Part shown: piece by piece, positions 1 to 64,000 of the stretch
Position numbering within the stretch: the first letter of the stretch is position 1
Layout of the letters: each line of letters starts with the position of its first letter
Source of the DNA: Gammaproteobacteria bacterium
GTDB lineage: Bacteria; Pseudomonadota; Gammaproteobacteria; Eutrophobiales; Eutrophobiaceae
DNA: 64,000 bases
Direction: 5' to 3'
Assembly (NCBI GenBank): GCA_965205405.1
Contig: OZ242169.1
Span: 2,697,552 to 2,761,551 of the forward strand
Program-made: the position numbers and the translations under genes
Notes under the pieces: model-generated
Told to the model about the DNA's origin: nothing
The model's input: only the letters and a program-made list of their open reading frames with translations
The model's database searches: none

Positions 1-19
1 AAAGAGAGACACGACCAGC

Positions 20-1543
20 ATGCTTAATACTCTGGGCCAGATCCTGCCGATTGCCGCAGAACGATTCGGTAACAAAACGGCGCTGATTATTGATGACATC
101 ACCTTGAGTTTTAATGAACTTGAAAAACGCTCGAACCAGTTGGCCAATGCGCTTGTTTCATTGGGCGTAGAGACAGGTGACAAGGTAACACTCTACAGTC
201 CGAACAGCTGGGAATGGATTGTCGGTTATCACGCGGTTCTCAAACTGGGTGCTGTCATCAATCCCGTCAACGTGATGCTGACGCCGGGAGAAGTGGAGTT
301 TGTCGCAAACGATTGTGGCGCCACTGTCATCATAGCATCGTATGAAAAAGCACTATCCATTCAGGGTGTTAAAGAGAAGTCCGGGGTGCGTGAAGTCATT
401 GTGTTCGGTGATGGGCCCGTACCGGGAGGCATGCTTTCTTTTAACGAGTTGCTCAATGATAGCGATGATGAGTTTCAGGTGGCTGAGGTTGATACACATT
501 CTTTATCAACAATAGGCTACACCTCCGGCACGACAGGCCACCCGAAAGGCGCCCGCCTGTCTCATTACAATGTCCTGCTGAATGTGGAGATGACGGCACT
601 GATGCATCAAAGAAGCGAAAAGGATACGGTGGTCACGGCCTTGCCGTGTCCCCACGTGTACGGCAATGTCGTAATGAATGGTGCTTTTCAGTATGGCATG
701 ACCCTTGTGCTTCACCCCTTGTTCGAAGAACAGATCGTATTGCAGAGCATTCAGGACAACCGGGCGACCATGTTCGAAGGCGTGCCCACCATGTATATGT
801 TTCTGCTGAATCATCCACAACTCGACGCTTACGATCTGTCGTCGCTGCGGTGTTGCACTGTGGGCGGTCAGACGATGCCTGTACCGAAAATGGAAGAGGT
901 CGAAGAAAAATTTGGTTGTCCCTTGATCGAGCTTTGGGGGATGACCGAGTTAGGTGGTCTCGGGACCACATTTGCTGCGAACGGTCCGATAAAACACGGT
1001 TCCATCGGTGTGGCACTGCCTTACGTTGAGGCGAGAATTGCCGATACCGAAGATGCCCGCAAGACCCTGCCTGCAGGGGAAGTGGGCGAGCTGATGATCA
1101 AGGGCGGTATCGTTATGCAGGGCTATTACGGTAACGAGCAGGCAACCAGGGATACCATCGAGGCGGATGGGTGGCTGCATACGGGTGATGTGGCATCAAT
1201 GGATGAGGACGGATGTGTTTTTATTGTCGATCGAAAGAAGGACATGATCCTCACCGCCGGTTACAACATCTATCCGGCCGAGCTGGAACGGGTGATAGCT
1301 GGTCATCCCGATGTCGCACTAGTGGCAGTGGGGAGTATTCCCGACGAGGAAAAAGGGGAACTGGCCAAGGCCTATATCATTCCCCGGGAAGGTGCTGAAC
1401 CGGATGCCGAAATGATCATTAAGTACTGTCGTGAACACCTGGCGGCTTACAAGGTGCCCCGCGCTATCCAGTTTGTTGACGATTTCCCCAAAACCAGCAC
1501 CGGCAAGATAATGCGGCGTAAATTACCTGAACTGGATAGCTGA
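20..1543 (+). CDS. Long-chain fatty-acid/acyl-CoA ligase (AMP-binding, ANL superfamily)
   Basis: YTSGTTGHPKG P-loop, WGMTE, GWLHTGD and C-terminal PKTSTGKI motifs; 507 aa. Confidence 0.9.
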   Translation: MLNTLGQILPIAAERFGNKTALIIDDITLSFNELEKRSNQLANALVSLGVETGDKVTLYSPNSWEWIVGYHAVLKLGAVINPVNVMLTPGEVEFVANDCGATVIIASYEKALSIQGVKEKSGVREVIVFGDGPVPGGMLSFNELLNDSDDEFQVAEVDTHSLSTIGYTSGTTGHPKGARLSHYNVLLNVEMTALMHQRSEKDTVVTALPCPHVYGNVVMNGAFQYGMTLVLHPLFEEQIVLQSIQDNRATMFEGVPTMYMFLLNHPQLDAYDLSSLRCCTVGGQTMPVPKMEEVEEKFGCPLIELWGMTELGGLGTTFAANGPIKHGSIGVALPYVEARIADTEDARKTLPAGEVGELMIKGGIVMQGYYGNEQATRDTIEADGWLHTGDVASMDEDGCVFIVDRKKDMILTAGYNIYPAELERVIAGHPDVALVAVGSIPDEEKGELAKAYIIPREGAEPDAEMIIKYCREHLAAYKVPRAIQFVDDFPKTSTGKIMRRKLPELDS

Positions 1544-1592
1544 TTGAACTATCCGGGATGTTAAATTTTGTTGAAATAAGGAGATAAAGAAA

Positions 1593-2060
1593 ATGTCCGG
1601 GCATCAATTATTTCAAATTGTGTTTTGCAGTTTAATTATCTTTACATCTTTGTCATTAAGGGCAGATAGTGAAGTAGCGGGAAAGTCAGCGCCAATACCG
1701 TTGAGACTTGAGCCCTCCACAATTCCTTATTCAGAAATGAATACTGATTTGCCCTTATGGCCACAGGAAGACATTCTTTCGGGCATTTCAGAACACCGGT
1801 ACAAGACAATGTATTCAGGTGATATCGATGTGAGTATTTACGAAGCGAAACCAATGAAGTTACGATTAAGAGACTATCCCATTGATGAATATGTATTGGT
1901 AGTGAGTGGAAAACTGATACTGACGGCTGACGGAGGTTCTCCACAGCATTTTGAAGTCGGGGAGAGTGTGATGGTACCAAAAGGATTCACCGGGACCTGG
2001 GAAATGCAGGGAAATTTCCGGGAGTTGGTGGTGATAATTAATGATAAATTTCGTGAATGA
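1593..2060 (+). CDS. Probably secreted cupin-domain protein (DUF861/EutQ-like)
   Basis: Hydrophobic N-terminus; DEYVLVVSGKLILT...GESVMVPKGFTGTWE cupin motif; GGAG RBS. Confidence 0.7.
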   Translation: MSGHQLFQIVFCSLIIFTSLSLRADSEVAGKSAPIPLRLEPSTIPYSEMNTDLPLWPQEDILSGISEHRYKTMYSGDIDVSIYEAKPMKLRLRDYPIDEYVLVVSGKLILTADGGSPQHFEVGESVMVPKGFTGTWEMQGNFRELVVIINDKFRE

Positions 2061-2182
2061 AGAATTAACAATTTATTATCTGGTTTTGTAGACATTAACT
2101 ACGTTCGAGATAGATAGAGATATGACCTGGGCAAATCGTGTATTAAGAGTAAACCTTGTTAGCTTTTATATAACTTAAATTT

Positions 2183-2279
2183 TGTTGGGATAATCGTTGG
2201 GTAAAGATCAGTGAAGTGATATAAATAATATTAAAAACAACAGGTTAATCACCCATTTATATTCCCCCTTCCGGCACCG
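2183..2279 (+). mobile_element. Degenerate att-like end of a tyrosine-integrase island
   Basis: Tandem GTTGGG arm-like boxes, TAAAAACAACAGGTTA (IHF-like), then a tRNA-3'-end-like ATTCCCCCTTCCGGCACC. Confidence 0.5.
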
Positions 2280-2406
2280 TTTCTTACAGAGGTGGTCCCA
2301 TTTATCGGAACAACTTTTTTCATTTCTTAAGTGGATCCACAGCCCCTATTATGCTGCCTCCTGTGAAGGCAGCGAGTTAAAGTAAACCTGAATGGGCTAA
2401 CTAATC

Positions 2407-2471
2407 GGGTGGGTCAAAATTAAGTTGCAGAATAGTACCCAAGGTGGGTCAGTTTTTAGTTGCCGTTGACA
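2407..2471 (+). mobile_element. IS21-family-like right terminus remnant
   Basis: Two tandem GGTGGGTCA(A/G)...AGTTGC repeats, the second ending in GTTGACA; no istA/istB ORF present. Confidence 0.55.
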
Positions 2472-2544
2472 GTACACCTGGATCGTCTATTCTATAGTCG
2501 TCTGTATGGTGTCTGACACTTTCTGAGAGTAATGAGGTATTAAC

Positions 2545-2751
2545 ATGAATTTCACGGCAGTTGTTGAGCATTGCAAGGAAACGGGGCTATATGTAGGCTA
2601 CGTGCCAGGTTTTACGGGCGCCCATTCCCAGGGAGAAACCTTGGATGAGCTAAATAAAAACATGCAGGAAGTCATTACTTTGTTACTTGAAGATGGCATG
2701 CCTGAACTGGAAACTGAATTTATAGGCACGCAACAAATCGCAGTAGTCTAA
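2545..2751 (+). CDS. hicB: HicB-family antitoxin (short, no DNA-binding domain)
   Basis: YVGYVPGFTGAHSQGETLDEL...MQEVI motif; directly upstream of hicA. Confidence 0.85.
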   Translation: MNFTAVVEHCKETGLYVGYVPGFTGAHSQGETLDELNKNMQEVITLLLEDGMPELETEFIGTQQIAVV

Positions 2752-2754
2752 GAC

Positions 2755-2985
2755 GTGTCAAAAGTCCCTGTTCTTAAACCGCAGGAAGTGATGCGCTTAC
2801 TGAACTCTGCAGGTTTCAAAGAAACAAGGCGCCGCGGCTCACATAGGCAGTTTCGTCATCCGGACGGCAGAGCAACAACTATTCCATTCCATAAAGGCCG
2901 TGATATTTCTCCAATTTTACTGCGGCAAATCGCAAAAGATGTTGGGCTTACCGTGGATGAGCTTCTGCGTGGGAACTCCGATTAA
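2755..2985 (+). CDS. hicA: HicA-family mRNase toxin
   Basis: GF...RRGSHRQFRHPDGRATTIPFH...LLRQIAKDVGL motif. Confidence 0.9.
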   Translation: MSKVPVLKPQEVMRLLNSAGFKETRRRGSHRQFRHPDGRATTIPFHKGRDISPILLRQIAKDVGLTVDELLRGNSD

Positions 2986-3050
2986 TAATCTATCCCAATG
3001 CGTTTAAATGGAAAAACCACAAAATCTTCATGAATACAGCCCCAAAATAA

Positions 3051-3146
3051 TGTTGGGAAAATGTTAGAATAGACAACATGCACAACAATTTACGTTAATA
3101 AAAACAGCAAGTTATATTACAGTTTCTACTCCGGCCATCGGTACTG
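3051..3146 (+). mobile_element. Second degenerate att-like island end
   Basis: TGTTGGG/TGTTAG boxes, TAAAAACAGCAAGTTA, then tRNA-end-like ACTCCGGCCATCGGTAC; same layout as 2183-2279. Confidence 0.45.
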
Positions 3147-3280
3147 ATAACAACCCACTGGTTATCACGGGTTTTAAGCAGTCTATCTGGAAACTCAACG
3201 TCCTCTCTTGGGAGATTTCACTGCTGAGTTTGAAGCCAGGGGGGATTAGTTGTTAAAAAATATCAAAATACGCAGGTCAA

Positions 3281-3568
3281 TCATTTTAAATCCACAAATA
3301 CATTCGGATGTTGTTCGGCAATTCGCAGAAGGGCAATAGCCGGGCCTTGCGGCTGCCGCCTCCCTTGTTCCCAGTCCTGCAGAGTACGCAGGCTTACCCC
3401 GAGCATGCCGGCAAACGCCGATTGTGACAATTCTAACTTTGAGCGAATGGCTTTTGGTTCTGACGGCACAGAGAGCCTGGTCGTCTTAAGTTTTGTCTTA
3501 CCCTTCTTGTACTCCTGAATTTCTTTAAGGCCTTCGAGGATTTCAGTTCCGATATCACGATTTGTCAT
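3281..3568 (-). CDS. XRE HTH antitoxin (HigA/YiaG-like)
   Basis: IRSKLELSQSAFAGMLGVSLRTLQDWEQGRRQP HTH; overlaps upstream toxin. Confidence 0.85.
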   Translation of the reverse strand: MTNRDIGTEILEGLKEIQEYKKGKTKLKTTRLSVPSEPKAIRSKLELSQSAFAGMLGVSLRTLQDWEQGRRQPQGPAIALLRIAEQHPNVFVDLK

Positions 3569-3890
3569 GCTTAATGGCCTCCGCTATTTGTTTGAGTGTA
3601 TGGCCGGGAATCGTTGAGCGTTCCGATTTGTCATAGAGCGTCAACATCCAGATTTCATGATCAGACGGTTTCCAGTAATAAATCACTCGAACCCCGCCAC
3701 TTTTACCACGGCCACTTCGCGCCCAGCGTACTTTCCTTACTCCACCGGAGCCACGGACCAGGTTGCCGGTATCCGGTTTCATCATCAGATACGATTGCAA
3801 CGCTCCGTATTCATCATCAGTCAGATAGTCTGGGAGTAACCGGGTAAATAAGCTGGTTTCCATAAAAACAGGACGTGGAAGTTCGCTCAA
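3555..3890 (-). CDS. RelE/HigB-family toxin (start may be ATG 3863)
   Basis: GSGGVRKVRW...GKSGGVRVIYYW...IWMLTLYDK motif. Confidence 0.85.
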   Translation of the reverse strand: MSELPRPVFMETSLFTRLLPDYLTDDEYGALQSYLMMKPDTGNLVRGSGGVRKVRWARSGRGKSGGVRVIYYWKPSDHEIWMLTLYDKSERSTIPGHTLKQIAEAIKHDKS

Positions 3891-3932
3891 GGCCTGCAGC
3901 TTGTCAATCTACTAGAAGAAAATAAAATTACT

Positions 3933-3961
3933 TTGACATTAAACCAACAGTATATTAAAAT
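3933..3961 (+). promoter_or_regulatory. Sigma70 promoter upstream of abiF leader
   Basis: TTGACA (3933-3938), 17-bp spacer, TAAAAT (3956-3961). Confidence 0.8.
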
Positions 3962-3967
3962 TGTTTT

Positions 3968-4020
3968 TAATAACAGCTGCCACGCCTCTCACTGAAGCGC
4001 TACCTTGGCGGCTTTTTTTT
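3968..4020 (+). ncRNA. Candidate small structured RNA (abiF-associated antitoxin RNA) ending in an intrinsic terminator
   Basis: Stem AGCTGCCA/TGGCGGCT enclosing a 23-nt loop, then T8; lies between a strong promoter and the abiF ATG. Confidence 0.6.
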
Positions 4021-4035
4021 GCCTGGTGATTATAT

Positions 4036-4944
4036 ATGGAATATACAAAACCTGCTTGTTCAGAAGAAGAACATTTAAGGATTTTGGAAGAACGAGGGCT
4101 TCTGATACCGGATCCTGATAAAGCTGTCCACTATCTCAAGTATATTGGTTATTATCGGCTAACAGGGTATTGCCTCCCTTTCCAGTGTGGTGAAAAAGGA
4201 GATCATGCTTTTTTAAATGGGACAGCATTTGATGATGTGCTCAGGCTATATCTCTTCGACAGAAAACTCAGGTTGCTTGTACTGGATGCGATTGAGGAAA
4301 TTGAAGTTGCGTTTCGAGCAGTTCTTTCAAACACTATGAGTCTAGCACATGGCCCACATTGGTATCTGGATAAAAATCACTTTGGAAACAGATATGGGAA
4401 TAAAGGAGGCCGGCCATATGACCACGAAAAATTACTTCAAGAAATAGATAACGCCGATAATGCCTCTCTTAGACATTATCGCAGCACATATTCTGGCCCT
4501 GAATATCCACCTAGCTGGATGGTGATAGAGGTTCTTTCTTTCGGTACCTGTTCTATATTATTTGCTCACATCAAAAAGCGTCAAATAGCATTAGTCAGCA
4601 ATAAATTGGGATTGGAACCCAAGCTCTTGGTATCTTGGATGCAGGGCCTTGTTGTTTTGAGAAACATATGTGCTCATCATGGTCGTCTTTGGAACCGAAA
4701 ATTTCCCCATACTTTATCTACCCGGGGGAAAGTTCCGGAAGATTTGTTTGGGAATTTTGCTCAAAGTAAAATGTTCTACGAGTATGCCTGTCTAATCATG
4801 TATTTTCTGAAACTCATTTCTCCAGAAACAACTTGGGCAAAAAAATTATCGAAGCTCATTACAGAACATACTAGCCTCAATATATCTGACATGGGATTTC
4901 CAGAGGACTGGAAAAATAGAATTATTTGGAAAAATTACCTATAG
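4036..4944 (+). CDS. Abi_2/AbiF-family HEPN protein (abortive infection)
   Basis: IGYYRLTGY, LYLFDRKLR, IEEIEVAFR, PPSWMVIEVLSFG and HEPN RNICAHH motif; AT-rich. Confidence 0.9.
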   Translation: MEYTKPACSEEEHLRILEERGLLIPDPDKAVHYLKYIGYYRLTGYCLPFQCGEKGDHAFLNGTAFDDVLRLYLFDRKLRLLVLDAIEEIEVAFRAVLSNTMSLAHGPHWYLDKNHFGNRYGNKGGRPYDHEKLLQEIDNADNASLRHYRSTYSGPEYPPSWMVIEVLSFGTCSILFAHIKKRQIALVSNKLGLEPKLLVSWMQGLVVLRNICAHHGRLWNRKFPHTLSTRGKVPEDLFGNFAQSKMFYEYACLIMYFLKLISPETTWAKKLSKLITEHTSLNISDMGFPEDWKNRIIWKNYL

Positions 4945-4969
4945 GAAACGAACAGAACAATATTTAATC

Positions 4970-5257
4970 ATGAAAAAAATAACCACAGACAATATCTTTG
5001 AGGATATCGGTTTCGATAAACAGGAAGCCGCCAACATGAAATTCCGTGCGGAATTACTGCTGGAAATCCGGGAATACATCCGTAAGAAGGGCCTCAAGCA
5101 GAGGGATGCCGCTGCCTTACTAAGTATCAACCAGCCTGAAGTCAGCGCACTGATGAACGGTCATATCTTCAAATTCAGTATCGATGCTCTAGTGAATATG
5201 TTGGCCAGGGTGGGGAGGGAACTGAAAATTACCACACGGCCTAGGAAGGCGGCTTGA
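4970..5257 (+). CDS. Orphan XRE/HTH_37 antitoxin-like regulator
   Basis: NIFEDIGF...GLKQRDAAALLSINQPEVSALMNG..KFSIDALVNML motif; no cognate toxin ORF adjacent. Confidence 0.8.
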   Translation: MKKITTDNIFEDIGFDKQEAANMKFRAELLLEIREYIRKKGLKQRDAAALLSINQPEVSALMNGHIFKFSIDALVNMLARVGRELKITTRPRKAA

Positions 5258-5344
5258 GGCGTGTTATTCACATGAATTGAATTACTTATTTTCGAAATTT
5301 TTGTGACCAGATAGATATTTCTTGAGTGGTGCGGCAACCTTTAT

Positions 5345-6383
5345 CTAGAAGTTATCCTTGTAAACCATACCTTCCCGCATGACGAAAACGACTTTTTTCA
5401 ACTCGTTAATATCAGCCAGGGGGTCAGCGGTAACGGCGATCAAATCGGCAGACAGGCCTGGCTGCAGACTGCCCACCTGATCTTCCATGCCGAGAGCGGC
5501 GGCGGCGTTAACAGTTGCAGTCTCAATCGCTTCCATTGGTTTCATCCCAATTTTGATCAATTCCTGGAATTCACCGGCATTATCACCGTGTTCAACCACG
5601 CCGATGTCCGAACCGAACGCGAGCGTAAAACCACGCTTATGTGCTTCCTGCGCAGAGTACGGTTGTTGCTTGATAGACAATAACCGGTTCAGAATCGGGT
5701 CAGGCAGCCAGCCTGTCGTGCCTGAACGTACTGCCGGAATTATAAAAATTGATTGCATCTGCCCCGCGCTTGACCTGCTCGCGTACGGCGCGCCGGCAAT
5801 CATCCGCCCCATTACAGACCCCTTCCGGCCCAATTACTGCTTCTACCTCTGCGCGGTACAGCCCCGTACGTGATTTTCCTGTGTGTGAAATCGGGCTGCC
5901 GACGGCAATAATGCGCGGCCCCGGTAACCTGTGTTCACGGGTAGCGCGACGCAAGGAATATATCGCTTCCTCGTGGGCGCGCCGACCGGTGCCCAGGTCC
6001 AATACTGTGGTAAATCCGGCCTCAAGACTTAGCCGGGCGAACTCTGTCGCCCTTATAGCCAGATCTGCAGAAGTTTCCGTAACAACACGCAGGGATCCAC
6101 CTGGTGTTAACCGGGAGGTAAGGTGGACATGTAAATCGATTAGTCCGGGCAGGACAAAGCAACAGGACAGATCAACCACCCTGCCATTGGAAGGGTTTGT
6201 AAATCCATCCTCAATCCTGCTGACTTTGCCATTTTCTACGATAATGGTCTGGTCCGTCTGCACGCCCTCGCCGGGCACGGCCAGCAAGCTTCCGGCATGG
6301 ATTATCAATACCTCTGCCTGGCTTTGCGCTGGCTCAAACAGGAAAAGCCAACAACAAATGGCTATGATTAACTGCCGTTTCAA
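5345..6383 (-). pseudogene. Secreted metal-dependent amidohydrolase, split by internal deletion and frameshift
   Basis: N-half 5700-6383 has LPGLIDLHVHL; C-half (about 5345-5715, other frame) has AFGSD...ATVNAA...ADLIAV; central HAHG/EHG segment absent. Confidence 0.75.
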
Positions 6384-6583
6384 GTCAGAAACTCCAACTG
6401 ATGGATGCGCCTATTGTCCTGTTTGTGGAAAAAGCTGCCATCCCTGTTGAACTGTGTCCGTGTTATCCGAACTGCTTAAACAAATTTATTGCCTATATCA
6501 TGTAAACTGAACATAGAAATTTCACACGACAGTCAGACTACATTTACAGTATAGGAAACTCTACTTTCCCTCGGGGATTTATA

Positions 6584-7449
6584 ATGATTACCGGTCCTAC
6601 TTCCCATAGGTATATTTCCCAGCGCCTGCGCCTGCACTATGTTGACTGGGGCAATCCACCGCGCTACCGTTGTTGCTGGTACATGGAAGCAGGGACCATT
6701 GCCGTAGCTGGGACTGGGTCGCGCGCGAACTGGCACAGGACTGGCACGTCATTGCGCCCGACCTCAGGGGTCATGGCGATAGTGACTGGTCACCGGATGG
6801 CACTTATTCGATGTCGGCTTTTGTCTATGATCTGGCCCAGTTGATACACCAGCTTGAACTGCGGTCGGTCACAATTGTCGGACATTCTCTGGGTGGTTCC
6901 GTTTCATTGCGCTACACGGGTCTGTATCCGGAGGCCGTACGCAAACTCGTTGCTATTGAAGGATTGGGATTAGCGCCGGAAAAGCAGGTGAAACAGGAAA
7001 CCATACCTATGGTGCAGCAACTGCGTACCTGGATAGAAGAAAGGCGGCAGTTGGCGGGAAGACAACCGAAACGCTACAAATCGTTGGCAGAGGCTTACCG
7101 GCGCATGAAGTCCGCAAACAGTTATTTGTCGGATGAGCAGGCGCGCCATCTCACCGATCACGGCATAAACCAGAACGAAGATGGTACTTACAGTTGGAAA
7201 TTCGATAACTGCCTGCGCGTTATGCCGCCTGTGGACCTGGAGCCGGAGGTCGTCAAGGAGCTTTGGGGTTCGATTACCTGTCCCACCCGTTTGATCTACG
7301 GTAAGGACAGCTGGGCATCCAACCCGGCAGAAGACGGCAGACTGGATTATTTCCGCAATGCTGAGGTTTCCCTGTACGAAAAAGCCGGCCACTGGCCACA
7401 CCATGATCAACTCGAGCAGTTTGTAGTAGAATTGCGTGAGTTTCTGTGA
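6584..7449 (+). pseudogene. Alpha/beta hydrolase with a 1-bp frameshift near 6657 (real or sequencing error)
   Basis: SQRLRLHYVDWGN in one frame continues as PLLLVHGSRDH...GHSLGG...GHWPHHD in another. Confidence 0.75.
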
Positions 7450-7541
7450 TTACCTTAGTTGCCTGTTATATGCTACAGGTGTATTTCAACAGTATGGAAA
7501 TGTCTGTGTTTGCCCTGTCATATGCAAAAAAGGCGTCAGGG

Positions 7542-8879
7542 TCAAGACGAGGATGTTGCGATGGATGTGGTTGGATCACTCGGGTCCCGCTCAGGCCCAG
7601 ACGCTCCCTGACTACCGGACAGCGCTGCAACTGCCACACCGGTAATCCGTGCGGCTACCCGGGCCTCGCCATGCGTGAAAGCGGGTTCGTAATAGCTGAT
7701 ATCGCCGTCCGTCATACCCGCATTCCTGCACAGGCCGCGCCATTCCCTTTCGATGACATCAAGCATCGCCTTTAGCATTTTCACAGCCGTATCCTGTGCT
7801 ACGCCGAAATACGGCGCCGCATCAACAGCCGCCTCTATGGAGGCCGCATTGCCGCTCAGTTCACTGATGCCGGTCTTGAGATGCGGGTGACGTAGCGGTT
7901 GCGGATTGATATCAAAGGCAGGCGACAACCGCCAGCGGTTGTTGCCGGCATAGAGAAATCCGTGGTTCTGCAGGTGATCATCATTGTTGGAGACCAGAAT
8001 ATTAAACAGGATCCGGCGGTACAACTCATGCAGTTGCTGTTCCGGCTCTGCGCAATGAGCAACCATCATGTCGGCAATATCAGTGTAGTAGACAGGACCC
8101 GGGACTTCCCGTCCGATGAAGGTTCTGGCAGAGATGTAGGGAATGCGCTGCCGGCCGTTCCGGTCGAAGCGGGCAATGATAGCGACCGGCTTATCGGTGT
8201 TTTCCAGTCCGATACGGGCGCGGGCCGCATTGATGCCGGTTCTGCCGGCCAGGTGCAACGTTGCGACCTCCGCCCGCTCAACCGGCGCCTTGTCATGCTG
8301 TGATGTGAACTTGATGATGGACAGTACCCCGTCATCATCCAGATTCGATTTAGGGCGCGCCCCGCCCAGTGAGCTGACGTAGCCCTGTAATTGGGCGATG
8401 ACTTCTTTTTCGAGTGGCGAGTTCGTCTCCCAGGCATGCGCCAATCTGCGCAGTTCCGGCAGATCGGCAAGACGCAGCAGCGCCGGCGTTTTGTCTGACA
8501 GGAAGACACCGTCTTCATCACGGAAGCGTAATGCGCCCTGCCGGGTCAGGTCAGCCGCCATGATGAGGTAATCAATCTCATCCGCGCGCCGGCCCAGCGT
8601 CGCATTAATCAGTGTCCGCCCCCAGGCATCGGGGGACGCATCGGCAATCGGGTCGGGCAAAGCCAGCCCCGGCTTGTCCCTGACGCCTGTGCTGAAAAAG
8701 GGGGCATCGATTAACGGCATGGCAGGGGAGATGGCAAAGGCATCCTGCCGTTCCAGCCATGCAGACGCATAGCGGAACATGCTGAACTGGCGGTCTCCAT
8801 CCTTTTCAAAAACCAGCTCACCCACCTTGACGGCATCACTGCCCAGGACGACTTCGGCGCGAACCCTCCGCTTGCTCAC
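7542..8879 (-). CDS. hipA: HipA-family Ser/Thr kinase toxin
   Basis: SLGGARPK, NNDDHLQNHGF, LSPAFDINP motifs; N-terminal PDAWGR couple domain. Confidence 0.9.
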   Translation of the reverse strand: MSKRRVRAEVVLGSDAVKVGELVFEKDGDRQFSMFRYASAWLERQDAFAISPAMPLIDAPFFSTGVRDKPGLALPDPIADASPDAWGRTLINATLGRRADEIDYLIMAADLTRQGALRFRDEDGVFLSDKTPALLRLADLPELRRLAHAWETNSPLEKEVIAQLQGYVSSLGGARPKSNLDDDGVLSIIKFTSQHDKAPVERAEVATLHLAGRTGINAARARIGLENTDKPVAIIARFDRNGRQRIPYISARTFIGREVPGPVYYTDIADMMVAHCAEPEQQLHELYRRILFNILVSNNDDHLQNHGFLYAGNNRWRLSPAFDINPQPLRHPHLKTGISELSGNAASIEAAVDAAPYFGVAQDTAVKMLKAMLDVIEREWRGLCRNAGMTDGDISYYEPAFTHGEARVAARITGVAVAALSGSQGASGPERDPSDPTTSIATSSS

Positions 8880-9220
8880 GATGTCGCCCCCGCTTCGCCT
8901 AAACCGGCTTTACTCCTGCTGTGACGAATCCGCTTGGGCAGCGATTCCATATCAAACAGAAGCCCGGTATCATCCGTTGCAATATCCAGCAAGTCATGCA
9001 GCCGCCTGATTTCACCCAGCGCCAGCAAGGCCATGGCCAGCGCCTGAAGCGAGACACCGGGTTCTCCTTTTTCCAGCCGGATTACCGTGCCTTGCGACAT
9101 GCGCATCCGGGATGCGAAGTCGGCCAGCGACATGCGGCGTTTGCGACGAGCAATATTGATGTCTCGTCCCAGCCGCGCCAATGCCTTTTTAACTGCAATA
9201 GATTGAGTATTATTTCTCAT
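8876..9220 (-). CDS. HipB-like XRE HTH antitoxin
   Basis: LGRDINIARRKRRMS...RLEKGEPGVS; 4-bp overlap with hipA. Confidence 0.85.
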   Translation of the reverse strand: MRNNTQSIAVKKALARLGRDINIARRKRRMSLADFASRMRMSQGTVIRLEKGEPGVSLQALAMALLALGEIRRLHDLLDIATDDTGLLFDMESLPKRIRHSRSKAGLGEAGATS

Positions 9221-9360
9221 ATACTATAATATATAGCAACTTATGATGAAAATCAACTGGATCACGCGGAACTATGGACAACCCGGTACTGACAACTTAA
9301 CTCCGTGCATCGTGAGCTGATCCCAGATACTATTGAAGGATCCCTACGAAATCGCAGTCC

Positions 9361-9389
9361 CGCCATTCCCGCGCAAGCGGGAATCCAGT
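9361..9389. repeat. CGTC-type REP palindrome
   Basis: CGCCATTCCCGCGCAAGCGGGAATCCAGT; related copies at 23919-23948 and 61587-61675. Confidence 0.7.
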
Positions 9390-9417
9390 AGACTAACCTC
9401 AAGGACAGACCCCCAAT

Positions 9418-9567
9418 ATGGCAAGGCTGGCAAGGATCGTTCTACCTGGGTATCCTCACCACGTGATGCAACGGGGGAACCGTCGTCAGGATATGTTCTT
9501 TTATGAAGGCGATTTTCAAGTTGAGGTCGAATGTCATTTATCAATAGTTTTACCAAAATTCAAGTAA
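9418..9567 (+). pseudogene. N-terminal fragment of Y1 (RAYT/IS200-like) tyrosine transposase
   Basis: Translates MARLARIVLPGYPHHVMQRGNRRQDMFFYEGDF then loses similarity; preceded by GGACAGACCCC. Confidence 0.75.
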
Positions 9568-9656
9568 AAACCAGTGGTGCTAAAATTAATTTAGCACATG
9601 GCGGGTCAGGCAGCCCATTACTGTTGCTGCATGAAATGGCAGGTGTATTGAGTTGA
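9531..9656 (+). pseudogene. 41-aa chimeric remnant: hydrolase/dehalogenase-like N-terminus joined to a tail overlapping the selB start
   Basis: MSFINSFTKIQVKTSGAKINLAHGGSGSPLLLLH-EMAGVLS*; GAGG RBS; TTGA stop/start overlap with selB. Confidence 0.6.
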
Positions 9657-11428
9657 TTGTTGCCACAGCAGGTCATGTCGACCATGGTAAAACGCTACTG
9701 GTCAAAAAGCTTACCGGTATGGATACGGATCGGCTGGAAGAAGAAAAGCGTCGCGGTTTGTCAATCAATCTCGGTTTTGCATATCGTAAATCCGGCAACA
9801 ATAAAACTGTTGCCTTTGTTGATGTTCCCGGCCACATACGATTCATTAATAATATGATTGCAGGTATTAATGGTATCGATTTGGGCATGCTCGTAGTTGC
9901 AGCTGACGATGGCCCCATGCCGCAAACCCGGGAGCATATGGATGTATTAAAATTGTTGGGCGTCACAAAATTTGCGTTGATTATCAGTAAAATCGACCGG
10001 GTGGATAAAACACGGGTAGCTTTGGTGAAAGAACAGGCACTGAGTCTGTTTCCTGAGTCAGGTCAGGTGCCTGTGTTTGAAGTTGACACACCTGCAGAAA
10101 AGGGAATCTCCACACTCGGCTTATATCTTGAAAGCGAGGCGAGGCAACTGCCGGCAAAATCCACCTCGGGCCATTTCAGGCTTTCCATCGATCGCGCCTT
10201 CCTGATGAAAGGGAGCGGTCTGATAGTGACAGGGACAGTGGCATCCGGTACGGTCCAACGGGGAGATACACTGATACTGCTACCACAAAATGTATCAGTG
10301 CGTCTGCGTTCTCTACAGGCACAGGAAGAAAAAAAGTCACGGGCCTTTAGTGGTCAACGTTGTGCACTGAACATCAGTGGTGGTGTTGAAAAAGACGACA
10401 TCGAAAGAGGTGACTGGCTGGTAGCGCCGGAAATTAATCACACAACAATGCGCTTTGATGCGCGCATCAGCCTTTTACAACATGCCCCCTTTGCTCTAAA
10501 ACACATGAGTCCGATAAAACTCTATATTGGTGCAAAACGAATCTCGGCGCGCCTGGCTTTGTTGGAACAAAAGACAATATCACCCGGACAGACAGGCCTG
10601 GTGCAGTTGATTGTAAAACAGGCTATACACTGTTGTCACGGTGATCGATTTTTATTGCGTGATGACAGTGAAAACGAAATTCTGGGCGGGGGGGTTGTCT
10701 TGGATAGCAATGCCGTGGTCGGTAAACGTTCATCTTCTATACGCTTACATATGCTTGCTGCCATGGAGCAGTCAGCAGCGCGGCAGGTGTTGGCATCACT
10801 TCTTTTTGAACATAAGCAGGTTGTGGATATGTCCCAATTTTGTATGAATCGGAACATTCGCACCGATGAAGAAGCTGGCGTATTAGGTCTGGCAGAGCAC
10901 AAAGACAGTGTTATGTTGATTGATATTGAAGGTTCCAGGAAAGCAGTCAGCCGTGCCCATTGGCAATCTACAGGCGCCATTACTCTTAATAAAGGCCGTG
11001 TCGCGCCGTATAAACAAGAGCAGGTTTTGTCGAATGAACAACAGCAACTATGGACAGCTATCGAAGGTTGCCTGCTTAGCTGTGGTCTGCAGGTTCCCGG
11101 CCTGGGTGATATAGGAAAAAAGCTGGGCTATGAACATCGCTCCGTTCTGACGCTTTGCAAAATCGCAAGTAAACAGAAATCGCTGATCATGGTTGCCGAC
11201 AACCGTTATGTGTTGCCGGAACACATCAGGCAACTATCTAACGTGGTACAGTCATTGGCAAACGAAAAAGGGCATTTCTCGATTGTAGAATTCAGGAAAG
11301 AATGCGGTATTGGCCGTAATCTGGCCGTTGAGGTGTTAGAGTACTTTGATAAGATTGGTTTTACTCTACGTGCAGAAGCAGGCAGAGTGATTTTGCATAA
11401 AGATCGTGTTGATACAATGATTACGTAG
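9653..11428 (+). CDS. selB: Selenocysteine-specific elongation factor SelB (possibly internally shortened)
   Basis: IVATAGHVDHGKT, DRLEEEKRRG, DVPGH; C-terminal GRNLAVEVLEYFDKIGFT; adjacent to tRNA-Sec. Confidence 0.95.
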   Translation: MIVATAGHVDHGKTLLVKKLTGMDTDRLEEEKRRGLSINLGFAYRKSGNNKTVAFVDVPGHIRFINNMIAGINGIDLGMLVVAADDGPMPQTREHMDVLKLLGVTKFALIISKIDRVDKTRVALVKEQALSLFPESGQVPVFEVDTPAEKGISTLGLYLESEARQLPAKSTSGHFRLSIDRAFLMKGSGLIVTGTVASGTVQRGDTLILLPQNVSVRLRSLQAQEEKKSRAFSGQRCALNISGGVEKDDIERGDWLVAPEINHTTMRFDARISLLQHAPFALKHMSPIKLYIGAKRISARLALLEQKTISPGQTGLVQLIVKQAIHCCHGDRFLLRDDSENEILGGGVVLDSNAVVGKRSSSIRLHMLAAMEQSAARQVLASLLFEHKQVVDMSQFCMNRNIRTDEEAGVLGLAEHKDSVMLIDIEGSRKAVSRAHWQSTGAITLNKGRVAPYKQEQVLSNEQQQLWTAIEGCLLSCGLQVPGLGDIGKKLGYEHRSVLTLCKIASKQKSLIMVADNRYVLPEHIRQLSNVVQSLANEKGHFSIVEFRKECGIGRNLAVEVLEYFDKIGFTLRAEAGRVILHKDRVDTMIT

Positions 11429-11448
11429 TCGAATTTAGTATCAACCAC

Positions 11449-11542
11449 GGAAGAGCGATGTCCCCGGTGGGACACCTGGTCTTCAAAACCAGTGAGGCGC
11501 CAACAAAGCGCCTGGTGGGTTCGACACCTACCTCTTCCGCCA
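11449..11542 (+). tRNA. selC: tRNA-Sec (UCA)
   Basis: GGAAGAG...CTCTTCC-GCCA acceptor, CTGGT-CTTCAAA-ACCAG anticodon arm, long variable arm, GGTTCGAC. Confidence 0.92.
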
Positions 11543-11562
11543 AACAGTTCTGGAACAGTTTG

Positions 11563-11617
11563 GGGGACACAATACTTAATTTCGGGATACTGTCGGATTA
11601 TTAAGTATTGTGTCCCC
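11563..11617. repeat. GGGGWC-type inverted repeat (core ACACAATACTTAAT)
   Basis: 18-bp perfect IR GGGGACACAATACTTAAT / ATTAAGTATTGTGTCCCC; half copy near 24684-24696. Confidence 0.85.
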
Positions 11618-11648
11618 AAAATACCCACGTAGTCACGTAGTGATTAGA

Positions 11649-12200
11649 TCAGGTTGATTTCAGTAATGAGAACAATTCTGCCCGAGTGCTGGGGTTGGAG
11701 CGGAAAATTCCCAGCATGGCCGATGTTTTCATAACAGAATTCTGTTTTTCCACCCCGCGCATCATCATGCACAGATGTTTGGATTCGATGATGACAGCGA
11801 CATCTTCAACTTCTGTGGCCTTTTTCATTGCCCGGGCGATATCCATGGTGAGTTCCTCCTGGTTCTGCAACCGGCGCGCATACATATCGACGATTCTGGC
11901 GACCTTGGACAGACCGATGACAAACTTGTTCGGAATGTAAGCCACGTGACACTTGCCGACAAACGGCAACAAGTGATGTTCGCAAAGCGAATAGAGTTCG
12001 ATATCCTGGACGACGACCATCTCGCTCCTTTCCGTCGGGAAGCGGGCATCGTTGATTATATCTTCCAGGTTTTGCGAGTAACCCTGGGTCAGAAAACGCA
12101 TTGCCCGGGCCGCGCGTTGAGGCGTGTCTTTTAATCCCGGCCGGTCAAGGTCGTCGATTTCTTTGATAATGTCTGTGTATGCCTGTTCCATACTAATCAC
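11649..12200 (-). CDS. folE: GTP cyclohydrolase I
   Basis: [34 protein letters not shown] motifs. Confidence 0.95.
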
Positions 12201-12315
12201 GTCGGGTTGAATATAAGGTGCGTAAGTTTACCTGTTTTATGCGATAGCTGCATATTTTATAAGCACAGGACTGAAAGAATGGATACCTGCATTCCCGGAA
12301 ATAGAAGTACAATAT

Positions 12316-12389
12316 TTGGGGTCAGAGTAAAAATAGCATCACTGACAGGTGGTCTGGCTTATTGGCGGGTATTTTTACTCTGACCCCAA
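12316..12389. repeat. GGGGTCAGAGTAAAAA MITE/REPIN-like element
   Basis: 20-bp perfect IR; family copies at 35128, 47303, 54120 and 62583. Confidence 0.85.
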
Positions 12390-12392
12390 GTA

Positions 12393-14804
12393 TTAAATAC
12401 TCAGCTTGATGCCGACAAAACCGGCGCGGGGTGCGCCGGGACCGACAAAACGCGGGTTTTCAAAGCCTTCAAACGCCGCAACCGGAACTTCATCGGGTTC
12501 CTCGCCCAGCAAGCCGAAGCTTTCATAGTCTTCGTCAAACAGGTTAGTGATACGGGCAAACAGTGCGATATTGTCATTAAACTTGTAGTTGGCGCGCAGG
12601 TTGACTACGGCATAACCGTCCAAGGGGTCTAACTGGTTGGATTCATCGCCTCGCAGTACCTGGTTGGAGTTGTAAAGCACGTCAAAACCGACATTTAAAC
12701 GCTCAAACAGGAGGTAGTCGGCGCCCAACTTCAGGGAGTGCTCAGGCAGTCCGGGGATGCGGTCACCGGGGGAGACCCTGATCACGCGCTGGCCATCTTC
12801 ATTCTCTGCGGAGAGGGGATGGTTGCTGCTGCTTACTGCTTCGAATTCATCCTCAAATGTAGATTCCAGGTAGGTGTAAGCGATAAACCAGTCGATCTTG
12901 TCGGTTGAGCCCTCCAGCATGCCTTCAAAGCCAAGACGCCGGGTTTCATCGATGTTGGCGAACAGGCCGGTGGCGCGACCGGTCGACTGGAACAGGATAT
13001 CGTTGTTGTTGGTAGCGTGGAAAAAACCGAGGTGGTAATTAAGCAGCCCCATTGAACCGCGCAAGCCGGCCTCGAAACTCCTGGTGACCACGTCATCGAG
13101 AGGCGGGTCTGCCAGGAAGGCATTGGGCAGACGGCATTCGAATTCTATATCGTCTTCATCCGCGCCTTCTTCTCTGGCGGCAATGACGGCGCGGGTAAAT
13201 ACGCTGTCATTACAGGCAAGTTCGATGGGGGTCGGCGCCCGGGAAGATTCGCTGTAGCTGCCGTACAAGTTCATGTTGTCCGTTGCCTGCCAGGTGAGGC
13301 CGACGGCGGGATTGAAACGGAAGTAATCATGTTCGCCATTAAGTTCCGGACGTTCGCCTGACTGGTCTTCCAGATCAATCAAGGTGTTGTTAAGGCGGCC
13401 TGACAAGGTCAGGGTAAGCTGGTCTGAAATATCCATGACATTCATGAAATAAAAGCTGGCTGTCTCCGTTTCAGTTTTCAGTCTGGTCAGTGCATCTACC
13501 AGAAAGACACCCGATCCCAGTCCCTGGGTGCTCCGTGTCAAGCGATCCATATCGGCTATCTCTGTTTCGGAATTAAAGCGACTCTCTCCGTTGTAATAGG
13601 AAAATCCCATTATCAACTGGTTATTTCTGCCGAACAGGTCGTTCAGGAAGGATAACTGAATGTCGGTGCCGTAGCTTTCCTGCTTGCGCCGGCTGATGTT
13701 GTTGATGGCAACGATATCAATGCCGGACGGGTCGCCGTCGCCATAAGTTTCTACAAACTCCTCCTCATCGCCATTATCGCTGTCGTCATGACCGTTATCG
13801 TCATCATCATCGTCATCTTCTTCGACCAGCATCCAGGTCCCATGCTCATCAAATTCGACACCGAAATCACTTCCATCACCGTTAAATGAGTCAGTGTGAT
13901 TCTCGCGGTAGAAGAAATTGAAATCGACCTTCATGTTATCGGTAACGTCGTGACTGCCGTCCAGACTGACCATAGTCAGGTTATTTTCAGTGATGTCCGG
14001 CCCGGTAAAAATGGCGTCCCGATCGACGGCCAGCAACTCTTCCGGAATTGCCCCGTTACCTATCAGGTAGCTGTCGCCATGCTGGGCATTCAGGTCCAGA
14101 CTGGACATGGCGCCGCGCCAACTGAGGCCGCCATAAAAGTTGATGGCATCGGAGGCGGATTCATCACGCCAACCCTCTTCGTCGAAGTAATGAACGTTGA
14201 CGTAGTAACCCAGGGAACCGTTGTTGCCACCGCTCTCGGCTGTGGTGACGATGCGCTCAAAGGAACCGCCGTAGACTTCCAGGTTATGACCTTCGCTGTT
14301 AAAACCGTCTTTCATCTCGACAGACAGGGCGCCGCCCAGGGTATTCAGTCCGAACAGGGGATTGGCGCCGCTGATCAGGTCAATACCGTATATTGCCGAT
14401 TCCGGCAACAGGTCCCAGTTCACCGTATCACCCAGGGGTTCATTGATACGAACGCCATTCTGGTAAACCGCCATGCCTTGCGCCAGGCCCAGGAGCGGGG
14501 AGGAAGTATAGCCGCGGTATTGTATATCCGGCTGTAACGGGTTGTTCTGGGCATCGTTGAGGGTCACGCTGCCCAGGTTGTGTTTCAGGAAATCAGAAAG
14601 GCCCAGGCTCTGCGAGCGGTCAAGATCATCACTTGATGCGGATTGCACGTTATAGGGGATTTTTTCCACAGGCAGTCCCGCGCCCCGGGTGGGCGTGACA
14701 CCGATAACGACGATTTCTTCATCGACTTCCCGCGCGTCGGTAACGGCAGGCAGATAGCTGCCAATGATCAAAGACGCACAAAACGCAATACCTGCTCTAT
14801 TCAT
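12393..14804 (-). CDS. TonB-dependent outer membrane receptor
   Basis: Signal peptide, EEIVVIG TonB box, plug motif GANPLFGLNTLGGAL, C-terminal NLFDEDY...GAPR. Confidence 0.9.
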   Translation of the reverse strand: MNRAGIAFCASLIIGSYLPAVTDAREVDEEIVVIGVTPTRGAGLPVEKIPYNVQSASSDDLDRSQSLGLSDFLKHNLGSVTLNDAQNNPLQPDIQYRGYTSSPLLGLAQGMAVYQNGVRINEPLGDTVNWDLLPESAIYGIDLISGANPLFGLNTLGGALSVEMKDGFNSEGHNLEVYGGSFERIVTTAESGGNNGSLGYYVNVHYFDEEGWRDESASDAINFYGGLSWRGAMSSLDLNAQHGDSYLIGNGAIPEELLAVDRDAIFTGPDITENNLTMVSLDGSHDVTDNMKVDFNFFYRENHTDSFNGDGSDFGVEFDEHGTWMLVEEDDDDDDDNGHDDSDNGDEEEFVETYGDGDPSGIDIVAINNISRRKQESYGTDIQLSFLNDLFGRNNQLIMGFSYYNGESRFNSETEIADMDRLTRSTQGLGSGVFLVDALTRLKTETETASFYFMNVMDISDQLTLTLSGRLNNTLIDLEDQSGERPELNGEHDYFRFNPAVGLTWQATDNMNLYGSYSESSRAPTPIELACNDSVFTRAVIAAREEGADEDDIEFECRLPNAFLADPPLDDVVTRSFEAGLRGSMGLLNYHLGFFHATNNNDILFQSTGRATGLFANIDETRRLGFEGMLEGSTDKIDWFIAYTYLESTFEDEFEAVSSSNHPLSAENEDGQRVIRVSPGDRIPGLPEHSLKLGADYLLFERLNVGFDVLYNSNQVLRGDESNQLDPLDGYAVVNLRANYKFNDNIALFARITNLFDEDYESFGLLGEEPDEVPVAAFEGFENPRFVGPGAPRAGFVGIKLSI

Positions 14805-14978
14805 TTGCCAGACTTTCCCGGGAATTTATGGTGATACCAGGACAGCATGCTGGTAAACACCTGACAAATGTAATGTAGCTGTTTGATCTACAAGTGAATA
14901 CGGGGAAAAGAGAATAAATGAGCGGGAATTTTTCCCATACGCGGGTTAATTTATCCGCAGATCACGCGGTAATCTGAA

Positions 14979-15003
14979 GGGGACGGACTTGAAGTCCGTC
15001 CCC
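14979..15003. repeat. GGGGACGG palindrome
   Basis: GGGGACGGACTT-G-AAGTCCGTCCCC; related copies at 16760, 57128 and 57176. Confidence 0.85.
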
Positions 15004-15009
15004 GGGGAG

Positions 15010-15867
15010 TCACGTCATAGTCTTCGCCAGGGCAAAGATTTCCTCGGCATCGAATACCTGGTCATTACTTTCAAACAGCTTTGCGATACAGGCCCGGTGC
15101 AGGGCAAGTTTCAAGGTACCGAAACCGATGGCCCCCCAGCAGGTTTTGCCGTTGCGGTCTTTGCCCCGGTCCATCATATCGACCCCTTCAATTCCCAGGG
15201 GTGGTGTGGCATTGGCGTCGGCGAGCATTTCGATTGCGGGATTATTTTCCCAGTGTTCGCGGTTGAGTAGCTGCACCCCGGCAGCGCCCGTTGCAATCAC
15301 GATCTGTGCGTCTTCCACGGCCCGGGCGCGGTCTTCGTTAGTGGCGGCCCCCAGGGCAGTGACGTCCACGCCGAAACGGTTCTTTAATGCGTCGCAGGCC
15401 GTTTGCGCGCGTTCCTGGCCGCGGGAGCATAATACGACCTCGGCGCCTTCCCGGGTCAGCATGACGGCGGCGCGCTGGCCGACCGGGCCCGTTCCTCCCA
15501 GAATGACCACTTTCTTACCGCTAATCCCACCTGTGCTCATGAGTTTGGCGACAGCAGCCGCAGCCGTGGTATTACTGCCGTTACTATCGAGCATAACGGA
15601 TACACGAAAATCGGCAAAGAAGACCTTTTGCACGGCATCCAGCAGTTTTTCTCCGGCGACCATATCGCTGCCGCCGACAAACAGGGCAGTGTTTTTCTTT
15701 TCTTTCGGGCTGCGGGTGAATATGGCGCCTTCTACCAGTGCGCGCACGTTCTCAGGCGTGCAACCGCCATGGCCGATGACGTGGTCGGCTCCGCCATCAA
15801 AGCCCACCACGGAATCGAATACGGCGGCATGTTGGTCGGTATCCAGTTGAAACAGAAGTTTTTTCAT
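15010..15867 (-). CDS. mtdA: NADP-dependent methylene-H4MPT/H4F dehydrogenase MtdA
   Basis: MKKLLFQLDTD, DGGADHV, GAIFTR, DSNGSNTTAAAAV, GTGPVG; next to fch. Confidence 0.92.
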   Translation of the reverse strand: MKKLLFQLDTDQHAAVFDSVVGFDGGADHVIGHGGCTPENVRALVEGAIFTRSPKEKKNTALFVGGSDMVAGEKLLDAVQKVFFADFRVSVMLDSNGSNTTAAAAVAKLMSTGGISGKKVVILGGTGPVGQRAAVMLTREGAEVVLCSRGQERAQTACDALKNRFGVDVTALGAATNEDRARAVEDAQIVIATGAAGVQLLNREHWENNPAIEMLADANATPPLGIEGVDMMDRGKDRNGKTCWGAIGFGTLKLALHRACIAKLFESNDQVFDAEEIFALAKTMT

Positions 15868-16117
15868 TTTGTATCCTCATAGTGTTTGAATGTTGATTAA
15901 TATCGCTGAAAACGCATTGTCTTTTTACACCGACCTGATTGAATCGGCACTGAGCCCGGCCAATTTATTCCGATTCTGAGTGACAGGAAACAGAAGGAGC
16001 GGGGGACATATTCGTTGACGCCCATCTGCGTCAACTGCGGATAAATCCGTTATACTCTCCGGCGCAGTTTGCAATAATCGTCTATTACAATAAAAAAATC
16101 GGAAAGAGGCAAGATTT

Positions 16118-16741
16118 ATGTTCAAGGAACAACAATTACAGACTTTTCTCGATCAACTCGCTTCCAGGGCATCCACTCCCGGGGGCGGCAGTGCGGCGGC
16201 GATCATGGGAGCAATGGGCGCGGCGCTGATCAGTATGGTGGCCAATCTCACCGTAGGCAAAAAGAAATATGAAGACGTCGAGGCGGAGATGCAGGGGTTC
16301 CTGGAGCAGTCCGAAGCGTTGCGCACCCGGCTGACCGGCATGATCCAGGCGGACGTCGACGTGTTCGATAAGGTAATGGCGGCCTACGGCATGGCCAGGG
16401 AGACAGAGGCGGACAAGGAGCAGCGGTCTCAGGCTATTCAGGCGGCGCTGAAAGAGGCCACCGACGTGCCCCTTGCCTGCGCACAACTCTGTGCGGATGT
16501 GATCGAGTTATGCCGCCCGGTGGCGGAAAAAGGCAATCTCAACGTGATCAGCGACGCCGGCGTTGCTGTACTGGCCGCCCATGCCGCGCTGCGTAGCGCG
16601 GCCTTGAACGTGTATATCAACATCGGCGGCATCAGGGATAATGATTTCGTGAATGACCGTCGCGAGAAACTGGAATTCGTGCTGTCCGGCGCGGGCATCG
16701 CCACGGAAACGGTGTATGAACTGGTGAAGAGTAAGCTGTAA
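16118..16741 (+). CDS. fch: Methenyl-THF cyclohydrolase (FTCD_C family)
   Basis: TPGGGSAAA, GNLNVISDAGV, AALNVYINI motifs; adjacent to mtdA. Confidence 0.88.
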   Translation: MFKEQQLQTFLDQLASRASTPGGGSAAAIMGAMGAALISMVANLTVGKKKYEDVEAEMQGFLEQSEALRTRLTGMIQADVDVFDKVMAAYGMARETEADKEQRSQAIQAALKEATDVPLACAQLCADVIELCRPVAEKGNLNVISDAGVAVLAAHAALRSAALNVYINIGGIRDNDFVNDRREKLEFVLSGAGIATETVYELVKSKL

Positions 16742-16759
16742 GGATCGTAACAGGGGTAA

Positions 16760-16784
16760 GGGGACGGATTTCAAATCCGTCCCC
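16760..16784. repeat. GGGGACGG palindrome between convergent genes
   Basis: GGGGACGGATTT-C-AAATCCGTCCCC. Confidence 0.85.
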
Positions 16785-16798
16785 GGTGTCCCAGCGTA

Positions 16799-17455
16799 TC
16801 AGGCTTGCAGGATGTTGTGGCGGATTGCCAGTCGGGCCAGTTCGGCGGTGGTGTTGACTTGCAGCTTGTTTTTTATCTGCGAACTGTAGTTGGCTACCGT
16901 TTTATATCCTATGGAAAGGCGAGTAGCTATCTCATTGATGTTCAGACCCTCCGCGAGCAGGCAGAATATTTCAAATTCCCTGGTGGACAGGCCGGAAAAC
17001 GGTCCGGTTTCACCACGCGCTTTCTGGAAAGCCAGGTGTTGCACCACCCGGTCATCGATATATATCCCACCCCGGGCAATTTCTTCAATGGCCTTGATCA
17101 GGGTTTTCGGGGCACTGCTTTTGGTCAGGTAACCGCGGGCGCCGGCGCGCAAGGCCTGGTCTACGAATACGGTATCTTCATGCATGCTGAACACCAGTAT
17201 TTTGGCGTTTGCGTCTTTACGGATGATGCGTTGGATTGCCTCGAGGCCGCTCATGCCGGGTAGTGACAGATCCATGACCACCACGTCCGGGTTCAGGTCC
17301 GTAAACAGTTTACTGGCTTGTTCTCCGCTGGAAGCCTCAGCGATGATCTCGGTCTTGTCCGACTGTTTCAATAGCATTTGATAGCCGGCGCGCACCACGG
17401 CATGGTCATCAACCAGGAGGATCCTGATTTTTTTATTTTCGCGCTGCATATCCAT
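16799..17455 (-). CDS. NarL/LuxR-family response regulator (MxaB/MxcE-like by context)
   Basis: LVDDHAVVR, DVVVMDLSLPG receiver domain; LSTREFEIF HTH. Confidence 0.88.
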   Translation of the reverse strand: MDMQRENKKIRILLVDDHAVVRAGYQMLLKQSDKTEIIAEASSGEQASKLFTDLNPDVVVMDLSLPGMSGLEAIQRIIRKDANAKILVFSMHEDTVFVDQALRAGARGYLTKSSAPKTLIKAIEEIARGGIYIDDRVVQHLAFQKARGETGPFSGLSTREFEIFCLLAEGLNINEIATRLSIGYKTVANYSSQIKNKLQVNTTAELARLAIRHNILQA

Positions 17456-17496
17456 TCAAGTCCGCGGTCATAGCATGTTTAAACCGACGGGACAGT

Positions 17497-20062
<2,566 letters not shown>

Positions 20063-20105
20063 AATGCTGTTCCGGGGGCACAATGCTTAATTATCGTGTA
20101 CTAAA

Positions 20106-20663
20106 ATGGTAAAACTTGACGACAAGGCGCAATGGTTACAAAACGTGCGGTGTATCCCGTCGCCGAATTATGACGAGAGGCCGGAAGGGATTGATATTTG
20201 CCTGCTTGTCGTTCACGGTATCAGCCTGCCTCCGGGGGAGTTCGGCAGTTCCTGTATTGAGCAGTTGTTCTGCAATACGCTCGATCACGATGCGCATCCT
20301 TATTTTGAACAACTTAAAGACATGAGGGTATCAGCGCATCTTTTGATAGACCGTAAAGGGGAGATCATACAATTCGTTCCGTTTCACAAGCGCGCCTGGC
20401 ATGCCGGCAACTCTGCATTCAACGGACGGCCAAACTGTAACGATTTTTCCATCGGTATCGAGCTGGAAGGCGCCGACGATATAGAATACGAAGCGCTACA
20501 GTATGAAGTACTGGCGCAGGTAATAACAGAACTGCAGCAGGTCTTGCCGCTGCTTGCCGGTGCAAATATCAGGGGACACTGCCATATCTCCCCGGGACGT
20601 AAAACCGATCCCGGCCCGGTGTTTGACTGGGACAGATTATACTCGTTACTCAATGAACGTTAG
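20106..20663 (+). CDS. ampD: 1,6-anhydro-N-acetylmuramyl-L-alanine amidase
   Basis: HGISLPPGEFG, VSAHLLI, RAWHAG, SIGIELEG, RKTDPG; divergent from nadC. Confidence 0.95.
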   Translation: MVKLDDKAQWLQNVRCIPSPNYDERPEGIDICLLVVHGISLPPGEFGSSCIEQLFCNTLDHDAHPYFEQLKDMRVSAHLLIDRKGEIIQFVPFHKRAWHAGNSAFNGRPNCNDFSIGIELEGADDIEYEALQYEVLAQVITELQQVLPLLAGANIRGHCHISPGRKTDPGPVFDWDRLYSLLNER

Positions 20664-20724
20664 TATTTTACGGATGAATAGCAATACTTGTGTATTTCCC
20701 CCATAAATACATTATCATTTTGAC

Positions 20725-21594
20725 ATGAACCTGATTATGGTATTGATTGCGCTTGGCGTGGAAGCCCGATTGGGCAACTTTGACAGGTACCGGAACCTGG
20801 CGTGGTTTGAGCACTACGGAAACTGGCTGGAAGCCAGGATGGGTGGTCTCAATTTCTGGAACGGCGTCGGTGGCCTTCTGGCCACTCTGTTTATTCCGCT
20901 TGTATTGCTGGGCGTCCTGATTTACCTGGCGGGCGAGATCCATTTTGTGCTGGGGTTTTTACTTTCCTTACTGATACTGGTTTACAGCTTCGGTCCGGTG
21001 GTGAGTTCGCTGGTGAACAGGTACACAGATGCCCTGAGCGGCAACGATGCCGACACCTGCCGGGAAATCCTGGAGCAAATTCTGTATGGCGGTGTTACTG
21101 ACGGCGAGACAGATCATGATCGGGTAATAAGTTCAATCATGTTCCGCGCCCATGAATACCTGTTTGCAGTCATTTTCTGGTTCCTGCTGTTGGGAGCGGT
21201 AGGCGCATTAATGTATTGCCTGGTGGTAAACCTGGCGCACAAGCATGAAAAGATCGATAGTGGATATGCTGCTGCGGTAAGGGACTTGCATAATATATTG
21301 ATGTGGCCGTCCGCCCGCCTGCTTGCCCTGGGGTTTGCCCTGGGCGGCAGTCTGGTGAGCGCCCTGGAAAGCTGGCGCACGGTATCCGGTAACACCCTGG
21401 ATGCGAGCAGAGAGGTGATTACGGTTTCAGGTTTCGGCGCACTTCACTATGACCCCGAAAACGGGGAGGCAACGGACGCGGATAACGAGGCTTTTATCGC
21501 CCGGCTCAGGGATACCCAGGCCTTGATCACTCGTACCCTGATCGTATGGCTGATCGTAATGGGCCTGATGACCATAGCCGGCTGGATAAATTGA
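20725..21594 (+). CDS. ampE: AmpE-like inner membrane protein
   Basis: Multi-TM, FAVIFWF and W.SARLLALGFAL.G motifs; follows ampD. Confidence 0.8.
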   Translation: MNLIMVLIALGVEARLGNFDRYRNLAWFEHYGNWLEARMGGLNFWNGVGGLLATLFIPLVLLGVLIYLAGEIHFVLGFLLSLLILVYSFGPVVSSLVNRYTDALSGNDADTCREILEQILYGGVTDGETDHDRVISSIMFRAHEYLFAVIFWFLLLGAVGALMYCLVVNLAHKHEKIDSGYAAAVRDLHNILMWPSARLLALGFALGGSLVSALESWRTVSGNTLDASREVITVSGFGALHYDPENGEATDADNEAFIARLRDTQALITRTLIVWLIVMGLMTIAGWIN

Positions 21595-21615
21595 TTTATC
21601 CGCGCAAGTGTAATA

Positions 21616-22359
21616 TCAATCTGCGGATTTGATGTATTCGTGTACGCGCAGGAGTTTCCTCTCTGTTCCCCGGCACACCAGCACCGAATCCTGTTCGTAC
21701 CAGTCGCCAAGTACGATGCGGCGCGCCGTTTGTCCGTTCAGGTCAAAATGGTGAAAGCCGGGCTTGTGGGTATGGCCGTGTATCAGTTCGGTAGTATTGT
21801 GCCTGGTCATGGCCGCTGCCACACTGGCCTGGTCGACGTCAATTATCTCCGGCGGCTTTCCCGCGGCCGATTTTTTTATCAGCGGTTGCATGCCGCGGGA
21901 TAACAAAATGCGTAACCGGTAGGGCAGGCTTAGATACAAGCGGCGAATAAACGGAGCATCCATGAACTTTCGATATAACTGGTATTTCCTATCCCTGGTA
22001 CAAAGCAGGTCGCCGTGCATGATCAAAGTCGCCTGACCGCCGATATCGATGACGGTCTCGTCATCCAGCAGCGTGCATCCCGTCAGCGCACAGGTTCCGT
22101 GATCGAGCATCAGGTCGCGGTTGCCCCGCATCAGGTAAACATGCTTGTTGTGACGACAACAGTCCCGTAAGACGTTGATTACCTCTTCAGCCGGAGGAGT
22201 ACTTTCGTCGTTACCTACCCAAAAGTTTTCGAACAGGTCGCCAAGTATGTACACTGCATCCGCGCTGCGCGCCGGGCCGTTGCAGAATTGCCTGAATAAC
22301 TCGATCTTTTCAGGCCTTTCAGTTGATAAGTGCAGGTCAGAAACAAATAACGTGTCCAT
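21616..22359 (-). CDS. lpxH: UDP-2,3-diacylglucosamine hydrolase
   Basis: SDLHL, LGDLFE, GNRD, HGDLLCT, IHGHTH, VLGDW. Confidence 0.95.
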
Positions 22360-22416
22360 AGATCGCTTTCTTTTGATACCATGCCCGTTTTATTTTTAGC
22401 AATAGTTCATCTTTCA

Positions 22417-23799
22417 ATGCTGAATATATATAACTCATTAACGCGACAAAAGGAAAAGTTCCAACCTATCGAACCCGGCAAGGTGCGCATGTACGTCTGC
22501 GGCATCACGGTATACGATTATTGCCATATTGGCCATGCACGCATGATCCTAGTCTTCGATATGGTCGTCCGGTATTTTCGATTTCGCGGTTATGAGGTGA
22601 ACTACATACGCAATATAACCGACATAGACGACAAGATCATCAACCGGTCACTGGCAAACGGTGAACCGTTCTATGAATTGACCGAACGTTTTATCCAGGC
22701 AATGAATGAGGATTTTGCTGCGCTCAATGTGCTCATTCCCGACCGGGAGCCCAGGGCAACAGAGCATATTGAGCAGATCATTACCATGATAAGCCGATTA
22801 CTGGAGAACGGTTTTGCCTACCAGGCGGATAATGGCGACGTGTTTTATCACGTCAGCGCTTTCAAGGGCTACGGCAAGTTGTCCGGCAAGAATATCGAGG
22901 AGTTGCGTGCGGGAATACGTGTGGACGTACAGGACGTGAAGGCGGACCCGGTCGATTTCGTTTTGTGGAAGATGGAAAAGCCCGGTGAGCCGGCCTGGGA
23001 TTCTCCCTGGGGCAGGGGGCGACCCGGCTGGCATATCGAGTGTTCGGCCATGTCGACCCATTGCCTGGGCCCGGATTTTGACATTCACGGCGGTGGTCAG
23101 GACTTGCAATTTCCACATCATGAAAATGAAATTGCCCAGAGCTGCGGCGCCGGCAGCAAGACCTTCGTGAACCTGTGGATGCACAACGGGTTCGTGCGGG
23201 TTGATGACGAAAAAATGTCGAAATCATTGGGAAATTTTTTCACTGTCAAGGAAGTTATGGCGCGCTACCTGCCCGAGGTGATCCGTTTTTTCATACTCTC
23301 CAGCCATTATCGAAGCCCGTTGAATTATTCCAATGCACACCTTGACGAGGCCAGGGCCGGCCTGACCCGGCTGTATACGTCCATCCGTGACCTCGACCCC
23401 GGGGAGGGGGAGATAGCGGCTGACTACAGGCAGCGTTTTGAACAGGTCATGGACGATGATTTCAACACCCGTGAGGCGGTAACGGTGTTACATGAGGTCG
23501 CCGGTGAAATCAACCGCCTGGATGATAAGTCATCAGAGCATGCCGCCTGTCTTGCCAGGACCTTGATACGCCTTGGCGACGTATTGGGTATCATGCAGAT
23601 GCCGCCCGCTGAGTTCCTTCACGCTACAACCGGAAATGCAGGTATCACAACGGAACAAATCACACAGCTGATCGAAAAAAGGGCGCAGGCGAAGACGGAA
23701 AAGAACTACGCCGCAGCAGATCAGATCCGCACCCAACTGTTCGAGCAAGGCATAATACTGGAGGATAGCCCCGGCGGTACCATCTGGCGCAGGAAGTAA
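22417..23799 (+). CDS. cysS: Cysteine-tRNA ligase
   Basis: [31 protein letters not shown]. Confidence 0.97.
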
Positions 23800-23879
23800 C
23801 TTGGCCCCGGTGGTACTTCCTGGCGCAGGAAGTAACCCGGCCCCGGTGGTACTTCCCGGCGCAGGAAGTAACCCGGCCC
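23768..23879 (+). repeat. 36-bp-period triplication of the cysS 3' end
   Basis: GCCCCGG(C/T)GGTAC....(T/C)GGCGCAGGAAGTAAC at 23768, 23804 and 23840. Confidence 0.9.
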
Positions 23880-23918
23880 TGTCTGAATATCTGAGCTGAA
23901 GTCGGCAGACTCCACCGC

Positions 23919-23948
23919 CGTCATTCCGGGCTTGACCCGGAATCCAGT
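23919..23948. repeat. CGTC-type REP palindrome
   Basis: CGTCATTCCGGGCTTGACCCGGAATCCAGT. Confidence 0.75.
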
Positions 23949-24084
23949 AAACACATGCTTCCTTATAAACCAGTGGGTGAGTTTTTAACTTTCCAAATGG
24001 ACCCCCGCGTATGCAGGATTGGCGGTAGTGATATTCGCAAGCGGGTAACAACTTTGAGATGGTCCTGAGGACTAACACAATCGA

Positions 24085-24113
24085 TTGACGTATATATGAT
24101 CAAGACGTATCAT
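24085..24113 (+). promoter_or_regulatory. Sigma70 promoter of tRNA cluster
   Basis: TTGACG, 17-bp spacer, TATCAT, about 22 bp before tRNA-Pro. Confidence 0.65.
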
Positions 24114-24135
24114 GGCGTGTCACCCGGACGTGGAT

Positions 24136-24212
24136 CGGGGCATGGCGCAGTCTGGTAGCGCATCTGCTTTGGGAGCAGAGGGTCGGGGGTTCAAATCCCT
24201 CTGCCCCGACCA
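24136..24212 (+). tRNA. tRNA-Pro (UGG)
   Basis: CGGGGCA/TGCCCCG acceptor, TCTGC-TTTGGGA-GCAGA arm, CCA. Confidence 0.95.
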
Positions 24213-24279
24213 AATTCTGTTACGTCGAAAAGTATCTGACACCTCGACCTGGCAAGGATCATCATTTACATCCAGAGTT

Positions 24280-24356
24280 GCGCTCGTAGCTCAACCGGAT
24301 AGAGCATCGGCCTTCTAAGCCGAGGGTTAGAGGTTCGAGTCCTCTCGAGCGCGCCA
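24280..24356 (+). tRNA. tRNA-Arg (UCU)
   Basis: GCGCTCG/CGAGCGC acceptor, TCGGC-CTTCTAA-GCCGA arm, CCA. Confidence 0.95.
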
Positions 24357-24486
24357 ATTAGAGTGAATATTGTGTCGCCGCAATCCGCCCCGGCATGTCG
24401 TTAGACGAGAGCGATGTATTATTCACTGGATTACTGCCCCTGCTCAACAGCATACAGGGGTAAACTTACGCATGAATGGTAATTAT

Positions 24487-24563
24487 GGTGAGTGTAGCTC
24501 AGTCGGTAGAGCGCCGGATTGTGGTTCCGGTGGTCGTGGGTTCAATCCCCATCACTCACCCCA
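24487..24563 (+). tRNA. tRNA-His (GUG)
   Basis: G-1 GTGAGTG/CACTCAC acceptor, CCGGA-TTGTGGT-TCCGG arm, CCA. Confidence 0.95.
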
Positions 24564-24583
24564 AACTATCATCGTCACCAATA

Positions 24584-24659
24584 GGGCCGTTAGCTTAGCT
24601 GGTAGAGCAGGGGACTCTTAATCCCAAGGTCCAGGGTTCGAATCCCTGACGGCCCACCA
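24584..24659 (+). tRNA. tRNA-Lys (CUU)
   Basis: GGGCCGT/ACGGCCC acceptor, GGGA-CTCTTAA-TCCC arm, CCA. Confidence 0.93.
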
Positions 24660-24718
24660 AATACCTCTGTTGCACTTTTCTAGAGTATTGTGTCCCAGAA
24701 TTTCGTGAAATACTCGGA

Positions 24719-25018
24719 TTAAGCATGAACTATCTCGCGATCACGAGACGGAATCTTGTTTAACTCATTCCCTATTTTCTTTTGTGCAAGACGCAGTTCA
24801 TAGCTCTTTTGCAAATTCAGCCAGAATACAGCCGATGTGCCAAACCATTTGCCAAGGCGCAATGCAGTATCAGCAGTGACGTTTCTGCGGCCGGCAATAA
24901 TCTGTGTGATGCGATTAGTCGGTATTTTAAGTTGACGCGCCAACTCTGCTGCGCTGATACCAATCTCGTCTAATTCTTCTCCTAATATAGTGCCCGGATG
25001 TATTGGAGTTCTACTCAT
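24719..25018 (-). CDS. higA: HigA antitoxin
   Basis: PIHPGTIL, ITQIIAGRRNVTADTALRLG, FWLNLQ. Confidence 0.92.
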   Translation of the reverse strand: MSRTPIHPGTILGEELDEIGISAAELARQLKIPTNRITQIIAGRRNVTADTALRLGKWFGTSAVFWLNLQKSYELRLAQKKIGNELNKIPSRDREIVHA

Positions 25019-25034
25019 AAGTGCTTACTTATCA

Positions 25035-25313
25035 TCAGTGGTAATCGGTTATCTCAACATTTTCAGGCCCATTCTGGGACCATTCAAAACAAATTCGCCA
25101 TTGTCTGTTGATGCGGATACTGTACTGGTCCAGCCTGTCACCAGTTAATGCTTCAAATCTGTTGCTTGGTAATACAGTAAGATCATTCAAACTATCCGCT
25201 GCATCGAGGATTTCAAGTCTCTTCTCTGCCTGCTTTTTAAATCCCTGAAAGGCCTTTACACGTTCACCTTCGGCAAAGGTTCGCGTCCTTTTATCGCGAT
25301 AGCTTTTAATCAT
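25035..25313 (-). CDS. higB: HigB toxin
   Basis: PSNRFEALTGDR...YSIRINRQWRICFEW...VEITDYH. Confidence 0.92.
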   Translation of the reverse strand: MIKSYRDKRTRTFAEGERVKAFQGFKKQAEKRLEILDAADSLNDLTVLPSNRFEALTGDRLDQYSIRINRQWRICFEWSQNGPENVEITDYH

Positions 25314-25769
25314 CTTTTTATTACTATACTAAAGATACGTGATACGTCAAGCATAATGCCCGCACTTCCCGCAGTATAGCAGTATAGGGTCAGACCAGCC
25401 CAGCCTGACAGAACCTACTGAATAATAAAGGGAAACTGTCATAAAAGACGTGCTATCCCAGGCTTAAACTGCGATTTTCATACGCCAAAACAGGATTTTA
25501 AGGAGGAAGTATCAGACGCTGCACAAGCAGACTACAGTGAATCAGCAGAGAAATGCCATCAAACAGGCATGGGGATGTTACAATCTCGATTTTGCTAACA
25601 AAAAGGGGGTTTAAGGAGAAATAACAGGCATATATGGCACATAAACTGAACTGGAACAAATAGTTAGGCAGGTCCGACCCTATCCTGCCAAAATCCATTT
25701 TATGGATGTTAGCAACGGCCCGGCAATTTTTTATATCCGGGATTCACGCAAGTAAATGAGAGGTGTGTT

Positions 25770-27880
25770 ATGCAAGACGATATCATTGTTCATTACCTGA
25801 CAGATGGGTATTGGCAACAACAAGGAGACACGCGGCGCAAATTCGACGTGCAGCTAGGCGGAACATTAACCGCAAACATCACAGCATTGACACAGGAAGG
25901 TCAGCAACTTGCTACTTGGGCGCTGGAAGCATGGTCTGATGTCTCCGGTATTAACTTCAGTTTCATCACTACAGCGGATGCTGATATTACCTTTGATGAT
26001 GATGAGTCTGGGGCCTTTTCTACTTCCAGCGTCGTAGATGGCGTGATCAGCTCTTCCCATGTCAATGTGTCTACTACTTGGCTGGAAGACTCCGGGGTAG
26101 GGATAGACAGTTATTCATTCCAAGCATATATCCACGAAATTGGTCATGCCTTGGGGCTTGGTCATCCTGGTCCCTATAATGGTGATTTTCCTGAATTTCT
26201 AACAGAAACTGTCTCATTTCATGACTCTTGGCAAACATCTGTTATGTCGTATATAGACCAGTCCAAGAATTTATTTTCACCGGGCAGCTATGCGCATGTA
26301 GTAACACCCATGATTGCCGACATAATGGCGATCCATTCTCTCTACGGGGCGCCAACCGATGTAAACGCTGGCAATACACATACGGGTACAATTCCAATAC
26401 GGGTACTTACCTGGATGAGTACTTCAGTTTGTGGACAGGAGAAGGCAACCCGTTTGTCTCTATCAACCTAGATGATATCCGCCAGCCGACGTTCCTCCAT
26501 TACGACAGCGATGGCGATATTGATATGGTCACACTGAACCGTAGCAGGGACACGTTTTATGTATATGACAACACAGGGACATCCACTAGCCCGCTCTTTA
26601 GCTACAAGGAATCTTTCTATTGGGGGGATCCCATCCAGGATTACGCCTTCGTCGATTTGGATGGAGATAATGACCTAGATGGGATCGTTGCCGACAATAC
26701 CGGTATCTATTTACTGGAAAACTCTCCTACCAATCCTGCGCCGGTCCTTTTGACAGCAGGCGCTTATTCTGGAAAATTTGAGTTCGCAGACATGGATGGT
26801 GACAGCGACTTTGATTTCATCGCAACGCTGGGAAACCAGGTTTTCTATACTGAAAATATCGGTACAGCAAGTGTCCCGGACCTTGCGGAAACACTTACTG
26901 TTTTCACACTTACCCATAATGTGCATGACTTCAAAATCGCCGATATTGATGCCGATGGGGACCGTGATTTTGTTGCGGTGGATTTGGTGGGTGGTATCTA
27001 CCTATATGAAAACACTGGAACATCCAGCGTGCCGGTTTTTACAGGGGATTACTATTATTTCGGAAACCCACTTGACAGCGCGCGTTACGGCGATTTGCCA
27101 CTTACAATAGTCAGAGATTTAACTTTCGTCGATCTGGATAATGACAATGACCTGGATTTCATTTCAATCGACAATTACAACACCGTTCAATACTTTGAAA
27201 ACATTGGTACAGCCGCAGAATTTAATTATGTCCCCACCAGCTTTAATCGTTCCACCACCCTGACCATCTATGATACGGACGGCATTGATCTGTTGGATTT
27301 GAGAACGGACATCTACGATCAATGGATCGACTTGAACCCCGGTAGCGGTTCCAGCGTATACAATCTGGTTAACAACCTAATTATCGCCCATGATACGGTT
27401 ATTGAAAAAGTCATTGCCGGGCGCGGTAACGATATTGTTTTTGGCAATACGGCAAACAACGTAATAAATGGCTTTTATGGTGATGATCTGTTGTTTGGCA
27501 ACGACGGGAATGACACGCTGAATGGATCGGCAGGCAATGATTTGCTGAGAGGTGACAGGGGGAACGACCGATTAATAGGTGGCCTAGGTGCCGATATCAT
27601 AGTTGGTGGCCTGGGAAACGATACGTTTGTCTTTAGCCCGGATGACGGAGTGTACGATGATAGAATTGTCGATTTCCGTAACGGGGACAACACCATTGAT
27701 TTAAGCGCATTTGACACCATCGATTCGGTCGATGACTTTGGATACCTCTATTACGATGAGACGGAAGTTGACACCTATCTTGATTTAACCGAGCACGGAG
27801 GCGGTAAGATAATTCTGGCAGAATTCACAGACAGCATCACTGCGTCTGATATTATATTTTCAGACGATGTAATGGCGTAG
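25770..27880 (+). pseudogene. Serralysin-like M10 metalloprotease with FG-GAP/VCBS-like repeats and RTX repeats, 1-bp frameshift near 26378
   Basis: HEIGHALGLGHPG and SVMSY Met-turn in 25770-26471; DxDGDxDxD repeats and GGxGND nonapeptides in 26228-27880; frames join at GNT|TYGYNSN. Confidence 0.8.
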
Positions 27881-28194
27881 CAACCGGCGGAATGGAAAGC
27901 CGCAATCATTACTAAGAAAAGAGCCTGAAAATCCTCCTGTCGTAACGTAACGATAGCTGTACGGCGTTTTCCGGGGAAAGGTATATCAATACATGGATGA
28001 TCTGGGGGAATTGCTATAAGAGGCATTTACCCTACAGAAAACTCCTCAGTTAGCCTTATCATATCTAACTATGGGGGATATCATAAAATTACTAAAGATT
28101 ACGAGTTATTATTAGCTTCAAGGTCGTGCTATGCTTTTGGGCTGTAAACACCATCTTATAATAATCGTTGAATTCAAAATAAAAGGGGAACTCT

Positions 28195-29283
28195 ATGCTG
28201 CCTGAATATATGAAATTTTTACTGTTCACGCGTATTGTTGTATTCGGTTCACTTATCTACTGTGTTGTGTTAATCCAAGGTTGTGCACCAACCACAAACA
28301 TCGCTAGAGGCTCCGCTGAGGATATCTTAGCTGAACAGCGCCAGCAACAGGCTTTGTACTTGGATACTATTTGGAATAGACAGGCACGACTGGCTGATCT
28401 TGCGTGGCCACTAATGAAAAACGGCACAGAGTTATGTGGTAATGATGTAAAAATTCAATTTGGCATTCTTCCCATCGCCATAGAGACTATTCATAAAGAT
28501 TATCGGGACGTTGCAGAAGCTGAACACCAGATAAGTGATCGACCTAGCGTTCTTCATGTTATGCGTGACTCGCCCGCAATGTTAGCTGGAATACAAGCAG
28601 GTGACGAGTTTATCAGTGTAGCTGGTGACCCAGTAGATTCTGGTAAAAAGTCTTTAACCAGTCTCATGAAACAGCTTACTACGGCGTCAGAAGCAGGTAC
28701 ACCAGTAGTTTTTGAATTAGCCCGTGTAGGTGTAACTAAGTCATATACAGTTAGTCCTGTGCAGGCATGTAGCTATAACGTATTACTTTCATCTGACGAT
28801 ATTTTAAATGCATTTGCGGATGGCAATTCTGTATATATCACTCAAGGGATGATGCGTTTTGCTGAAAATGATGAAGAACTGCAATTAGTAATTGCCCATG
28901 AAATTGCCCATAATTCTGAAGGACACGTCGATAAAAGTTTGGGTAATAGATTATTAGGCGCACTTGTTGATCTTGCAGCCGCCGCCTATGGTGTTAATAC
29001 GCAAGCGGCCTTTTCTAAAATGGGGGCTAGTATATTCAGTCAAGAGTTCGAGCGTGAGGCGGATTATGTCGGTATGTATCTTATGGCTCGTGCAGGTGTC
29101 AGCACGAAAGGAGTCAGTAATTTCTGGCGACTGATGGCAGCAGAACACCCGCAAAATATCAAGGGAACATATTCTAGCACTCATCCAGCAACGGCAGAAC
29201 GATATACTAATATTGATGCTGCTCATGACGAGATTCAAGATAAACTATTGAAAAATTTTCCGTTGCTTCCTGAGAGGAAATAA
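28195..29283 (+). CDS. M48-family metallopeptidase with PDZ domain, probable lipoprotein
   Basis: LIQGC lipobox, SPAMLAGIQAGD PDZ, NAFA, HEIAH, EREAD, STHP. Confidence 0.85.
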   Translation: MLPEYMKFLLFTRIVVFGSLIYCVVLIQGCAPTTNIARGSAEDILAEQRQQQALYLDTIWNRQARLADLAWPLMKNGTELCGNDVKIQFGILPIAIETIHKDYRDVAEAEHQISDRPSVLHVMRDSPAMLAGIQAGDEFISVAGDPVDSGKKSLTSLMKQLTTASEAGTPVVFELARVGVTKSYTVSPVQACSYNVLLSSDDILNAFADGNSVYITQGMMRFAENDEELQLVIAHEIAHNSEGHVDKSLGNRLLGALVDLAAAAYGVNTQAAFSKMGASIFSQEFEREADYVGMYLMARAGVSTKGVSNFWRLMAAEHPQNIKGTYSSTHPATAERYTNIDAAHDEIQDKLLKNFPLLPERK

Positions 29284-29419
29284 GAGCAGGCAGATTGCCG
29301 CTATTTCCCGCTAACGTCCTGGCCGATTGTGGGATTGAATGTTGGATAGCCTGAAACACGCTTGTAAATACGTCAAGAGCACTTACGGACTGGATTAGAA
29401 TCCCTGACGGCCCACCATT

Positions 29420-29836
29420 TTATGCAACTCTTAATATACTCGATAAACCAGGGTCAATAGCGGTGAGTAATTCATCAAATTTTTCTATTGTAGGAATACT
29501 TTTTCCATTTTCATAACGCCCATAAGAATTGGGAGATGACTGGCCCAACCTGCTGGCGACATCTCTGATGCTAAGTCCATTATCAATCCTTTTTTGCCGG
29601 AGGATCATGGCGAGTATCGGCCCTATATTATTGGTAATAATAAAAAAATTATTGTTTTGAGCAGGTTCAATTATGACCTTGAACTCTTCAAGATTAACAA
29701 CGAGTTCAATGGCTTCTTTTGCCATATTACAGGCTTCTTTTTTAGTTCTTCCTTGAGTAAATATACCAATTTGAGGAATGTCAACTCCCCATATTTTTTC
29801 GCCTGCTTTTTTTTCCAGTTTTCCTTCAATCTTCAT
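29420..29836 (-). CDS. hicB: HicB-family antitoxin with C-terminal XRE HTH
   Basis: TQGRTKKEA..MAKEAI plus HTH YGRYENGKSIPT. Confidence 0.8.
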   Translation of the reverse strand: MKIEGKLEKKAGEKIWGVDIPQIGIFTQGRTKKEACNMAKEAIELVVNLEEFKVIIEPAQNNNFFIITNNIGPILAMILRQKRIDNGLSIRDVASRLGQSSPNSYGRYENGKSIPTIEKFDELLTAIDPGLSSILRVA

Positions 29837-30023
29837 CAGAACTACTCTCGATTATTTTTTTGACCTGGTTAATAATAGCTCTTGCCGTACCTTGCCTGAT
29901 TTCCCGGTGTCCGGGAATGGGAAATTTATAATCTCTTATACTCCATATTTCATGGTTCCTCCCTTCTCTTTCAAACTTGCATCCAAGCTTTCCAAGAGCT
30001 TTTTCTAAATCTTTTTTCTTCAT
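29826..30023 (-). CDS. hicA: HicA-family toxin
   Basis: MKKKDLEKAL..LGC.FEREG.NHEIW...PIPGHREI...TARAII. Confidence 0.85.
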   Translation of the reverse strand: MKKKDLEKALGKLGCKFEREGRNHEIWSIRDYKFPIPGHREIRQGTARAIINQVKKIIESSSDED

Positions 30024-30034
30024 AGGCTAGTGTA

Positions 30035-30046
30035 CACAATATTGTG
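30035..30046. promoter_or_regulatory. Putative hicAB operator
   Basis: Perfect palindrome CACAATATTGTG just upstream of hicA. Confidence 0.45.
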
Positions 30047-30119
30047 GTCAAAGTCACAAACATGATGCGGCTGACGCACATTCATTACTTATGCCATTTG
30101 TCGGAGTTTTGAGGACACA

Positions 30120-30167
30120 ATTATTTCGGGACACCCATAAAATATTTTATGGGTGTCCCGAAATAAT
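30120..30167. repeat. 48-bp perfect palindrome of the GGACACCCATAAA family
   Basis: ATTATTTCGGGACACCCATAAAAT/ATTTTATGGGTGTCCCGAAATAAT; same core as the 19.8-kb array. Confidence 0.9.
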
Positions 30168-30326
30168 CAAGAAATTATATCTCGAATTTATCCTTAATTT
30201 ATGGATGTCCCAAATTTGCCTTGTTTATTCAGTCCCAATCCACCTTTCCGACTGCGATTATTCACGATAACTACATTAAAATGCAATATGATCTGTCATT
30301 CTTTCCTTTTAATGCTTTTTGTAGTA

Positions 30327-30412
30327 GGGAAACAGGGGGGAAACAGGGGACAGGCCACGTTTTCTCTGAAGGCTAAAACGTGGTCTGTCCCCGTTTTTCT
30401 GTCCCCGTTTTT
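30327..30412. repeat. GGGGACAG(A/G)CCACG inverted-repeat element with duplicated ends
   Basis: IR 30346-30363/30375-30392; GGAAACAGGGG twice on the left, CTGTCCCCGTTTTT twice on the right; half copies at 41471, 41775 and 41809. Confidence 0.85.
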
Positions 30413-30514
30413 CGGGCAGGACAACACAGTATTCGTATCAATCAACAATGGCGGATATGTTTCCGCTGGAAAGACGATGGTCCCTATGACGTTGAGATAG
30501 TGGACTATCACTGA
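30413..30514 (+). pseudogene. higB: 3' remnant of higB toxin
   Basis: Translates [33 protein letters not shown]; 5' part missing at the repeat boundary. Confidence 0.85.
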
Positions 30515-30527
30515 TGAGGATGAAAAC

Positions 30528-30830
30528 ATGAGCAAGAATGGTATGCGGCCGGTACACCCTGGTGAGATTTTGCGTGAAGAGCTGGAGGAACTAGGCATGT
30601 CGGCTAAGGCAATCGCCTGTGAATTGGGTGTGCCTCAAAACCGTATTTCGGACATTTTGAGAGGACGACGGGGAATTACTGCCGACACAGCACTCCGGCT
30701 GGCTCGCTATCTCAATACCACCCCACAATTATGGCTGAACCTGCAAAAAGCCTATGAACTGCGGGTAGCTGAACTTGAAGCGGGAAGGGACATTGCCAAA
30801 CGAGTGAAACCAAGACAGGAGGCTGCTTAG
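30528..30830 (+). CDS. higA: HigA antitoxin
   Basis: MRPVHPGEILREEL, RGITADTALRLARY, WLNLQ. Confidence 0.92.
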   Translation: MSKNGMRPVHPGEILREELEELGMSAKAIACELGVPQNRISDILRGRRGITADTALRLARYLNTTPQLWLNLQKAYELRVAELEAGRDIAKRVKPRQEAA

Positions 30831-31128
30831 TTCTATGGCACACGAAACGCTTTTTGTGCCCAAACAATCTGGAAACAGGGGACAGACCCTGAGTTATCCC
30901 CACGAATTTCAAGAAAATAAGTCAAGCAAAACAAATCATTACGATCTATTTATACGCTCGGACCCCTGATACGGTCCGTATAGCCAATAATAAAACCCAT
31001 ACAGATGACGAAAATTGATTTAAACATATTCCGGTTAGTACAATAAAGATACTAGTTACAAGGTATTTCAATCCCAAAGAAAATATCCAGGGACTACCTT
31101 TCGTTTCGCCGCTGCGGCTTTTAAAATA

Positions 31129-31177
31129 ATAAAAACAGCAGGTTACAAATATAGATTATAATCCCTGATGCCCATCA
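31129..31177 (+). mobile_element. Degenerate third tRNA-Lys att repeat (end of a second tandem islet)
   Basis: TAAAAACAGCAGGTTA followed by AATCCCTGATG-CCCATCA versus AATCCCTGACGGCCCACCA. Confidence 0.6.
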
Positions 31178-31270
31178 AACCTCTTTCTGTCCCATAGGTT
31201 ACAGTTTCTGATTAAATGGATTTGGGGACTGCTTAATGCTGCCCCGACCACCAGTTGCCGTCGTTTTTAT

Positions 31271-32023
31271 TCAGTCACTATCCGCCTTGCCAATCACCTG
31301 AAACGATTTAAAAATATCAATGGGTATGGGGAAGGCAATGGTGGAGCTTTTTTCGCCGGCAATTTCGGTCAGGGTTTGCAGGTAGCGCAACTGCATGCTG
31401 TTACTGTTCTTACTGAGCACATTGGCGGCTTCAAGCAGCTTCTCGGAGGCCTGCATTTCACCTTCCGCATGAATGATCTTGGCCCGCCGTTCGCGTTCTG
31501 CTTCTGCCTGCTTGGCGATAGCCCGAATCATGCTTTCATCCAGGTCAACGTGTTTTATCTCCACGTTGGCCACTTTAATCCCCCAGGCATCAGTCTGCTT
31601 GTCCAGGTCCGACTGGATATCATTATTGAGCCTGTCCCGTTGTGCGAGCATGTCGTCCAGTTCATGTTTGCCAAGCACCGCGCGCAGGGTGGTCTGCGCC
31701 AGTTGGCTGGTGGCTTCCTGAAAGTTTTCCACCTGGATAATGGCGCGTTCCGGATCGATCACCCGGTAGTAGAGCACCGCGTTGACCTTGACTGAAACGT
31801 TATCTCTGGAAATAACGTCCTGGCTGGGCACATCCATGGCGATGGTGCGCAGTTCCACTCTTTCAATTTGTTGCACAAACGGAATGATGATGATTAGTCC
31901 CGGCCCTTTTACCGCTGTAAAGCGGCCGAATGTAAAGACCACTGCGCGTTCATATTCCCGCAGGATCTTGATGAACATCGGCAGCAGGATGGCAAGACCG
32001 ATGGTTATATATAGGTAAGTCAT
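31271..32023 (-). CDS. SPFH/stomatin-like (slipin) protein
   Basis: [40 protein letters not shown]. Confidence 0.92.
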
Positions 32024-33414
32024 TGTGATGAGTCCTCCGCTACTGGTTCAACTGTTAAAATCAGGCCGTCCCTGCTGATGACGCGGGCACTGTCGCCACT
32101 CCGCATGGGTGTATCCGATCGTACATGCCATTGCTCTCCGTGGATATGAATATTTCCGTCGTCGCTGAAATCGGCTATGACCTGGCCCGTTGCGCCGATG
32201 AGTTCTTCGGCGCCTGCTACCACAGGACGGAGTCTGGCAGCGTATAGGGAGCGGATTACAATGAGGAAAAACCCCGCGGATAACGCGGACACAGCGACAA
32301 TCAGTGGCATGGAGACGGCAAGGTTCCCGCTTTCCCGGTCGAACAGCAGAATGGAACCCATAACGAAGGAGATAACGCCACCAATCCCCAGGATGCCGAA
32401 ACTCGGCATGAATAATTCTCCGACAATGAGTACGAGTCCCAGAATCATCAGCCCCAGCCCTGCATAATTGACCGGCAAAACCTGCAGCGCATACAGAGCA
32501 AGCAGCAATGAGATCCCGCCGATAACGCCGGGCAGGACGTAACCGGGATTGGCCAGTTCGAAAAACAGCCCGTAGATGCCCAGCAGCATCAGTATATAGG
32601 CGATATTCGGATTGGTAATGATGGCCAATAGTTCATTGCGCCAGTCAGGCTCAATGGTTTCCAGCACGAGGCTGTTTGTGTCCAGCACCCAATCCCTGTT
32701 CTGTACTGTTACCGTTCTGCCGTTAATCTGCTGCAACAGGTCGGCGGTATCCCGGGCAATAATGTCAATCACGTCGGCCTCCAGGGCCTGTTCGGATGAC
32801 AGGCTGGCGGCTTCCCGTACGGCCTGTTCCGCCCATTCCGCATTGCGCCCGCGCATTTCGGCGAGGCTGCGGATGTAGGCTGCAGCATCGTTGACGATTT
32901 TTTTTGTCATGGCGTCGGCGTTGGCCGGCATGGTCTTCGTCGCCTCCTTGTCCGGTTTTGTTTCATCCGTATCGGCGTTATCGTCAGCCGCGCCGGGATC
33001 AGGTTTTTCCGGCGGGTCCATACCGGGCAGGCCACCCATTTGTACAGGGGTTGCAGCGCCCAGGTTGGTGCCCGGCGCCATTGCCGCGATATGTGCGGCA
33101 TACATCATGTAAGTACCGGCGCTGGCGGCGCGAGCGCCCGACGGTGCGACATAAATGGCAACCGGTACGGGAGAGGCAATGATGGCGCGAATAATACTGC
33201 GCATTGAAAGGTCCAGGCCGCCTGGCGTATCCAGTTGTATTATGACGATATTCGCCCTATCGTCATTTGCCCGGTCCAGACCGCGTTCAATGTAATCGGC
33301 GATTGCAGGGCCGATGGCGTCATTGACGGTGAGCAGGATTGCCTTGTTACGCGACTCTCCATAGAGTATTCCAGCTACCACCATAAGAAGAAAAACTGCA
33401 AGAAACTGACGCAT
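32020..33414 (-). CDS. nfeD: NfeD-family membrane serine protease (long form)
   Basis: [24 protein letters not shown]; TM region; C-terminal OB-fold GEQW. Confidence 0.9.
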
Positions 33415-33492
33415 GTTTTCCGGTTAACTCAGCTCTCCGACATAGTGTTGATGTGTATTTACCTTAGTTTATTTAATGAAACTCAGACTTAA

Positions 33493-34113
33493 TCAGAGTT
33501 TCCCTAATGGTTTTATTGCTTTTATCGTTTTGACAACATCAAGGAACAGGTTGTTCACCTCCGTGACTTCAAATCCGGCTGCCTTGACGTTGTTCACGGT
33601 TGTCCTGTTCATATCCGGACCGATCTTGCTGGTAATGAGTGTCATAAAGTCCAACATGTATTTGAAGGGGAAGTAATCGCTTCCCGTATGTTCGAACATA
33701 TAGAGCGCGCCGCCCGGTCGTAAAACGCGGTTTAATGATCTTAACCCGGCAACGGGATCAGGTACGGAGCAGAACGTACAGGACGTGAATACCTGGTCAA
33801 AGTGGTTGTCCGAGTATGGCATATCATGGATATCCACGTTCTCGGCATTAATTTCTCCCTGATACTTATTAATACGGGGTTGTGCGCGGTTTAACATTTC
33901 CGGACTGATATCTATTGCGGTGATCGACATGCCGGGCGGGAATGCCGGGATATCGAGCCCGGTGCCCAGCGCGGCAAACAGGATTTTGCCGGGCTGCATG
34001 TGGCCGAACAGCCGGGTCTTGAACGGGAACCAGCGCTTTTCGCCGCCGCCGGACATAAAATCAAAAGTCGCTGCGGCGTTGTCCCATTTTTTTTGGGTTA
34101 CCGGATTAGCCAT
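33493..34113 (-). CDS. Class I SAM-dependent methyltransferase
   Basis: LGTGLD, AIDISPEML, TFCSVPDPV.GL, RVLRPGG. Confidence 0.85.
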   Translation of the reverse strand: MANPVTQKKWDNAAATFDFMSGGGEKRWFPFKTRLFGHMQPGKILFAALGTGLDIPAFPPGMSITAIDISPEMLNRAQPRINKYQGEINAENVDIHDMPYSDNHFDQVFTSCTFCSVPDPVAGLRSLNRVLRPGGALYMFEHTGSDYFPFKYMLDFMTLITSKIGPDMNRTTVNNVKAAGFEVTEVNNLFLDVVKTIKAIKPLGKL

Positions 34114-34115
34114 CG

Positions 34116-34529
34116 TCAGCTAATCTCTGTAGTTCGGATACCGCGTAGTTGTGCATTGATACACCAGATGATGCAGGTCACGACAAGGCCGGTCGCCGCG
34201 CCCAGGTAGACCAGTTGCAAGACGGGTACCGGCGCCATTGCCAGCCACATGCCGCTGAACATGCCGCTGAACATGCCGCTGAACATGACCGGCACCATGA
34301 CTTCATGGGCACCGAAAAAGCTGCCCAATAGCAGGGCAAGAAACAGGCACAATACCATTGAAAGAAGCATCATCACGGCCATGGCGATGAACATATTCCA
34401 ACCGGTGCTGATCAAAAGTGCGGCAAAGGCAGCCATCAGGATGCCGACACTGATATTCGAAAGCAGATCGCCGATAATGAAATAAAGCCTGTGGTCCATG
34501 ATGAGAGAAAAATTATGTATGCAGAGCAC
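34116..34529 (-). CDS. Met-rich small membrane protein, unknown function
   Basis: Three to four hydrophobic segments; (SGMF) repeat; co-oriented with methyltransferase. Confidence 0.6.
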   Translation of the reverse strand: MLCIHNFSLIMDHRLYFIIGDLLSNISVGILMAAFAALLISTGWNMFIAMAVMMLLSMVLCLFLALLLGSFFGAHEVMVPVMFSGMFSGMFSGMWLAMAPVPVLQLVYLGAATGLVVTCIIWCINAQLRGIRTTEIS

Positions 34530-34643
34530 ATATTAAGGCAAAACAGGCAATTTGGGTATTATAAGCGTATTAGCTGGGTAATAACTCAGGGGTGAACTTT
34601 TTTTTCTGTTGCCAGTCGAATATAAATATTGTCTAATTACCAC

Positions 34644-34994
34644 ATGAAAACATGGGTTGTATATATGCTCTTTCTACCTGCCCTGGTAATTGCCGCCTCG
34701 TTCGTTGACGCTACGTCTTTGATGCAACACCCCTCCTATGCGTCACCGGAGTTGCCGGCAGCTCCTGCTTCGTTGATACTCGCGCTGGATTATGACAACA
34801 GCGACCCTCAAACCCGACCTGAAACCGCCAGTCTGCAGCTTCCTGCCGCAATTGAAGAAAACCGCGATGATAGAAGATGTATGACCGTTTGTTCCAGGTG
34901 GGGAGAGGAATGCGTGATGCTCGGCCCCGGCGCCGACGCTGTGACCCGGAAATGTGTCCGGACATGTAAATCGTTCTCCGAGGAATGTCTCTGA
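34644..34994 (+). CDS. Small secreted protein with six-Cys C-terminal domain
   Basis: Signal-peptide-like N-terminus; CMTVCSRWGEEC...KCVRTCKSFSEECL. Confidence 0.55.
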   Translation: MKTWVVYMLFLPALVIAASFVDATSLMQHPSYASPELPAAPASLILALDYDNSDPQTRPETASLQLPAAIEENRDDRRCMTVCSRWGEECVMLGPGADAVTRKCVRTCKSFSEECL

Positions 34995-35023
34995 ATTAAT
35001 CGTTCTGTTGTATAATATCCGGA

Positions 35024-35108
<85 letters not shown>

Positions 35109-35127
35109 TTTCATTTATAATTCAATT

Positions 35128-35216
35128 TGATATTTGGGGTCAGTGTAAAAATACAGTCGAATTGACAGGTGGCGCCAGTTTGTTATTGAGTATTTTTACT
35201 CTGACCCCAAATATCA
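35128..35216. repeat. GGGGTCAG MITE/REPIN-like element
   Basis: 27-bp IR with one mismatch; spacer shares TGACAGGTGG and TTATTG with the 12316 copy. Confidence 0.85.
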
Positions 35217-35255
35217 CAAATATCAACATATGGAAGATATTCAGGAAAAAGACAT

Positions 35256-36575
35256 ATGCAGGTTTCAGTAGAAACAACCGGCCCTCTTGAGAGAAGCGTC
35301 ACTGTTGATGTGCCGGAGGAACGCATCTCAAGTGCAGTGGAAGAACGGCTTCAATCCATGACCAGGACGAGCAAGATACAAGGGTTCCGTCCGGGTAAGG
35401 CGCCCTTGCGCGTGATCAAGCAGAGATATGGCCCCCAGGTTCGCAGGGAAGTGGTCGAAAAGCTGGTCTCCTCATCTTTTTATGAGGCGGTGAGCAAGGA
35501 AGACCTGAAACCTGTGGGTGCGCCGTTGATTGATCCGTTGCGGGAGGAAGTCGGCGCGGGCTTGTCCTATACCGCTACGTTTGAGGTGATGCCGGAATTT
35601 GAACTCAATCCGGTGGAAGATATGGAAATAGAGAAACCCGCTTGCTCCATCACTGACGCCGACGTCGGTGAAATGATAGAAAGGCTGCGCCGGCAACGAC
35701 GTAATTTCCAGGTAGTGGAACGGGCTGCGCAGGAGGGTGACAGGATTAACGTCAATTACCAGGGCCGGGTTGACGGCGAGGCGTCCGAGAATCTCGGATC
35801 GGAAAACACGGATATTGAAATTGGCGAGAAAATGTATATCGAGGGCCTGGAGGAGGGGTTGATTGGCGCATCAGCCGGCGAGTCACTCAAACTGAACCTG
35901 ACATTTCCGGAAAATTATAATAATGAGGAATTGGCCGGCAAACCGGTGGTCTTTGAAATGCAGGTCAACCACGTAGCAGAAGCCGTTTTGCCGGAACTGG
36001 ATGCGGAGTTCTTCAAAGCGTTTGGCGTACATGACGACGATGAGGAGAAGTTCAGGCAGGAAATTCGTCAGCACATGGAGCGGGAGGTCGAAGTCGCGGC
36101 CCGTACCCGCTTCCGGGACTCGATTATGCAGACGCTGTACGAAGCCAATGAAATTGATGTGCCCAATACCCTGGTGAACGCCGAATTCCAGCGCATGCAG
36201 GAGATGTTTGTTAACGATATGAAACAGCGCGGCATCTCCAGTGAGGTTTTCTCCAAAGTAGCGGATTCTGCTGAACTGAAAAGCACAGCCCGGCGACAGG
36301 TCGCGCTGCAACTGGTGACGGCACAGATTATCAGTTCACAAAATTTACGGGCGAATCCGGAAAAAGTCAGGGAAATCATAGAAAAAAGAGCGCAAAGTTA
36401 TGAAGATTCTTCAGCTTTGGTCAATTGGTATTATAATGACAAGCAACGCCTGGCTGAAATAGAGTCCCTGGCGCTTGAGGATGAGGTGATTAATTGGATT
36501 TCCACACGCAGCAAGGTAAAGGAATTGGTTGTGCCGTTTGACGAACTGATGAATAAAGGGCAGACTAATCGATAA
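35256..36575 (+). CDS. tig: Trigger factor
   Basis: MQVSVETT, GFRPGKAP, FKBP domain; tig-clpP-clpX-lon synteny. Confidence 0.96.
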   Translation: MQVSVETTGPLERSVTVDVPEERISSAVEERLQSMTRTSKIQGFRPGKAPLRVIKQRYGPQVRREVVEKLVSSSFYEAVSKEDLKPVGAPLIDPLREEVGAGLSYTATFEVMPEFELNPVEDMEIEKPACSITDADVGEMIERLRRQRRNFQVVERAAQEGDRINVNYQGRVDGEASENLGSENTDIEIGEKMYIEGLEEGLIGASAGESLKLNLTFPENYNNEELAGKPVVFEMQVNHVAEAVLPELDAEFFKAFGVHDDDEEKFRQEIRQHMEREVEVAARTRFRDSIMQTLYEANEIDVPNTLVNAEFQRMQEMFVNDMKQRGISSEVFSKVADSAELKSTARRQVALQLVTAQIISSQNLRANPEKVREIIEKRAQSYEDSSALVNWYYNDKQRLAEIESLALEDEVINWISTRSKVKELVVPFDELMNKGQTNR

Positions 36576-36697
36576 TGCCGTTAAGTCGGGCAGGCTCATG
36601 ACCGCCGGCTTACAACGCAAGTTTAATACATTGATGACTATGAAAAGCGTTGTGAATAGTTACTCAGAGAAACCTCGAGTGGATTGAGTTTCCCCTT

Positions 36698-37369
36698 ATG
36701 CCACGAAATTATAAATCAGAACAAAATATGCATAACTCAGATATAAAGGCCCTCAATCTGGTCCCCATGGTTGTGGAGCAGACCCCGCGCGGCGAACGCG
36801 CCTATGACATTTATTCCCGCTTGTTGAAGGAACGAGTGATTTTTCTGGTGGGGCCTGTCGAGGACCATGTGGCTAACCTGATAGTCGCCCAGTTATTGTT
36901 TCTCGAGTCGGAGAACCCTGACAAGGACATCCATTTTTATGTTAATTCGCCGGGAGGGACGGTCTCTGCAGGTCTGGCTGTTTACGATACCATGCAGTTT
37001 ATCAAACCGGATGTCAGCACCATGTGTGTTGGCCAGGCTGCCAGCATGGGAGCGCTGTTGCTGGCCGGGGGCGCCGCGGGCAAACGCTTTTGCCTGCCCC
37101 ATTCGCGGGTTATGATCCATCAGCCCCTGGGAGGTTATCAAGGACAGGCGACTGATATAGACATTCATGCAAGAGAGATTTTAAAGGCGCGTGAGAGGCT
37201 GAATCAAATTCTGGTTACACATACAGGGCAATCTATTGATAAAATACAGCTAGACACGGAGCGTGATAAATTCATGAGTTCGGAAGAGGCAAAGGACTAT
37301 GGGCTGGTTGACGCGGTTCTGTCGACCCGCTCGTCCACGCCGCTCCCCGAAGATGATGCGTCGAAATAG
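36698..37369 (+). CDS. clpP: ClpP protease (start may be 36728)
   Basis: [28 protein letters not shown]. Confidence 0.97.
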
Positions 37370-37419
37370 TTCCGTGACAGGGTATTAACAATAAACATCA
37401 ATATTATCCAGGGTAAGAT

Positions 37420-38706
37420 ATGAGCGCTAACAAACAGGGTAAGGCCGGCGAAGGTGACAGACTTCTTTACTGCTCGTTCTGTGGCAAAAGCCAGCATGAA
37501 GTGCGTAAACTGATTGCGGGCCCCTCCGTATTTATCTGTGATGAATGCGTTGAGTTATGCAACGATATCATCTGGGAGGAAATACAGGAGAGAGCGATTT
37601 CCGGGGCTGCCAGCAGCTTGCCGACCCCGCGTGAAATCAATGAGATACTGAACGAGTACGTCATCGGACAGGATGTAGCGAAGAAAATTCTGTCTGTTGC
37701 GGTTTATAACCACTACAAACGCCTTGACCAGGGCGTGAAAAAGTCCGACGTGGAACTGGCGAAGAGTAACGTTCTGCTCATCGGCCCCACCGGCAGCGGC
37801 AAGACCTTGCTGGCTGAGACCCTGGCGCGGATGCTCAATGTGCCGTTTACCATTGCCGATGCCACTACACTTACCGAGGCAGGTTACGTGGGTGAGGACG
37901 TCGAAAATATTATCCAGAAGCTGCTGCAGAAATGTGATTACGACGTGGAAAAAGCGCAGACGGGTATCGTCTATATTGATGAAATAGACAAAATCTCCCG
38001 TAAGTCCGACAATCCGTCTATTACCCGCGATGTTTCCGGTGAAGGGGTTCAGCAGGCCTTGCTGAAGCTTATCGAGGGTACGGTGGCGTCAGTCCCTCCA
38101 CAGGGTGGGCGCAAACATCCGCAACAGGAATTCCTGCAGGTGAATACGGCTGATATTCTGTTCATTTGTGGCGGCGCATTTGCCGGACTGGACAAAATTA
38201 TCCGGGAACGCTCGGAAAAGGCAGGCATTGGGTTTTCCGCTGAAGTGAGGAGTCTGTCGGACAGGAAAAGCGCCAGCGCCTTGCTTCAGACTGTCGAGCC
38301 CGAAGATTTAATCAAGTATGGCCTGATACCTGAATTTGTCGGCCGTCTACCTGTGGTAGCAACCCTGGATGAACTGGATGAAGACCAGCTTATCACGATT
38401 CTGGTTGAGCCGAAGAATGCGCTTACCAAGCAATATGAACGTATGTTCGACATGGAAAACTGTGAAATTGAATTCCGGGATGATGCACTGCGCAGAGTTG
38501 CCAGAAAGGCCATGGAAAGAAAAACCGGCGCCCGCGGCTTGCGCTCGATCATGGAAAACGTATTACTGGATACCATGTATGATCTGCCTTCAATAGACGG
38601 TGTCGCAAAGGTTGTTATCGATGTAGGTGTCATTAACGGAGAGTCAAAGCCGTTAATGATTTATGAGGGCGGTGAATTGCCAAAGGTGGCTTCAGATGCG
38701 GATTAG
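37420..38706 (+). CDS. clpX: ClpX ATPase
   Basis: CSFCGK zinc finger, [17 protein letters not shown]. Confidence 0.97.
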
Positions 38707-38748
38707 TACATGATGCCAACGGGTGTGCAGGGAGCAGACCTTCCGGGC

Positions 38749-38775
38749 CTTGAAATCCGTTTCAATCGCCCCCAT
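38749..38775 (+). promoter_or_regulatory. Sigma32 heat-shock promoter of lon
   Basis: CTTGAA, 15-bp spacer, CCCCAT. Confidence 0.75.
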
Positions 38776-38807
38776 TAGAAGAGAATACTTATCGAATAAC
38801 AGCTGAT

Positions 38808-41219
38808 ATGTCGACTGACTCTAAACCCGAGCTACACGTTTATCCTGTCCTGCCGTTACGCGACGTAGTGGTTTATCCCTATATGGTTATACCACTGTTC
38901 GTGGGGCGGGAGAAGTCCATCAAGGCGTTGGACACTGCCATGGGTGGTGACAAACAGATCCTGCTGGTTGCCCAGAAGAGTGCCGGTGAAGACGATCCGG
39001 GCACCGATCAGATTTATAACATCGGTTCAATGTCCAATATCCTGCAACTGTTAAAGTTGCCCGATGGTACTATCAAGGTGCTGGTGGAAGGCGCCCAGCG
39101 CGCTCGCGTAGCTGACTATATCGAAACGGATTCCATGTTTTTTGCCAATACGGAACTGCTTGAAGAGGAAACGCAGGATGAGCGGGCAATCGAGATACTG
39201 TTACGGCCCGCTTTGAACCAGTTCGAACAATACGTGAAGTTGAACAAGAAGGTGCCTCCTGAAATCCTCTCTTCACTCTCCAGTATTGACGATCCTTCTC
39301 GCCTGGCTGATACCATTGCCGCACACATGTCGATCAAGATTGAAGAAAAGCAGGCTGTGCTGGAAAAAGTGGACGTGCGTGAACGCCTGGAATTCCTGAT
39401 CAGCCTGATGGAAACGGAAATTGATCTCCTTAACGTGGAAAAGCGCATTCGCGGACGGGTTAAATCTCAAATGGAAAAAAGCCAGCGCGAATACTACCTG
39501 AACGAACAGATGAAGGCGATCCAGAAGGAATTGGGAGAGATGGATGAAGCGCCCAACGAGATGGAAGAATTGAACACGAAAATTGCCAAGTCGGGCATGC
39601 CCAGGGACACCAGGAAAAAAGCGGACGCTGAACTGAACAAATTAAAGATGATGCCGCCCATGTCAGCCGAAGCGACGGTGGTAAGGAATTACATCGATTG
39701 GCTGGTAAATGTTCCCTGGAAGAAGCGCAGTAAGATATCGCGGGATATCAACAAGGCGGAGCATATCCTCGAAGAGGATCATTACGGCCTGAATAAGGTC
39801 AAACAACGTATTCTGGAATACCTGGCTGTCCAACAACGGGTAAAAAAACCCAAAGGCCCGATACTGTGCCTGGTCGGACCTCCGGGTGTGGGGAAAACCT
39901 CCCTGGGCCGCTCCCTTGCCCGGGCCACGAACCGGAAATTCATTCGTATGTCTCTTGGCGGAGTGCGCGATGAGGCCGAGATAAGAGGACATCGCCGCAC
40001 CTATATCGGTTCCCTGCCGGGGAAAATATTGCAAAGCATGGCCAAGGTGGGAACTAAAAATCCCCTGATGCTGCTGGATGAGGTAGACAAGATGGCCATG
40101 GATTTTCGCGGCGATCCGGCATCGGCCCTGCTGGAGGTCCTTGACCCCGAACAAAACCACACATTTGTAGATCATTACCTGGAAGTGGATTACGACTTGT
40201 CCGAGGTAATGTTCGTGACTACGGCAAACAGCCTCAATATCCCGGCGCCGTTGCTGGATCGTATGGAGGTGATCCGTATCTCCGGTTACACGGAAGATGA
40301 GAAGATAAATATCGCCCGCAACTACTTGATTACCAAGCAATTGGAACGCAACGGTCTGAAGCAGGAGGAAATCAATCTCGGTGAAGCGACTATCAGGGAG
40401 ATCATACGCTACTACACCCGTGAAGCAGGGGTGCGCAACCTGGAGCGGGAAATAGCCAATATCTGCCGCAAGGTGGTGACCCGATTATTGCAAAAAACGG
40501 ACATGAAACGAATGTCCGTAACACCGGCAAGGCTGGAGAAATTGATCGGCGTCAAGAGATTTCGTTACGGCCGTGCCGAGGAAGAGGACCGGGTAGGGCA
40601 GGTAACCGGACTGGCCTGGACTGAAATAGGCGGTGATTTGCTGACTATTGAGGCAACGGTGGTACCAGGCAAGGGTGAATCAATCCGTACCGGCCACCTG
40701 GGTGATGTGATGAAGGAATCCATCGAGGCGGCGCGTACCGTCGTGCGGACTCGCTGTGATATCCTGGGGATCAACGCGGAATTTTATAAGGAGAGTGATT
40801 TTCATATTCACGTTCCTGAAGGCGCCACGCCTAAGGACGGACCCAGCGCCGGTGTGGCAATGTGCACTGCGCTCGTGTCGGCCCTGACCAATATCCCGGT
40901 GCGCGCAAGTGTGGCCATGACCGGTGAGATTACCCTGCGCGGAGAAGTATTGCCTATCGGCGGGTTGAAAGAAAAATTACTGGCGGCGCTGCGCGGCGGC
41001 ATTAAGACAGTTCTAATTCCCTCCGAGAATGAGCGGGAACTGATCGAGATACCCAGGAATATCAAGCAGAACCTTGACATCAAACCGGTCCGCTGGATCG
41101 ACGAGGTACTGGAAATTGCCTTACACCACATGCCCCGACCGCAGGCAGATAACGCCGCTATCGTAGAGCAGGATAAAGTCACTCCGGACAAGACCAAGGA
41201 AGTGATACTTCCGCATTAA
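38808..41219 (+). CDS. lon: Lon protease
   Basis: [27 protein letters not shown]. Confidence 0.97.
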
Positions 41220-41267
41220 GGAACAGTCGGAATAATTCAACCTGCTTTTTGTTATACTACGCTTGCC

Positions 41268-41343
41268 GGGTGCTTAGCTCAGTTGGGAGAGCGCCGCCCT
41301 TACAAGGCGGAGGTCGTGGGTTCAAGCCCCTCAGCACCCACCA
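41268..41343 (+). tRNA. tRNA-Val (UAC)
   Basis: GGGTGCT/AGCACCC acceptor, CCGCC-CTTACAA-GGCGG arm, CCA. Confidence 0.95.
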
Positions 41344-41349
41344 GCTTAT

Positions 41350-41426
41350 GGAGTGGTAGTTCAGTTGGTTAGAATACCGGCCTGTCACGCCGGGGGTCGC
41401 GGGTTCGAGTCCCGTCCACTCCGCCA
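41350..41426 (+). tRNA. tRNA-Asp (GUC)
   Basis: GGAGTGG/CCACTCC acceptor, CCGGC-CTGTCAC-GCCGG arm, CCA. Confidence 0.95.
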
Positions 41427-41802
41427 GAATAGATACGGGCGCTCCCACGGGTGCGCCCTGCCACCGGAAGAAACGTGGTCTGTCCCCCATTTCACCCCCA
41501 GAGGGTTTATTTTTTAAGCAAAATAAGCTTTAATAGGCGGACAGCTATAATCATTTTTCTACTGAAGAATAATTAATGCGGAGAGTGTAAAGGTGAGTAG
41601 TACTAAGCAGAAGGGTCCTGCAGCGTCAAAAAGCAAGTCCCAGAAAAATAAACTGCCAGGTAATAAACAGCCAGGTAATAAACAGCAGGGTAATAAGCCT
41701 CAGAAGCCTGTAGACTATGGCGCATACCAAAAACGCGGGCTCTGAATCACAACCTCGGTGATTCAGATGATTTGGAAAAAACGTGGTCTGTCCCCATAAT
41801 TC

Positions 41803-42042
41803 TCATTTGGAAAAAACGTGGTCTGTCCCCCATTTCACGTAACACTCCCGCCCAAGACCCGGGCCAACATTGACAGGTTTCCCGTTTATCAGTACCCTTT
41901 GACACCAGGTTTTTGACTGTCGGTTGTTTGTCATCGGTTTGACAGGCAGGGATGGGTCATGATTACCTCGCCCGTCACCATAATGGCCAGGTTGGTTGGA
42001 GGTCTTGTCGGATGATGCCGATAGAGTTTTCTGTCGTTTCAT
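41803..42042 (-). pseudogene. N-terminal remnant of P4-like tyrosine integrase (arm-binding domain)
   Basis: PGHYGDGRG...L.VKP....SKTWCQR..INGK...VG.G motif; cut off at repeat element; just downstream of tRNA-Asp. Confidence 0.7.
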
Positions 42043-42092
42043 AACAAAATCTCGTTATTCATAAAAACAGAAAAAAATGTAGAACACATAGA

Positions 42093-43997
42093 ATGTTACA
42101 AAATATTAGAGACCAGGTGAAAGGCTGGCTGGCCGTAGTCATCTTCACCATTATGATCATTCCGTTCGCGTTCTGGGGTATCAATTATTATTTTGATCAG
42201 TCAGGCGGAGTGATTGCCATTGAAGTTGAAGGTGAAGAAATAACTCTCGCGGACTTTCAGCGCGCCTACCAGGATATGCGCCAGCAGTGGCAGTCCATAT
42301 CCGGCGCTCCGGTCAGTGAGGAAATGGAACCGCTGATAAAAAATCGGGTAACGGAAGACCTGATACAAACCGAGTTGCTGAAGCAGGCAGGGAACAAAGC
42401 CGGTTTATTCGTGGGCGAACAGGAAGTATGGCAGACTATCCGGCAGGTACCCGGATTCAACGACGACAGCGGGTTCAACTTGTCGCTGTTTGAAATTGCG
42501 GCAAACCGAAGCGGATTGACCCCTGCGGGCTTCCTGGCAAGGATACGACAGGATATGGCTGTCGAACAAATGCGTAATGCGCTTTTTACAACGGATTTTG
42601 TGACGCAACCTGAGGTTTCCAGCTATTCCGGCATTGTGCATCAAACTCGTGATTTCTCGTACGCCGTGTTGTCCTCCGATGATCTGAAAGAATCCATAGA
42701 GGTGACTGACGAGCAGCTTCAGTCATATTATGAAGATAATGACCGGTACATTGAACCGGAAAAAGTCAGAATTGCCTACCTGGTCTTGTCCCTGGCCAGG
42801 GTCGCTGAAGAGGTCTACCTGGAAAAGGGAGAGCTTGAAGCCTACTTCGATGAAAACAAACATAATTACGAGGTGGAGGAAACCCGCGAGGTAAAACAAA
42901 TCCTGATCAAACTGCCTGAGGAACCCTCCGAAGCGCTCGTTGACCAGATGAAAGCGAAAGCCGATGAATTGCGCGCGCTGGTCAAGGAAGGCAAGGAACT
43001 ACAGGACGTCTCGGTAAATTACACAGGAGAGTATGAGGGAGCTATTGAGTTCAGCGAATTCGGATTCCTCTCAAAAGGCGTATTAGAGGTGGAAGTTGAT
43101 GAGGTTGTCTTTTCCATGGCGGCCGGAGAGATTAGTGAACCGGTGCAGTCCCGTTATGGTTTCCATATCATGGAAGTAGGTGAAATCAAGGGGGTAAGTG
43201 AGGCCACCCTGGAAGGTATGCGCACAGAAGTGGAACAGGACCTGAGGAAAGAGAAGGCAGCCAAGCAACTGTATGAACTGACGGACCGGCTGGCGGCGCT
43301 GACTTATGAAAATCCCGATACATTGGAAGTGGCGGCTGAAGAATTAGGACTGCAGTTGCAAAAGAGTGACTTTATCAGCAGGGAAGATCCTGGTGTTGGT
43401 ATTGTTGCAGAGCCGAGTGTAACTTCAGCAGCGTTCAGCGATGAGGTGCTGCTGGAAGAAAATAACAGCGACCTCCTCGAGTTGGAGAACGATCGTTACA
43501 TGGTATTACGTGTGTTGGAACATCGGTCTTCCATGAAAAAACCTTTTGAGGACGTTCGGAATGAAATTGTCACGAGGGTAAAATATGAACAGGCAAGGGA
43601 TCGGATTAAGGAACAGGGCGAGACAATTCTGGAGCAGTTGAAACAGGGAAAGTCAAAAGAGGAGTTGGCCCTGGAATACTCTATTGATTGGAAAACTGCC
43701 ACGGGTGTTATCCAGGATGATGAAAACACCAATCGGTCCGTATTACGCACCGCGTTCGGAGCGGGCAGACCGGAGGTTGACAAGCCTCTCTACGAAGGCG
43801 CTTCTCTGGGAACAGGGGACTACATAGTCGTGATCGTCTATTCCGTCAGCAAGGCAGACCCGGACACGATAGAAAAGGAAGAACTGGATGCCATTCGCGG
43901 TCAATTACTGCAAACTCACACTACATCGACCTGGGCGGAATTCAACAATATCCTGCGAGCAAATGCCGATGTCACAGTTTATGAGGAATCTCTGTAG
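42093..43997 (+). CDS. ppiD: Periplasmic PPIase/chaperone PpiD
   Basis: MLQNIR..., N-terminal TM, parvulin GEISEPVQSRYGFHI; synteny with lon. Confidence 0.9.
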   Translation: MLQNIRDQVKGWLAVVIFTIMIIPFAFWGINYYFDQSGGVIAIEVEGEEITLADFQRAYQDMRQQWQSISGAPVSEEMEPLIKNRVTEDLIQTELLKQAGNKAGLFVGEQEVWQTIRQVPGFNDDSGFNLSLFEIAANRSGLTPAGFLARIRQDMAVEQMRNALFTTDFVTQPEVSSYSGIVHQTRDFSYAVLSSDDLKESIEVTDEQLQSYYEDNDRYIEPEKVRIAYLVLSLARVAEEVYLEKGELEAYFDENKHNYEVEETREVKQILIKLPEEPSEALVDQMKAKADELRALVKEGKELQDVSVNYTGEYEGAIEFSEFGFLSKGVLEVEVDEVVFSMAAGEISEPVQSRYGFHIMEVGEIKGVSEATLEGMRTEVEQDLRKEKAAKQLYELTDRLAALTYENPDTLEVAAEELGLQLQKSDFISREDPGVGIVAEPSVTSAAFSDEVLLEENNSDLLELENDRYMVLRVLEHRSSMKKPFEDVRNEIVTRVKYEQARDRIKEQGETILEQLKQGKSKEELALEYSIDWKTATGVIQDDENTNRSVLRTAFGAGRPEVDKPLYEGASLGTGDYIVVIVYSVSKADPDTIEKEELDAIRGQLLQTHTTSTWAEFNNILRANADVTVYEESL

Positions 43998-44037
43998 CTG
44001 GAAAAAAACCGGGGGGTGTTAGATGGAGACAGTCGCT

Positions 44038-44535
44038 TTATTGGTTATAACGGCTAGCCAGGGATTTTATCCCCAGATTATGTTGTATTATTTTCAAGGT
44101 CCGTCTCAGGTGGTCGATATCCGCCTCATCAATATTTGCTAATGCATTGTCCCGGTGCAGCGTCGCAATAGGTAAAATAGATTCAAAAAGTTTATTACCT
44201 TTCCTGCTGAGCTTTACCTCAGTGATTCTAAGATCAGTTTTATTCTGGAATTTCTGCACAAGTCCATTTTCCTGCATCTCGGTAATAATACGGCTGATGA
44301 CCGGTTGTTTTATTGTTGTACATACAGATAGTTCGCTGATTGTGCTGCGCCCACCGCGGGATTTCAGACTGGACAATACGCACCATTCCTGATTGGATAT
44401 CTTTATAGGTCCCAGGTCACTACGAAAATTGTGGGTTAGCGCGTTATTTATTCTGAATATCAGGTAAGAAATTGTATCTTCGAGATATAAATCATCTTTA
44501 ATAGGTTGACGGCCAGTTTTCTTCTGAAAATGCAT
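44038..44535 (-). CDS. MarR-family regulator
   Basis: ISRIITEMQENGLV....DLR...VKLSRKG winged helix. Confidence 0.8.
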   Translation of the reverse strand: MHFQKKTGRQPIKDDLYLEDTISYLIFRINNALTHNFRSDLGPIKISNQEWCVLSSLKSRGGRSTISELSVCTTIKQPVISRIITEMQENGLVQKFQNKTDLRITEVKLSRKGNKLFESILPIATLHRDNALANIDEADIDHLRRTLKIIQHNLGIKSLASRYNQ

Positions 44536-45149
44536 AACTGATTTAAATTAGCTTTACAGCGTTTGCCGCGGTAAGTTGACGTAGCGGAGGTAATTTAACA
44601 CCAGTTACCTCAGTATCATCAGATACCGAGATGATCACCGTTCTTGATTCAAATATCCGCATAAAACTCCAACAAATACGGTATATGACGCGGTACGCTA
44701 CATCTCGCTAATACCACCACAACTACTACTTTGTAAAACAAAATCAGCCAATGCCTAATAAGGCGCGCAGGCTGCTGTCGGTCACAACTCACCCAGCCTT
44801 ACCGAGGAGCCGTAGGGCTAAACCGCAAGTGACCTCGTAGCTGAACTGGCTTCATTTCACCATAAACGTGAAAATGTATAGAATCCAGTTCATCATACGC
44901 TTGTAACTAATCAGAAAAGAAGAAGTTATTTATCAACATCAACTATCTTTCGGTTAATAGCTACATATAAATATCATATAACAAAAAATAAAATAAATCT
45001 AATAATATAAAATTTTGTTATATATATTATAGAATATACTATATCAATGAGCCGGATGCAGTCAGAAATCCAGTATGATGGAACAACAAAATGGCCCGAT
45101 TGAGCCCGGACATATTACGAGTAAGCAGCTCGGTGTGGAATTGGAGCGG

Positions 45150-46355
45150 TTATTTAAAACAGATTTTTTCAATTACCGTTGTGCCTACGCTGTCGCCCCA
45201 GACGTTTACGGTCGTTCTCAACCGATCCAGGAGCCAGTCCACGGCCAGTAACAGGCCGATGCCTTCTAGGGGCAGGCCCACGGCGGTAAGGACGATCACC
45301 ATGGTGACCAGACCTGCCTCTGGGATGCCGGCCGCACCTATCGCGGCCAGGGTGGCGGTAATAAAAATCACGACCTGGTCCATCGGCGCCATGTGAATAC
45401 CGTAAGCCTGGGCAATAAACATCACGGCCACGGCTTCGTACAGGGCGGTGCCGTCCATATTTACCGTGGCTCCCAGGGGCAGGACGAACTTGACGGCCCG
45501 TTTATCCACATTGGCTTCCAAAGCGCACTCCATCGTCAGGGGCAGGGTAGCCGAGGAACTGGCGGTACCGAATGCCGTTATCAGGGCTTTGGACATCGTA
45601 GTTATGAATTGACGCCCGCGCCGGCTGACGACAACCAGGATGGTCAACAGGATCATGAAATGCACGGTCAGCCCGATGATGACCGTCAACATGTATTTAC
45701 CCACTCCCGCTATTTCACGCCAGAAATGTTCTCCACCTCCGCTATCGCCAAGTTTGGATGAAATCAGGGCAAAAATACCGATAGGGGCGAAATACATGAT
45801 CCAGACGACGATTTTTATCATCACGTCGTTTAAACCATCGAAAAAGGCCAGCAAGGGTTTGCCCCGTTCCCCGACCGTAGTCAGGGCGACGGCGAACAGT
45901 ATGGAAAAGACGATCACTTCCAGCAGCTTGGTTTCAGCTGCCGCGGCAATGATATTGTCGCCTATCAGCGAGCGGATGATCTCCACGAAGCCGGTCTCTT
46001 CCTTGCCGCTGACCCGGTCGGGAACCACCTGGCTCACTTCGGTTATGCCGACGCCGGGCTGGATGATATTAACGATAATCAGCCCCACCAGGACGGCGAT
46101 AGCGGTGGTACAAAAATAGTACAGCACGGTGAACCCGCCTAGCCGCTGCAGTCCGCCTGAAGTCCCGCCAAGCGAAGCGATGCCGCTGATGACGGCGGCG
46201 ACGATGAGAGGGATGATGGTCATTTTCAACGCGTCCAGGAATAATTCTCCCACCCATTCTATGGCGGTCATCGAGTGACCGAAGAACCAGCCGCAAAATA
46301 TGCCGGCAACGGCGGAGAAAAGTATTGCCCATAGCAACCAGTTGTTTTTGTGCAT
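45150..46355 (-). CDS. Dicarboxylate/amino acid:cation symporter (DAACS)
   Basis: TASSSATLP, GATVNMDGTALY, DRLRTTVNVWGD. Confidence 0.92.
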   Translation of the reverse strand: MHKNNWLLWAILFSAVAGIFCGWFFGHSMTAIEWVGELFLDALKMTIIPLIVAAVISGIASLGGTSGGLQRLGGFTVLYYFCTTAIAVLVGLIIVNIIQPGVGITEVSQVVPDRVSGKEETGFVEIIRSLIGDNIIAAAAETKLLEVIVFSILFAVALTTVGERGKPLLAFFDGLNDVMIKIVVWIMYFAPIGIFALISSKLGDSGGGEHFWREIAGVGKYMLTVIIGLTVHFMILLTILVVVSRRGRQFITTMSKALITAFGTASSSATLPLTMECALEANVDKRAVKFVLPLGATVNMDGTALYEAVAVMFIAQAYGIHMAPMDQVVIFITATLAAIGAAGIPEAGLVTMVIVLTAVGLPLEGIGLLLAVDWLLDRLRTTVNVWGDSVGTTVIEKICFK

Positions 46356-46421
46356 AGTCGATGAATCCTTTATGTTCGGTTATGGAAGAACGATCTGTGA
46401 CAGACTGGAATCAGTTATGAA

Positions 46422-47207
46422 CTATTCCTTTCCCTCGCTGCCGGTCACATTGTAACCGCAATCGGCATAGGTAATCTCTCCGGTAACAGCGGATGCGTAA
46501 TCGGAACACAGGAACGCAGCCACGTTGCCGACTTCTTCAATGGTGACGTTCCTGCGCAGAGGAGAGACCTGTTCGACGTGGTTGAGAAACCCCCTGAGCC
46601 CCTTGATGCCTGACGCTGCCAGGGTCCGGATAGGCCCCGCCGAGATGGCATTGACGCGAATGCCCTCCGGCCCGAGACTGGCAGCCATGTAACGCACGTT
46701 GGCCTCAAGACTTGCCTTGGCTATTCCCATCACGTTGTAATTCGGCATGGCCCTGACCGAGCCGATATAGGTGAGGGTCAGCATGGCGGCATCCCGCCCT
46801 TGCATCATCGGACGGGCCGCTTTACCCAGCGCGGCAAAACTATAGGCGCTGATATCGTGGGCTGTAAGAAAACCTTCCCGGGAGACACTGCTCAGGTAAT
46901 CACCTTCAAGCAGTTCCCGATCTGCGTAAGCGACGGAATGTACCAGTATGTCCAGGTGCGGCCAGTGCTCATTCAGTCGTGTAAACACGTCCTGGATTGC
47001 CGCATCGTCGGCCACGTCACAGGGCAGGGTAATTTTCGATCCCGCTTCTGCGGCGAACTTCTCAACCCGCCCTTGCAGTTTTTCATTCTGGTAGGTAAAC
47101 GCAAGCTCCGCCCCTTCCCGGTGCATCGCTTTGGCTATCCCCCAGGCAATCGAACGATTGCTGGCCACACCGATAATCAATGCGCGTTTACCGGTTAACA
47201 AACCCAT
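46422..47207 (-). CDS. fabI: Enoyl-ACP reductase
   Basis: [45 protein letters not shown]. Confidence 0.96.
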
Positions 47208-47302
47208 GCTTGACTCCTGTTTATCTGTTTTCCCATGGAGATTATTTTGCCACGCATTGATTGATTTGTACAAACGAGTTTAGCCACAGAGGCCACAGAG
47301 AT

Positions 47303-47388
47303 GATATTTGGGGTCAGAGTAAAAATACCCAATAAAAACCTGGAGCACATACCAAGCCAAGTGTATTTTTACTCTGACCCCAAATATC
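47303..47388. repeat. GGGGTCAG MITE/REPIN-like element
   Basis: 26-bp perfect IR GATATTTGGGGTCAGAGTAAAAATAC. Confidence 0.9.
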
Positions 47389-48234
47389 TTACCGGTCGCG
47401 GACATCAAGGGCGTCGCGCAGGCCGTCGCCGAGAAAGTTGAGTGAAAACAACGTCAGTGACAGTACCAGCGCGGGGAAGATCAGCAACCAGGGATATTCC
47501 TCCATGGTTTCCACCCCGTAGGAGATGAGCAAACCCCAGGAGCTTTGCGGCGGCTGAATGCCCAGGCCCAGGAAACTCAGGAAGGATTCCAGCAGGATCA
47601 CATTGGGTACGGTCAAGGTGGCATATACGATCACCGGTCCCATCACGTTGGGTATAACGTGCTTGACGATGATCTGAAATCTGGACAGACCCAGACTGAC
47701 AGCCGCTTCGACAAAGTCTTTCTGTTTCACGATCATTACCTGGCCACGCACGATACGCGCCATGGTCAACCACTCCACCGCACCGATGGCGAGGAACAGA
47801 AGGATAATATTTCTGCCGAATACCACCATCAGCAGGATTATAAAAATAGTGAACGGCAAAGCATAGAGAACGTCAACAAACCGCATCATCAGGGCGTCAA
47901 TACGACCACCCAGATAGCCGGCCAGCGCGCCCCAGGACACACCAATGAGCAGCGCGACGGCAGTGGCGATAAAACCTACGGCGAGTGAGATGCGGCTGCC
48001 GTAGAGAATCCTGGTCAACAGGTCGCGCCCGAACAAGTCACTACCGAGCCAGTGCAGCGCTGAAGGCGAACTGGGACCCAACTCAAGGTTCTGTCCCGAA
48101 TAGGAATAGGGTGTAATCCAGGGCGCCAGGACGGAGAGGACAATAAAAACCCCCAGGACGACTAATCCGAACATGGCCGGCTTGTTCTTCTTCAGCTTCC
48201 TCCAGGCATCCTGGCGTGGTGACGTGCTAACCAT
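47389..48234 (-). CDS. oppC: Oligopeptide ABC permease
   Basis: HWLGSDLFGRD, EAAVSLG, ESFLSFLGLG, GDGLRDALD. Confidence 0.88.
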   Translation of the reverse strand: MVSTSPRQDAWRKLKKNKPAMFGLVVLGVFIVLSVLAPWITPYSYSGQNLELGPSSPSALHWLGSDLFGRDLLTRILYGSRISLAVGFIATAVALLIGVSWGALAGYLGGRIDALMMRFVDVLYALPFTIFIILLMVVFGRNIILLFLAIGAVEWLTMARIVRGQVMIVKQKDFVEAAVSLGLSRFQIIVKHVIPNVMGPVIVYATLTVPNVILLESFLSFLGLGIQPPQSSWGLLISYGVETMEEYPWLLIFPALVLSLTLFSLNFLGDGLRDALDVRDR

Positions 48235-49159
48235 TAATGGTCTCCTGCCGTACCTTGGGATCGAGCCAGGCCAGCATCACGTCGGCGATCAGGTTGAACA
48301 GGATGATCAGTGAAGCAAATAACAGGGTCACACCCAGGATCAAAGTGTAGTCCCGGTTGAATGCGCCCTGGACGAAATAGCGGCCCAGACCGGGTATCTG
48401 GAATATGGTTTCCACTACAAAAGAACCGCTGAGCAAGCCTGCCAGCGCCGGTCCCATGAAAGACACCACGGGTAGTAATCCCACCCGCATGGCATGGCGG
48501 AATATGATGATCGATTCGGACATCCCCTTGGCCCGGGCCGTGCGGATAAAGTCCCGTGACAGTGTTTCCAGCATACCGCCCCGGCTCAGCCGGGCGATAT
48601 AGGCGGCATAGACCGAGCCCAGGGTGACGGAGGGCAGTATCTTGTCTCCCGGGATCAATTCCCAGCCGGCAACCGGCAGCCACTCCAGCCAGATGCCGAA
48701 GACCAGGACCAGTAACGGACCGAGTACGTAGGCGGGCAGGCAAATACCCATGGTAGCAAACGTCATGGGGAGGTAGTCCCGCCAGGTATTCGGGCTTAAG
48801 GCGGCGCAGACGCCGCTGCCGACCCCGATGAGCAGGGCGAACAGCAGGGCGTAACAACCCAGTTCCAGCGTGACGGGGAAACCGGTGGCGATGATCTCAT
48901 TCACCGATCTGCCGGGATATTTAAAGGACGGTCCCAGATCTCCCTGAATGGCATGCTTTAGGTAATCATAAAACTGGACGTGAATCGGCTGGTCCAGCTT
49001 GTAACGTTCGTTCAGGTGTTTCAGGATTTCCGCAGGCACCGCTTTCTCCGCAGCAAACGGACCACCCGGCGCCGCATGGATAAGCAGGAAGGTGATGACG
49101 CTGACAGCCAGCAGTACCGGAATAGCCTGGAGCAGACGTTTGAGTATGAATTTAACCAT
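48227..49159 (-). CDS. oppB: Oligopeptide ABC permease
   Basis: APGGPF, GDLGPSF, RTARAKG, VETIFQIPGLG. Confidence 0.88.
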   Translation of the reverse strand: MVKFILKRLLQAIPVLLAVSVITFLLIHAAPGGPFAAEKAVPAEILKHLNERYKLDQPIHVQFYDYLKHAIQGDLGPSFKYPGRSVNEIIATGFPVTLELGCYALLFALLIGVGSGVCAALSPNTWRDYLPMTFATMGICLPAYVLGPLLVLVFGIWLEWLPVAGWELIPGDKILPSVTLGSVYAAYIARLSRGGMLETLSRDFIRTARAKGMSESIIIFRHAMRVGLLPVVSFMGPALAGLLSGSFVVETIFQIPGLGRYFVQGAFNRDYTLILGVTLLFASLIILFNLIADVMLAWLDPKVRQETING

Positions 49160-49160
49160 A

Positions 49161-50819
49161 CTAGGGCATTATTTTAGCTGCATCATCAGCGGCTGGGAGT
49201 AGGGAAATATATTTGTACGGGTGGATGTCCAGGATATTCGGATACCAGCCGTTTACGTCCGGTGAGACCAGTGATTTGCTCACGTAAGTGTATATGGGCA
49301 TGATGGGCAGTTCGGTCATTAAAATTGCTTCTGCCTCCTGTAACAGGGCATAGCGGCTTTCCTGCTCGATGGTACCGGCGGTTTGCGCCAGCAGTTCATC
49401 GTAGCGTTGGTTCGACCAGCCCGTGTCGTTATTGCCGCTGGATGAGGTATACATGTTCAGAAAAGTATTGGGGTCCAGGTAATCACCGATCCAGCCGGCC
49501 CGTGCTATTTGATAATCCTGGGCATCACGTTTATCCAGGTATACTTTCCAATCCTGGTTCAGCAGGGTGATGTTGACGTTCAGGTTGGTTTTCCACATTT
49601 GCTGCAAGGCTATGGCGATCCGGCGGTGCCCCTCGGAGGTGTTGTACATCAACTCGATGGTGGGTAAACCCTCACCGCCGGGGTAACCGGCTTCGGCCAG
49701 CAGGGCCCTGGCCCGTTCCACGTCGTAGTCCAGTTGCGCTCGTGCCGTGTAGCCGTTCGTATCAGGCGGGGTGTAACTGAAGGCGGGAAGCTCTCCCGCT
49801 TTGGTGATTTTATCCACGATCTGTTGCCGATCAATAGACATGGCCAGGGCCTGCCGCACTTTTTGCCGGTCCAGCGGTGGGGCGCCGGTGTTGAACATAT
49901 AATAGTACGTGGAAAAATAAGGAAAGATTTTCAATGCCTCCGGTCTCTCTTTCAGGTAGTGCGCTACCTTATCCACCGGCGCGCTGCCGGTAATGTGTAA
50001 CTGCCCGGCGCGGAACATGCGTTCTTCCGTAGTTACATTCTGGATCGGATAGAAAATAATCTGCTCCAGCTTCACGCTGTCTGCGTCCCAGTAATACTCG
50101 TTTTTTTCAACAACGATACTCCTGTTCAGCACCCATTCCTTCAGCTTGAAAGGACCGTTGCCCACGTGATTCCCCGGGCGGGTCCATAAGGTGCCGCGTT
50201 CGTCTGCCGCGCCAAATGCTTCGATGGTTGCGGGATGAACGGGGAAATAACTCATGTGTGTCAGTAATTGGAGAAAAAAAGGCGTCGGGTTCTCCAACTC
50301 AACCTTCAGGGTCCAATCATCCGGAGCTTTGACTCCCACTTCGGAAAAATCCGTTATCTCTCCCTGGTGAAATCTCTCCGCGTTCTTCAGGTAATACAGC
50401 ATATATGCGTAGTTGTTTCCGAGAGCGGGCAGCAGCGCCCGGCGCCAGGAATAGACAAAATCAGCGGCTGTTACCGGGTCGCCGTTAGACCATTTTGCGT
50501 CTTCCCGCAGGTGGAAAATATAGGTTTTGCCGTCTTTGCTCTCCTGCCAGGAGCGGGCAACGCCGGGTATGATATGCAGGTCTTCAGGATGCTGGGCCAG
50601 CAGCCCTTCGAGCAGGGCCTGGCACAGCTTGGCCTCGATGTTTCCCGTGACAATATGCGGGTCAAGCTCCTGGGGTTCATCGCCATTCCCGATATGCAGT
50701 ATGCCCTGGCGCGTTCCGCTGGAGACATTGGATTCATAATCGAAGCTGCAAGAGACGCTCAGGAACAATGCAGAAAGAAGACAGGCCGTCAAGCCGGTTC
50801 TACCCGTCTGCATCGTCAT
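49161..50819 (-). CDS. oppA: Oligopeptide ABC substrate-binding lipoprotein
   Basis: Lipobox Cys, EPQELDP, AKWSNGDPVTAADFVYSW, RAGWIGDY. Confidence 0.88.
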   Translation of the reverse strand: MTMQTGRTGLTACLLSALFLSVSCSFDYESNVSSGTRQGILHIGNGDEPQELDPHIVTGNIEAKLCQALLEGLLAQHPEDLHIIPGVARSWQESKDGKTYIFHLREDAKWSNGDPVTAADFVYSWRRALLPALGNNYAYMLYYLKNAERFHQGEITDFSEVGVKAPDDWTLKVELENPTPFFLQLLTHMSYFPVHPATIEAFGAADERGTLWTRPGNHVGNGPFKLKEWVLNRSIVVEKNEYYWDADSVKLEQIIFYPIQNVTTEERMFRAGQLHITGSAPVDKVAHYLKERPEALKIFPYFSTYYYMFNTGAPPLDRQKVRQALAMSIDRQQIVDKITKAGELPAFSYTPPDTNGYTARAQLDYDVERARALLAEAGYPGGEGLPTIELMYNTSEGHRRIAIALQQMWKTNLNVNITLLNQDWKVYLDKRDAQDYQIARAGWIGDYLDPNTFLNMYTSSSGNNDTGWSNQRYDELLAQTAGTIEQESRYALLQEAEAILMTELPIMPIYTYVSKSLVSPDVNGWYPNILDIHPYKYISLLPAADDAAKIMP

Positions 50820-52489
50820 TTCCCACCCCGCATGCGCCGCCGGCGCTCCAGGTCGCCGGGGACAGGAACGGCATCCAGCAGTGTCCGGGTATATTCGTGT
50901 TGCGGGTTGAAGATGACGTCCTCTGTTCTGCCGCGCTCAACCACTTTACCTGCGTGCATGACCAGTATCTGCTCGGACAGTTGCCTGACGACACTCAAGT
51001 CATGGGAGATGAACAGGTAGGCAATGCCGTATCTTGCCTGCAGTCGGCGCAATAAATCGATGATCTGTGCCTGTATGGTCACGTCCAGGGCGCTGACGGC
51101 CTCGTCGCAAACGATGAATTTCGGTTCAAGTGACAGTGCCCGGGCAATACTGATACGCTGGCGTTCGCCGCCGGAAAACTCAAACGGGTAGCGGTTGACC
51201 ATATCCGCCCTCAGTTCAACCTCCTCAAGCAGTTGCACGGCTTTATCCTGTTTCGCCATGTCCAGCAAACCATGTTCCTTGAGCCCCTCCGTCAGTATGT
51301 CCACGACGGTCATGCGCGGGTTCAATGATGAGTAAGGGTCCTGGAAAATCATCTGCAGGTTGCGGCGCCAGGGTTTCATACGGTTTTTCTTCAGGCCGCC
51401 TATTTCCGTGTCATCAAAGACTATACTGCCGTCATTGATGGCTTGCAGGCCGATAATTGCCCGTCCCAGGGTGGTTTTCCCTGAGCCCGATTCCCCCACC
51501 AGGCCCACCGTTGAGCCCCTGGCAATGGCCAGGTCAATATCGTCAACGGCCTTGACATGGCCGGTCGTGCGTGCGAGCAAGCCTCTTTTAACCGGGAACC
51601 AGACGCGCAGGTTTTTTACCCGGATTAATCCATCCTTTCCATTCGCTGCTTTCGTTCCTCTGCCATTCGCTCTCACTGCGCCTTCCTTCGTATCGTACAG
51701 CCGCGGCACCGCTTGCAGCAACGAACGTGTATACTCATGGGCAGGCGCACTGAAAATGGGTTCGATCGCACCGCGTTCAACTACCCTGGAGTCTTTCATC
51801 ACGTAGACCCGGTCGCATACCTCCCAGACTACTGCCAGGTCGTGGGTGATCAGCAGCATGGACGTGTCTTCATCCTTCATGCTCATCAACAACCTGAAAA
51901 TCTGCGCCTGCACCGTCACGTCCAGAGCGGTGGAGGGTTCGTCAGCGATGATCAGCTGCGGTTTCAGCATCAGGGCCATGGCAATCATGACGCGCTGGCG
52001 CATACCGCCGGACAAATGATGGGGATAAAACGACATCCGCTGCTGCGCGTCGGGGAGGCCTACCTTCTCCAGCCATTCCGTACCGAGTTTCCAGGCCGCT
52101 TCCCGGTCCATGTCGGTATGAAAGCGCAACATCTCGCTGAGTTGTTGGCCGACCTTGTGCAGCGGCGACAGCGCAGTCATCGGTTCCTGGAATATCATAC
52201 TGATTTCCGCCCCGCGGATTTGCCTGAGGCGCTCGATGGGCAGCGTCAGCAGATTTTCACCGTTGAAGACAGCCTTGCCCTTGACGAAGCGCGCCGGCGG
52301 GCGCGGGACAAGTCGCAGGATGCTCTGCGCGGTCACGGTCTTACCGGAGCCGGATTCTCCCACCAGTCCGACAATCTCGCCTCTCCGGATATCCAGGCTG
52401 ACGTCGTTGACCGCCTCGACAATGCCTTCATCGGTGTCGAAATGCACCGTGAGATCGTTGACGGACAGCAGTTTTTTGGATGATTTCAT
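50816..52489 (-). CDS. Fused double-domain peptide ABC ATPase (YejF-like)
   Basis: Two GESGSGKT Walker A motifs and two SGG signature motifs; start at ATG 52489. Confidence 0.88.
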   Translation of the reverse strand: MKSSKKLLSVNDLTVHFDTDEGIVEAVNDVSLDIRRGEIVGLVGESGSGKTVTAQSILRLVPRPPARFVKGKAVFNGENLLTLPIERLRQIRGAEISMIFQEPMTALSPLHKVGQQLSEMLRFHTDMDREAAWKLGTEWLEKVGLPDAQQRMSFYPHHLSGGMRQRVMIAMALMLKPQLIIADEPSTALDVTVQAQIFRLLMSMKDEDTSMLLITHDLAVVWEVCDRVYVMKDSRVVERGAIEPIFSAPAHEYTRSLLQAVPRLYDTKEGAVRANGRGTKAANGKDGLIRVKNLRVWFPVKRGLLARTTGHVKAVDDIDLAIARGSTVGLVGESGSGKTTLGRAIIGLQAINDGSIVFDDTEIGGLKKNRMKPWRRNLQMIFQDPYSSLNPRMTVVDILTEGLKEHGLLDMAKQDKAVQLLEEVELRADMVNRYPFEFSGGERQRISIARALSLEPKFIVCDEAVSALDVTIQAQIIDLLRRLQARYGIAYLFISHDLSVVRQLSEQILVMHAGKVVERGRTEDVIFNPQHEYTRTLLDAVPVPGDLERRRRMRGGK

Positions 52490-52500
52490 GTTAATTCCCG

Positions 52501-54105
52501 TCACTCCAGCCGCGTAAATTTCCGGGGGTCGAAGGCATTGCGCACACCCTCGCCGATAAAAACACACAGGAGGATTACCAGGAACAAAGCCAGGCTCGGA
52601 TACAAAATCAGCCACCAGTAGGCCTGTCCCTGCGCTTGCGCCAGTAACTGTCCCCAACTGGCGGTGGGTGGAGGCAGGCCGAAACCCAGGTAATCAAGCG
52701 CTGCCAGCGTGCCGATGGCGCCGACCAGGGAAAAGGGAAAGAATGTTGTCAGCGGCACCAGCGCATTGGGCAATATGTGTCGGAACAGGATTTTCCGGTC
52801 CGGCAACCCGAGACACTGGGCAGCTTCGACAAACTGCTGGTTGCGCAGGCGCAGGAATTCGGCGCGCATGTAATAGGAGATGCCTATCCAGTTGAACAAA
52901 CCGTAGACAATGAGTAACAGTATGAAACTACTGCCGTACACCGAGCCCAGCAGTATCAGGACGTACAGGAACGGCAGCGCCTCCCAGATCTCGGTCAGAC
53001 GCTGGCCGGTCAGGTCAAATTTCCCGCCGTAGTAGCCCTGGACTGCGCCGATGATCGTGCCGATAACCATGGAAGTAACGACCAGCAGCAGGCCGAAATT
53101 GAGCGATATTCGCAAGCCGTAGAAGATGCGCGCCAGCACGTCCCGGCCGGAATCGTCCAGTCCGAAAAGGTGGGGGCCGACCGGACGGAATGGAAAGCGC
53201 ACGTCTTCCTTGATGAATTTTATCCGGTAGTTGATGCCGTCATGCTCCAGACGCAGGTCACCGACGGGAGCCGACAGGCGCGCCCTGGCCCTGTTGCGGA
53301 TATCGTCTCTGCGTGCTGCCGTGAGTTCGTTCCACAAGCCGCTGCGGATGCTGGCAAGCCCGTCTTCCGGGGTATACAGCCAACTCTCTTCCAGGTTTTC
53401 TCCGACGGCTTCCCGCAGCAGTACCCGTACCGTGTCCGGACTCCTGCTGCGTGGTTTGTAGGGAGACAGGCTGAGATCAACCTGCGCCGCTTCCGGAACC
53501 GATGGGTACACCTGTGAATAGGGTCCGGCCGGCTGATTGGCAAATCTTTGTTTCAGCGCCTCGATAAAAGGCTCAGGGATGGTATAGAAGCTTTGAAAAT
53601 ATAATCCTTCAATGGGCCCTTCAATTGTCATATCACCCTGGCGGAAAAACCACTGCGCCCGCTGCTGACGGCGTATGATGAAATCGATGTCGATATTGAC
53701 CGAGGCAACCCGGGGCTCCCGTTGCACATGTATTTCCACCTGGTTATCAACCGGGATGGAGGAGGCCTTGATAATCTCCTGGGGACCGAAAGGCACCAGT
53801 GGAAATATCATGAAATTATCGTCGTTTTCAGTAAACGCGGGAGTAGCATCGATCGACTTGTAGTCCGGACGGGTTAATAAACCGTTCCCCGTGAAGGTGT
53901 CCTCGGGATAAAAGAAAAAAACCGGGAAATAGGATTCATTTTCATACCGTACGTATAGCGGACGGTCGTTGCATAGCACCTCTGCGACCAGGCTCGTCAG
54001 GTACAGAATTAGGATTATCAGCAACGAATACCAGGCGCGCTTGTACTCGCGAAAGCGCTGCAGGCGCTTGCGAGTAATCGGATCAAACCAGCCGGCCATG
54101 CTCAT
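52501..54105 (-). CDS. Peptide ABC permease (YejE-like) with large periplasmic insertion
   Basis: NDRPL, GRDVLARIFYGLRISL, ALDYLGFGLPP, GEGVRNAFDP; 534 aa. Confidence 0.82.
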   Translation of the reverse strand: MSMAGWFDPITRKRLQRFREYKRAWYSLLIILILYLTSLVAEVLCNDRPLYVRYENESYFPVFFFYPEDTFTGNGLLTRPDYKSIDATPAFTENDDNFMIFPLVPFGPQEIIKASSIPVDNQVEIHVQREPRVASVNIDIDFIIRRQQRAQWFFRQGDMTIEGPIEGLYFQSFYTIPEPFIEALKQRFANQPAGPYSQVYPSVPEAAQVDLSLSPYKPRSRSPDTVRVLLREAVGENLEESWLYTPEDGLASIRSGLWNELTAARRDDIRNRARARLSAPVGDLRLEHDGINYRIKFIKEDVRFPFRPVGPHLFGLDDSGRDVLARIFYGLRISLNFGLLLVVTSMVIGTIIGAVQGYYGGKFDLTGQRLTEIWEALPFLYVLILLGSVYGSSFILLLIVYGLFNWIGISYYMRAEFLRLRNQQFVEAAQCLGLPDRKILFRHILPNALVPLTTFFPFSLVGAIGTLAALDYLGFGLPPPTASWGQLLAQAQGQAYWWLILYPSLALFLVILLCVFIGEGVRNAFDPRKFTRLE

Positions 54106-54119
54106 GCGTCAAAAAAACC

Positions 54120-54194
54120 TGGGGTCAGAGTAAAAATTCGTCGTGCTCTTGGGGTCAGAGTAAGAAATTCGTCAGAATTTTTACTCTGACCCCA
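54120..54194. repeat. GGGGTCAG element with duplicated left arm
   Basis: Two TGGGGTCAGAGTAA.AAATTCGTC arms and one inverted arm; flanked by near-identical 16-mers at 54099 and 54211. Confidence 0.85.
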
Positions 54195-54213
54195 TAAATC
54201 CATATATCTTTGC

Positions 54214-55257
54214 TCACGCGTCAAAATGTATCCTCGGATCAATGAACATGTAACAGATGTCGGAGAAGATCCTGCCTATCAGCCCGAGAATGGAGGTCAG
54301 GGCCAGTATGCCCATGAATACCATGTAATCCCGGCTGATGATGGCGTCCAGGCTCAACAGGCCCATGCCGGGGATTTCAAAGACCTTTTCTATCAGCACG
54401 GACCCGGCGAAAATCAGGGTGAAGATGCTACCGAAGCCGGTGGCTATGGGAATCAGAGAATTGCGGAAGGCATGGGCCCAGATGGCGCGGTTGAATGTAG
54501 CGCCTTTGGCCAGGACCGTGCGTACATAATCCTGGCTGATCTGCTCCAGCAGGCTGTTCTTCATCAGCAGGGTAAGCACTGCGAAGTTGCCTATCATGTA
54601 GCAGGTGACCGGTAAAAACATGTGCATGAACAAGTCTCTGGCCTTGTCTGTCGTGGACAGTTCAATGAAATTTTCCGAGGTAAAACCGCTCACCGGGAAA
54701 ATATCCCATAACCCTTCTGTCGTACCTGACAGAAACATCTTCAACAACATGCCGAAGGCGAATGCGGGGATGGCATAGCCGATGAATACCAGGATACTGC
54801 TGGAGATATCAAACCAGGAGCCGTTTTTGACGGCCTTGGCTATTCCCAGAGGGATGCATATCAAGTAGGACAGGAAGAACCCGGTCAGTCCGAATATCAG
54901 CGATACCGGAAATCGCTCGACAATGAGTTGGATGACCGTTTTGTTCGGGTACTTATAGGAGTCCACCGCCATGCCGATCCGGTCGGTAACCAGCCACTTC
55001 CAGTAACGCTGCAGCAGGGGTTTGTCGAAGCCAAAATGCTGCTCCAGGGCCTTGCGCTGGTCCGGGGAGATGCCGCTGGGTCCTGCGGTCGCTGCCGCAT
55101 CACCCGTCCCCTGGCCAACTCCGCGCATCTGCATAATCGCCTGCTCCACCGGCCCGCCTGGAATAAACTGACACAGGGCGAAACAGACGAAGGTGATGCC
55201 GATGAAAGTGGGGATGACCAGCAACAGGCGCCTGATGATATAGTGGGTTCGCTCCAT
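54214..55257 (-). CDS. Peptide ABC permease (YejB-like)
   Basis: YIIRRLLLVIPT, PGGPVEQ, FGFDKP, IPLGIAKA. Confidence 0.85.
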   Translation of the reverse strand: MERTHYIIRRLLLVIPTFIGITFVCFALCQFIPGGPVEQAIMQMRGVGQGTGDAAATAGPSGISPDQRKALEQHFGFDKPLLQRYWKWLVTDRIGMAVDSYKYPNKTVIQLIVERFPVSLIFGLTGFFLSYLICIPLGIAKAVKNGSWFDISSSILVFIGYAIPAFAFGMLLKMFLSGTTEGLWDIFPVSGFTSENFIELSTTDKARDLFMHMFLPVTCYMIGNFAVLTLLMKNSLLEQISQDYVRTVLAKGATFNRAIWAHAFRNSLIPIATGFGSIFTLIFAGSVLIEKVFEIPGMGLLSLDAIISRDYMVFMGILALTSILGLIGRIFSDICYMFIDPRIHFDA

Positions 55258-57071
55258 TATTGCTGAAATACCTCATCAAAGCGGACGATTTCATCCCGTC
55301 CCGGCAAGGGTTCCCCCATTTCCCGGGCATATTCAAGATCTGCCGCGGAATCTTCGTCATACCACCAGAAAGTATAGGCTCCGGCCTCCCCGGAATATTT
55401 CGGCAGCACAGTCTTCGGGATGCCGAATTTATTCCAGTATAAAAGCCGTCGGTAATTCAGGTTCCACAACAGGATATAGGGAATGTCATGGGTCAGGATC
55501 GTGTCGATCTTTCTCACCATGGCGTGCCGTTTATTGATATCAAATTCAGTCCTGAGAGCGTCAATTATGGTGTCTACTTCGGGATTTTTATAACCGGTGA
55601 TATTCTGTCCGCCGGCGCGATCCGCCTCCCTGGAATGCCACAGGGATTCCGGGTCCTTATACAGGGACGCGCCCCAGGCTGCCCAGGTCATGTCAAAGTT
55701 GAACTCGTCCATATCCTTTATCCAGGCTGCCCAGTCCTTCCTGATAATCTCCAGGCGTATCCCGACGTCGTTCAAATTTTCCCGGTAGATGGCCAGAAAT
55801 TTATCTGAACTCTGGCTGCGGGTCAGGAATTGAATGGTGAATGGCTGCCCGTCTTTCTCCAGCAGGCCGGTGTTTTCATTCGCCTGCCAGCCCGACTCTG
55901 TTAGCAGACTCCTCGCCAATTCCTTGTCAAAGCGTATTTTTGGCCCCTGACAAGGTGTTTGCGCGTTATACAAATCCTCGAAATAACATTGGTGCAGGAA
56001 GTAGGACTCATGCATGATCGTCCGGTTCATCCTGGCACGATCCAACAGGTAGGCGAGGGCGAGCCGTACCCGCCGGTCGGCAAACTTGGGCCGCCGCAGG
56101 TTCATGGCAAATCCCTGAAAGCCGATAGGGTTATAATTATACACCTCCTGTTTGATAATCCAGTTGTTGTCATAAGCCTCGCCGCTGGTTTCCGTCGCCC
56201 AGCGCGAGGCCGTATATACCGGATAAAAATCCAGGTTGCCGGTCTTGAATTCGGCAAACGCATTTTCCCGTTCGTTGAAGAAGCGGAACTTGAGCCGGTC
56301 AAAATTTGCAGTACCGCGCACGCTTTCCCGTTCTCTTTGCCACCAGTCCATCCGGCGTTTGAGGGTAAGGGCAATCCCTTCTCTTAATGATTCCGCCTCG
56401 TAAGGACCGCCCGCGACCGGAAATTCAAAATTGATCTTATTAAAATCCCGGTCCTTGAAAATATGCGAAGGGAGTACGTGGAACGAACCCAGAGACAACA
56501 GGTTCTTCCAGTGAACTTCCTTGGCCTTGAAGCGTATTGTCTGCTCATCAAGCACTTCCGGACGATGAAACCGCTCAAACGCAATCTTGTGGGGTCCCGT
56601 CAGGTTTTTCGGGTCCATGATCGCATTAAATGTCCAGGCAACGTCACGGGCGCTGACGGGTACGCCATCGCTCCACGTGGCCCGCTCGTCCAGTCTGAAT
56701 TCAAACGTGGTCCGGTCTCTGGAAACAGACCATGACCCGGCCAGGTTGGGCTCGAATTCAAGTGTTAACCCGTTGGTGCCGAGCAGGGTTTCAAATATCA
56801 GGTTGAACAGGTGACTGGATGTCACCGTCGTATCAAGATAGTAATTGAAACTTTTTGGGAAAGGCCCCGACCAGAACGACAACTCACCACCCGGATAGGC
56901 GTCAGGGCTGGCAAACGGCGACATTTCTTCCTGCCAGTCAGGTTGCGGAAATTGCTGGGCAACCGCCACGGGAAGCAGGCACACCCAGACACTCAGCAGC
57001 ATGTATAACTTGCGAAGTTGTCGTGTTCCCTGATTTTTATCCATAGATAACGCAAAAAGATGTAAAGGCAT
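55257..57071 (-). CDS. Peptide ABC substrate-binding protein (YejA-like)
   Basis: SBP family 5 motifs WSDGVPVSARDV, FAMNLRR..F.DRRVR.AL, YWNKFG. Confidence 0.82.
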   Translation of the reverse strand: MPLHLFALSMDKNQGTRQLRKLYMLLSVWVCLLPVAVAQQFPQPDWQEEMSPFASPDAYPGGELSFWSGPFPKSFNYYLDTTVTSSHLFNLIFETLLGTNGLTLEFEPNLAGSWSVSRDRTTFEFRLDERATWSDGVPVSARDVAWTFNAIMDPKNLTGPHKIAFERFHRPEVLDEQTIRFKAKEVHWKNLLSLGSFHVLPSHIFKDRDFNKINFEFPVAGGPYEAESLREGIALTLKRRMDWWQRERESVRGTANFDRLKFRFFNERENAFAEFKTGNLDFYPVYTASRWATETSGEAYDNNWIIKQEVYNYNPIGFQGFAMNLRRPKFADRRVRLALAYLLDRARMNRTIMHESYFLHQCYFEDLYNAQTPCQGPKIRFDKELARSLLTESGWQANENTGLLEKDGQPFTIQFLTRSQSSDKFLAIYRENLNDVGIRLEIIRKDWAAWIKDMDEFNFDMTWAAWGASLYKDPESLWHSREADRAGGQNITGYKNPEVDTIIDALRTEFDINKRHAMVRKIDTILTHDIPYILLWNLNYRRLLYWNKFGIPKTVLPKYSGEAGAYTFWWYDEDSAADLEYAREMGEPLPGRDEIVRFDEVFQQ

Positions 57072-57096
57072 GGATCAATATAGAAGACGTATCTTA

Positions 57097-57247
57097 TCAT
57101 CTGCGGATAAATAATTTTCAACTCAGCGGGGACGGACTTAAGTCCATCCCCATTTCCCCATTAGTCCCCATCACCGGGGACGGACTTAAGTCCGTCCCCA
57201 TTAGTCCCATTATCTGCGATAATCTGCGTCATCTGCGGATAAATAAT
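57097..57247. repeat. Composite repeat cluster: two GGGGACGG palindromes between ATCTGCG-type repeats
   Basis: Palindromes 57128-57151 and 57176-57199; TCATCTGCGGATAAATAAT on both sides. Confidence 0.8.
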
Positions 57248-57260
57248 CACTATTCTCAAT

Positions 57261-58880
57261 ATGACAGCACTGCTGGACGTTAAAGACCTGAAAGTCAGGT
57301 TCGCCGCTGAAAACTACTCGGTCCAGGCCGTTGACGGGGTGGATTTCCGGATTCAACAGGGGGAAACCTTCGCACTGCTGGGGGAGTCGGGCAGCGGCAA
57401 ATCCGTGACTGCACTGAGTATCACCAGGTTGTTGCCTAAGACGGCGAAAAGCACCGGCACCATACTGTTCAATGGTACGGATCTCCTTACGTTGTCAAAC
57501 AAGAAGATGCGAGGTTTCAGGGGCAGGCGTATCGCCATGATATTCCAGGAACCGCAAACCTCGCTCAATCCGGCCCTGACGGTGGGAAAGCAGGTTGGAG
57601 AGACACTTGCGCAGCACAGGAATCTTTCCGGGAGGGCACAAAGGAAAAGAGTAATTGAGTTGCTGGAGGCGGTAGAAATTCCAGATCCTGCGCAACGCAT
57701 GGATGAATATCCCCACCAGTTCTCCGGTGGCATGAAACAACGGGTCATGCTGGCGATGGCGTTGGCAGGGGAACCTGATTTGCTTATTGCCGACGAACCC
57801 ACCACTGCGCTGGACGTCACGACCCAGGCCCGGATTCTGGCGCTGCTGAAAAAAATACAACGTGATACCGGCATGGCCATGCTGTTTATCACCCATGACC
57901 TGGCTGTAGCCTCCCAGGTGGCGGATCGGGTTGCCGTCATGAACAAGGGCAAGCTGGTTGAAACTGCCTCCACCCGACGATTTTTCAGTCAGCCACAACA
58001 CCCGTATTCAAAAATATTATTTGATTCCCTGCCGGAGGCCTCGAAAAACCGAGTCCGGGATGCCGGGGAGATGCCGTTACAGGCTGAACCCATGCTCAGG
58101 GTGTCTGAATTGAAAGTCCATTTCCCCGTGCAGACGGGTTTTTTCGGTCGCCCGGCAGGCTACCTGCGGGCCGTGGATGGTGTATCCCTGGAGTTAGCAC
58201 AGGGTCGGACCCTGGCTGTCGTGGGTGAATCAGGCTCCGGGAAAACGACCTTGGGTAAAGGTATCCTGCAACTGCTCAAACCTGCCGGGGGCGCAGTATT
58301 TCTTACGGGTGACAACCTGTCCGACCTGTCTGCGTCACAATTGCGTCAACGCCGTACCGACATGCAGGTGGTATTCCAGGATCCTTTCTCATCCATGAAC
58401 CCGCAGATGATGGTCAAGGATATTATCGAAGAGGGTATGCTGTCTCTGGGAGCAGAAAAAAACAGCAGGGTCAGGCAGGCGCTTGTTGATGAACTACTTG
58501 ACCAGGTCGGCCTGGAACCGGATTTTAAATATCGTTATCCCCATGAGTTTTCCGGCGGGCAGAGACAGCGCATCTGTATTGCCCGGGCGCTGGCCGTCAG
58601 GCCGAAACTGCTGATTTGTGATGAACCGACCAGCGCCCTGGATGTAACGGTACAGGCCCGGATACTGGAGTTGCTGGCAAGCTTGCAGGAGGAACTGGGG
58701 CTGGCATACCTGTTTATTACCCACAATATCAGCGTGGTTGCCAGTTTTGCCCATTACGTGGCGGTAATGTACCAGGGCAGGATAGTGGAGCAGGGCGTAA
58801 CAGGATCGGTTTTAAGCGCTCCACGGCATGAATATACAAAAACCCTTTTATCAGCCGTGCCAACTATTAAATCTGCATAG
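57261..58880 (+). CDS. Fused double-domain peptide ABC ATPase
   Basis: Two Walker A motifs, YPHQFSGG and YPHEFSGG. Confidence 0.9.
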   Translation: MTALLDVKDLKVRFAAENYSVQAVDGVDFRIQQGETFALLGESGSGKSVTALSITRLLPKTAKSTGTILFNGTDLLTLSNKKMRGFRGRRIAMIFQEPQTSLNPALTVGKQVGETLAQHRNLSGRAQRKRVIELLEAVEIPDPAQRMDEYPHQFSGGMKQRVMLAMALAGEPDLLIADEPTTALDVTTQARILALLKKIQRDTGMAMLFITHDLAVASQVADRVAVMNKGKLVETASTRRFFSQPQHPYSKILFDSLPEASKNRVRDAGEMPLQAEPMLRVSELKVHFPVQTGFFGRPAGYLRAVDGVSLELAQGRTLAVVGESGSGKTTLGKGILQLLKPAGGAVFLTGDNLSDLSASQLRQRRTDMQVVFQDPFSSMNPQMMVKDIIEEGMLSLGAEKNSRVRQALVDELLDQVGLEPDFKYRYPHEFSGGQRQRICIARALAVRPKLLICDEPTSALDVTVQARILELLASLQEELGLAYLFITHNISVVASFAHYVAVMYQGRIVEQGVTGSVLSAPRHEYTKTLLSAVPTIKSA

Positions 58881-58896
58881 GATGCAGGTTTGTTAT

Positions 58897-58971
58897 GCCA
58901 CAGAGGACACAGAGACCACAGAGTGGATCGAGAAGGCTGACAGATATTGTTTTCTCTGTGTTCTCTGTGGC
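58897..58971. repeat. CACAGAG-type inverted repeat between convergent genes
   Basis: GCCACAGAGGACACAGAGACCACAGAG ... CTCTGTGTTCTCTGTGGC; half copy at 47283-47300. Confidence 0.7.
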
Positions 58972-58992
58972 TCTCCTGTTTTTATCTGCGCA

Positions 58993-60096
58993 TCAGGTTT
59001 TACTCATCAGGTGAATGCTCTCGGCCAGCAGTGAGACGGCGATGTCGCCGCCTTGTTCGAGATGGTTGCGTCGGGCGACGTGGGTTGGCACTGATAAGTA
59101 GAGCATCTGGCCGTTATCAACCGCAATCGTGATGGAAGTTGTCTCTCCCAGGGGGATAAAATCATCGATTCGTCCTTTTACGGGGTTCTCTCGTTCACCT
59201 TGAGACGGCCTGTCGCGCCGGTGCAGGATAATGTTTTCGGAAGGGATGACCCAGTCTACTTCAGATTGAGGTTCAAACTCCGGGCGATAGCGGGTCGTCA
59301 GGGTGTGGTCATTCCATTTAATATGGGTTATTTTGCTATCGTGATCATGCCCTTCAATCTGGCCGCTGAATATATTATCGTGGCCGACCAGACCGGCGAC
59401 GCCGGCATTATCGGGGTGGTTCATGACTTCCTCGGGAGTATTGATTTGCAGGGTTTTGCCGTGGTGGATGACGCAAATCCTGTCGGCAATCCGGCGCGCT
59501 TCGTTCAGGTCGTGGGTGACGTGAATCACCGGCAGGTTGAAGCGTAGTCTCAAGCCGACAAGTTCGCGTACCAGTTTTCTGCGGGTCTGTTGATCTACGG
59601 AAGAAAAGGGCTCATCCAGCAATAAAACCCGGGGATCACGGGCCAATGCCCGGGCCACGGCAATACGCTGTTGTTGCCCCCCTGATAACTGGTGGGGATA
59701 ACGTTCTTCCAGACCGCTCATGTTCATGGTGTTCAGCAGGCTTTCAGCGATAATCCGTTTCTGTTTATTCCCGGTCCGGGTTAACGGTAGCATGATGTTC
59801 TGCAAGGCCGTCATGTGAGGAAACAGGGCATAGTGCTGGAATACCATGCCGATACGTCGCTGTTGTACGGGTAGATTAATACCTGTCCCGGTATCCAGCC
59901 ATTGTTCCCCATTGCAGAAGACCTGGCCGGAATCCGGGGTGTACAGACCGCTGATGGCTCTTAATATAGTCGTTTTACCGCTCCCGGAAGGCCCCAGGAT
60001 CACCAGGATTTCACCTGAATCGCAGGTCAGGGACACATCCAGCGGTATCGGCTGAGCCTGCTCCAACCGGACGCGAATGCGGTTAGCGTCGGTCAT
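58993..60096 (-). CDS. modC: Molybdate ABC ATPase
   Basis: GPSGSGKTT, LSGGQQQR, C-terminal TOBE-like region; in modAB operon. Confidence 0.85.
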   Translation of the reverse strand: MTDANRIRVRLEQAQPIPLDVSLTCDSGEILVILGPSGSGKTTILRAISGLYTPDSGQVFCNGEQWLDTGTGINLPVQQRRIGMVFQHYALFPHMTALQNIMLPLTRTGNKQKRIIAESLLNTMNMSGLEERYPHQLSGGQQQRIAVARALARDPRVLLLDEPFSSVDQQTRRKLVRELVGLRLRFNLPVIHVTHDLNEARRIADRICVIHHGKTLQINTPEEVMNHPDNAGVAGLVGHDNIFSGQIEGHDHDSKITHIKWNDHTLTTRYRPEFEPQSEVDWVIPSENIILHRRDRPSQGERENPVKGRIDDFIPLGETTSITIAVDNGQMLYLSVPTHVARRNHLEQGGDIAVSLLAESIHLMSKT

Positions 60097-60754
60097 TTTT
60101 CCCCAGCCGGTCAGTCAGAAAGTAGATGAGGGTGATGGAGACAAGGGAAATCATGAGTAATACCGCGGACATGGTTGCTGCGCCGGTATTGTCAAAGGCC
60201 TGGACGCGGTCATAAATGGCGATAGCGATAGTACGCGTCTCACCGGCAAGGTTTCCGCCCACCATCAATACCACTCCGAACTCCCCCAGGGTATGGGCCA
60301 TGGTCAGGATGGCTGCGGAGAAAATCCCGGGCCAGGCCAGGGGCATCTCAATTTTCCAGAAAGTCTGCCAGGCGGAAAGACCACTGCACCAGGCCGCCTC
60401 GCGAACGTTCAGAGGAATGGCTTCAAAACTGCGCTGTACTGGCTGCACGGCGAAGGGAATGTTAAATATGATCGACGCCACCAGGATTCCTTCAAACGAG
60501 AAAACCAGGGAATTGCCTGCTATTTCTTCATAGAACCTGCCTACTGGAGACAGATCTCCCAGACTTATCATCAGGTAAAAGCCTAATACGGTCGGCGGCA
60601 GTATCAACGGCAGGGCAATCAAGGCCTGAACGAAATTACGCCCCGGAAACTGCGACCAGGCCAGCTTACGCGCGGCTAAAATTCCGACCGGCGCCAGGAT
60701 GAGCGCAGTCAGTCCGGCAAGGAGTAAGGAAACGTTAAGGGCCTGCCAATCCAT
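60083..60754 (-). CDS. modB: Molybdate ABC permease
   Basis: LPLILPPTVLGFY, AHTLGEFGVVLMVGGN. Confidence 0.93.
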   Translation of the reverse strand: MDWQALNVSLLLAGLTALILAPVGILAARKLAWSQFPGRNFVQALIALPLILPPTVLGFYLMISLGDLSPVGRFYEEIAGNSLVFSFEGILVASIIFNIPFAVQPVQRSFEAIPLNVREAAWCSGLSAWQTFWKIEMPLAWPGIFSAAILTMAHTLGEFGVVLMVGGNLAGETRTIAIAIYDRVQAFDNTGAATMSAVLLMISLVSITLIYFLTDRLGKNDRR

Positions 60755-60773
60755 ATCATTCAGTCGCCGTCTT

Positions 60774-61529
60774 TCACTCGGCTAAGGTATAGCCATATTT
60801 TTCAAAAATGGCTGCACTGGGCCCGGATGAGAGATAATCAAAATACCGGACACCTTGTTCATCATGATCAGTAAGTAAAACCGCGTATTGGGTAATAGGC
60901 TGGTGCCAGCTTTGCGGGATTGGAAAGCTGCTTCCCTTGCCGGATAACAGCTCCAGCGCCAGGAAAGAATTGGGAATGATACACAGGTCGATGCTGCCGG
61001 ACAGGCAGAATTGCAAGGTTTGGGCAGCGTTTTCCCCCAGCAGCAGCTTTTTGTGATTCACGACCCATATCCCGGCACTGGTCAACGCTTCCCTGGCGGC
61101 CTGACCATAAGGCGCGTGTTCCGGGTTGGCGATAGCCATTCTACGGAAGTCCCCGTATTGTAATGTCTTAAGCACATCGGCAAGTGTTGTCGGCTGTTTC
61201 AGTTTCGACGTTTCAGGAATATACAGACTGAGGCGGCCATGAACCAGTGTTTTGAAGTCGCTTATCTCCCGGCCATTAGCGTGGATAAAGTCCACGTACT
61301 TCTTCCCGGCAGAGATAAATACTCCGTAAGGCGCGCCCTGAACGATTTGCCTGGCAAAGTTACCGGATGAGCCAAACGTCAGGTTGACTTTTTTTCCCTC
61401 TTCCCGGAAAAAAGTCTCACTTATCTCGCTGACCGTATGAGCCAGGTTGGACGCAACCGCTATGTTCACCGTCTCCGGGTACGCGGATTGGGAACACAGC
61501 AGCGCTAACAGGCAGTATAATTTCCGCAT
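60774..61529 (-). CDS. modA: Molybdate-binding periplasmic protein
   Basis: AVASN, FGSSG, IANPEHAPYGQAA, GENAAQ. Confidence 0.93.
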   Translation of the reverse strand: MRKLYCLLALLCSQSAYPETVNIAVASNLAHTVSEISETFFREEGKKVNLTFGSSGNFARQIVQGAPYGVFISAGKKYVDFIHANGREISDFKTLVHGRLSLYIPETSKLKQPTTLADVLKTLQYGDFRRMAIANPEHAPYGQAAREALTSAGIWVVNHKKLLLGENAAQTLQFCLSGSIDLCIIPNSFLALELLSGKGSSFPIPQSWHQPITQYAVLLTDHDEQGVRYFDYLSSGPSAAIFEKYGYTLAE

Positions 61530-61586
61530 AAGACAAACTATATCAGGGTATAATCTTCAGGTAAAAAACAGGTGGAATAATAAGTT

Positions 61587-61675
61587 GTCATTCTGGCGCC
61601 TGCCAGAATCCAGTAAGCCAACCTTCCTTATAAAGAATCGTTCTGTGACTGGATTCTGGCATTCGCCGGAATGAC
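61587..61675. repeat. CGTC-type REP doublet (REPIN-like)
   Basis: GTCATTCTGGC..GCCAGAATCCAGT ... ACTGGATTCTGGC..GCCGGAATGAC; spacer TTCCTTATAAA shared with the 23919 copy. Confidence 0.8.
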
Positions 61676-61715
61676 GGGTACGCTTCGAACACGCATACTA
61701 AAAGAGGGCGATGTT

Positions 61716-62576
61716 ATGATTTTATTCACGGGATTGACCGGTGCGGTCGGGACGGAAATAGTAAAACTGTTGCCGGAGTTTGGTATTCAGGCCAGGGGGT
61801 TGGTCCGGGACCCGGCTAAAGCGGACCTGATTAAGGCAGCCGGTGTTGGGGTCATCACCGGTGACCTGGGTGATCCGGTCGCCATCAAAGAGGCGCTACA
61901 AGGATGTGGCAAGGCTTTCCTGCTCATGGCTAACTCCAGGGAGCAACTGGATCTGGAAATAAGTTTCGTCGATGCAGCCCGGGCAAGCGGAGTCCGGTAT
62001 CTGGTGAAAATGTCGGCCAATGGGGCTAATTCCAATTCAACGTCTTTATTGAAGCGTTATCACGGCGATTCGGAGCAACACATCCGGGATTCAGGCCTGA
62101 GCTATACGCTGGTCCGGCCTAATTACTTCATGCAAAACATGTTTCACGTGGCTGCCGGCATTATCGATCAGGACAAGTATTTCATGCCCATGCGCGACGG
62201 GCAGGTGGGGATTATCGACGTGCGCGACGTGGCGCGCTTTATACTGACCGTCCTGACGAGCCCCGGACACGAAAACAAGACCTATGAAATCACCGGGCCG
62301 GAACTGGTGTCGTTCCATGACATCGCCGGCCAACTGTCCGAGGTGATGGGCCGGGAGATCCGCTACGTTGACGTCCCGGCGGAGGATTTCAAGGAATCAT
62401 TATCGCAATGGGTCCCCGATGACTGGTACGTGGAGACCGTCTCAGACATGTTCAAACTGACAGCACAAGGCCGCGGGGCATTGCTTAATGATATTTACAC
62501 CCAGGTGACAGGCAGGGCGCCGACGACCCTGCGCCAGTTTTTCCAGGATTACTCCTCATTTTTCGAGAAGAGCTAA
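61716..62576 (+). CDS. NmrA-family atypical SDR
   Basis: TGLTGAVG Rossmann motif, RPNYFMQN, IDVRDVA, YEITGPE. Confidence 0.88.
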   Translation: MILFTGLTGAVGTEIVKLLPEFGIQARGLVRDPAKADLIKAAGVGVITGDLGDPVAIKEALQGCGKAFLLMANSREQLDLEISFVDAARASGVRYLVKMSANGANSNSTSLLKRYHGDSEQHIRDSGLSYTLVRPNYFMQNMFHVAAGIIDQDKYFMPMRDGQVGIIDVRDVARFILTVLTSPGHENKTYEITGPELVSFHDIAGQLSEVMGREIRYVDVPAEDFKESLSQWVPDDWYVETVSDMFKLTAQGRGALLNDIYTQVTGRAPTTLRQFFQDYSSFFEKS

Positions 62577-62582
62577 TATTTG

Positions 62583-62625
62583 TGATATTTGGGGTCAGTG
62601 TAAAAACTTTGTGAATTTTTACACT
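62583..62625. repeat. Truncated GGGGTCAG element
   Basis: TGATATTTGGGGTCAGTGTAAAAA ... TTTTTACACT, right arm incomplete. Confidence 0.7.
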
Positions 62626-62860
62626 TCGATGAACTGCCGCTATTGCGATATGCAGGGCATCAGTTTCGGAGAGACACTGGTTACGTGTACAAGGGAAGGT
62701 GTCGATCAAAACGTAACGAAGGGATGCTGCTGGACGAAAAAGCTTTGCATACTGCTTATAAACAGGTAATATTTAACTCAAATTTGGTACCAAAAAACGT
62801 TAGTAGGCACTAACATAATTCGCGAGAATGCAGGGCCTTTGGCCGGAGGGAGGAACAACA

Positions 62861-63319
62861 ATGAAAGTCTCGTTTTCAGTCAACGGCACGGAGGCCGGCG
62901 GGGACGTGGAACCGCGCACCCTGCTGGTTGATTTTCTCCGTAACGACCTCGGTCTGACCGGCACGCACGTGGGTTGTGACACCAGCCAGTGCGGCGCCTG
63001 CGTCGTTCACGTGGACGGCCGCTCGATCAAGAGCTGCACCCTGCTCGCAGTACAGGCCGAGGGCACGCAGGTCACGACTATCGAGGGCCTGGCCGACGGC
63101 GACACGCTGCATCCCATGCAGGCCGCATTTCGCGAAGAGCACGGCTTGCAATGCGGGTTCTGCACGTCCGGCATGATCATGAGCGCGATCGACCTGCTGC
63201 AGAACAATGCAGATCCGACGGAACAGGAGATCCGGGACTGGCTGGAAGGCAACTTGTGCCGGTGCACGGGCTATCACAACATCGTCAGTTCGATACAAAC
63301 AGCCGCGAAATCGCGGTAA
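62861..63319 (+). CDS. coxS: CoxS/CutS-family 2Fe-2S subunit
   Basis: [27 protein letters not shown]. Confidence 0.9.
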
Positions 63320-63361
63320 GCCCCGCCTTCGTACGCACGGCCAAGCAAGAGGAAACGAATC

Positions 63362-64000
63362 ATGTACCAGTTCGATTATCAGGCACCCGACTCGATCGAA
63401 GCCGCGCTGGCGGCGTTGCGCGAGAATGGCGAGGCGAAGATCCTGGCCGGCGGTATGACGCTGTTGCCGACGATGAAGCTGCGTTTGGCACGTCCCGATG
63501 TGCTGATCGACATCAACCGCATCGGATCGCTCGCCGGGATCGGGAAGAAGGACGGGGCGATCGTAATCGGCGCTATGACGCGTCATGCCGACGTCGCCGC
63601 CTCGAAGCTCGTACGGGATCGCATCCCCGGTCTTGCGGACCTGGCGCAGGCAATCGGGGATCCCCAGGTGCGAAATCGCGGCACGATGGGTGGTTCCGTC
63701 GCCAACAACGACCCCACGGCAGACTATCCGGCCGGGCTCGTCGGTCTCGGCGCCACGGTCGTCACCGACCGCCGCGAGATCGCGGCCGACGATTTCTTCA
63801 CCGACATGTTCGAAACCGCGCTCGGAGACGACGAGATCATCACCGCCGTGCGCTTCCCGATTCCCAAACGCGCCGCCTACATGAAGTTTCCCAATCCCGC
63901 CTCGCGCTACGCCATTGTCGGCGTCATGGTGGCGGAGGCCCCCGACGGAATCCGCGTCGCGGTCACCGGGGCCGCGCCCTGCGTGTTTCGGGTGGCGGCA
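63362..64000 (+). CDS. coxM: CoxM/CutM-family FAD-binding subunit (partial, runs off window)
   Basis: MYQFDY..., [41 protein letters not shown]. Confidence 0.88.

Follow-up and report, generated by a model that had tools for sequence, protein, structure and literature searches.

A predicted AbiF/AbiFr-type toxin-antitoxin module with a single-hairpin RNA in a gammaproteobacterial chromosome

The abiF locus and its protein

The stretch of DNA analysed here, called the window, has a length of 64,000 nucleotides and carries an abiF gene within a chromosomal cluster of toxin-antitoxin genes. From 5' to 3', the locus presents a promoter-like site, a hairpin, a run of T directly behind the hairpin, and the gene itself, flanked by a RelE-like gene on the opposite strand and by a gene for an HTH_37 protein on the same strand (Table 1). 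The TTGACA-17-TAAAAT promoter that the first-pass annotation had described was found in place, as were the 15 nt (4021-4035, which hold the GGTGA) lying between the T-run and the ATG of the Abi_2 protein at 4036. Eight consecutive T were also present as claimed, with the reservation that the first of them doubles as the final base of the stem: since T4013 belongs to both elements, it is counted double when the two are described as an 8-bp stem plus T8. The layout at the sequence level is that of a type III system, in which the RNA has its own promoter and is followed by a terminator-like element and then by the toxin gene, and the type III-like architecture proposed at first reading holds for all of its parts, namely the promoter, the predicted small RNA, the terminator-like element and the predicted AbiF HEPN RNase.

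Table 1 Features of the abiF locus, with positions in the window.
Feature	Position	Strand	Basis or remark
RelE-like gene	3555..3890	-	nearest gene 5' of the hairpin
Sigma-70-like promoter	3933..3961	+	TTGACA (3933-3938), 17-nt spacer, TAAAAT (3956-3961); 11 of 12 consensus matches
Predicted small RNA, ~52 nt (AbiFr-like antitoxin)	3969..4020	+	ends predicted from the -10 box and the U-run
abiF-motif hairpin	3975..4013	+	RF03085 match, covariation, RNAalifold, model R1
T-run, 8 T	4013..4020	+	directly 3' of the outer helix; intrinsic terminator/attenuator-like
Shine-Dalgarno-like GGTGA	4025..4029	+	6 nt 5' of the ATG; read from the sequence
abiF gene, 302-aa Abi_2/AbiD-F HEPN RNase toxin (predicted)	4036..4944	+	Pfam, PADLOC and PDB 8VZ6 matches
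HEPN catalytic motif codons, R209-N210-I-C-A-H214	4660..4677	+	alignment of 16 homologues; alignment with PbAbiF
HTH_37 protein gene	4970..5257	+	Pfam E 1.2e-23

The 302-aa ORF matched the Pfam family PF07751 (Abi_2) along the entire profile (positions 1-184 of 184), with 185 bits for a gathering score of 25.6 and an E value of 2.2e-54, and PADLOC AbiD matched the same ORF with an E value of 2.8e-70. A search of solved structures with the AbiF protein gave one relevant chain, 8VZ6 chain A ("Abi family protein", PbAbiF, from the solved complex with its RNA), which aligned from residue 7 to residue 300 with residues 3-299 of the window protein (E 9.9e-54), and the predicted AbiF fold is already settled by this match. 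The hexapeptide RNICAH, residues 209-214, fits the pattern R-[NHD]-x-x-x-H. An alignment of 16 protein sequences, made of the window AbiF, the paralogue encoded in the same genome and 14 relatives, contained 20 invariant columns, with R209, N210 and H214 among them, and the RxxxxH motif initially noted in the Abi_2 protein is thus intact. R209 and H214 align with R210 and H215 of PbAbiF, and a PbAbiF variant in which both of these residues were replaced (R210A+H215A) is reported to be inactive (PMC12373285).

The HTH_37 protein encoded downstream was considered as a partner of AbiF. Its gene starts 25 nt past the abiF stop on the same strand, its domain is common in antitoxins, and it matches PADLOC PDC-M64C, all of which would be consistent with a type II-like pair in which this protein acts as the antitoxin or the regulator of AbiF. 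In a tblastn search, however, the 15 loci that carry a full-length AbiF homologue (L001-L009 and L011-L016, described below) had no homologue of the HTH_37 protein within 2.5 kb from abiF, and one near abiF was met only at the broken locus L010. We consider such a pair extremely unlikely.

The hairpin upstream of abiF

The two arms of the stem, AGCTGCCA (3975-3982) and its partner TGGCGGCT (4006-4013), are separated by 23 nt. The 8-bp stem given in the first-pass annotation does pair, but the loop, which had been called unusually large, is the normal arrangement of the motif, a covarying 3-bp inner helix plus loops. The outer helix joins 3976-3981 with 4007-4012, with a further A3975-U4013 pair being possible, and A3982 forms a 1-nt 5' bulge. 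The inner helix pairs CGC (3983-3985) with GCG (3997-3999) and closes a terminal loop of 11 nt (3986-3996) that starts with CUCU, so that the GCCUCU sequence spans 3984-3989; the 3' bulge, CUACCUU, has 7 nt (4000-4006).

When positions 3400-5400 were compared on both strands with all Rfam families, RF03085 (abiF RNA) was the top match. The model aligned over its full length (positions 1-37 of 37) with 3976-4013 of the + strand, with 25.4 bits and an E value of 0.1 in this 2-kb search, and the matched motif ends 22 nt 5' of the ATG on the same strand as abiF. The RF03085 layout was present throughout, with the 6-bp outer helix, the 1-nt bulge, the 3-bp inner helix, the 11-nt loop and the asymmetric 3' bulge; no non-standard pair was flagged in the alignment, and GCCUCUCA is the same as in the Rfam consensus. 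The gathering score of 37 bits, which is an operational cut-off and no structural feature, was not reached, so that routine Rfam annotation would miss the window hairpin. The departures from the model were a change of the outermost pair from C-G to G-C, a change of an inner pair from A-U to C-G, a G-U pair, differences in the loop and an insertion of 1 nt in the 3' bulge. We attribute the low score to compensatory pair changes typical of the clade and to the 3' bulge longer by 1 nt, and not to a broken structure.

The strand of the motif could also be settled. The first-pass annotation had put forward a likeness of abiF motifs to the reverse complement of this region, and this did not stand: of the two strands on which the Rfam abiF model was run, the + strand gave the full-length match and the minus strand of 3400-5400 gave none at E <= 10. 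The covariance model R1, built from related leaders (see below), likewise found nothing on the minus strand of 3000-6000 with filters off, and the minus-strand reading was rejected.

The minimum-free-energy fold holds both helices. Folding of 3969-4020 gave -16.4 kcal/mol with a z of -2.64, and 3 of 200 shuffled sequences folded as well; the single-sequence fold energy is evidence of weak to moderate value. Simple pattern counts did not stand out from the background, with 4 promoter-like sites in 3300-5400 versus 4.2 +/- 1.6 in shuffles, and with terminator-like patterns not exceeding the shuffles either. The terminator scan gave no call for the motif hairpin, because the loop limit of the scanner excludes its long 'loop', and a smaller alternative hairpin at 3998-4010 was called instead.

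At the scale of the whole 3.47-Mb genome, where 150 of 1264 first-look candidates were scored, RF03085 gave two matches at E <= 10, with 40.2 and 25.4 bits, and the window locus was the second-best of them with an E value of 0.04. The genome holds exactly two Abi_2 genes, and one RF03085 match lies directly upstream of each. At the paralogous locus (L016, abiF at G000:C1:2779119-2780012), the match is above the cut-off and shows the same upstream arrangement.

These data bear on whether the hairpin could be a GC-rich stem arisen by chance, or a terminator of a general kind that has nothing to do with the abiF motif. The sub-threshold Rfam score would agree with such an origin, and so would the fold z of only -1.01 that was obtained over 74 nt (3962-4035). 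An unrelated stem, however, would not be expected to rank second genome-wide among the scored candidates and to lie beside one of only two Abi_2 genes, nor to show the covariation and the positional conservation across phyla that are presented below. The nearest upstream gene is on the minus strand, so that the hairpin is the terminator of no + strand gene. A chance or generic origin is, in our estimation, practically negligible.

Conservation of the motif in related leaders

A scan with one genome per species gave 15 loci, 14 of them with near-full-length AbiF homologues (31-68% identity) and one, L010, with an abiF remnant of 65 residues; the closest relatives carry the label of Gammaproteobacteria MAGs. 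Visual inspection and alignment both showed a similar hairpin just upstream of the gene in all the near-full-length loci except L013. This locus, from a Clostridia MAG, has a full-length homologue for which the motif was seen neither in the 170 nt upstream nor elsewhere in the locus, and an AbiF gene can thus be without a detectable motif. RF03085 reported the motif in 5 of the 16 loci L001-L016, with 42.4 bits for L004, 36.3 for L006, 54.3 for L008, 29.0 for L009 and 40.2 for the paralogue L016, and gave no match at E <= 10 for L001 in a 43.6-kb search.

Fourteen leaders, those of the window, of the paralogue and of 12 relatives, were aligned with MAFFT in an alignment that was not fitted to the structure (A1); L007, with a long loop insertion, the remnant L010 and the motif-less L013 were left out. 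In A1, 92.1% of the cells pair in the Rfam structure, compared to 38.7-43.7% when the partners were slid by 1-3 columns. Covariation across the homologous leaders, which the first-pass annotation had proposed as a check, was present, with changes on both sides in 8 of the 9 pairs and with none of 500 shuffles reaching any of the five measures. RNAalifold, run unaided on A1, returned the same two helices together with the A-U pair 3975-4013. Among the A1 columns, T18 is invariant, with C16 and C19 nearly so. The conserved GCCUCU at the junction of the inner helix and the terminal loop is present in the window hairpin, and ACC in the 3' bulge occurs in 8 of the 14 rows. The Bacteroidota relatives L002, L003, L008 and L011 carry the same motif.

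The model R1 was then derived from A1, and 14 of its matches in the search of the loci are accordingly training sequences. It scored the window hairpin with 60.2 bits. Outside the training set, R1 found L007 (24.7 bits, E 0.0012) and, in eight further loci from related genomes, it placed the motif just upstream of the gene and on the gene's strand in seven, the exception being L030, a remnant of 65 residues; RF03085 reported five of the same eight, three of them above the cut-off. The hairpin of L025, an orthologue with 84% amino acid identity, differs from that of the window by one loop base, and the hairpin of L001, with 68% amino acid identity, differs by one change from G-C to G-U. Hairpins that stay nearly identical at such protein distances indicate purifying selection. 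The Rfam abiF model therefore under-calls the window clade, with 25.4 bits in the window and 23.0 bits in L025, and a clade-aware model used together with the gene context recovers abiF motifs that are under-called. On the comparison of relatives and on the genome-wide rank, and not on pattern counts, the predicted hairpin is assigned to RF03085 despite its sub-threshold score.

The same comparison argues against the locus being a decaying or silent copy, with an inactive toxin or with an RNA that is no longer made. In favour of decay, abiF is distributed patchily in the genus and is often broken: of 18 other genomes, 6 have a match, and in three of these (G001, G003 and G012) nothing but fragments of 65 to 107 aa is present. 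The window ORF, however, is intact and full length against 8VZ6, the invariant columns including those of the catalytic motif are retained, the promoter keeps its 11 of 12 matches, and the hairpin is the nearly unchanged one just described. Decay or silence of this copy appears very unlikely.

We also examined what surrounds the motif in the aligned leaders. A promoter-like site ended 10-14 nt 5' of the outer helix in 8 of the 10 non-Bacteroidota rows of A1 (raw count), the best sigma-70-like matches scoring 9-11 of 12, and L006 and L009 had poor promoter matches only. TAnnTTTG is the Bacteroidota -7 consensus, and it ended 11-12 nt 5' of the outer helix in all four Bacteroidota rows (raw count). 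On the 3' side, at least 6 T were found among the first 10 nt past the stem in 13 of the 14 leaders. The position of the predicted promoter and the T-run are conserved across phyla. From this conserved promoter spacing and T-run in the leaders of the relatives, the RNA seems to run from a few bases 5' of the hairpin as far as the U-run, which in the window would give ~52 nt (~3969-4020), with a predicted transcription start from its promoter near A3969. A search of sequencing runs for this stretch listed 23, among them no RNA run that contains it.

The U-run lying directly past the outer helix in nearly all the leaders would also be consistent with a hairpin that is only a cis-acting leader or attenuator, which limits abiF by premature termination and neither binds nor neutralises the protein in trans; the C. 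difficile system is described as having a cis, termination-based layer as well (PMC12373285). A plain terminator, however, needs neither a conserved GCCUCU loop nor an ACC bulge nor a covarying inner helix, and in both studied homologues the RNA is reported to bind the protein (PMC12373285, PMC12737573). Moreover, in L031 and L032 the abiF genes are truncated while the motif beside them is still intact, which is in keeping with an RNA that has its own function. A role as attenuator only is quite unlikely, and we favour an RNA that acts on the toxin.

The RNA of the window is a single unit. Tandem Repeats Finder returned no row in 3700-4300 and R1, with filters off, gave one match in 3000-6000, so that a tandem or second copy of the motif at this locus was rejected. 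The first-pass annotation was correct in describing a single-unit RNA, but the implied peculiarity of a minimal form did not hold, as R1 found one copy per locus in the relatives with the motif and a single copy is the rule among those sampled. Because there is no tandem repeat and only one R1 match, the locus was filed under the AbiF/AbiFr kind and not under the ToxIN family.

Relation to characterised systems and proposed mechanism

We conclude that the locus is very probably an AbiF/AbiFr-type type III toxin-antitoxin (abortive-infection) module, an assignment made from sequence comparison. In view of the published work on AbiF and its RNA (PMC12373285; Zilberzwige-Tal et al., Cell 2025), it is a further member of a kind already characterised experimentally, and it leaves the known AbiF mechanism unchanged. 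For the AbiF of a C. difficile prophage, toxicity is reported both in this species and in E. coli (Saunier et al., PLoS Genet 2025, PMC12373285). The upstream non-coding RNA of that system, RCd22, which has the RF03085 motif twice and runs up to a terminator, is reported to bind AbiF directly and to neutralise it in cis and in trans (PMC12373285). PbAbiF (Zilberzwige-Tal et al., Cell 2025) is described in citing papers as a homodimeric HEPN RNase, each monomer of which binds one upstream-encoded AbiFr that blocks the RNase site, and AbiF is proposed as an ancestor of Cas13 (PMC12373285, PMC12737573, PMC13064643). The cis-encoded RNA antitoxin and the kinship with Cas13 that the first-pass annotation had put forward agree with these three sources. 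The inhibitory nucleotides reported in AbiFr are C32 and U38 (Zilberzwige-Tal et al., via citing papers). The RF03085 motif is attributed by PMC12373285 to Weinberg et al. 2017, in the main text of which (PMC5737381) the term 'abiF' is absent.

The window system resembles PbAbiF/AbiFr (Prevotellaceae bacterium, 8VZ6) in a protein that is homologous end to end with aligned catalytic R and H and in a single hairpin RNA encoded directly upstream. It differs from it in lineage, its closest relatives being the gammaproteobacterial MAGs, and in the RNA, since in the window clade the outermost pair is G-C instead of C-G and the 3' bulge (CUACCUU) is one base longer. With AbiFCd/RCd22 of the C. difficile phi027 prophage (PMC12373285), it shares an Abi_2 toxin with RNxxxH and an upstream non-coding RNA of the RF03085 motif, and the layout is alike, with an own promoter (of sigma-A type in C. 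difficile), a terminator before the toxin gene and read-through. RCd22, however, contains a pair of abiF motifs spaced by 19 nt and, apart from them, a terminator hairpin, with RNAs of ~100-130 nt (PMC12373285), whereas the window has one motif whose outer helix with the U-run is itself terminator-like, for a predicted RNA of ~52 nt. The C. difficile gene, moreover, is described inside a prophage's lysis module, in contrast to the chromosomal toxin-antitoxin cluster of the window. Relative to RF03085 itself, the window motif has the same length, the same two helices, the GCCUCU and the same place and strand, and departs from it in scoring only 25.4 bits.

The order of promoter, RNA antitoxin, terminator and toxin is shared with ToxIN, AbiQ, CptIN and TenpIN, and an RNase toxin held inactive by its own RNA, with abortive infection, is common to these systems and to the AbiF kind. 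The fold of the ToxN/AbiQ toxins is unrelated to the HEPN fold of AbiF, and the classical type III antitoxins are described as tandem repeats that the toxin cleaves into units (PMC12373285), whereas the predicted RNA of the window is a single unit. The locus thus extends the AbiF/AbiFr systems, topical as proposed ancestors of Cas13, by a gammaproteobacterial and chromosomal example with a single hairpin.

The following mechanism is proposed by analogy. The dedicated promoter would start transcription a few bases 5' of the 38-nt two-helix hairpin (3976-4013). Since eight U come directly behind the outer helix, most transcripts should end there and would yield an abundant ~52-nt RNA, and occasional read-through would produce the abiF mRNA, translated from the Shine-Dalgarno-like site and the ATG of Table 1. 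The AbiF HEPN RNase would dimerise, with each monomer binding one hairpin RNA that blocks the R209/H214 site. A drop in the RNA supply or a displacement of the RNA, for example upon phage infection, would leave free AbiF to cut RNA, and growth would stop. Termination, binding of the RNA to the protein, the toxic effect, its neutralisation in cis as well as in trans, and phage defence are properties that we infer for this locus from PbAbiF and from C. difficile AbiF/RCd22. Since a single helix would serve both as antitoxin hairpin and as terminator, AbiF could, by binding the RNA while it is being made, adjust the read-through into abiF. This would amount to a built-in feedback, which the C. 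difficile system with its two motifs and separate terminator lacks.

The two AbiF proteins of the genome are 35% identical. By a manual count in alignment A3, their hairpins disagree in 8 of the 51 aligned positions; a 23-nt portion of the 3' half, most of the single-stranded bulge included, is the same in both. Because the hairpins of the two loci are largely alike, each RNA might neutralise both AbiF toxins, which would make the loci a cross-protected pair and not insulated modules. The joint reading, in which AbiF-tuned feedback on read-through is combined with cross-neutralisation of the two toxins, is a tentative one that we hold to be rather unlikely as a whole. With two diverged AbiF/RNA pairs, the genome offers a natural system for the study of RNA-toxin specificity.

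A weak R1 match was also observed elsewhere in the genome, at G000:C1:416609-416648, on both strands (27.4 and 22.5 bits) and near neither of the two Abi_2 genes.

A second AbiF/RNA pair in the same genome

The genome carries a second AbiF protein preceded by an abiF RNA (locus L016), whose RNA scored 40.2 bits with the Rfam abiF model RF03085. The alignment of the two AbiF proteins, from the window and from L016, showed 35% identity, and the two RNAs share 23 identical nt in their 3' half. The second pair is flanked by genes for an AAA_21 (AbiEii-like) ATPase and an RNase_T exonuclease. The covariance model built from 14 leaders (R1) gave also a weak match outside the window, at G000:C1:416609-416648, with 27.4 bits on one strand and 22.5 bits on the other; this match adjoins neither of the two Abi_2 genes of the genome.

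Variation and decay of the motif and of abiF

No abiF motif was detected upstream of the AbiF homologue of a Clostridia MAG (L013, 32% identity), or elsewhere in this 5.8-kb locus. In L028 and L029, from two genomes that belong to the same genus as the window, 37 nt are added inside the terminal loop of the motif, and fold prediction gave an extra hairpin for this insert, with differences between L028 and L029 on both of its predicted strands. The terminal loop of the motif from a cyanobacterial MAG (L007) contains an insert of about 20 nt.

We found also, upstream of truncated abiF genes, two intact motifs, with Rfam scores of 33.4 bits (L031, 107-residue abiF match) and 40.2 bits (L032, 81-residue match). 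These might be orphan antitoxin RNAs remaining after decay of the toxin.

A degraded copy of the window abiF locus was observed in a related genome (L010/L030; L010 2390-2700), with an abiF remnant, 83% identical, that ends after residue 65. The 3' half of the hairpin is retained together with the T-run and the Shine-Dalgarno-like site, while its 5' half and the promoter are substituted. The remnant is bracketed by a 300-nt direct repeat, the two copies of which are identical and 3490 nt apart, and an HTH_37 homologue is located 2.4 kb downstream.

Gene neighbourhood of abiF in the window

The abiF gene of the window is located amid a cluster of toxin-antitoxin genes (2545-9220). The same region contains an amidohydrolase (5345-6383, minus strand) that seems to be divided between two ORFs, which overlap and lie in different frames; this may correspond to a frameshift or a pseudogene.

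Coordinates of the features in the window and at the other abiF loci
Feature	Location	Strand	Remark
Second AbiF/abiF-RNA pair	L016 1495-2473 = G000:C1:2779034-2780012		~17.5 kb past window end
Motif with loop insert	L028 2420-2510	-	
Motif with loop insert	L029 2423-2513	-	
Motif with loop insert	L007 2329-2406	+	
Motif, truncated abiF	L031 1844-1902	-	
Motif, truncated abiF	L032 1780-1836	-	
Region with no motif detected	L013 2330-2500		
HicB/HicA	window 2545-2751, 2755-2985	+	
MqsA-like HTH antitoxin	window 3281-3568	-	Partner of RelE-like toxin
RelE-like toxin	window 3555-3890	-	Paired with MqsA-like antitoxin
HTH_37 gene	window 4970-5257	+	Lone; PADLOC PDC-M64C
Amidohydrolase, second ORF	window 5345-5833	-	Other frame, overlaps 5700-6383
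Amidohydrolase ORF	window 5700-6383	-	Amidohydro_1 profile positions 1-120 of 345
HipA + HTH gene	window 7542-8879, 8876-9220	-

Follow-up and report, generated by a model that had tools for sequence, protein, structure and literature searches.

Families of G-run-headed palindromic repeats as probable ends or gene-less derivatives of RAYT/TIRYT transposase elements in a gammaproteobacterial genus

The window, a 64,000-nucleotide stretch of a gammaproteobacterial genome (G000), carries a series of palindromic elements whose arms bear a G-run head. The original prediction placed inverted repeats with one of five cores at 16 coordinates, and the core named for each site is present at all 16. An inverted-repeat scan of the window found 29 arm pairs, and the 25 displayed include the predicted sites at 11559, 12311, 19880-20035, 30120, 30341, 35128, 47292, 54120 and 57128. 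Every site on the original list is real, although the list misses the family R element at 25380-25687. The elements, by window position, are as follows.

11543..11641, unstranded: family E element (core 1), arms 11559-11580 and 11600-11621, 19-nt loop
12311..12394, unstranded: family A, long form (core 2), 25-nt arms, 34-nt loop
14979..15003, unstranded: family B simple hairpin (core 3), stem 12, loop 1, between convergent ORFs
16760..16792, unstranded: family B hairpin (16760-16784), followed downstream by a short stretch copied from its 3' foot
19787..20035, unstranded: family C array (core 4), eight direct units, then one inverted unit
25380..25687, unstranded: family R miniature element, ~308 nt, with both ends of the RAYT-1 element and no gene, left end stuttered
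30120..30167, unstranded: family C perfect 48-nt palindrome, two inverted units, no loop
30327..30413, unstranded: family D element (core 5), arms 30341-30363 and 30375-30397, one tandem partial end copy on each side
35128..35225, unstranded: family A, long form, in the spacer separating tRNA-Leu from tig, right end with a 9-nt partial copy
41474..41830, minus strand: three solo family D arms in one orientation (~41474-41487, 41782-41795, 41817-41830)
47303..47388, unstranded: family A, long form, 26-nt perfect arms, 34-nt loop
54120..54194, unstranded: family A, short (hairpin) form plus an additional left arm
57128..57212, unstranded: two family B hairpins (57128-57151 and 57176-57199), an identical 13-nt tail after each
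62583..62625, unstranded: family A, short form, right end lost, left-end stutter conserved

Several of these elements have counterparts around genes elsewhere. The family E element, which bears a partial end copy at 11543-11553 and a tandem 8-mer at 11626-11641, is also there in the relative G001, and in G003 (locus L141) and G001 (L142) the same arms surround an intact RAYT-like gene of 228 aa; judged by sequence, it is a TIRtron minus its gene. The family R element matches both flanks of RAYT-1, one of the two transposase genes of this genome (locus L001), and its copies number at least 14 in the genome, at 69-92% identity, and 12 or more in G001. Both the family E and the family R element of the window are ends of TIRtron-type elements from which the gene is missing. 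The short form of family A is the flank of A-type RAYT genes in G008 and G019. Among the solo family D arms, those at 41782-41795 and 41817-41830 sit in a 35-nt tandem repeat, and the first is kept in G001, where synteny stops at ~41486, just beyond the arm.

In the genome as a whole, the pattern goes beyond chance. The 16-nt arm of family A occurs 187 + 190 times and its reversed control not once, and the word GGGGWCRG is found 1505 times, both strands counted, where its reversal has 531 occurrences. The predicted inverted repeats and cores are confirmed at all 16 sites, and the pattern is genome-wide, with a GGGWC head in the stem of 525 of 892 perfect hairpins (stem at least 11, loop at most 80). 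Family A numbers ~220 elements in 3.47 Mb, the genome holds further GGGWC-headed families besides A-E (G, H and R), and at least nine families occur side by side in the genus; they are dispersed through the genome, as expected of the TIRtron/TIRYT type. Outside ORF calls lie 412 of 482 family A half-sites, in an uncovered share of only 10.7% of the genome. As in REPINs, family A forms inverted doublets that fold into one long hairpin with co-varying arms: symmetric changes make up 25 of the 26 variants seen at arm position 8, against 1.0 expected, and the symmetry ends at -7. This co-variation reflects a hairpin constraint. The consensus GGGGWSAS is matched by families A, D, E, G and H, and by C and R with a run of three Gs; family B deviates at position 7 and the G022 type at position 8. 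No GT[AG]G or CGTC tag stands at the hairpin foot in the profiled flanks of families A, B, C, D, G and H, in agreement with the original observation. One family B hairpin was found within a family A loop. Separately, 11-mers occurring at least 25 times make up 2.8% of the genome, and these repeats contribute part of that fraction.

The genome encodes two Y1 transposases of the RAYT/TIRYT type and one fragment, none of them inside the window. RAYT-1 (261 aa; NHIH, WE and YIDLNM motifs, with a C-terminal tail) is subclass-2.1-like, and RAYT-2 (321 aa; NHYH, WE, YVELNP) is subclass-2.3-like; both carry the HUH motif and the catalytic tyrosine, and N58, H59, H61, Y119 and N123 are invariant across 15 paralogues. 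On PF01797, with a cut-off of 23, RAYT-1 scores 33.9 bits and RAYT-2 falls just under at 21.7 bits. The best NCBIfam match of RAYT-1 is REP_Tyr_transpos. NF047646 (REP-associated tyrosine transposase, equivalog) is the best-matching family, yet at 66.6 and 43.2 bits both proteins miss its cut-off of 80 and are not equivalogs. A sequence-only search of the PDB with the enzyme returned no match. An AlphaFold model of a RAYT-type enzyme (pLDDT 70.4) best matches 4ER8_A (E 1.3e-7, TM 0.70 over the target, rmsd 2.9 over 145 columns), the E. coli TnpA-REP bound to a REP hairpin, and the next fold matches are the ISDra2, IS608 and IS200 transposases. In the genus, H-type paralogues have a helix-turn-helix-like C-terminal tail; an H-type gene is nearly identical in four species, and a 2.3-type gene is present in four copies in G010.

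In all 28 RAYT-like loci surveyed, drawn from 15 genomes of the genus, the Y1 gene lies between inverted GGGGW-headed repeats, and the repeat type tracks the protein clade. The originally proposed test, whether each core co-occurs with a Y1 clade, thereby has a positive outcome, with cores 1, 2, 3 and 4 covered by the pairing; among the 28 loci there is no RAYT with family D ends. Family R flanks RAYT-1 and family C flanks RAYT-2 in this genome, families A, B/G, E and H occupy that position around diverged paralogues in sister species, and all 12 subclass-2.3-like loci have family C arrays on both sides. In the two genomes with an A-type gene, the family A 16-mer occurs 230 and 91 times. As REPINs would require, C and R each have a single-copy, family-flanked cognate RAYT in this genome; for A, B, D, G and H no such enzyme was found here. 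G020 (a single contig, rated 97% complete) has 140 family A half-sites and no 2.1-type gene. The proposal that the shared head denotes one nuclease family holds for the type of enzyme, HUH/Y1 of the RAYT/TIRYT kind, but not for a single nuclease: the enzymes are paralogues that have diverged, every one has a core of its own, and this genome lacks most of them.

Comparison with relatives shows that the elements are not fixed orthologous terminators, one of the outcomes that the original prediction had named as refuting it. Different families or none occupy orthologous spacers: G001 has another palindromic family at 12311..12394, G001 and G015 have other repeats at 14979..15003 and a ~430-nt cassette at 47303..47388, the element at 35128 is missing from the same spacer in G015 and G007, and the hairpins at 57128..57212 are missing in G001 and G015. 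The array at 19787..20035 has 5 units in G001, and the G001 site orthologous to 62583..62625 holds a complete element. All nine analysable family H sites are empty in at least one relative. Within the genome, 17 of 182 long family A copies have an identical inner region elsewhere, and near-identical family A copies form dispersed clusters of 14 and 9. None of the filled/empty pairs shows a clean insertion free of scars, and native bases are often replaced; no direct target-site duplication was seen in flank profiles or filled/empty comparisons, and no defined target sequence was found. As a separate observation, the repeats are found where spacers turn over and at one or more synteny breakpoints.

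Many ends are stuttered, that is, accompanied by partial copies of themselves. The five end duplications quoted originally are all present, but only those at 11626-11641, 30327-30345 and 30393-30413 are strictly tandem; the 11543/11554 pair is split by 4 nt, and the 57128-57212 pair follows each of two neighbouring hairpins. In family A, 109 of 442 ends are stuttered, and 80 of 133 partial copies begin at -8 to -6 with inner ends scattered from +1 to +20, a sharply fixed outer boundary ~7 nt beyond the G-run combined with a variable inner stop. Stutter rates range from 16 to 56% by family, against 23 of 299 at headless hairpins (2-7 times commoner). L141 has six nested partial copies upstream of its intact RAYT gene. 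The stutters are not assembly artefacts, because the one at 62583 is conserved in the separately assembled G001 (with a looser counterpart of the 11543 stutter) and comparable stutters are seen in 8 other genomes. Stutter side shows no replichore bias, and junctions between partial and full copies no consistent microhomology. This anatomy is consistent with nicking, short fill-in and resealing, in line with the nick-and-fill origin put forward in the original prediction.

Together, these observations lead us to read the sites as at least five families (A-E in the window, with G, H and R also in the genome) of REP-, REPIN- or MITE-like palindromes that represent either the cognate ends of TIRtron-type elements encoding RAYT/TIRYT Y1 (HUH) transposases or derivatives of such elements without the gene, a reading to which we assign a probability of roughly 0.85. 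The Y1 enzyme would recognise the G-run head at the hairpin foot and nick ~7 nt outside it, and copies would spread via single-stranded intermediates, by analogy with IS200/IS605 and E. coli TnpA-REP. Recent orphaning may explain families A, B, D, G and H; alternatively, resident enzymes may mobilise them in trans through the common head. A stutter could arise if a strand nicked at the outer boundary is extended by a few to ~25 nt before its new 3' end is joined again to the 5' end bound by the enzyme, an origin we rate at somewhat below even odds. More tentatively, and with the odds clearly against the proposal as a whole, stutters and the copy-specific symmetric outer flanks may be two scars of a single TIRYT cycle of nick, short synthesis and rejoining, with orphan families moved in trans via the G-run head and, separately, a cognate array-forming family for subclass 2.3. 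The cycle in duplex form would yield tandem partial end copies with a fixed outer boundary, and in hairpin form an inverted copy of a few native flank bases.

Two other accounts, both covering the stutters, compete with the main reading. Families without a resident enzyme could be immobile fossils, their stutters scars of replication slippage or palindrome instability made without any nuclease. The lack of a RAYT matching families A, B, D, G and H in G000, the persistence of orthologous copies across species, deletions around hairpins in G001 and the absence of replichore bias all suit such fossils, but slippage does not predict the sharply fixed -7 boundary, the partial/full copy junctions lack consistent microhomology, 17 family A copies share an identical inner region at distant loci, and stutters also stand beside intact RAYT genes; we judge this account somewhat improbable. 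New elements might instead enter the arms or loop centres of resident hairpins whose displaced remainder is later deleted, giving both stutters and copy-specific symmetric flanks. Nesting does occur: a family H element lies exactly in the centre of another family's hairpin in G016, another lies inside a 9-mer-array element at 1847820, and the family B hairpin in the family A loop is a third case. Yet hardly any stuttered copy retains the rest of the supposed resident, and inner end points range over 20 positions where a Y1 enzyme would be expected to pick a defined target, which makes this origin unlikely.

The remaining alternatives concern the elements themselves. A reading as immobile hairpins, kept in position as plain intrinsic terminators or for regulation, fits 84 of 94 extragenic B/G hairpins facing a gene 3' end (median 34 nt) and the T-run on one side of 43 of all 126 B/G hairpins; two-thirds, however, lack a T-run, near-identical copies occur by the hundreds, copies flank transposase genes, and sister species carry different families in the same spacer. 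As a sole explanation this is already contradicted, and we consider it highly improbable. Miniature derivatives of a DDE transposon with G-run ends would share the long terminal inverted repeats with a G-run head, which may resemble Tn3-family ends. We regard such a derivation as having almost no chance of being right, since no direct target duplication is seen, the flanks are inverted rather than direct, and the genes enclosed by the repeats are Y1 enzymes at 28 of 28 loci.

To our knowledge, in vivo copying of REP and REPIN elements has never been directly observed, and the TIRYT branch has had almost no follow-up, its terms appearing in just two works of the literature covered. This genus would offer a natural laboratory, with many diverged enzyme-repeat pairs side by side and some genomes holding hundreds of copies and no cognate enzyme, and the end scars point to a precise candidate nick position. 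If the proposed cycle is true, the scars would for the first time reveal, in vivo, the place and manner in which a RAYT-type enzyme acts on its elements, and the common G-run head would let one resident enzyme move orphan families in trans. The repeats also matter for assembly and annotation of these genomes, given the spacer turnover and the synteny breakpoint.

The elements share features with several known systems. Like IS200/IS605 members (IS608, ISDra2), they pair a Y1 HUH enzyme with hairpins, putatively cut at a fixed distance from the foot, lack direct target duplication and have gene-less derivatives; unlike them, they have symmetric inverted-repeat ends instead of two unlike subterminal hairpins, and no tnpB. 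With the REP/REPIN-RAYT systems (E. coli TnpA-REP, 4ER8; Pseudomonas REPINs, in what we draw from Bertels & Rainey 2011) they have in common the fold, extragenic hairpins or inverted doublets, co-varying arms and a separate family per enzyme, but their head is a G-run rather than GT[AG]G, their enzymes are longer, and some behave like insertion sequences (H-type and 2.3-type, in multiple species or copies). The closest relatives are the TIRtrons: Di Nocera, De Gregorio & Rocco 2013 (PMC3733652) describe under this name RAYT-like genes flanked by GGGGWSAS inverted repeats, call the enzymes TIRYTs, define the GTAG and CGTC tags in the same paper, and report repeat families in dimers and clusters. 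Because that paper already reports such genes, the system is not undescribed, as had been thought possible. Shared with TIRtrons are the Y1 gene within GGGGWSAS inverted repeats, families occurring as singles, dimers and clusters, and the lack of a GTAG/CGTC tag; different are the REPIN-scale copy number of family A against "moderately abundant", the many families in one genus, several without a resident enzyme, and the stuttered ends with their fixed 7-nt outer segment, which do not figure in the available portion of the TIRtron description.

In the accessible parts of Quentin et al. 2018 (PMC6006769), TIRYT enzymes are assigned to TnpAY1 subclass 2.1, whose features recur in RAYT-1 (motifs, length, C-terminal tail) and in the H-type tail; those of subclass 2.3 recur in RAYT-2 (motifs and length). 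Both subclasses equal RAYT group 1 of Bertels et al. 2017 (PMC5581495), where flanking 16-mers have ~12 occurrences genome-wide, in contrast to the 230 and 91 per genome of the family A 16-mer. The same portion of Quentin et al. reports no REP-like structures beside 2.1 or 2.3 genes; the family C arrays on both sides of every 2.3-like gene surveyed here are possibly new, contradict that negative as it stands there, and give the subclass a candidate substrate.

The cores that the original prediction assigned to a multi-core family of GGGGWC-ended palindromes are present at 16 of 16 sites in the window, with their arms recovered by an inverted-repeat scan. An Rfam scan of the window matched eight tRNAs only and gave no match for the palindromic elements. 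When we took an unbiased hairpin census of the whole genome (a single contig of 3.47 Mb, G+C 52.7%; perfect stem ≥11, loop ≤80), GGGWC lay in the stem of 525 of 892 perfect hairpins, and nearly all of the most frequent genomic 11-mers came from a few families whose arms start with GGGGWCRG or its three-G version. The family A arm occurs 377 times in the genome, versus 0 for the reversed control. The elements are extragenic: 412 of 482 family A half-sites fall in the mere 10.7% of the genome that crude ORF calls do not cover. The same repeat is also found in database records titled Pseudohongiella, Pseudohongiellaceae or Gammaproteobacteria MAGs.

Palindromic repeat families with a GGGGW-type head (cores numbered as in the original prediction)
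Family A: core 2; ~220 elements, arms of 26 nt, loop mostly ~35 nt, short hairpin form too
Family B: core 3; simple hairpins
Family C: core 4; chiefly arrayed, with 180 of its 282 half-sites within 1.6-1.8 Mb
Family D: core 5; looped arm pairs and solo arms
Family E: core 1; unique in this genome
Family G: outside the window; simple hairpins, B-related
Family H: outside the window; arms with a loop
Family R: inside the window, missing from the original prediction; ~308-nt element

Other palindromes share the window with these families. One further abundant family lacks the G-run head and is built of 9-nt units arrayed in inverted orientation on either side of a short loop (window 47285-47302 and 58897-58971; ~281 genomic matches to the two-unit pattern used, 83% outside ORF calls); in the related genomes G001 and G015, the same spacers hold a comparable array family based on another 9-mer. 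The longest inverted repeat of the window (61587-61675, 43-nt arms) belongs to a separate palindromic family that starts with a CGTC-like tag; in G001 and G015, arrays of this family stand in the spacer that corresponds to window 54120. A perfect, loopless 34-nt palindrome (20029-20062), with no core common to the other families, immediately follows the family C array.

An all-ORF search of the genome found three Y1 (HUH) transposase-like sequences, two of them intact genes and the third a fragment, and all three lie outside the window.

Intact Y1 transposase-like genes (G000, the genome holding the window; C1, its contig)
RAYT-1, G000:C1:2384464-2385258: 261 aa; Pfam Y1_Tnp, 33.9 bits, passes
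RAYT-2, G000:C1:1668518-1669501: 321 aa; family C arrays on both sides

Among NCBIfam families RAYT-1 best matches REP-associated tyrosine transposase, but its score of 66.6 bits falls short of the cut-off of 80. A PDB sequence search with RAYT-1 returned nothing significant; the match came from a fold search, in which its predicted model (pLDDT 70.4) was closest to 4ER8, in which the E. coli REP transposase is in complex with a REP hairpin. By motifs and lengths, RAYT-1 falls near TnpAY1 subclass 2.1, whereas RAYT-2 falls near 2.3. On both sides of RAYT-1 lie family R repeats in inverted orientation, whose outer flanks are stuttered, that is, carry partial duplicates of the element's own end. 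Window 25380-25687 is a gene-less version of this RAYT-1 element, present in at least 14 copies in the genome, and window 11543-11641 (family E) comprises both ends of an E-type element with the gene missing. The degraded RAYT-1-like gene fragment (G000:C1:2815208-2815606) lies 53.7 kb past the window end and is adjoined by a family R end.

Across 15 genomes of the genus we surveyed 28 RAYT-like loci and built a protein tree. In 28 of 28 the gene lies between inverted repeats that bear this type of head, and the proposed test, co-occurrence of cores with Y1 clades, comes out positive for cores 1 to 4, with repeat type tracking protein clade across the loci.

Repeat types enclosing the 28 RAYT-like genes
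Family C: 12 loci
Family H: 4 loci, plus 1 with a related type
Family R: 3 loci
Family A, short form: 2 loci
Sister type of family A: 2 loci
Family E: 2 loci
Family B/G: 1 locus
One further repeat type: 1 locus

No RAYT gene with family D ends was present among the 28 loci. The H-type RAYT proteins (L126, L127, L129 and L144, from G010, G015, G001 and G017) are near-identical, with branch lengths of 0.004-0.02, whereas housekeeping genes of these four species differ by 10-20%; this sequence comparison suggests recent horizontal spread of the H-type RAYT.

We also considered whether the abundance of family A or H correlates with its cognate gene. It does not, as the families are far wider than their genes: A-type genes occur in G008 and G019 only and H-type genes in G010, G015, G001 and G017 only, whereas family A half-sites number in the tens to hundreds in each of 14 genomes (15 with G007, which has 13 half-sites) and family H is present in 17. 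Six genomes without any 2.1-type match hold 0-3 family A half-sites and no family H half-sites.

The ends of family A elements are sharply delimited. The family A palindrome reaches exactly 7 nt past the G-run, and covariation between its arms is strong to -7 (positions counted from the G-run head) and at chance level from -8 to -10. An upstream partial copy of the element's own end accompanies 109 of 442 family A ends; 80 of 133 such copies begin at -8 to -6 (mode -7), and their inner ends range from +1 to +20. This fixed outer and variable inner end is what would be expected if a site-specific nick at a fixed outer boundary of the element end were followed by limited strand-displacement synthesis, which would make the inner end variable, and by rejoining of the enzyme-bound 5' end to leave a tandem partial copy. 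We infer that the stutters fit such a sequence of nick, short synthesis and rejoining.

Two rival origins for the stutters are slippage and nested insertion. Compared with hairpins that lack the head, stutters are 2-7 times commoner at these elements. Some lie next to intact genes, as at L141, one of the extracted loci, which holds six nested copies. The side on which they lie shows no replichore bias (left:right counts of 10:15 and 15:12 on the two replichores). The outer 4-5 nt of family H vary between copies and are symmetric within a copy, and in 17 of 21 copies the symmetry runs for 6 nt or more past the anchor used (5 beyond the G-run). Five filled/empty comparisons of family H show the outer flank of one side to match native sequence, two orthologous G000/G015 pairs carry a symmetric change adjoining the G-run, and in G016 one family H element sits at the centre of another family's hairpin.

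Repeat positions turn over between close relatives. Long family A copies share an identical inner region with another locus in 17 of 182 cases, and two clusters of near-identical copies, with 14 and 9 members, are scattered in both orientations. Coding regions of G001 are ~93-95% identical to those of the window, and four repeat sites are common to the two: E, the C array (8 units in the window versus 5 in G001), a solo D arm, and the family A element at 62583, truncated in G000 whereas its G001 counterpart is complete. At window sites 12316, 14979, 47303, 54120, 57128 and 58897, G001 has other repeat families or a cassette. The same spacer turnover is seen in G015, and the family A element at 35128 is absent in G015 and G007.

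Ten family H sites were queried for filled and empty states; one was rearranged, and all nine analysable sites are empty in at least one relative. Five are common to G000 and G015, with the loop inverted in four of the five, and only one is common to G000 and G001, though G001 flanks are 91-98% identical to those of G000. One site present in both G000 and G015 holds a 98-nt element that is 100% identical within flanks of 88% identity. The pattern may reflect either repeated site-specific gain or loss in G001. None of the nine is a clean insertion, native bases often being replaced or deleted, so that these sites define neither a target nor a footprint, and no direct target duplications were seen at A, H or other ends. 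At L164 ~1560-1700 (G000:C1 ~1563260-1563400), a family H element is nested in another palindromic pair, and a 7-nt direct repeat flanks the unit as a whole; the two 7-mers stand just 7 nt apart in G001, where they may be an excision or insertion footprint.

Larger differences adjoin some of these repeats. A ~430-nt cassette between inverted 9-mer arrays (L139 ~11980-12480 and L140 ~10575-11013 in G001; also the G015 spacer matching window 47257-47408) occupies spots where G000 has family A or 9-mer-array elements. It appears to contain a small ORF, whose motif we take to resemble the 'GxxExxY' protein family. Synteny with G001 breaks at ~41486, just after the solo family D arm (41474-41487), where G001 continues directly into window 25121-6583 in reverse orientation, so that the other side of the join lies at ~25121. 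The family E element in G001 abuts sequence matching window 6583-6910; window 6910-11555, with selB and tRNA-Sec, is therefore an indel that has this element at its edge. Window ~24700-31000, of low G+C (41-47%) and following a cluster of four tRNA genes, contains HTH-type regulator ORFs, the miniature element of family R and members of families C and D; most of it is not found in G001, and it is probably a genomic island.

REPs serve as terminators in some cases. Here, of the extragenic B/G hairpins, 84 of 94 face the 3' end of a gene (median distance 34 nt), and 43 of all 126 B/G hairpins have a T-run on one side; on these grounds some may be terminators. Only 13 of 126 have a simple 3' tail.

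The repeat observation itself is real, and the suggestion that the system might be undescribed gives way to an existing class. Available text of Di Nocera et al. (2013; PMC3733652) describes RAYT-like 'TIRYT' genes lying between inverted repeats with GGGGWSAS in common, the repeats forming families that occur as singles, dimers or clusters; as far as that text goes, the elements here are exactly the same kind. The follow-up literature on TIRYT, TIRtron or GGGGWSAS is sparse. TIRYTs correspond to TnpAY1 subclass 2.1 in the portions available of Quentin et al. (2018; PMC6006769), which report no REP-like structures flanking 2.1 or 2.3 genes, and those of Bertels et al. (2017; PMC5581495) give only ~12 occurrences for the flanking 16-mers of the corresponding group 1. 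Within the same portions we found no earlier account of this scale, of the 2.3-like arrays or of the end anatomy. These three features are worth following up: the scale, the anatomy of the ends and, in contrast to the subclass 2.3 of Quentin et al. (2018), for which the text available reports no repeats, family C arrays at 12 of 12 2.3-like loci.
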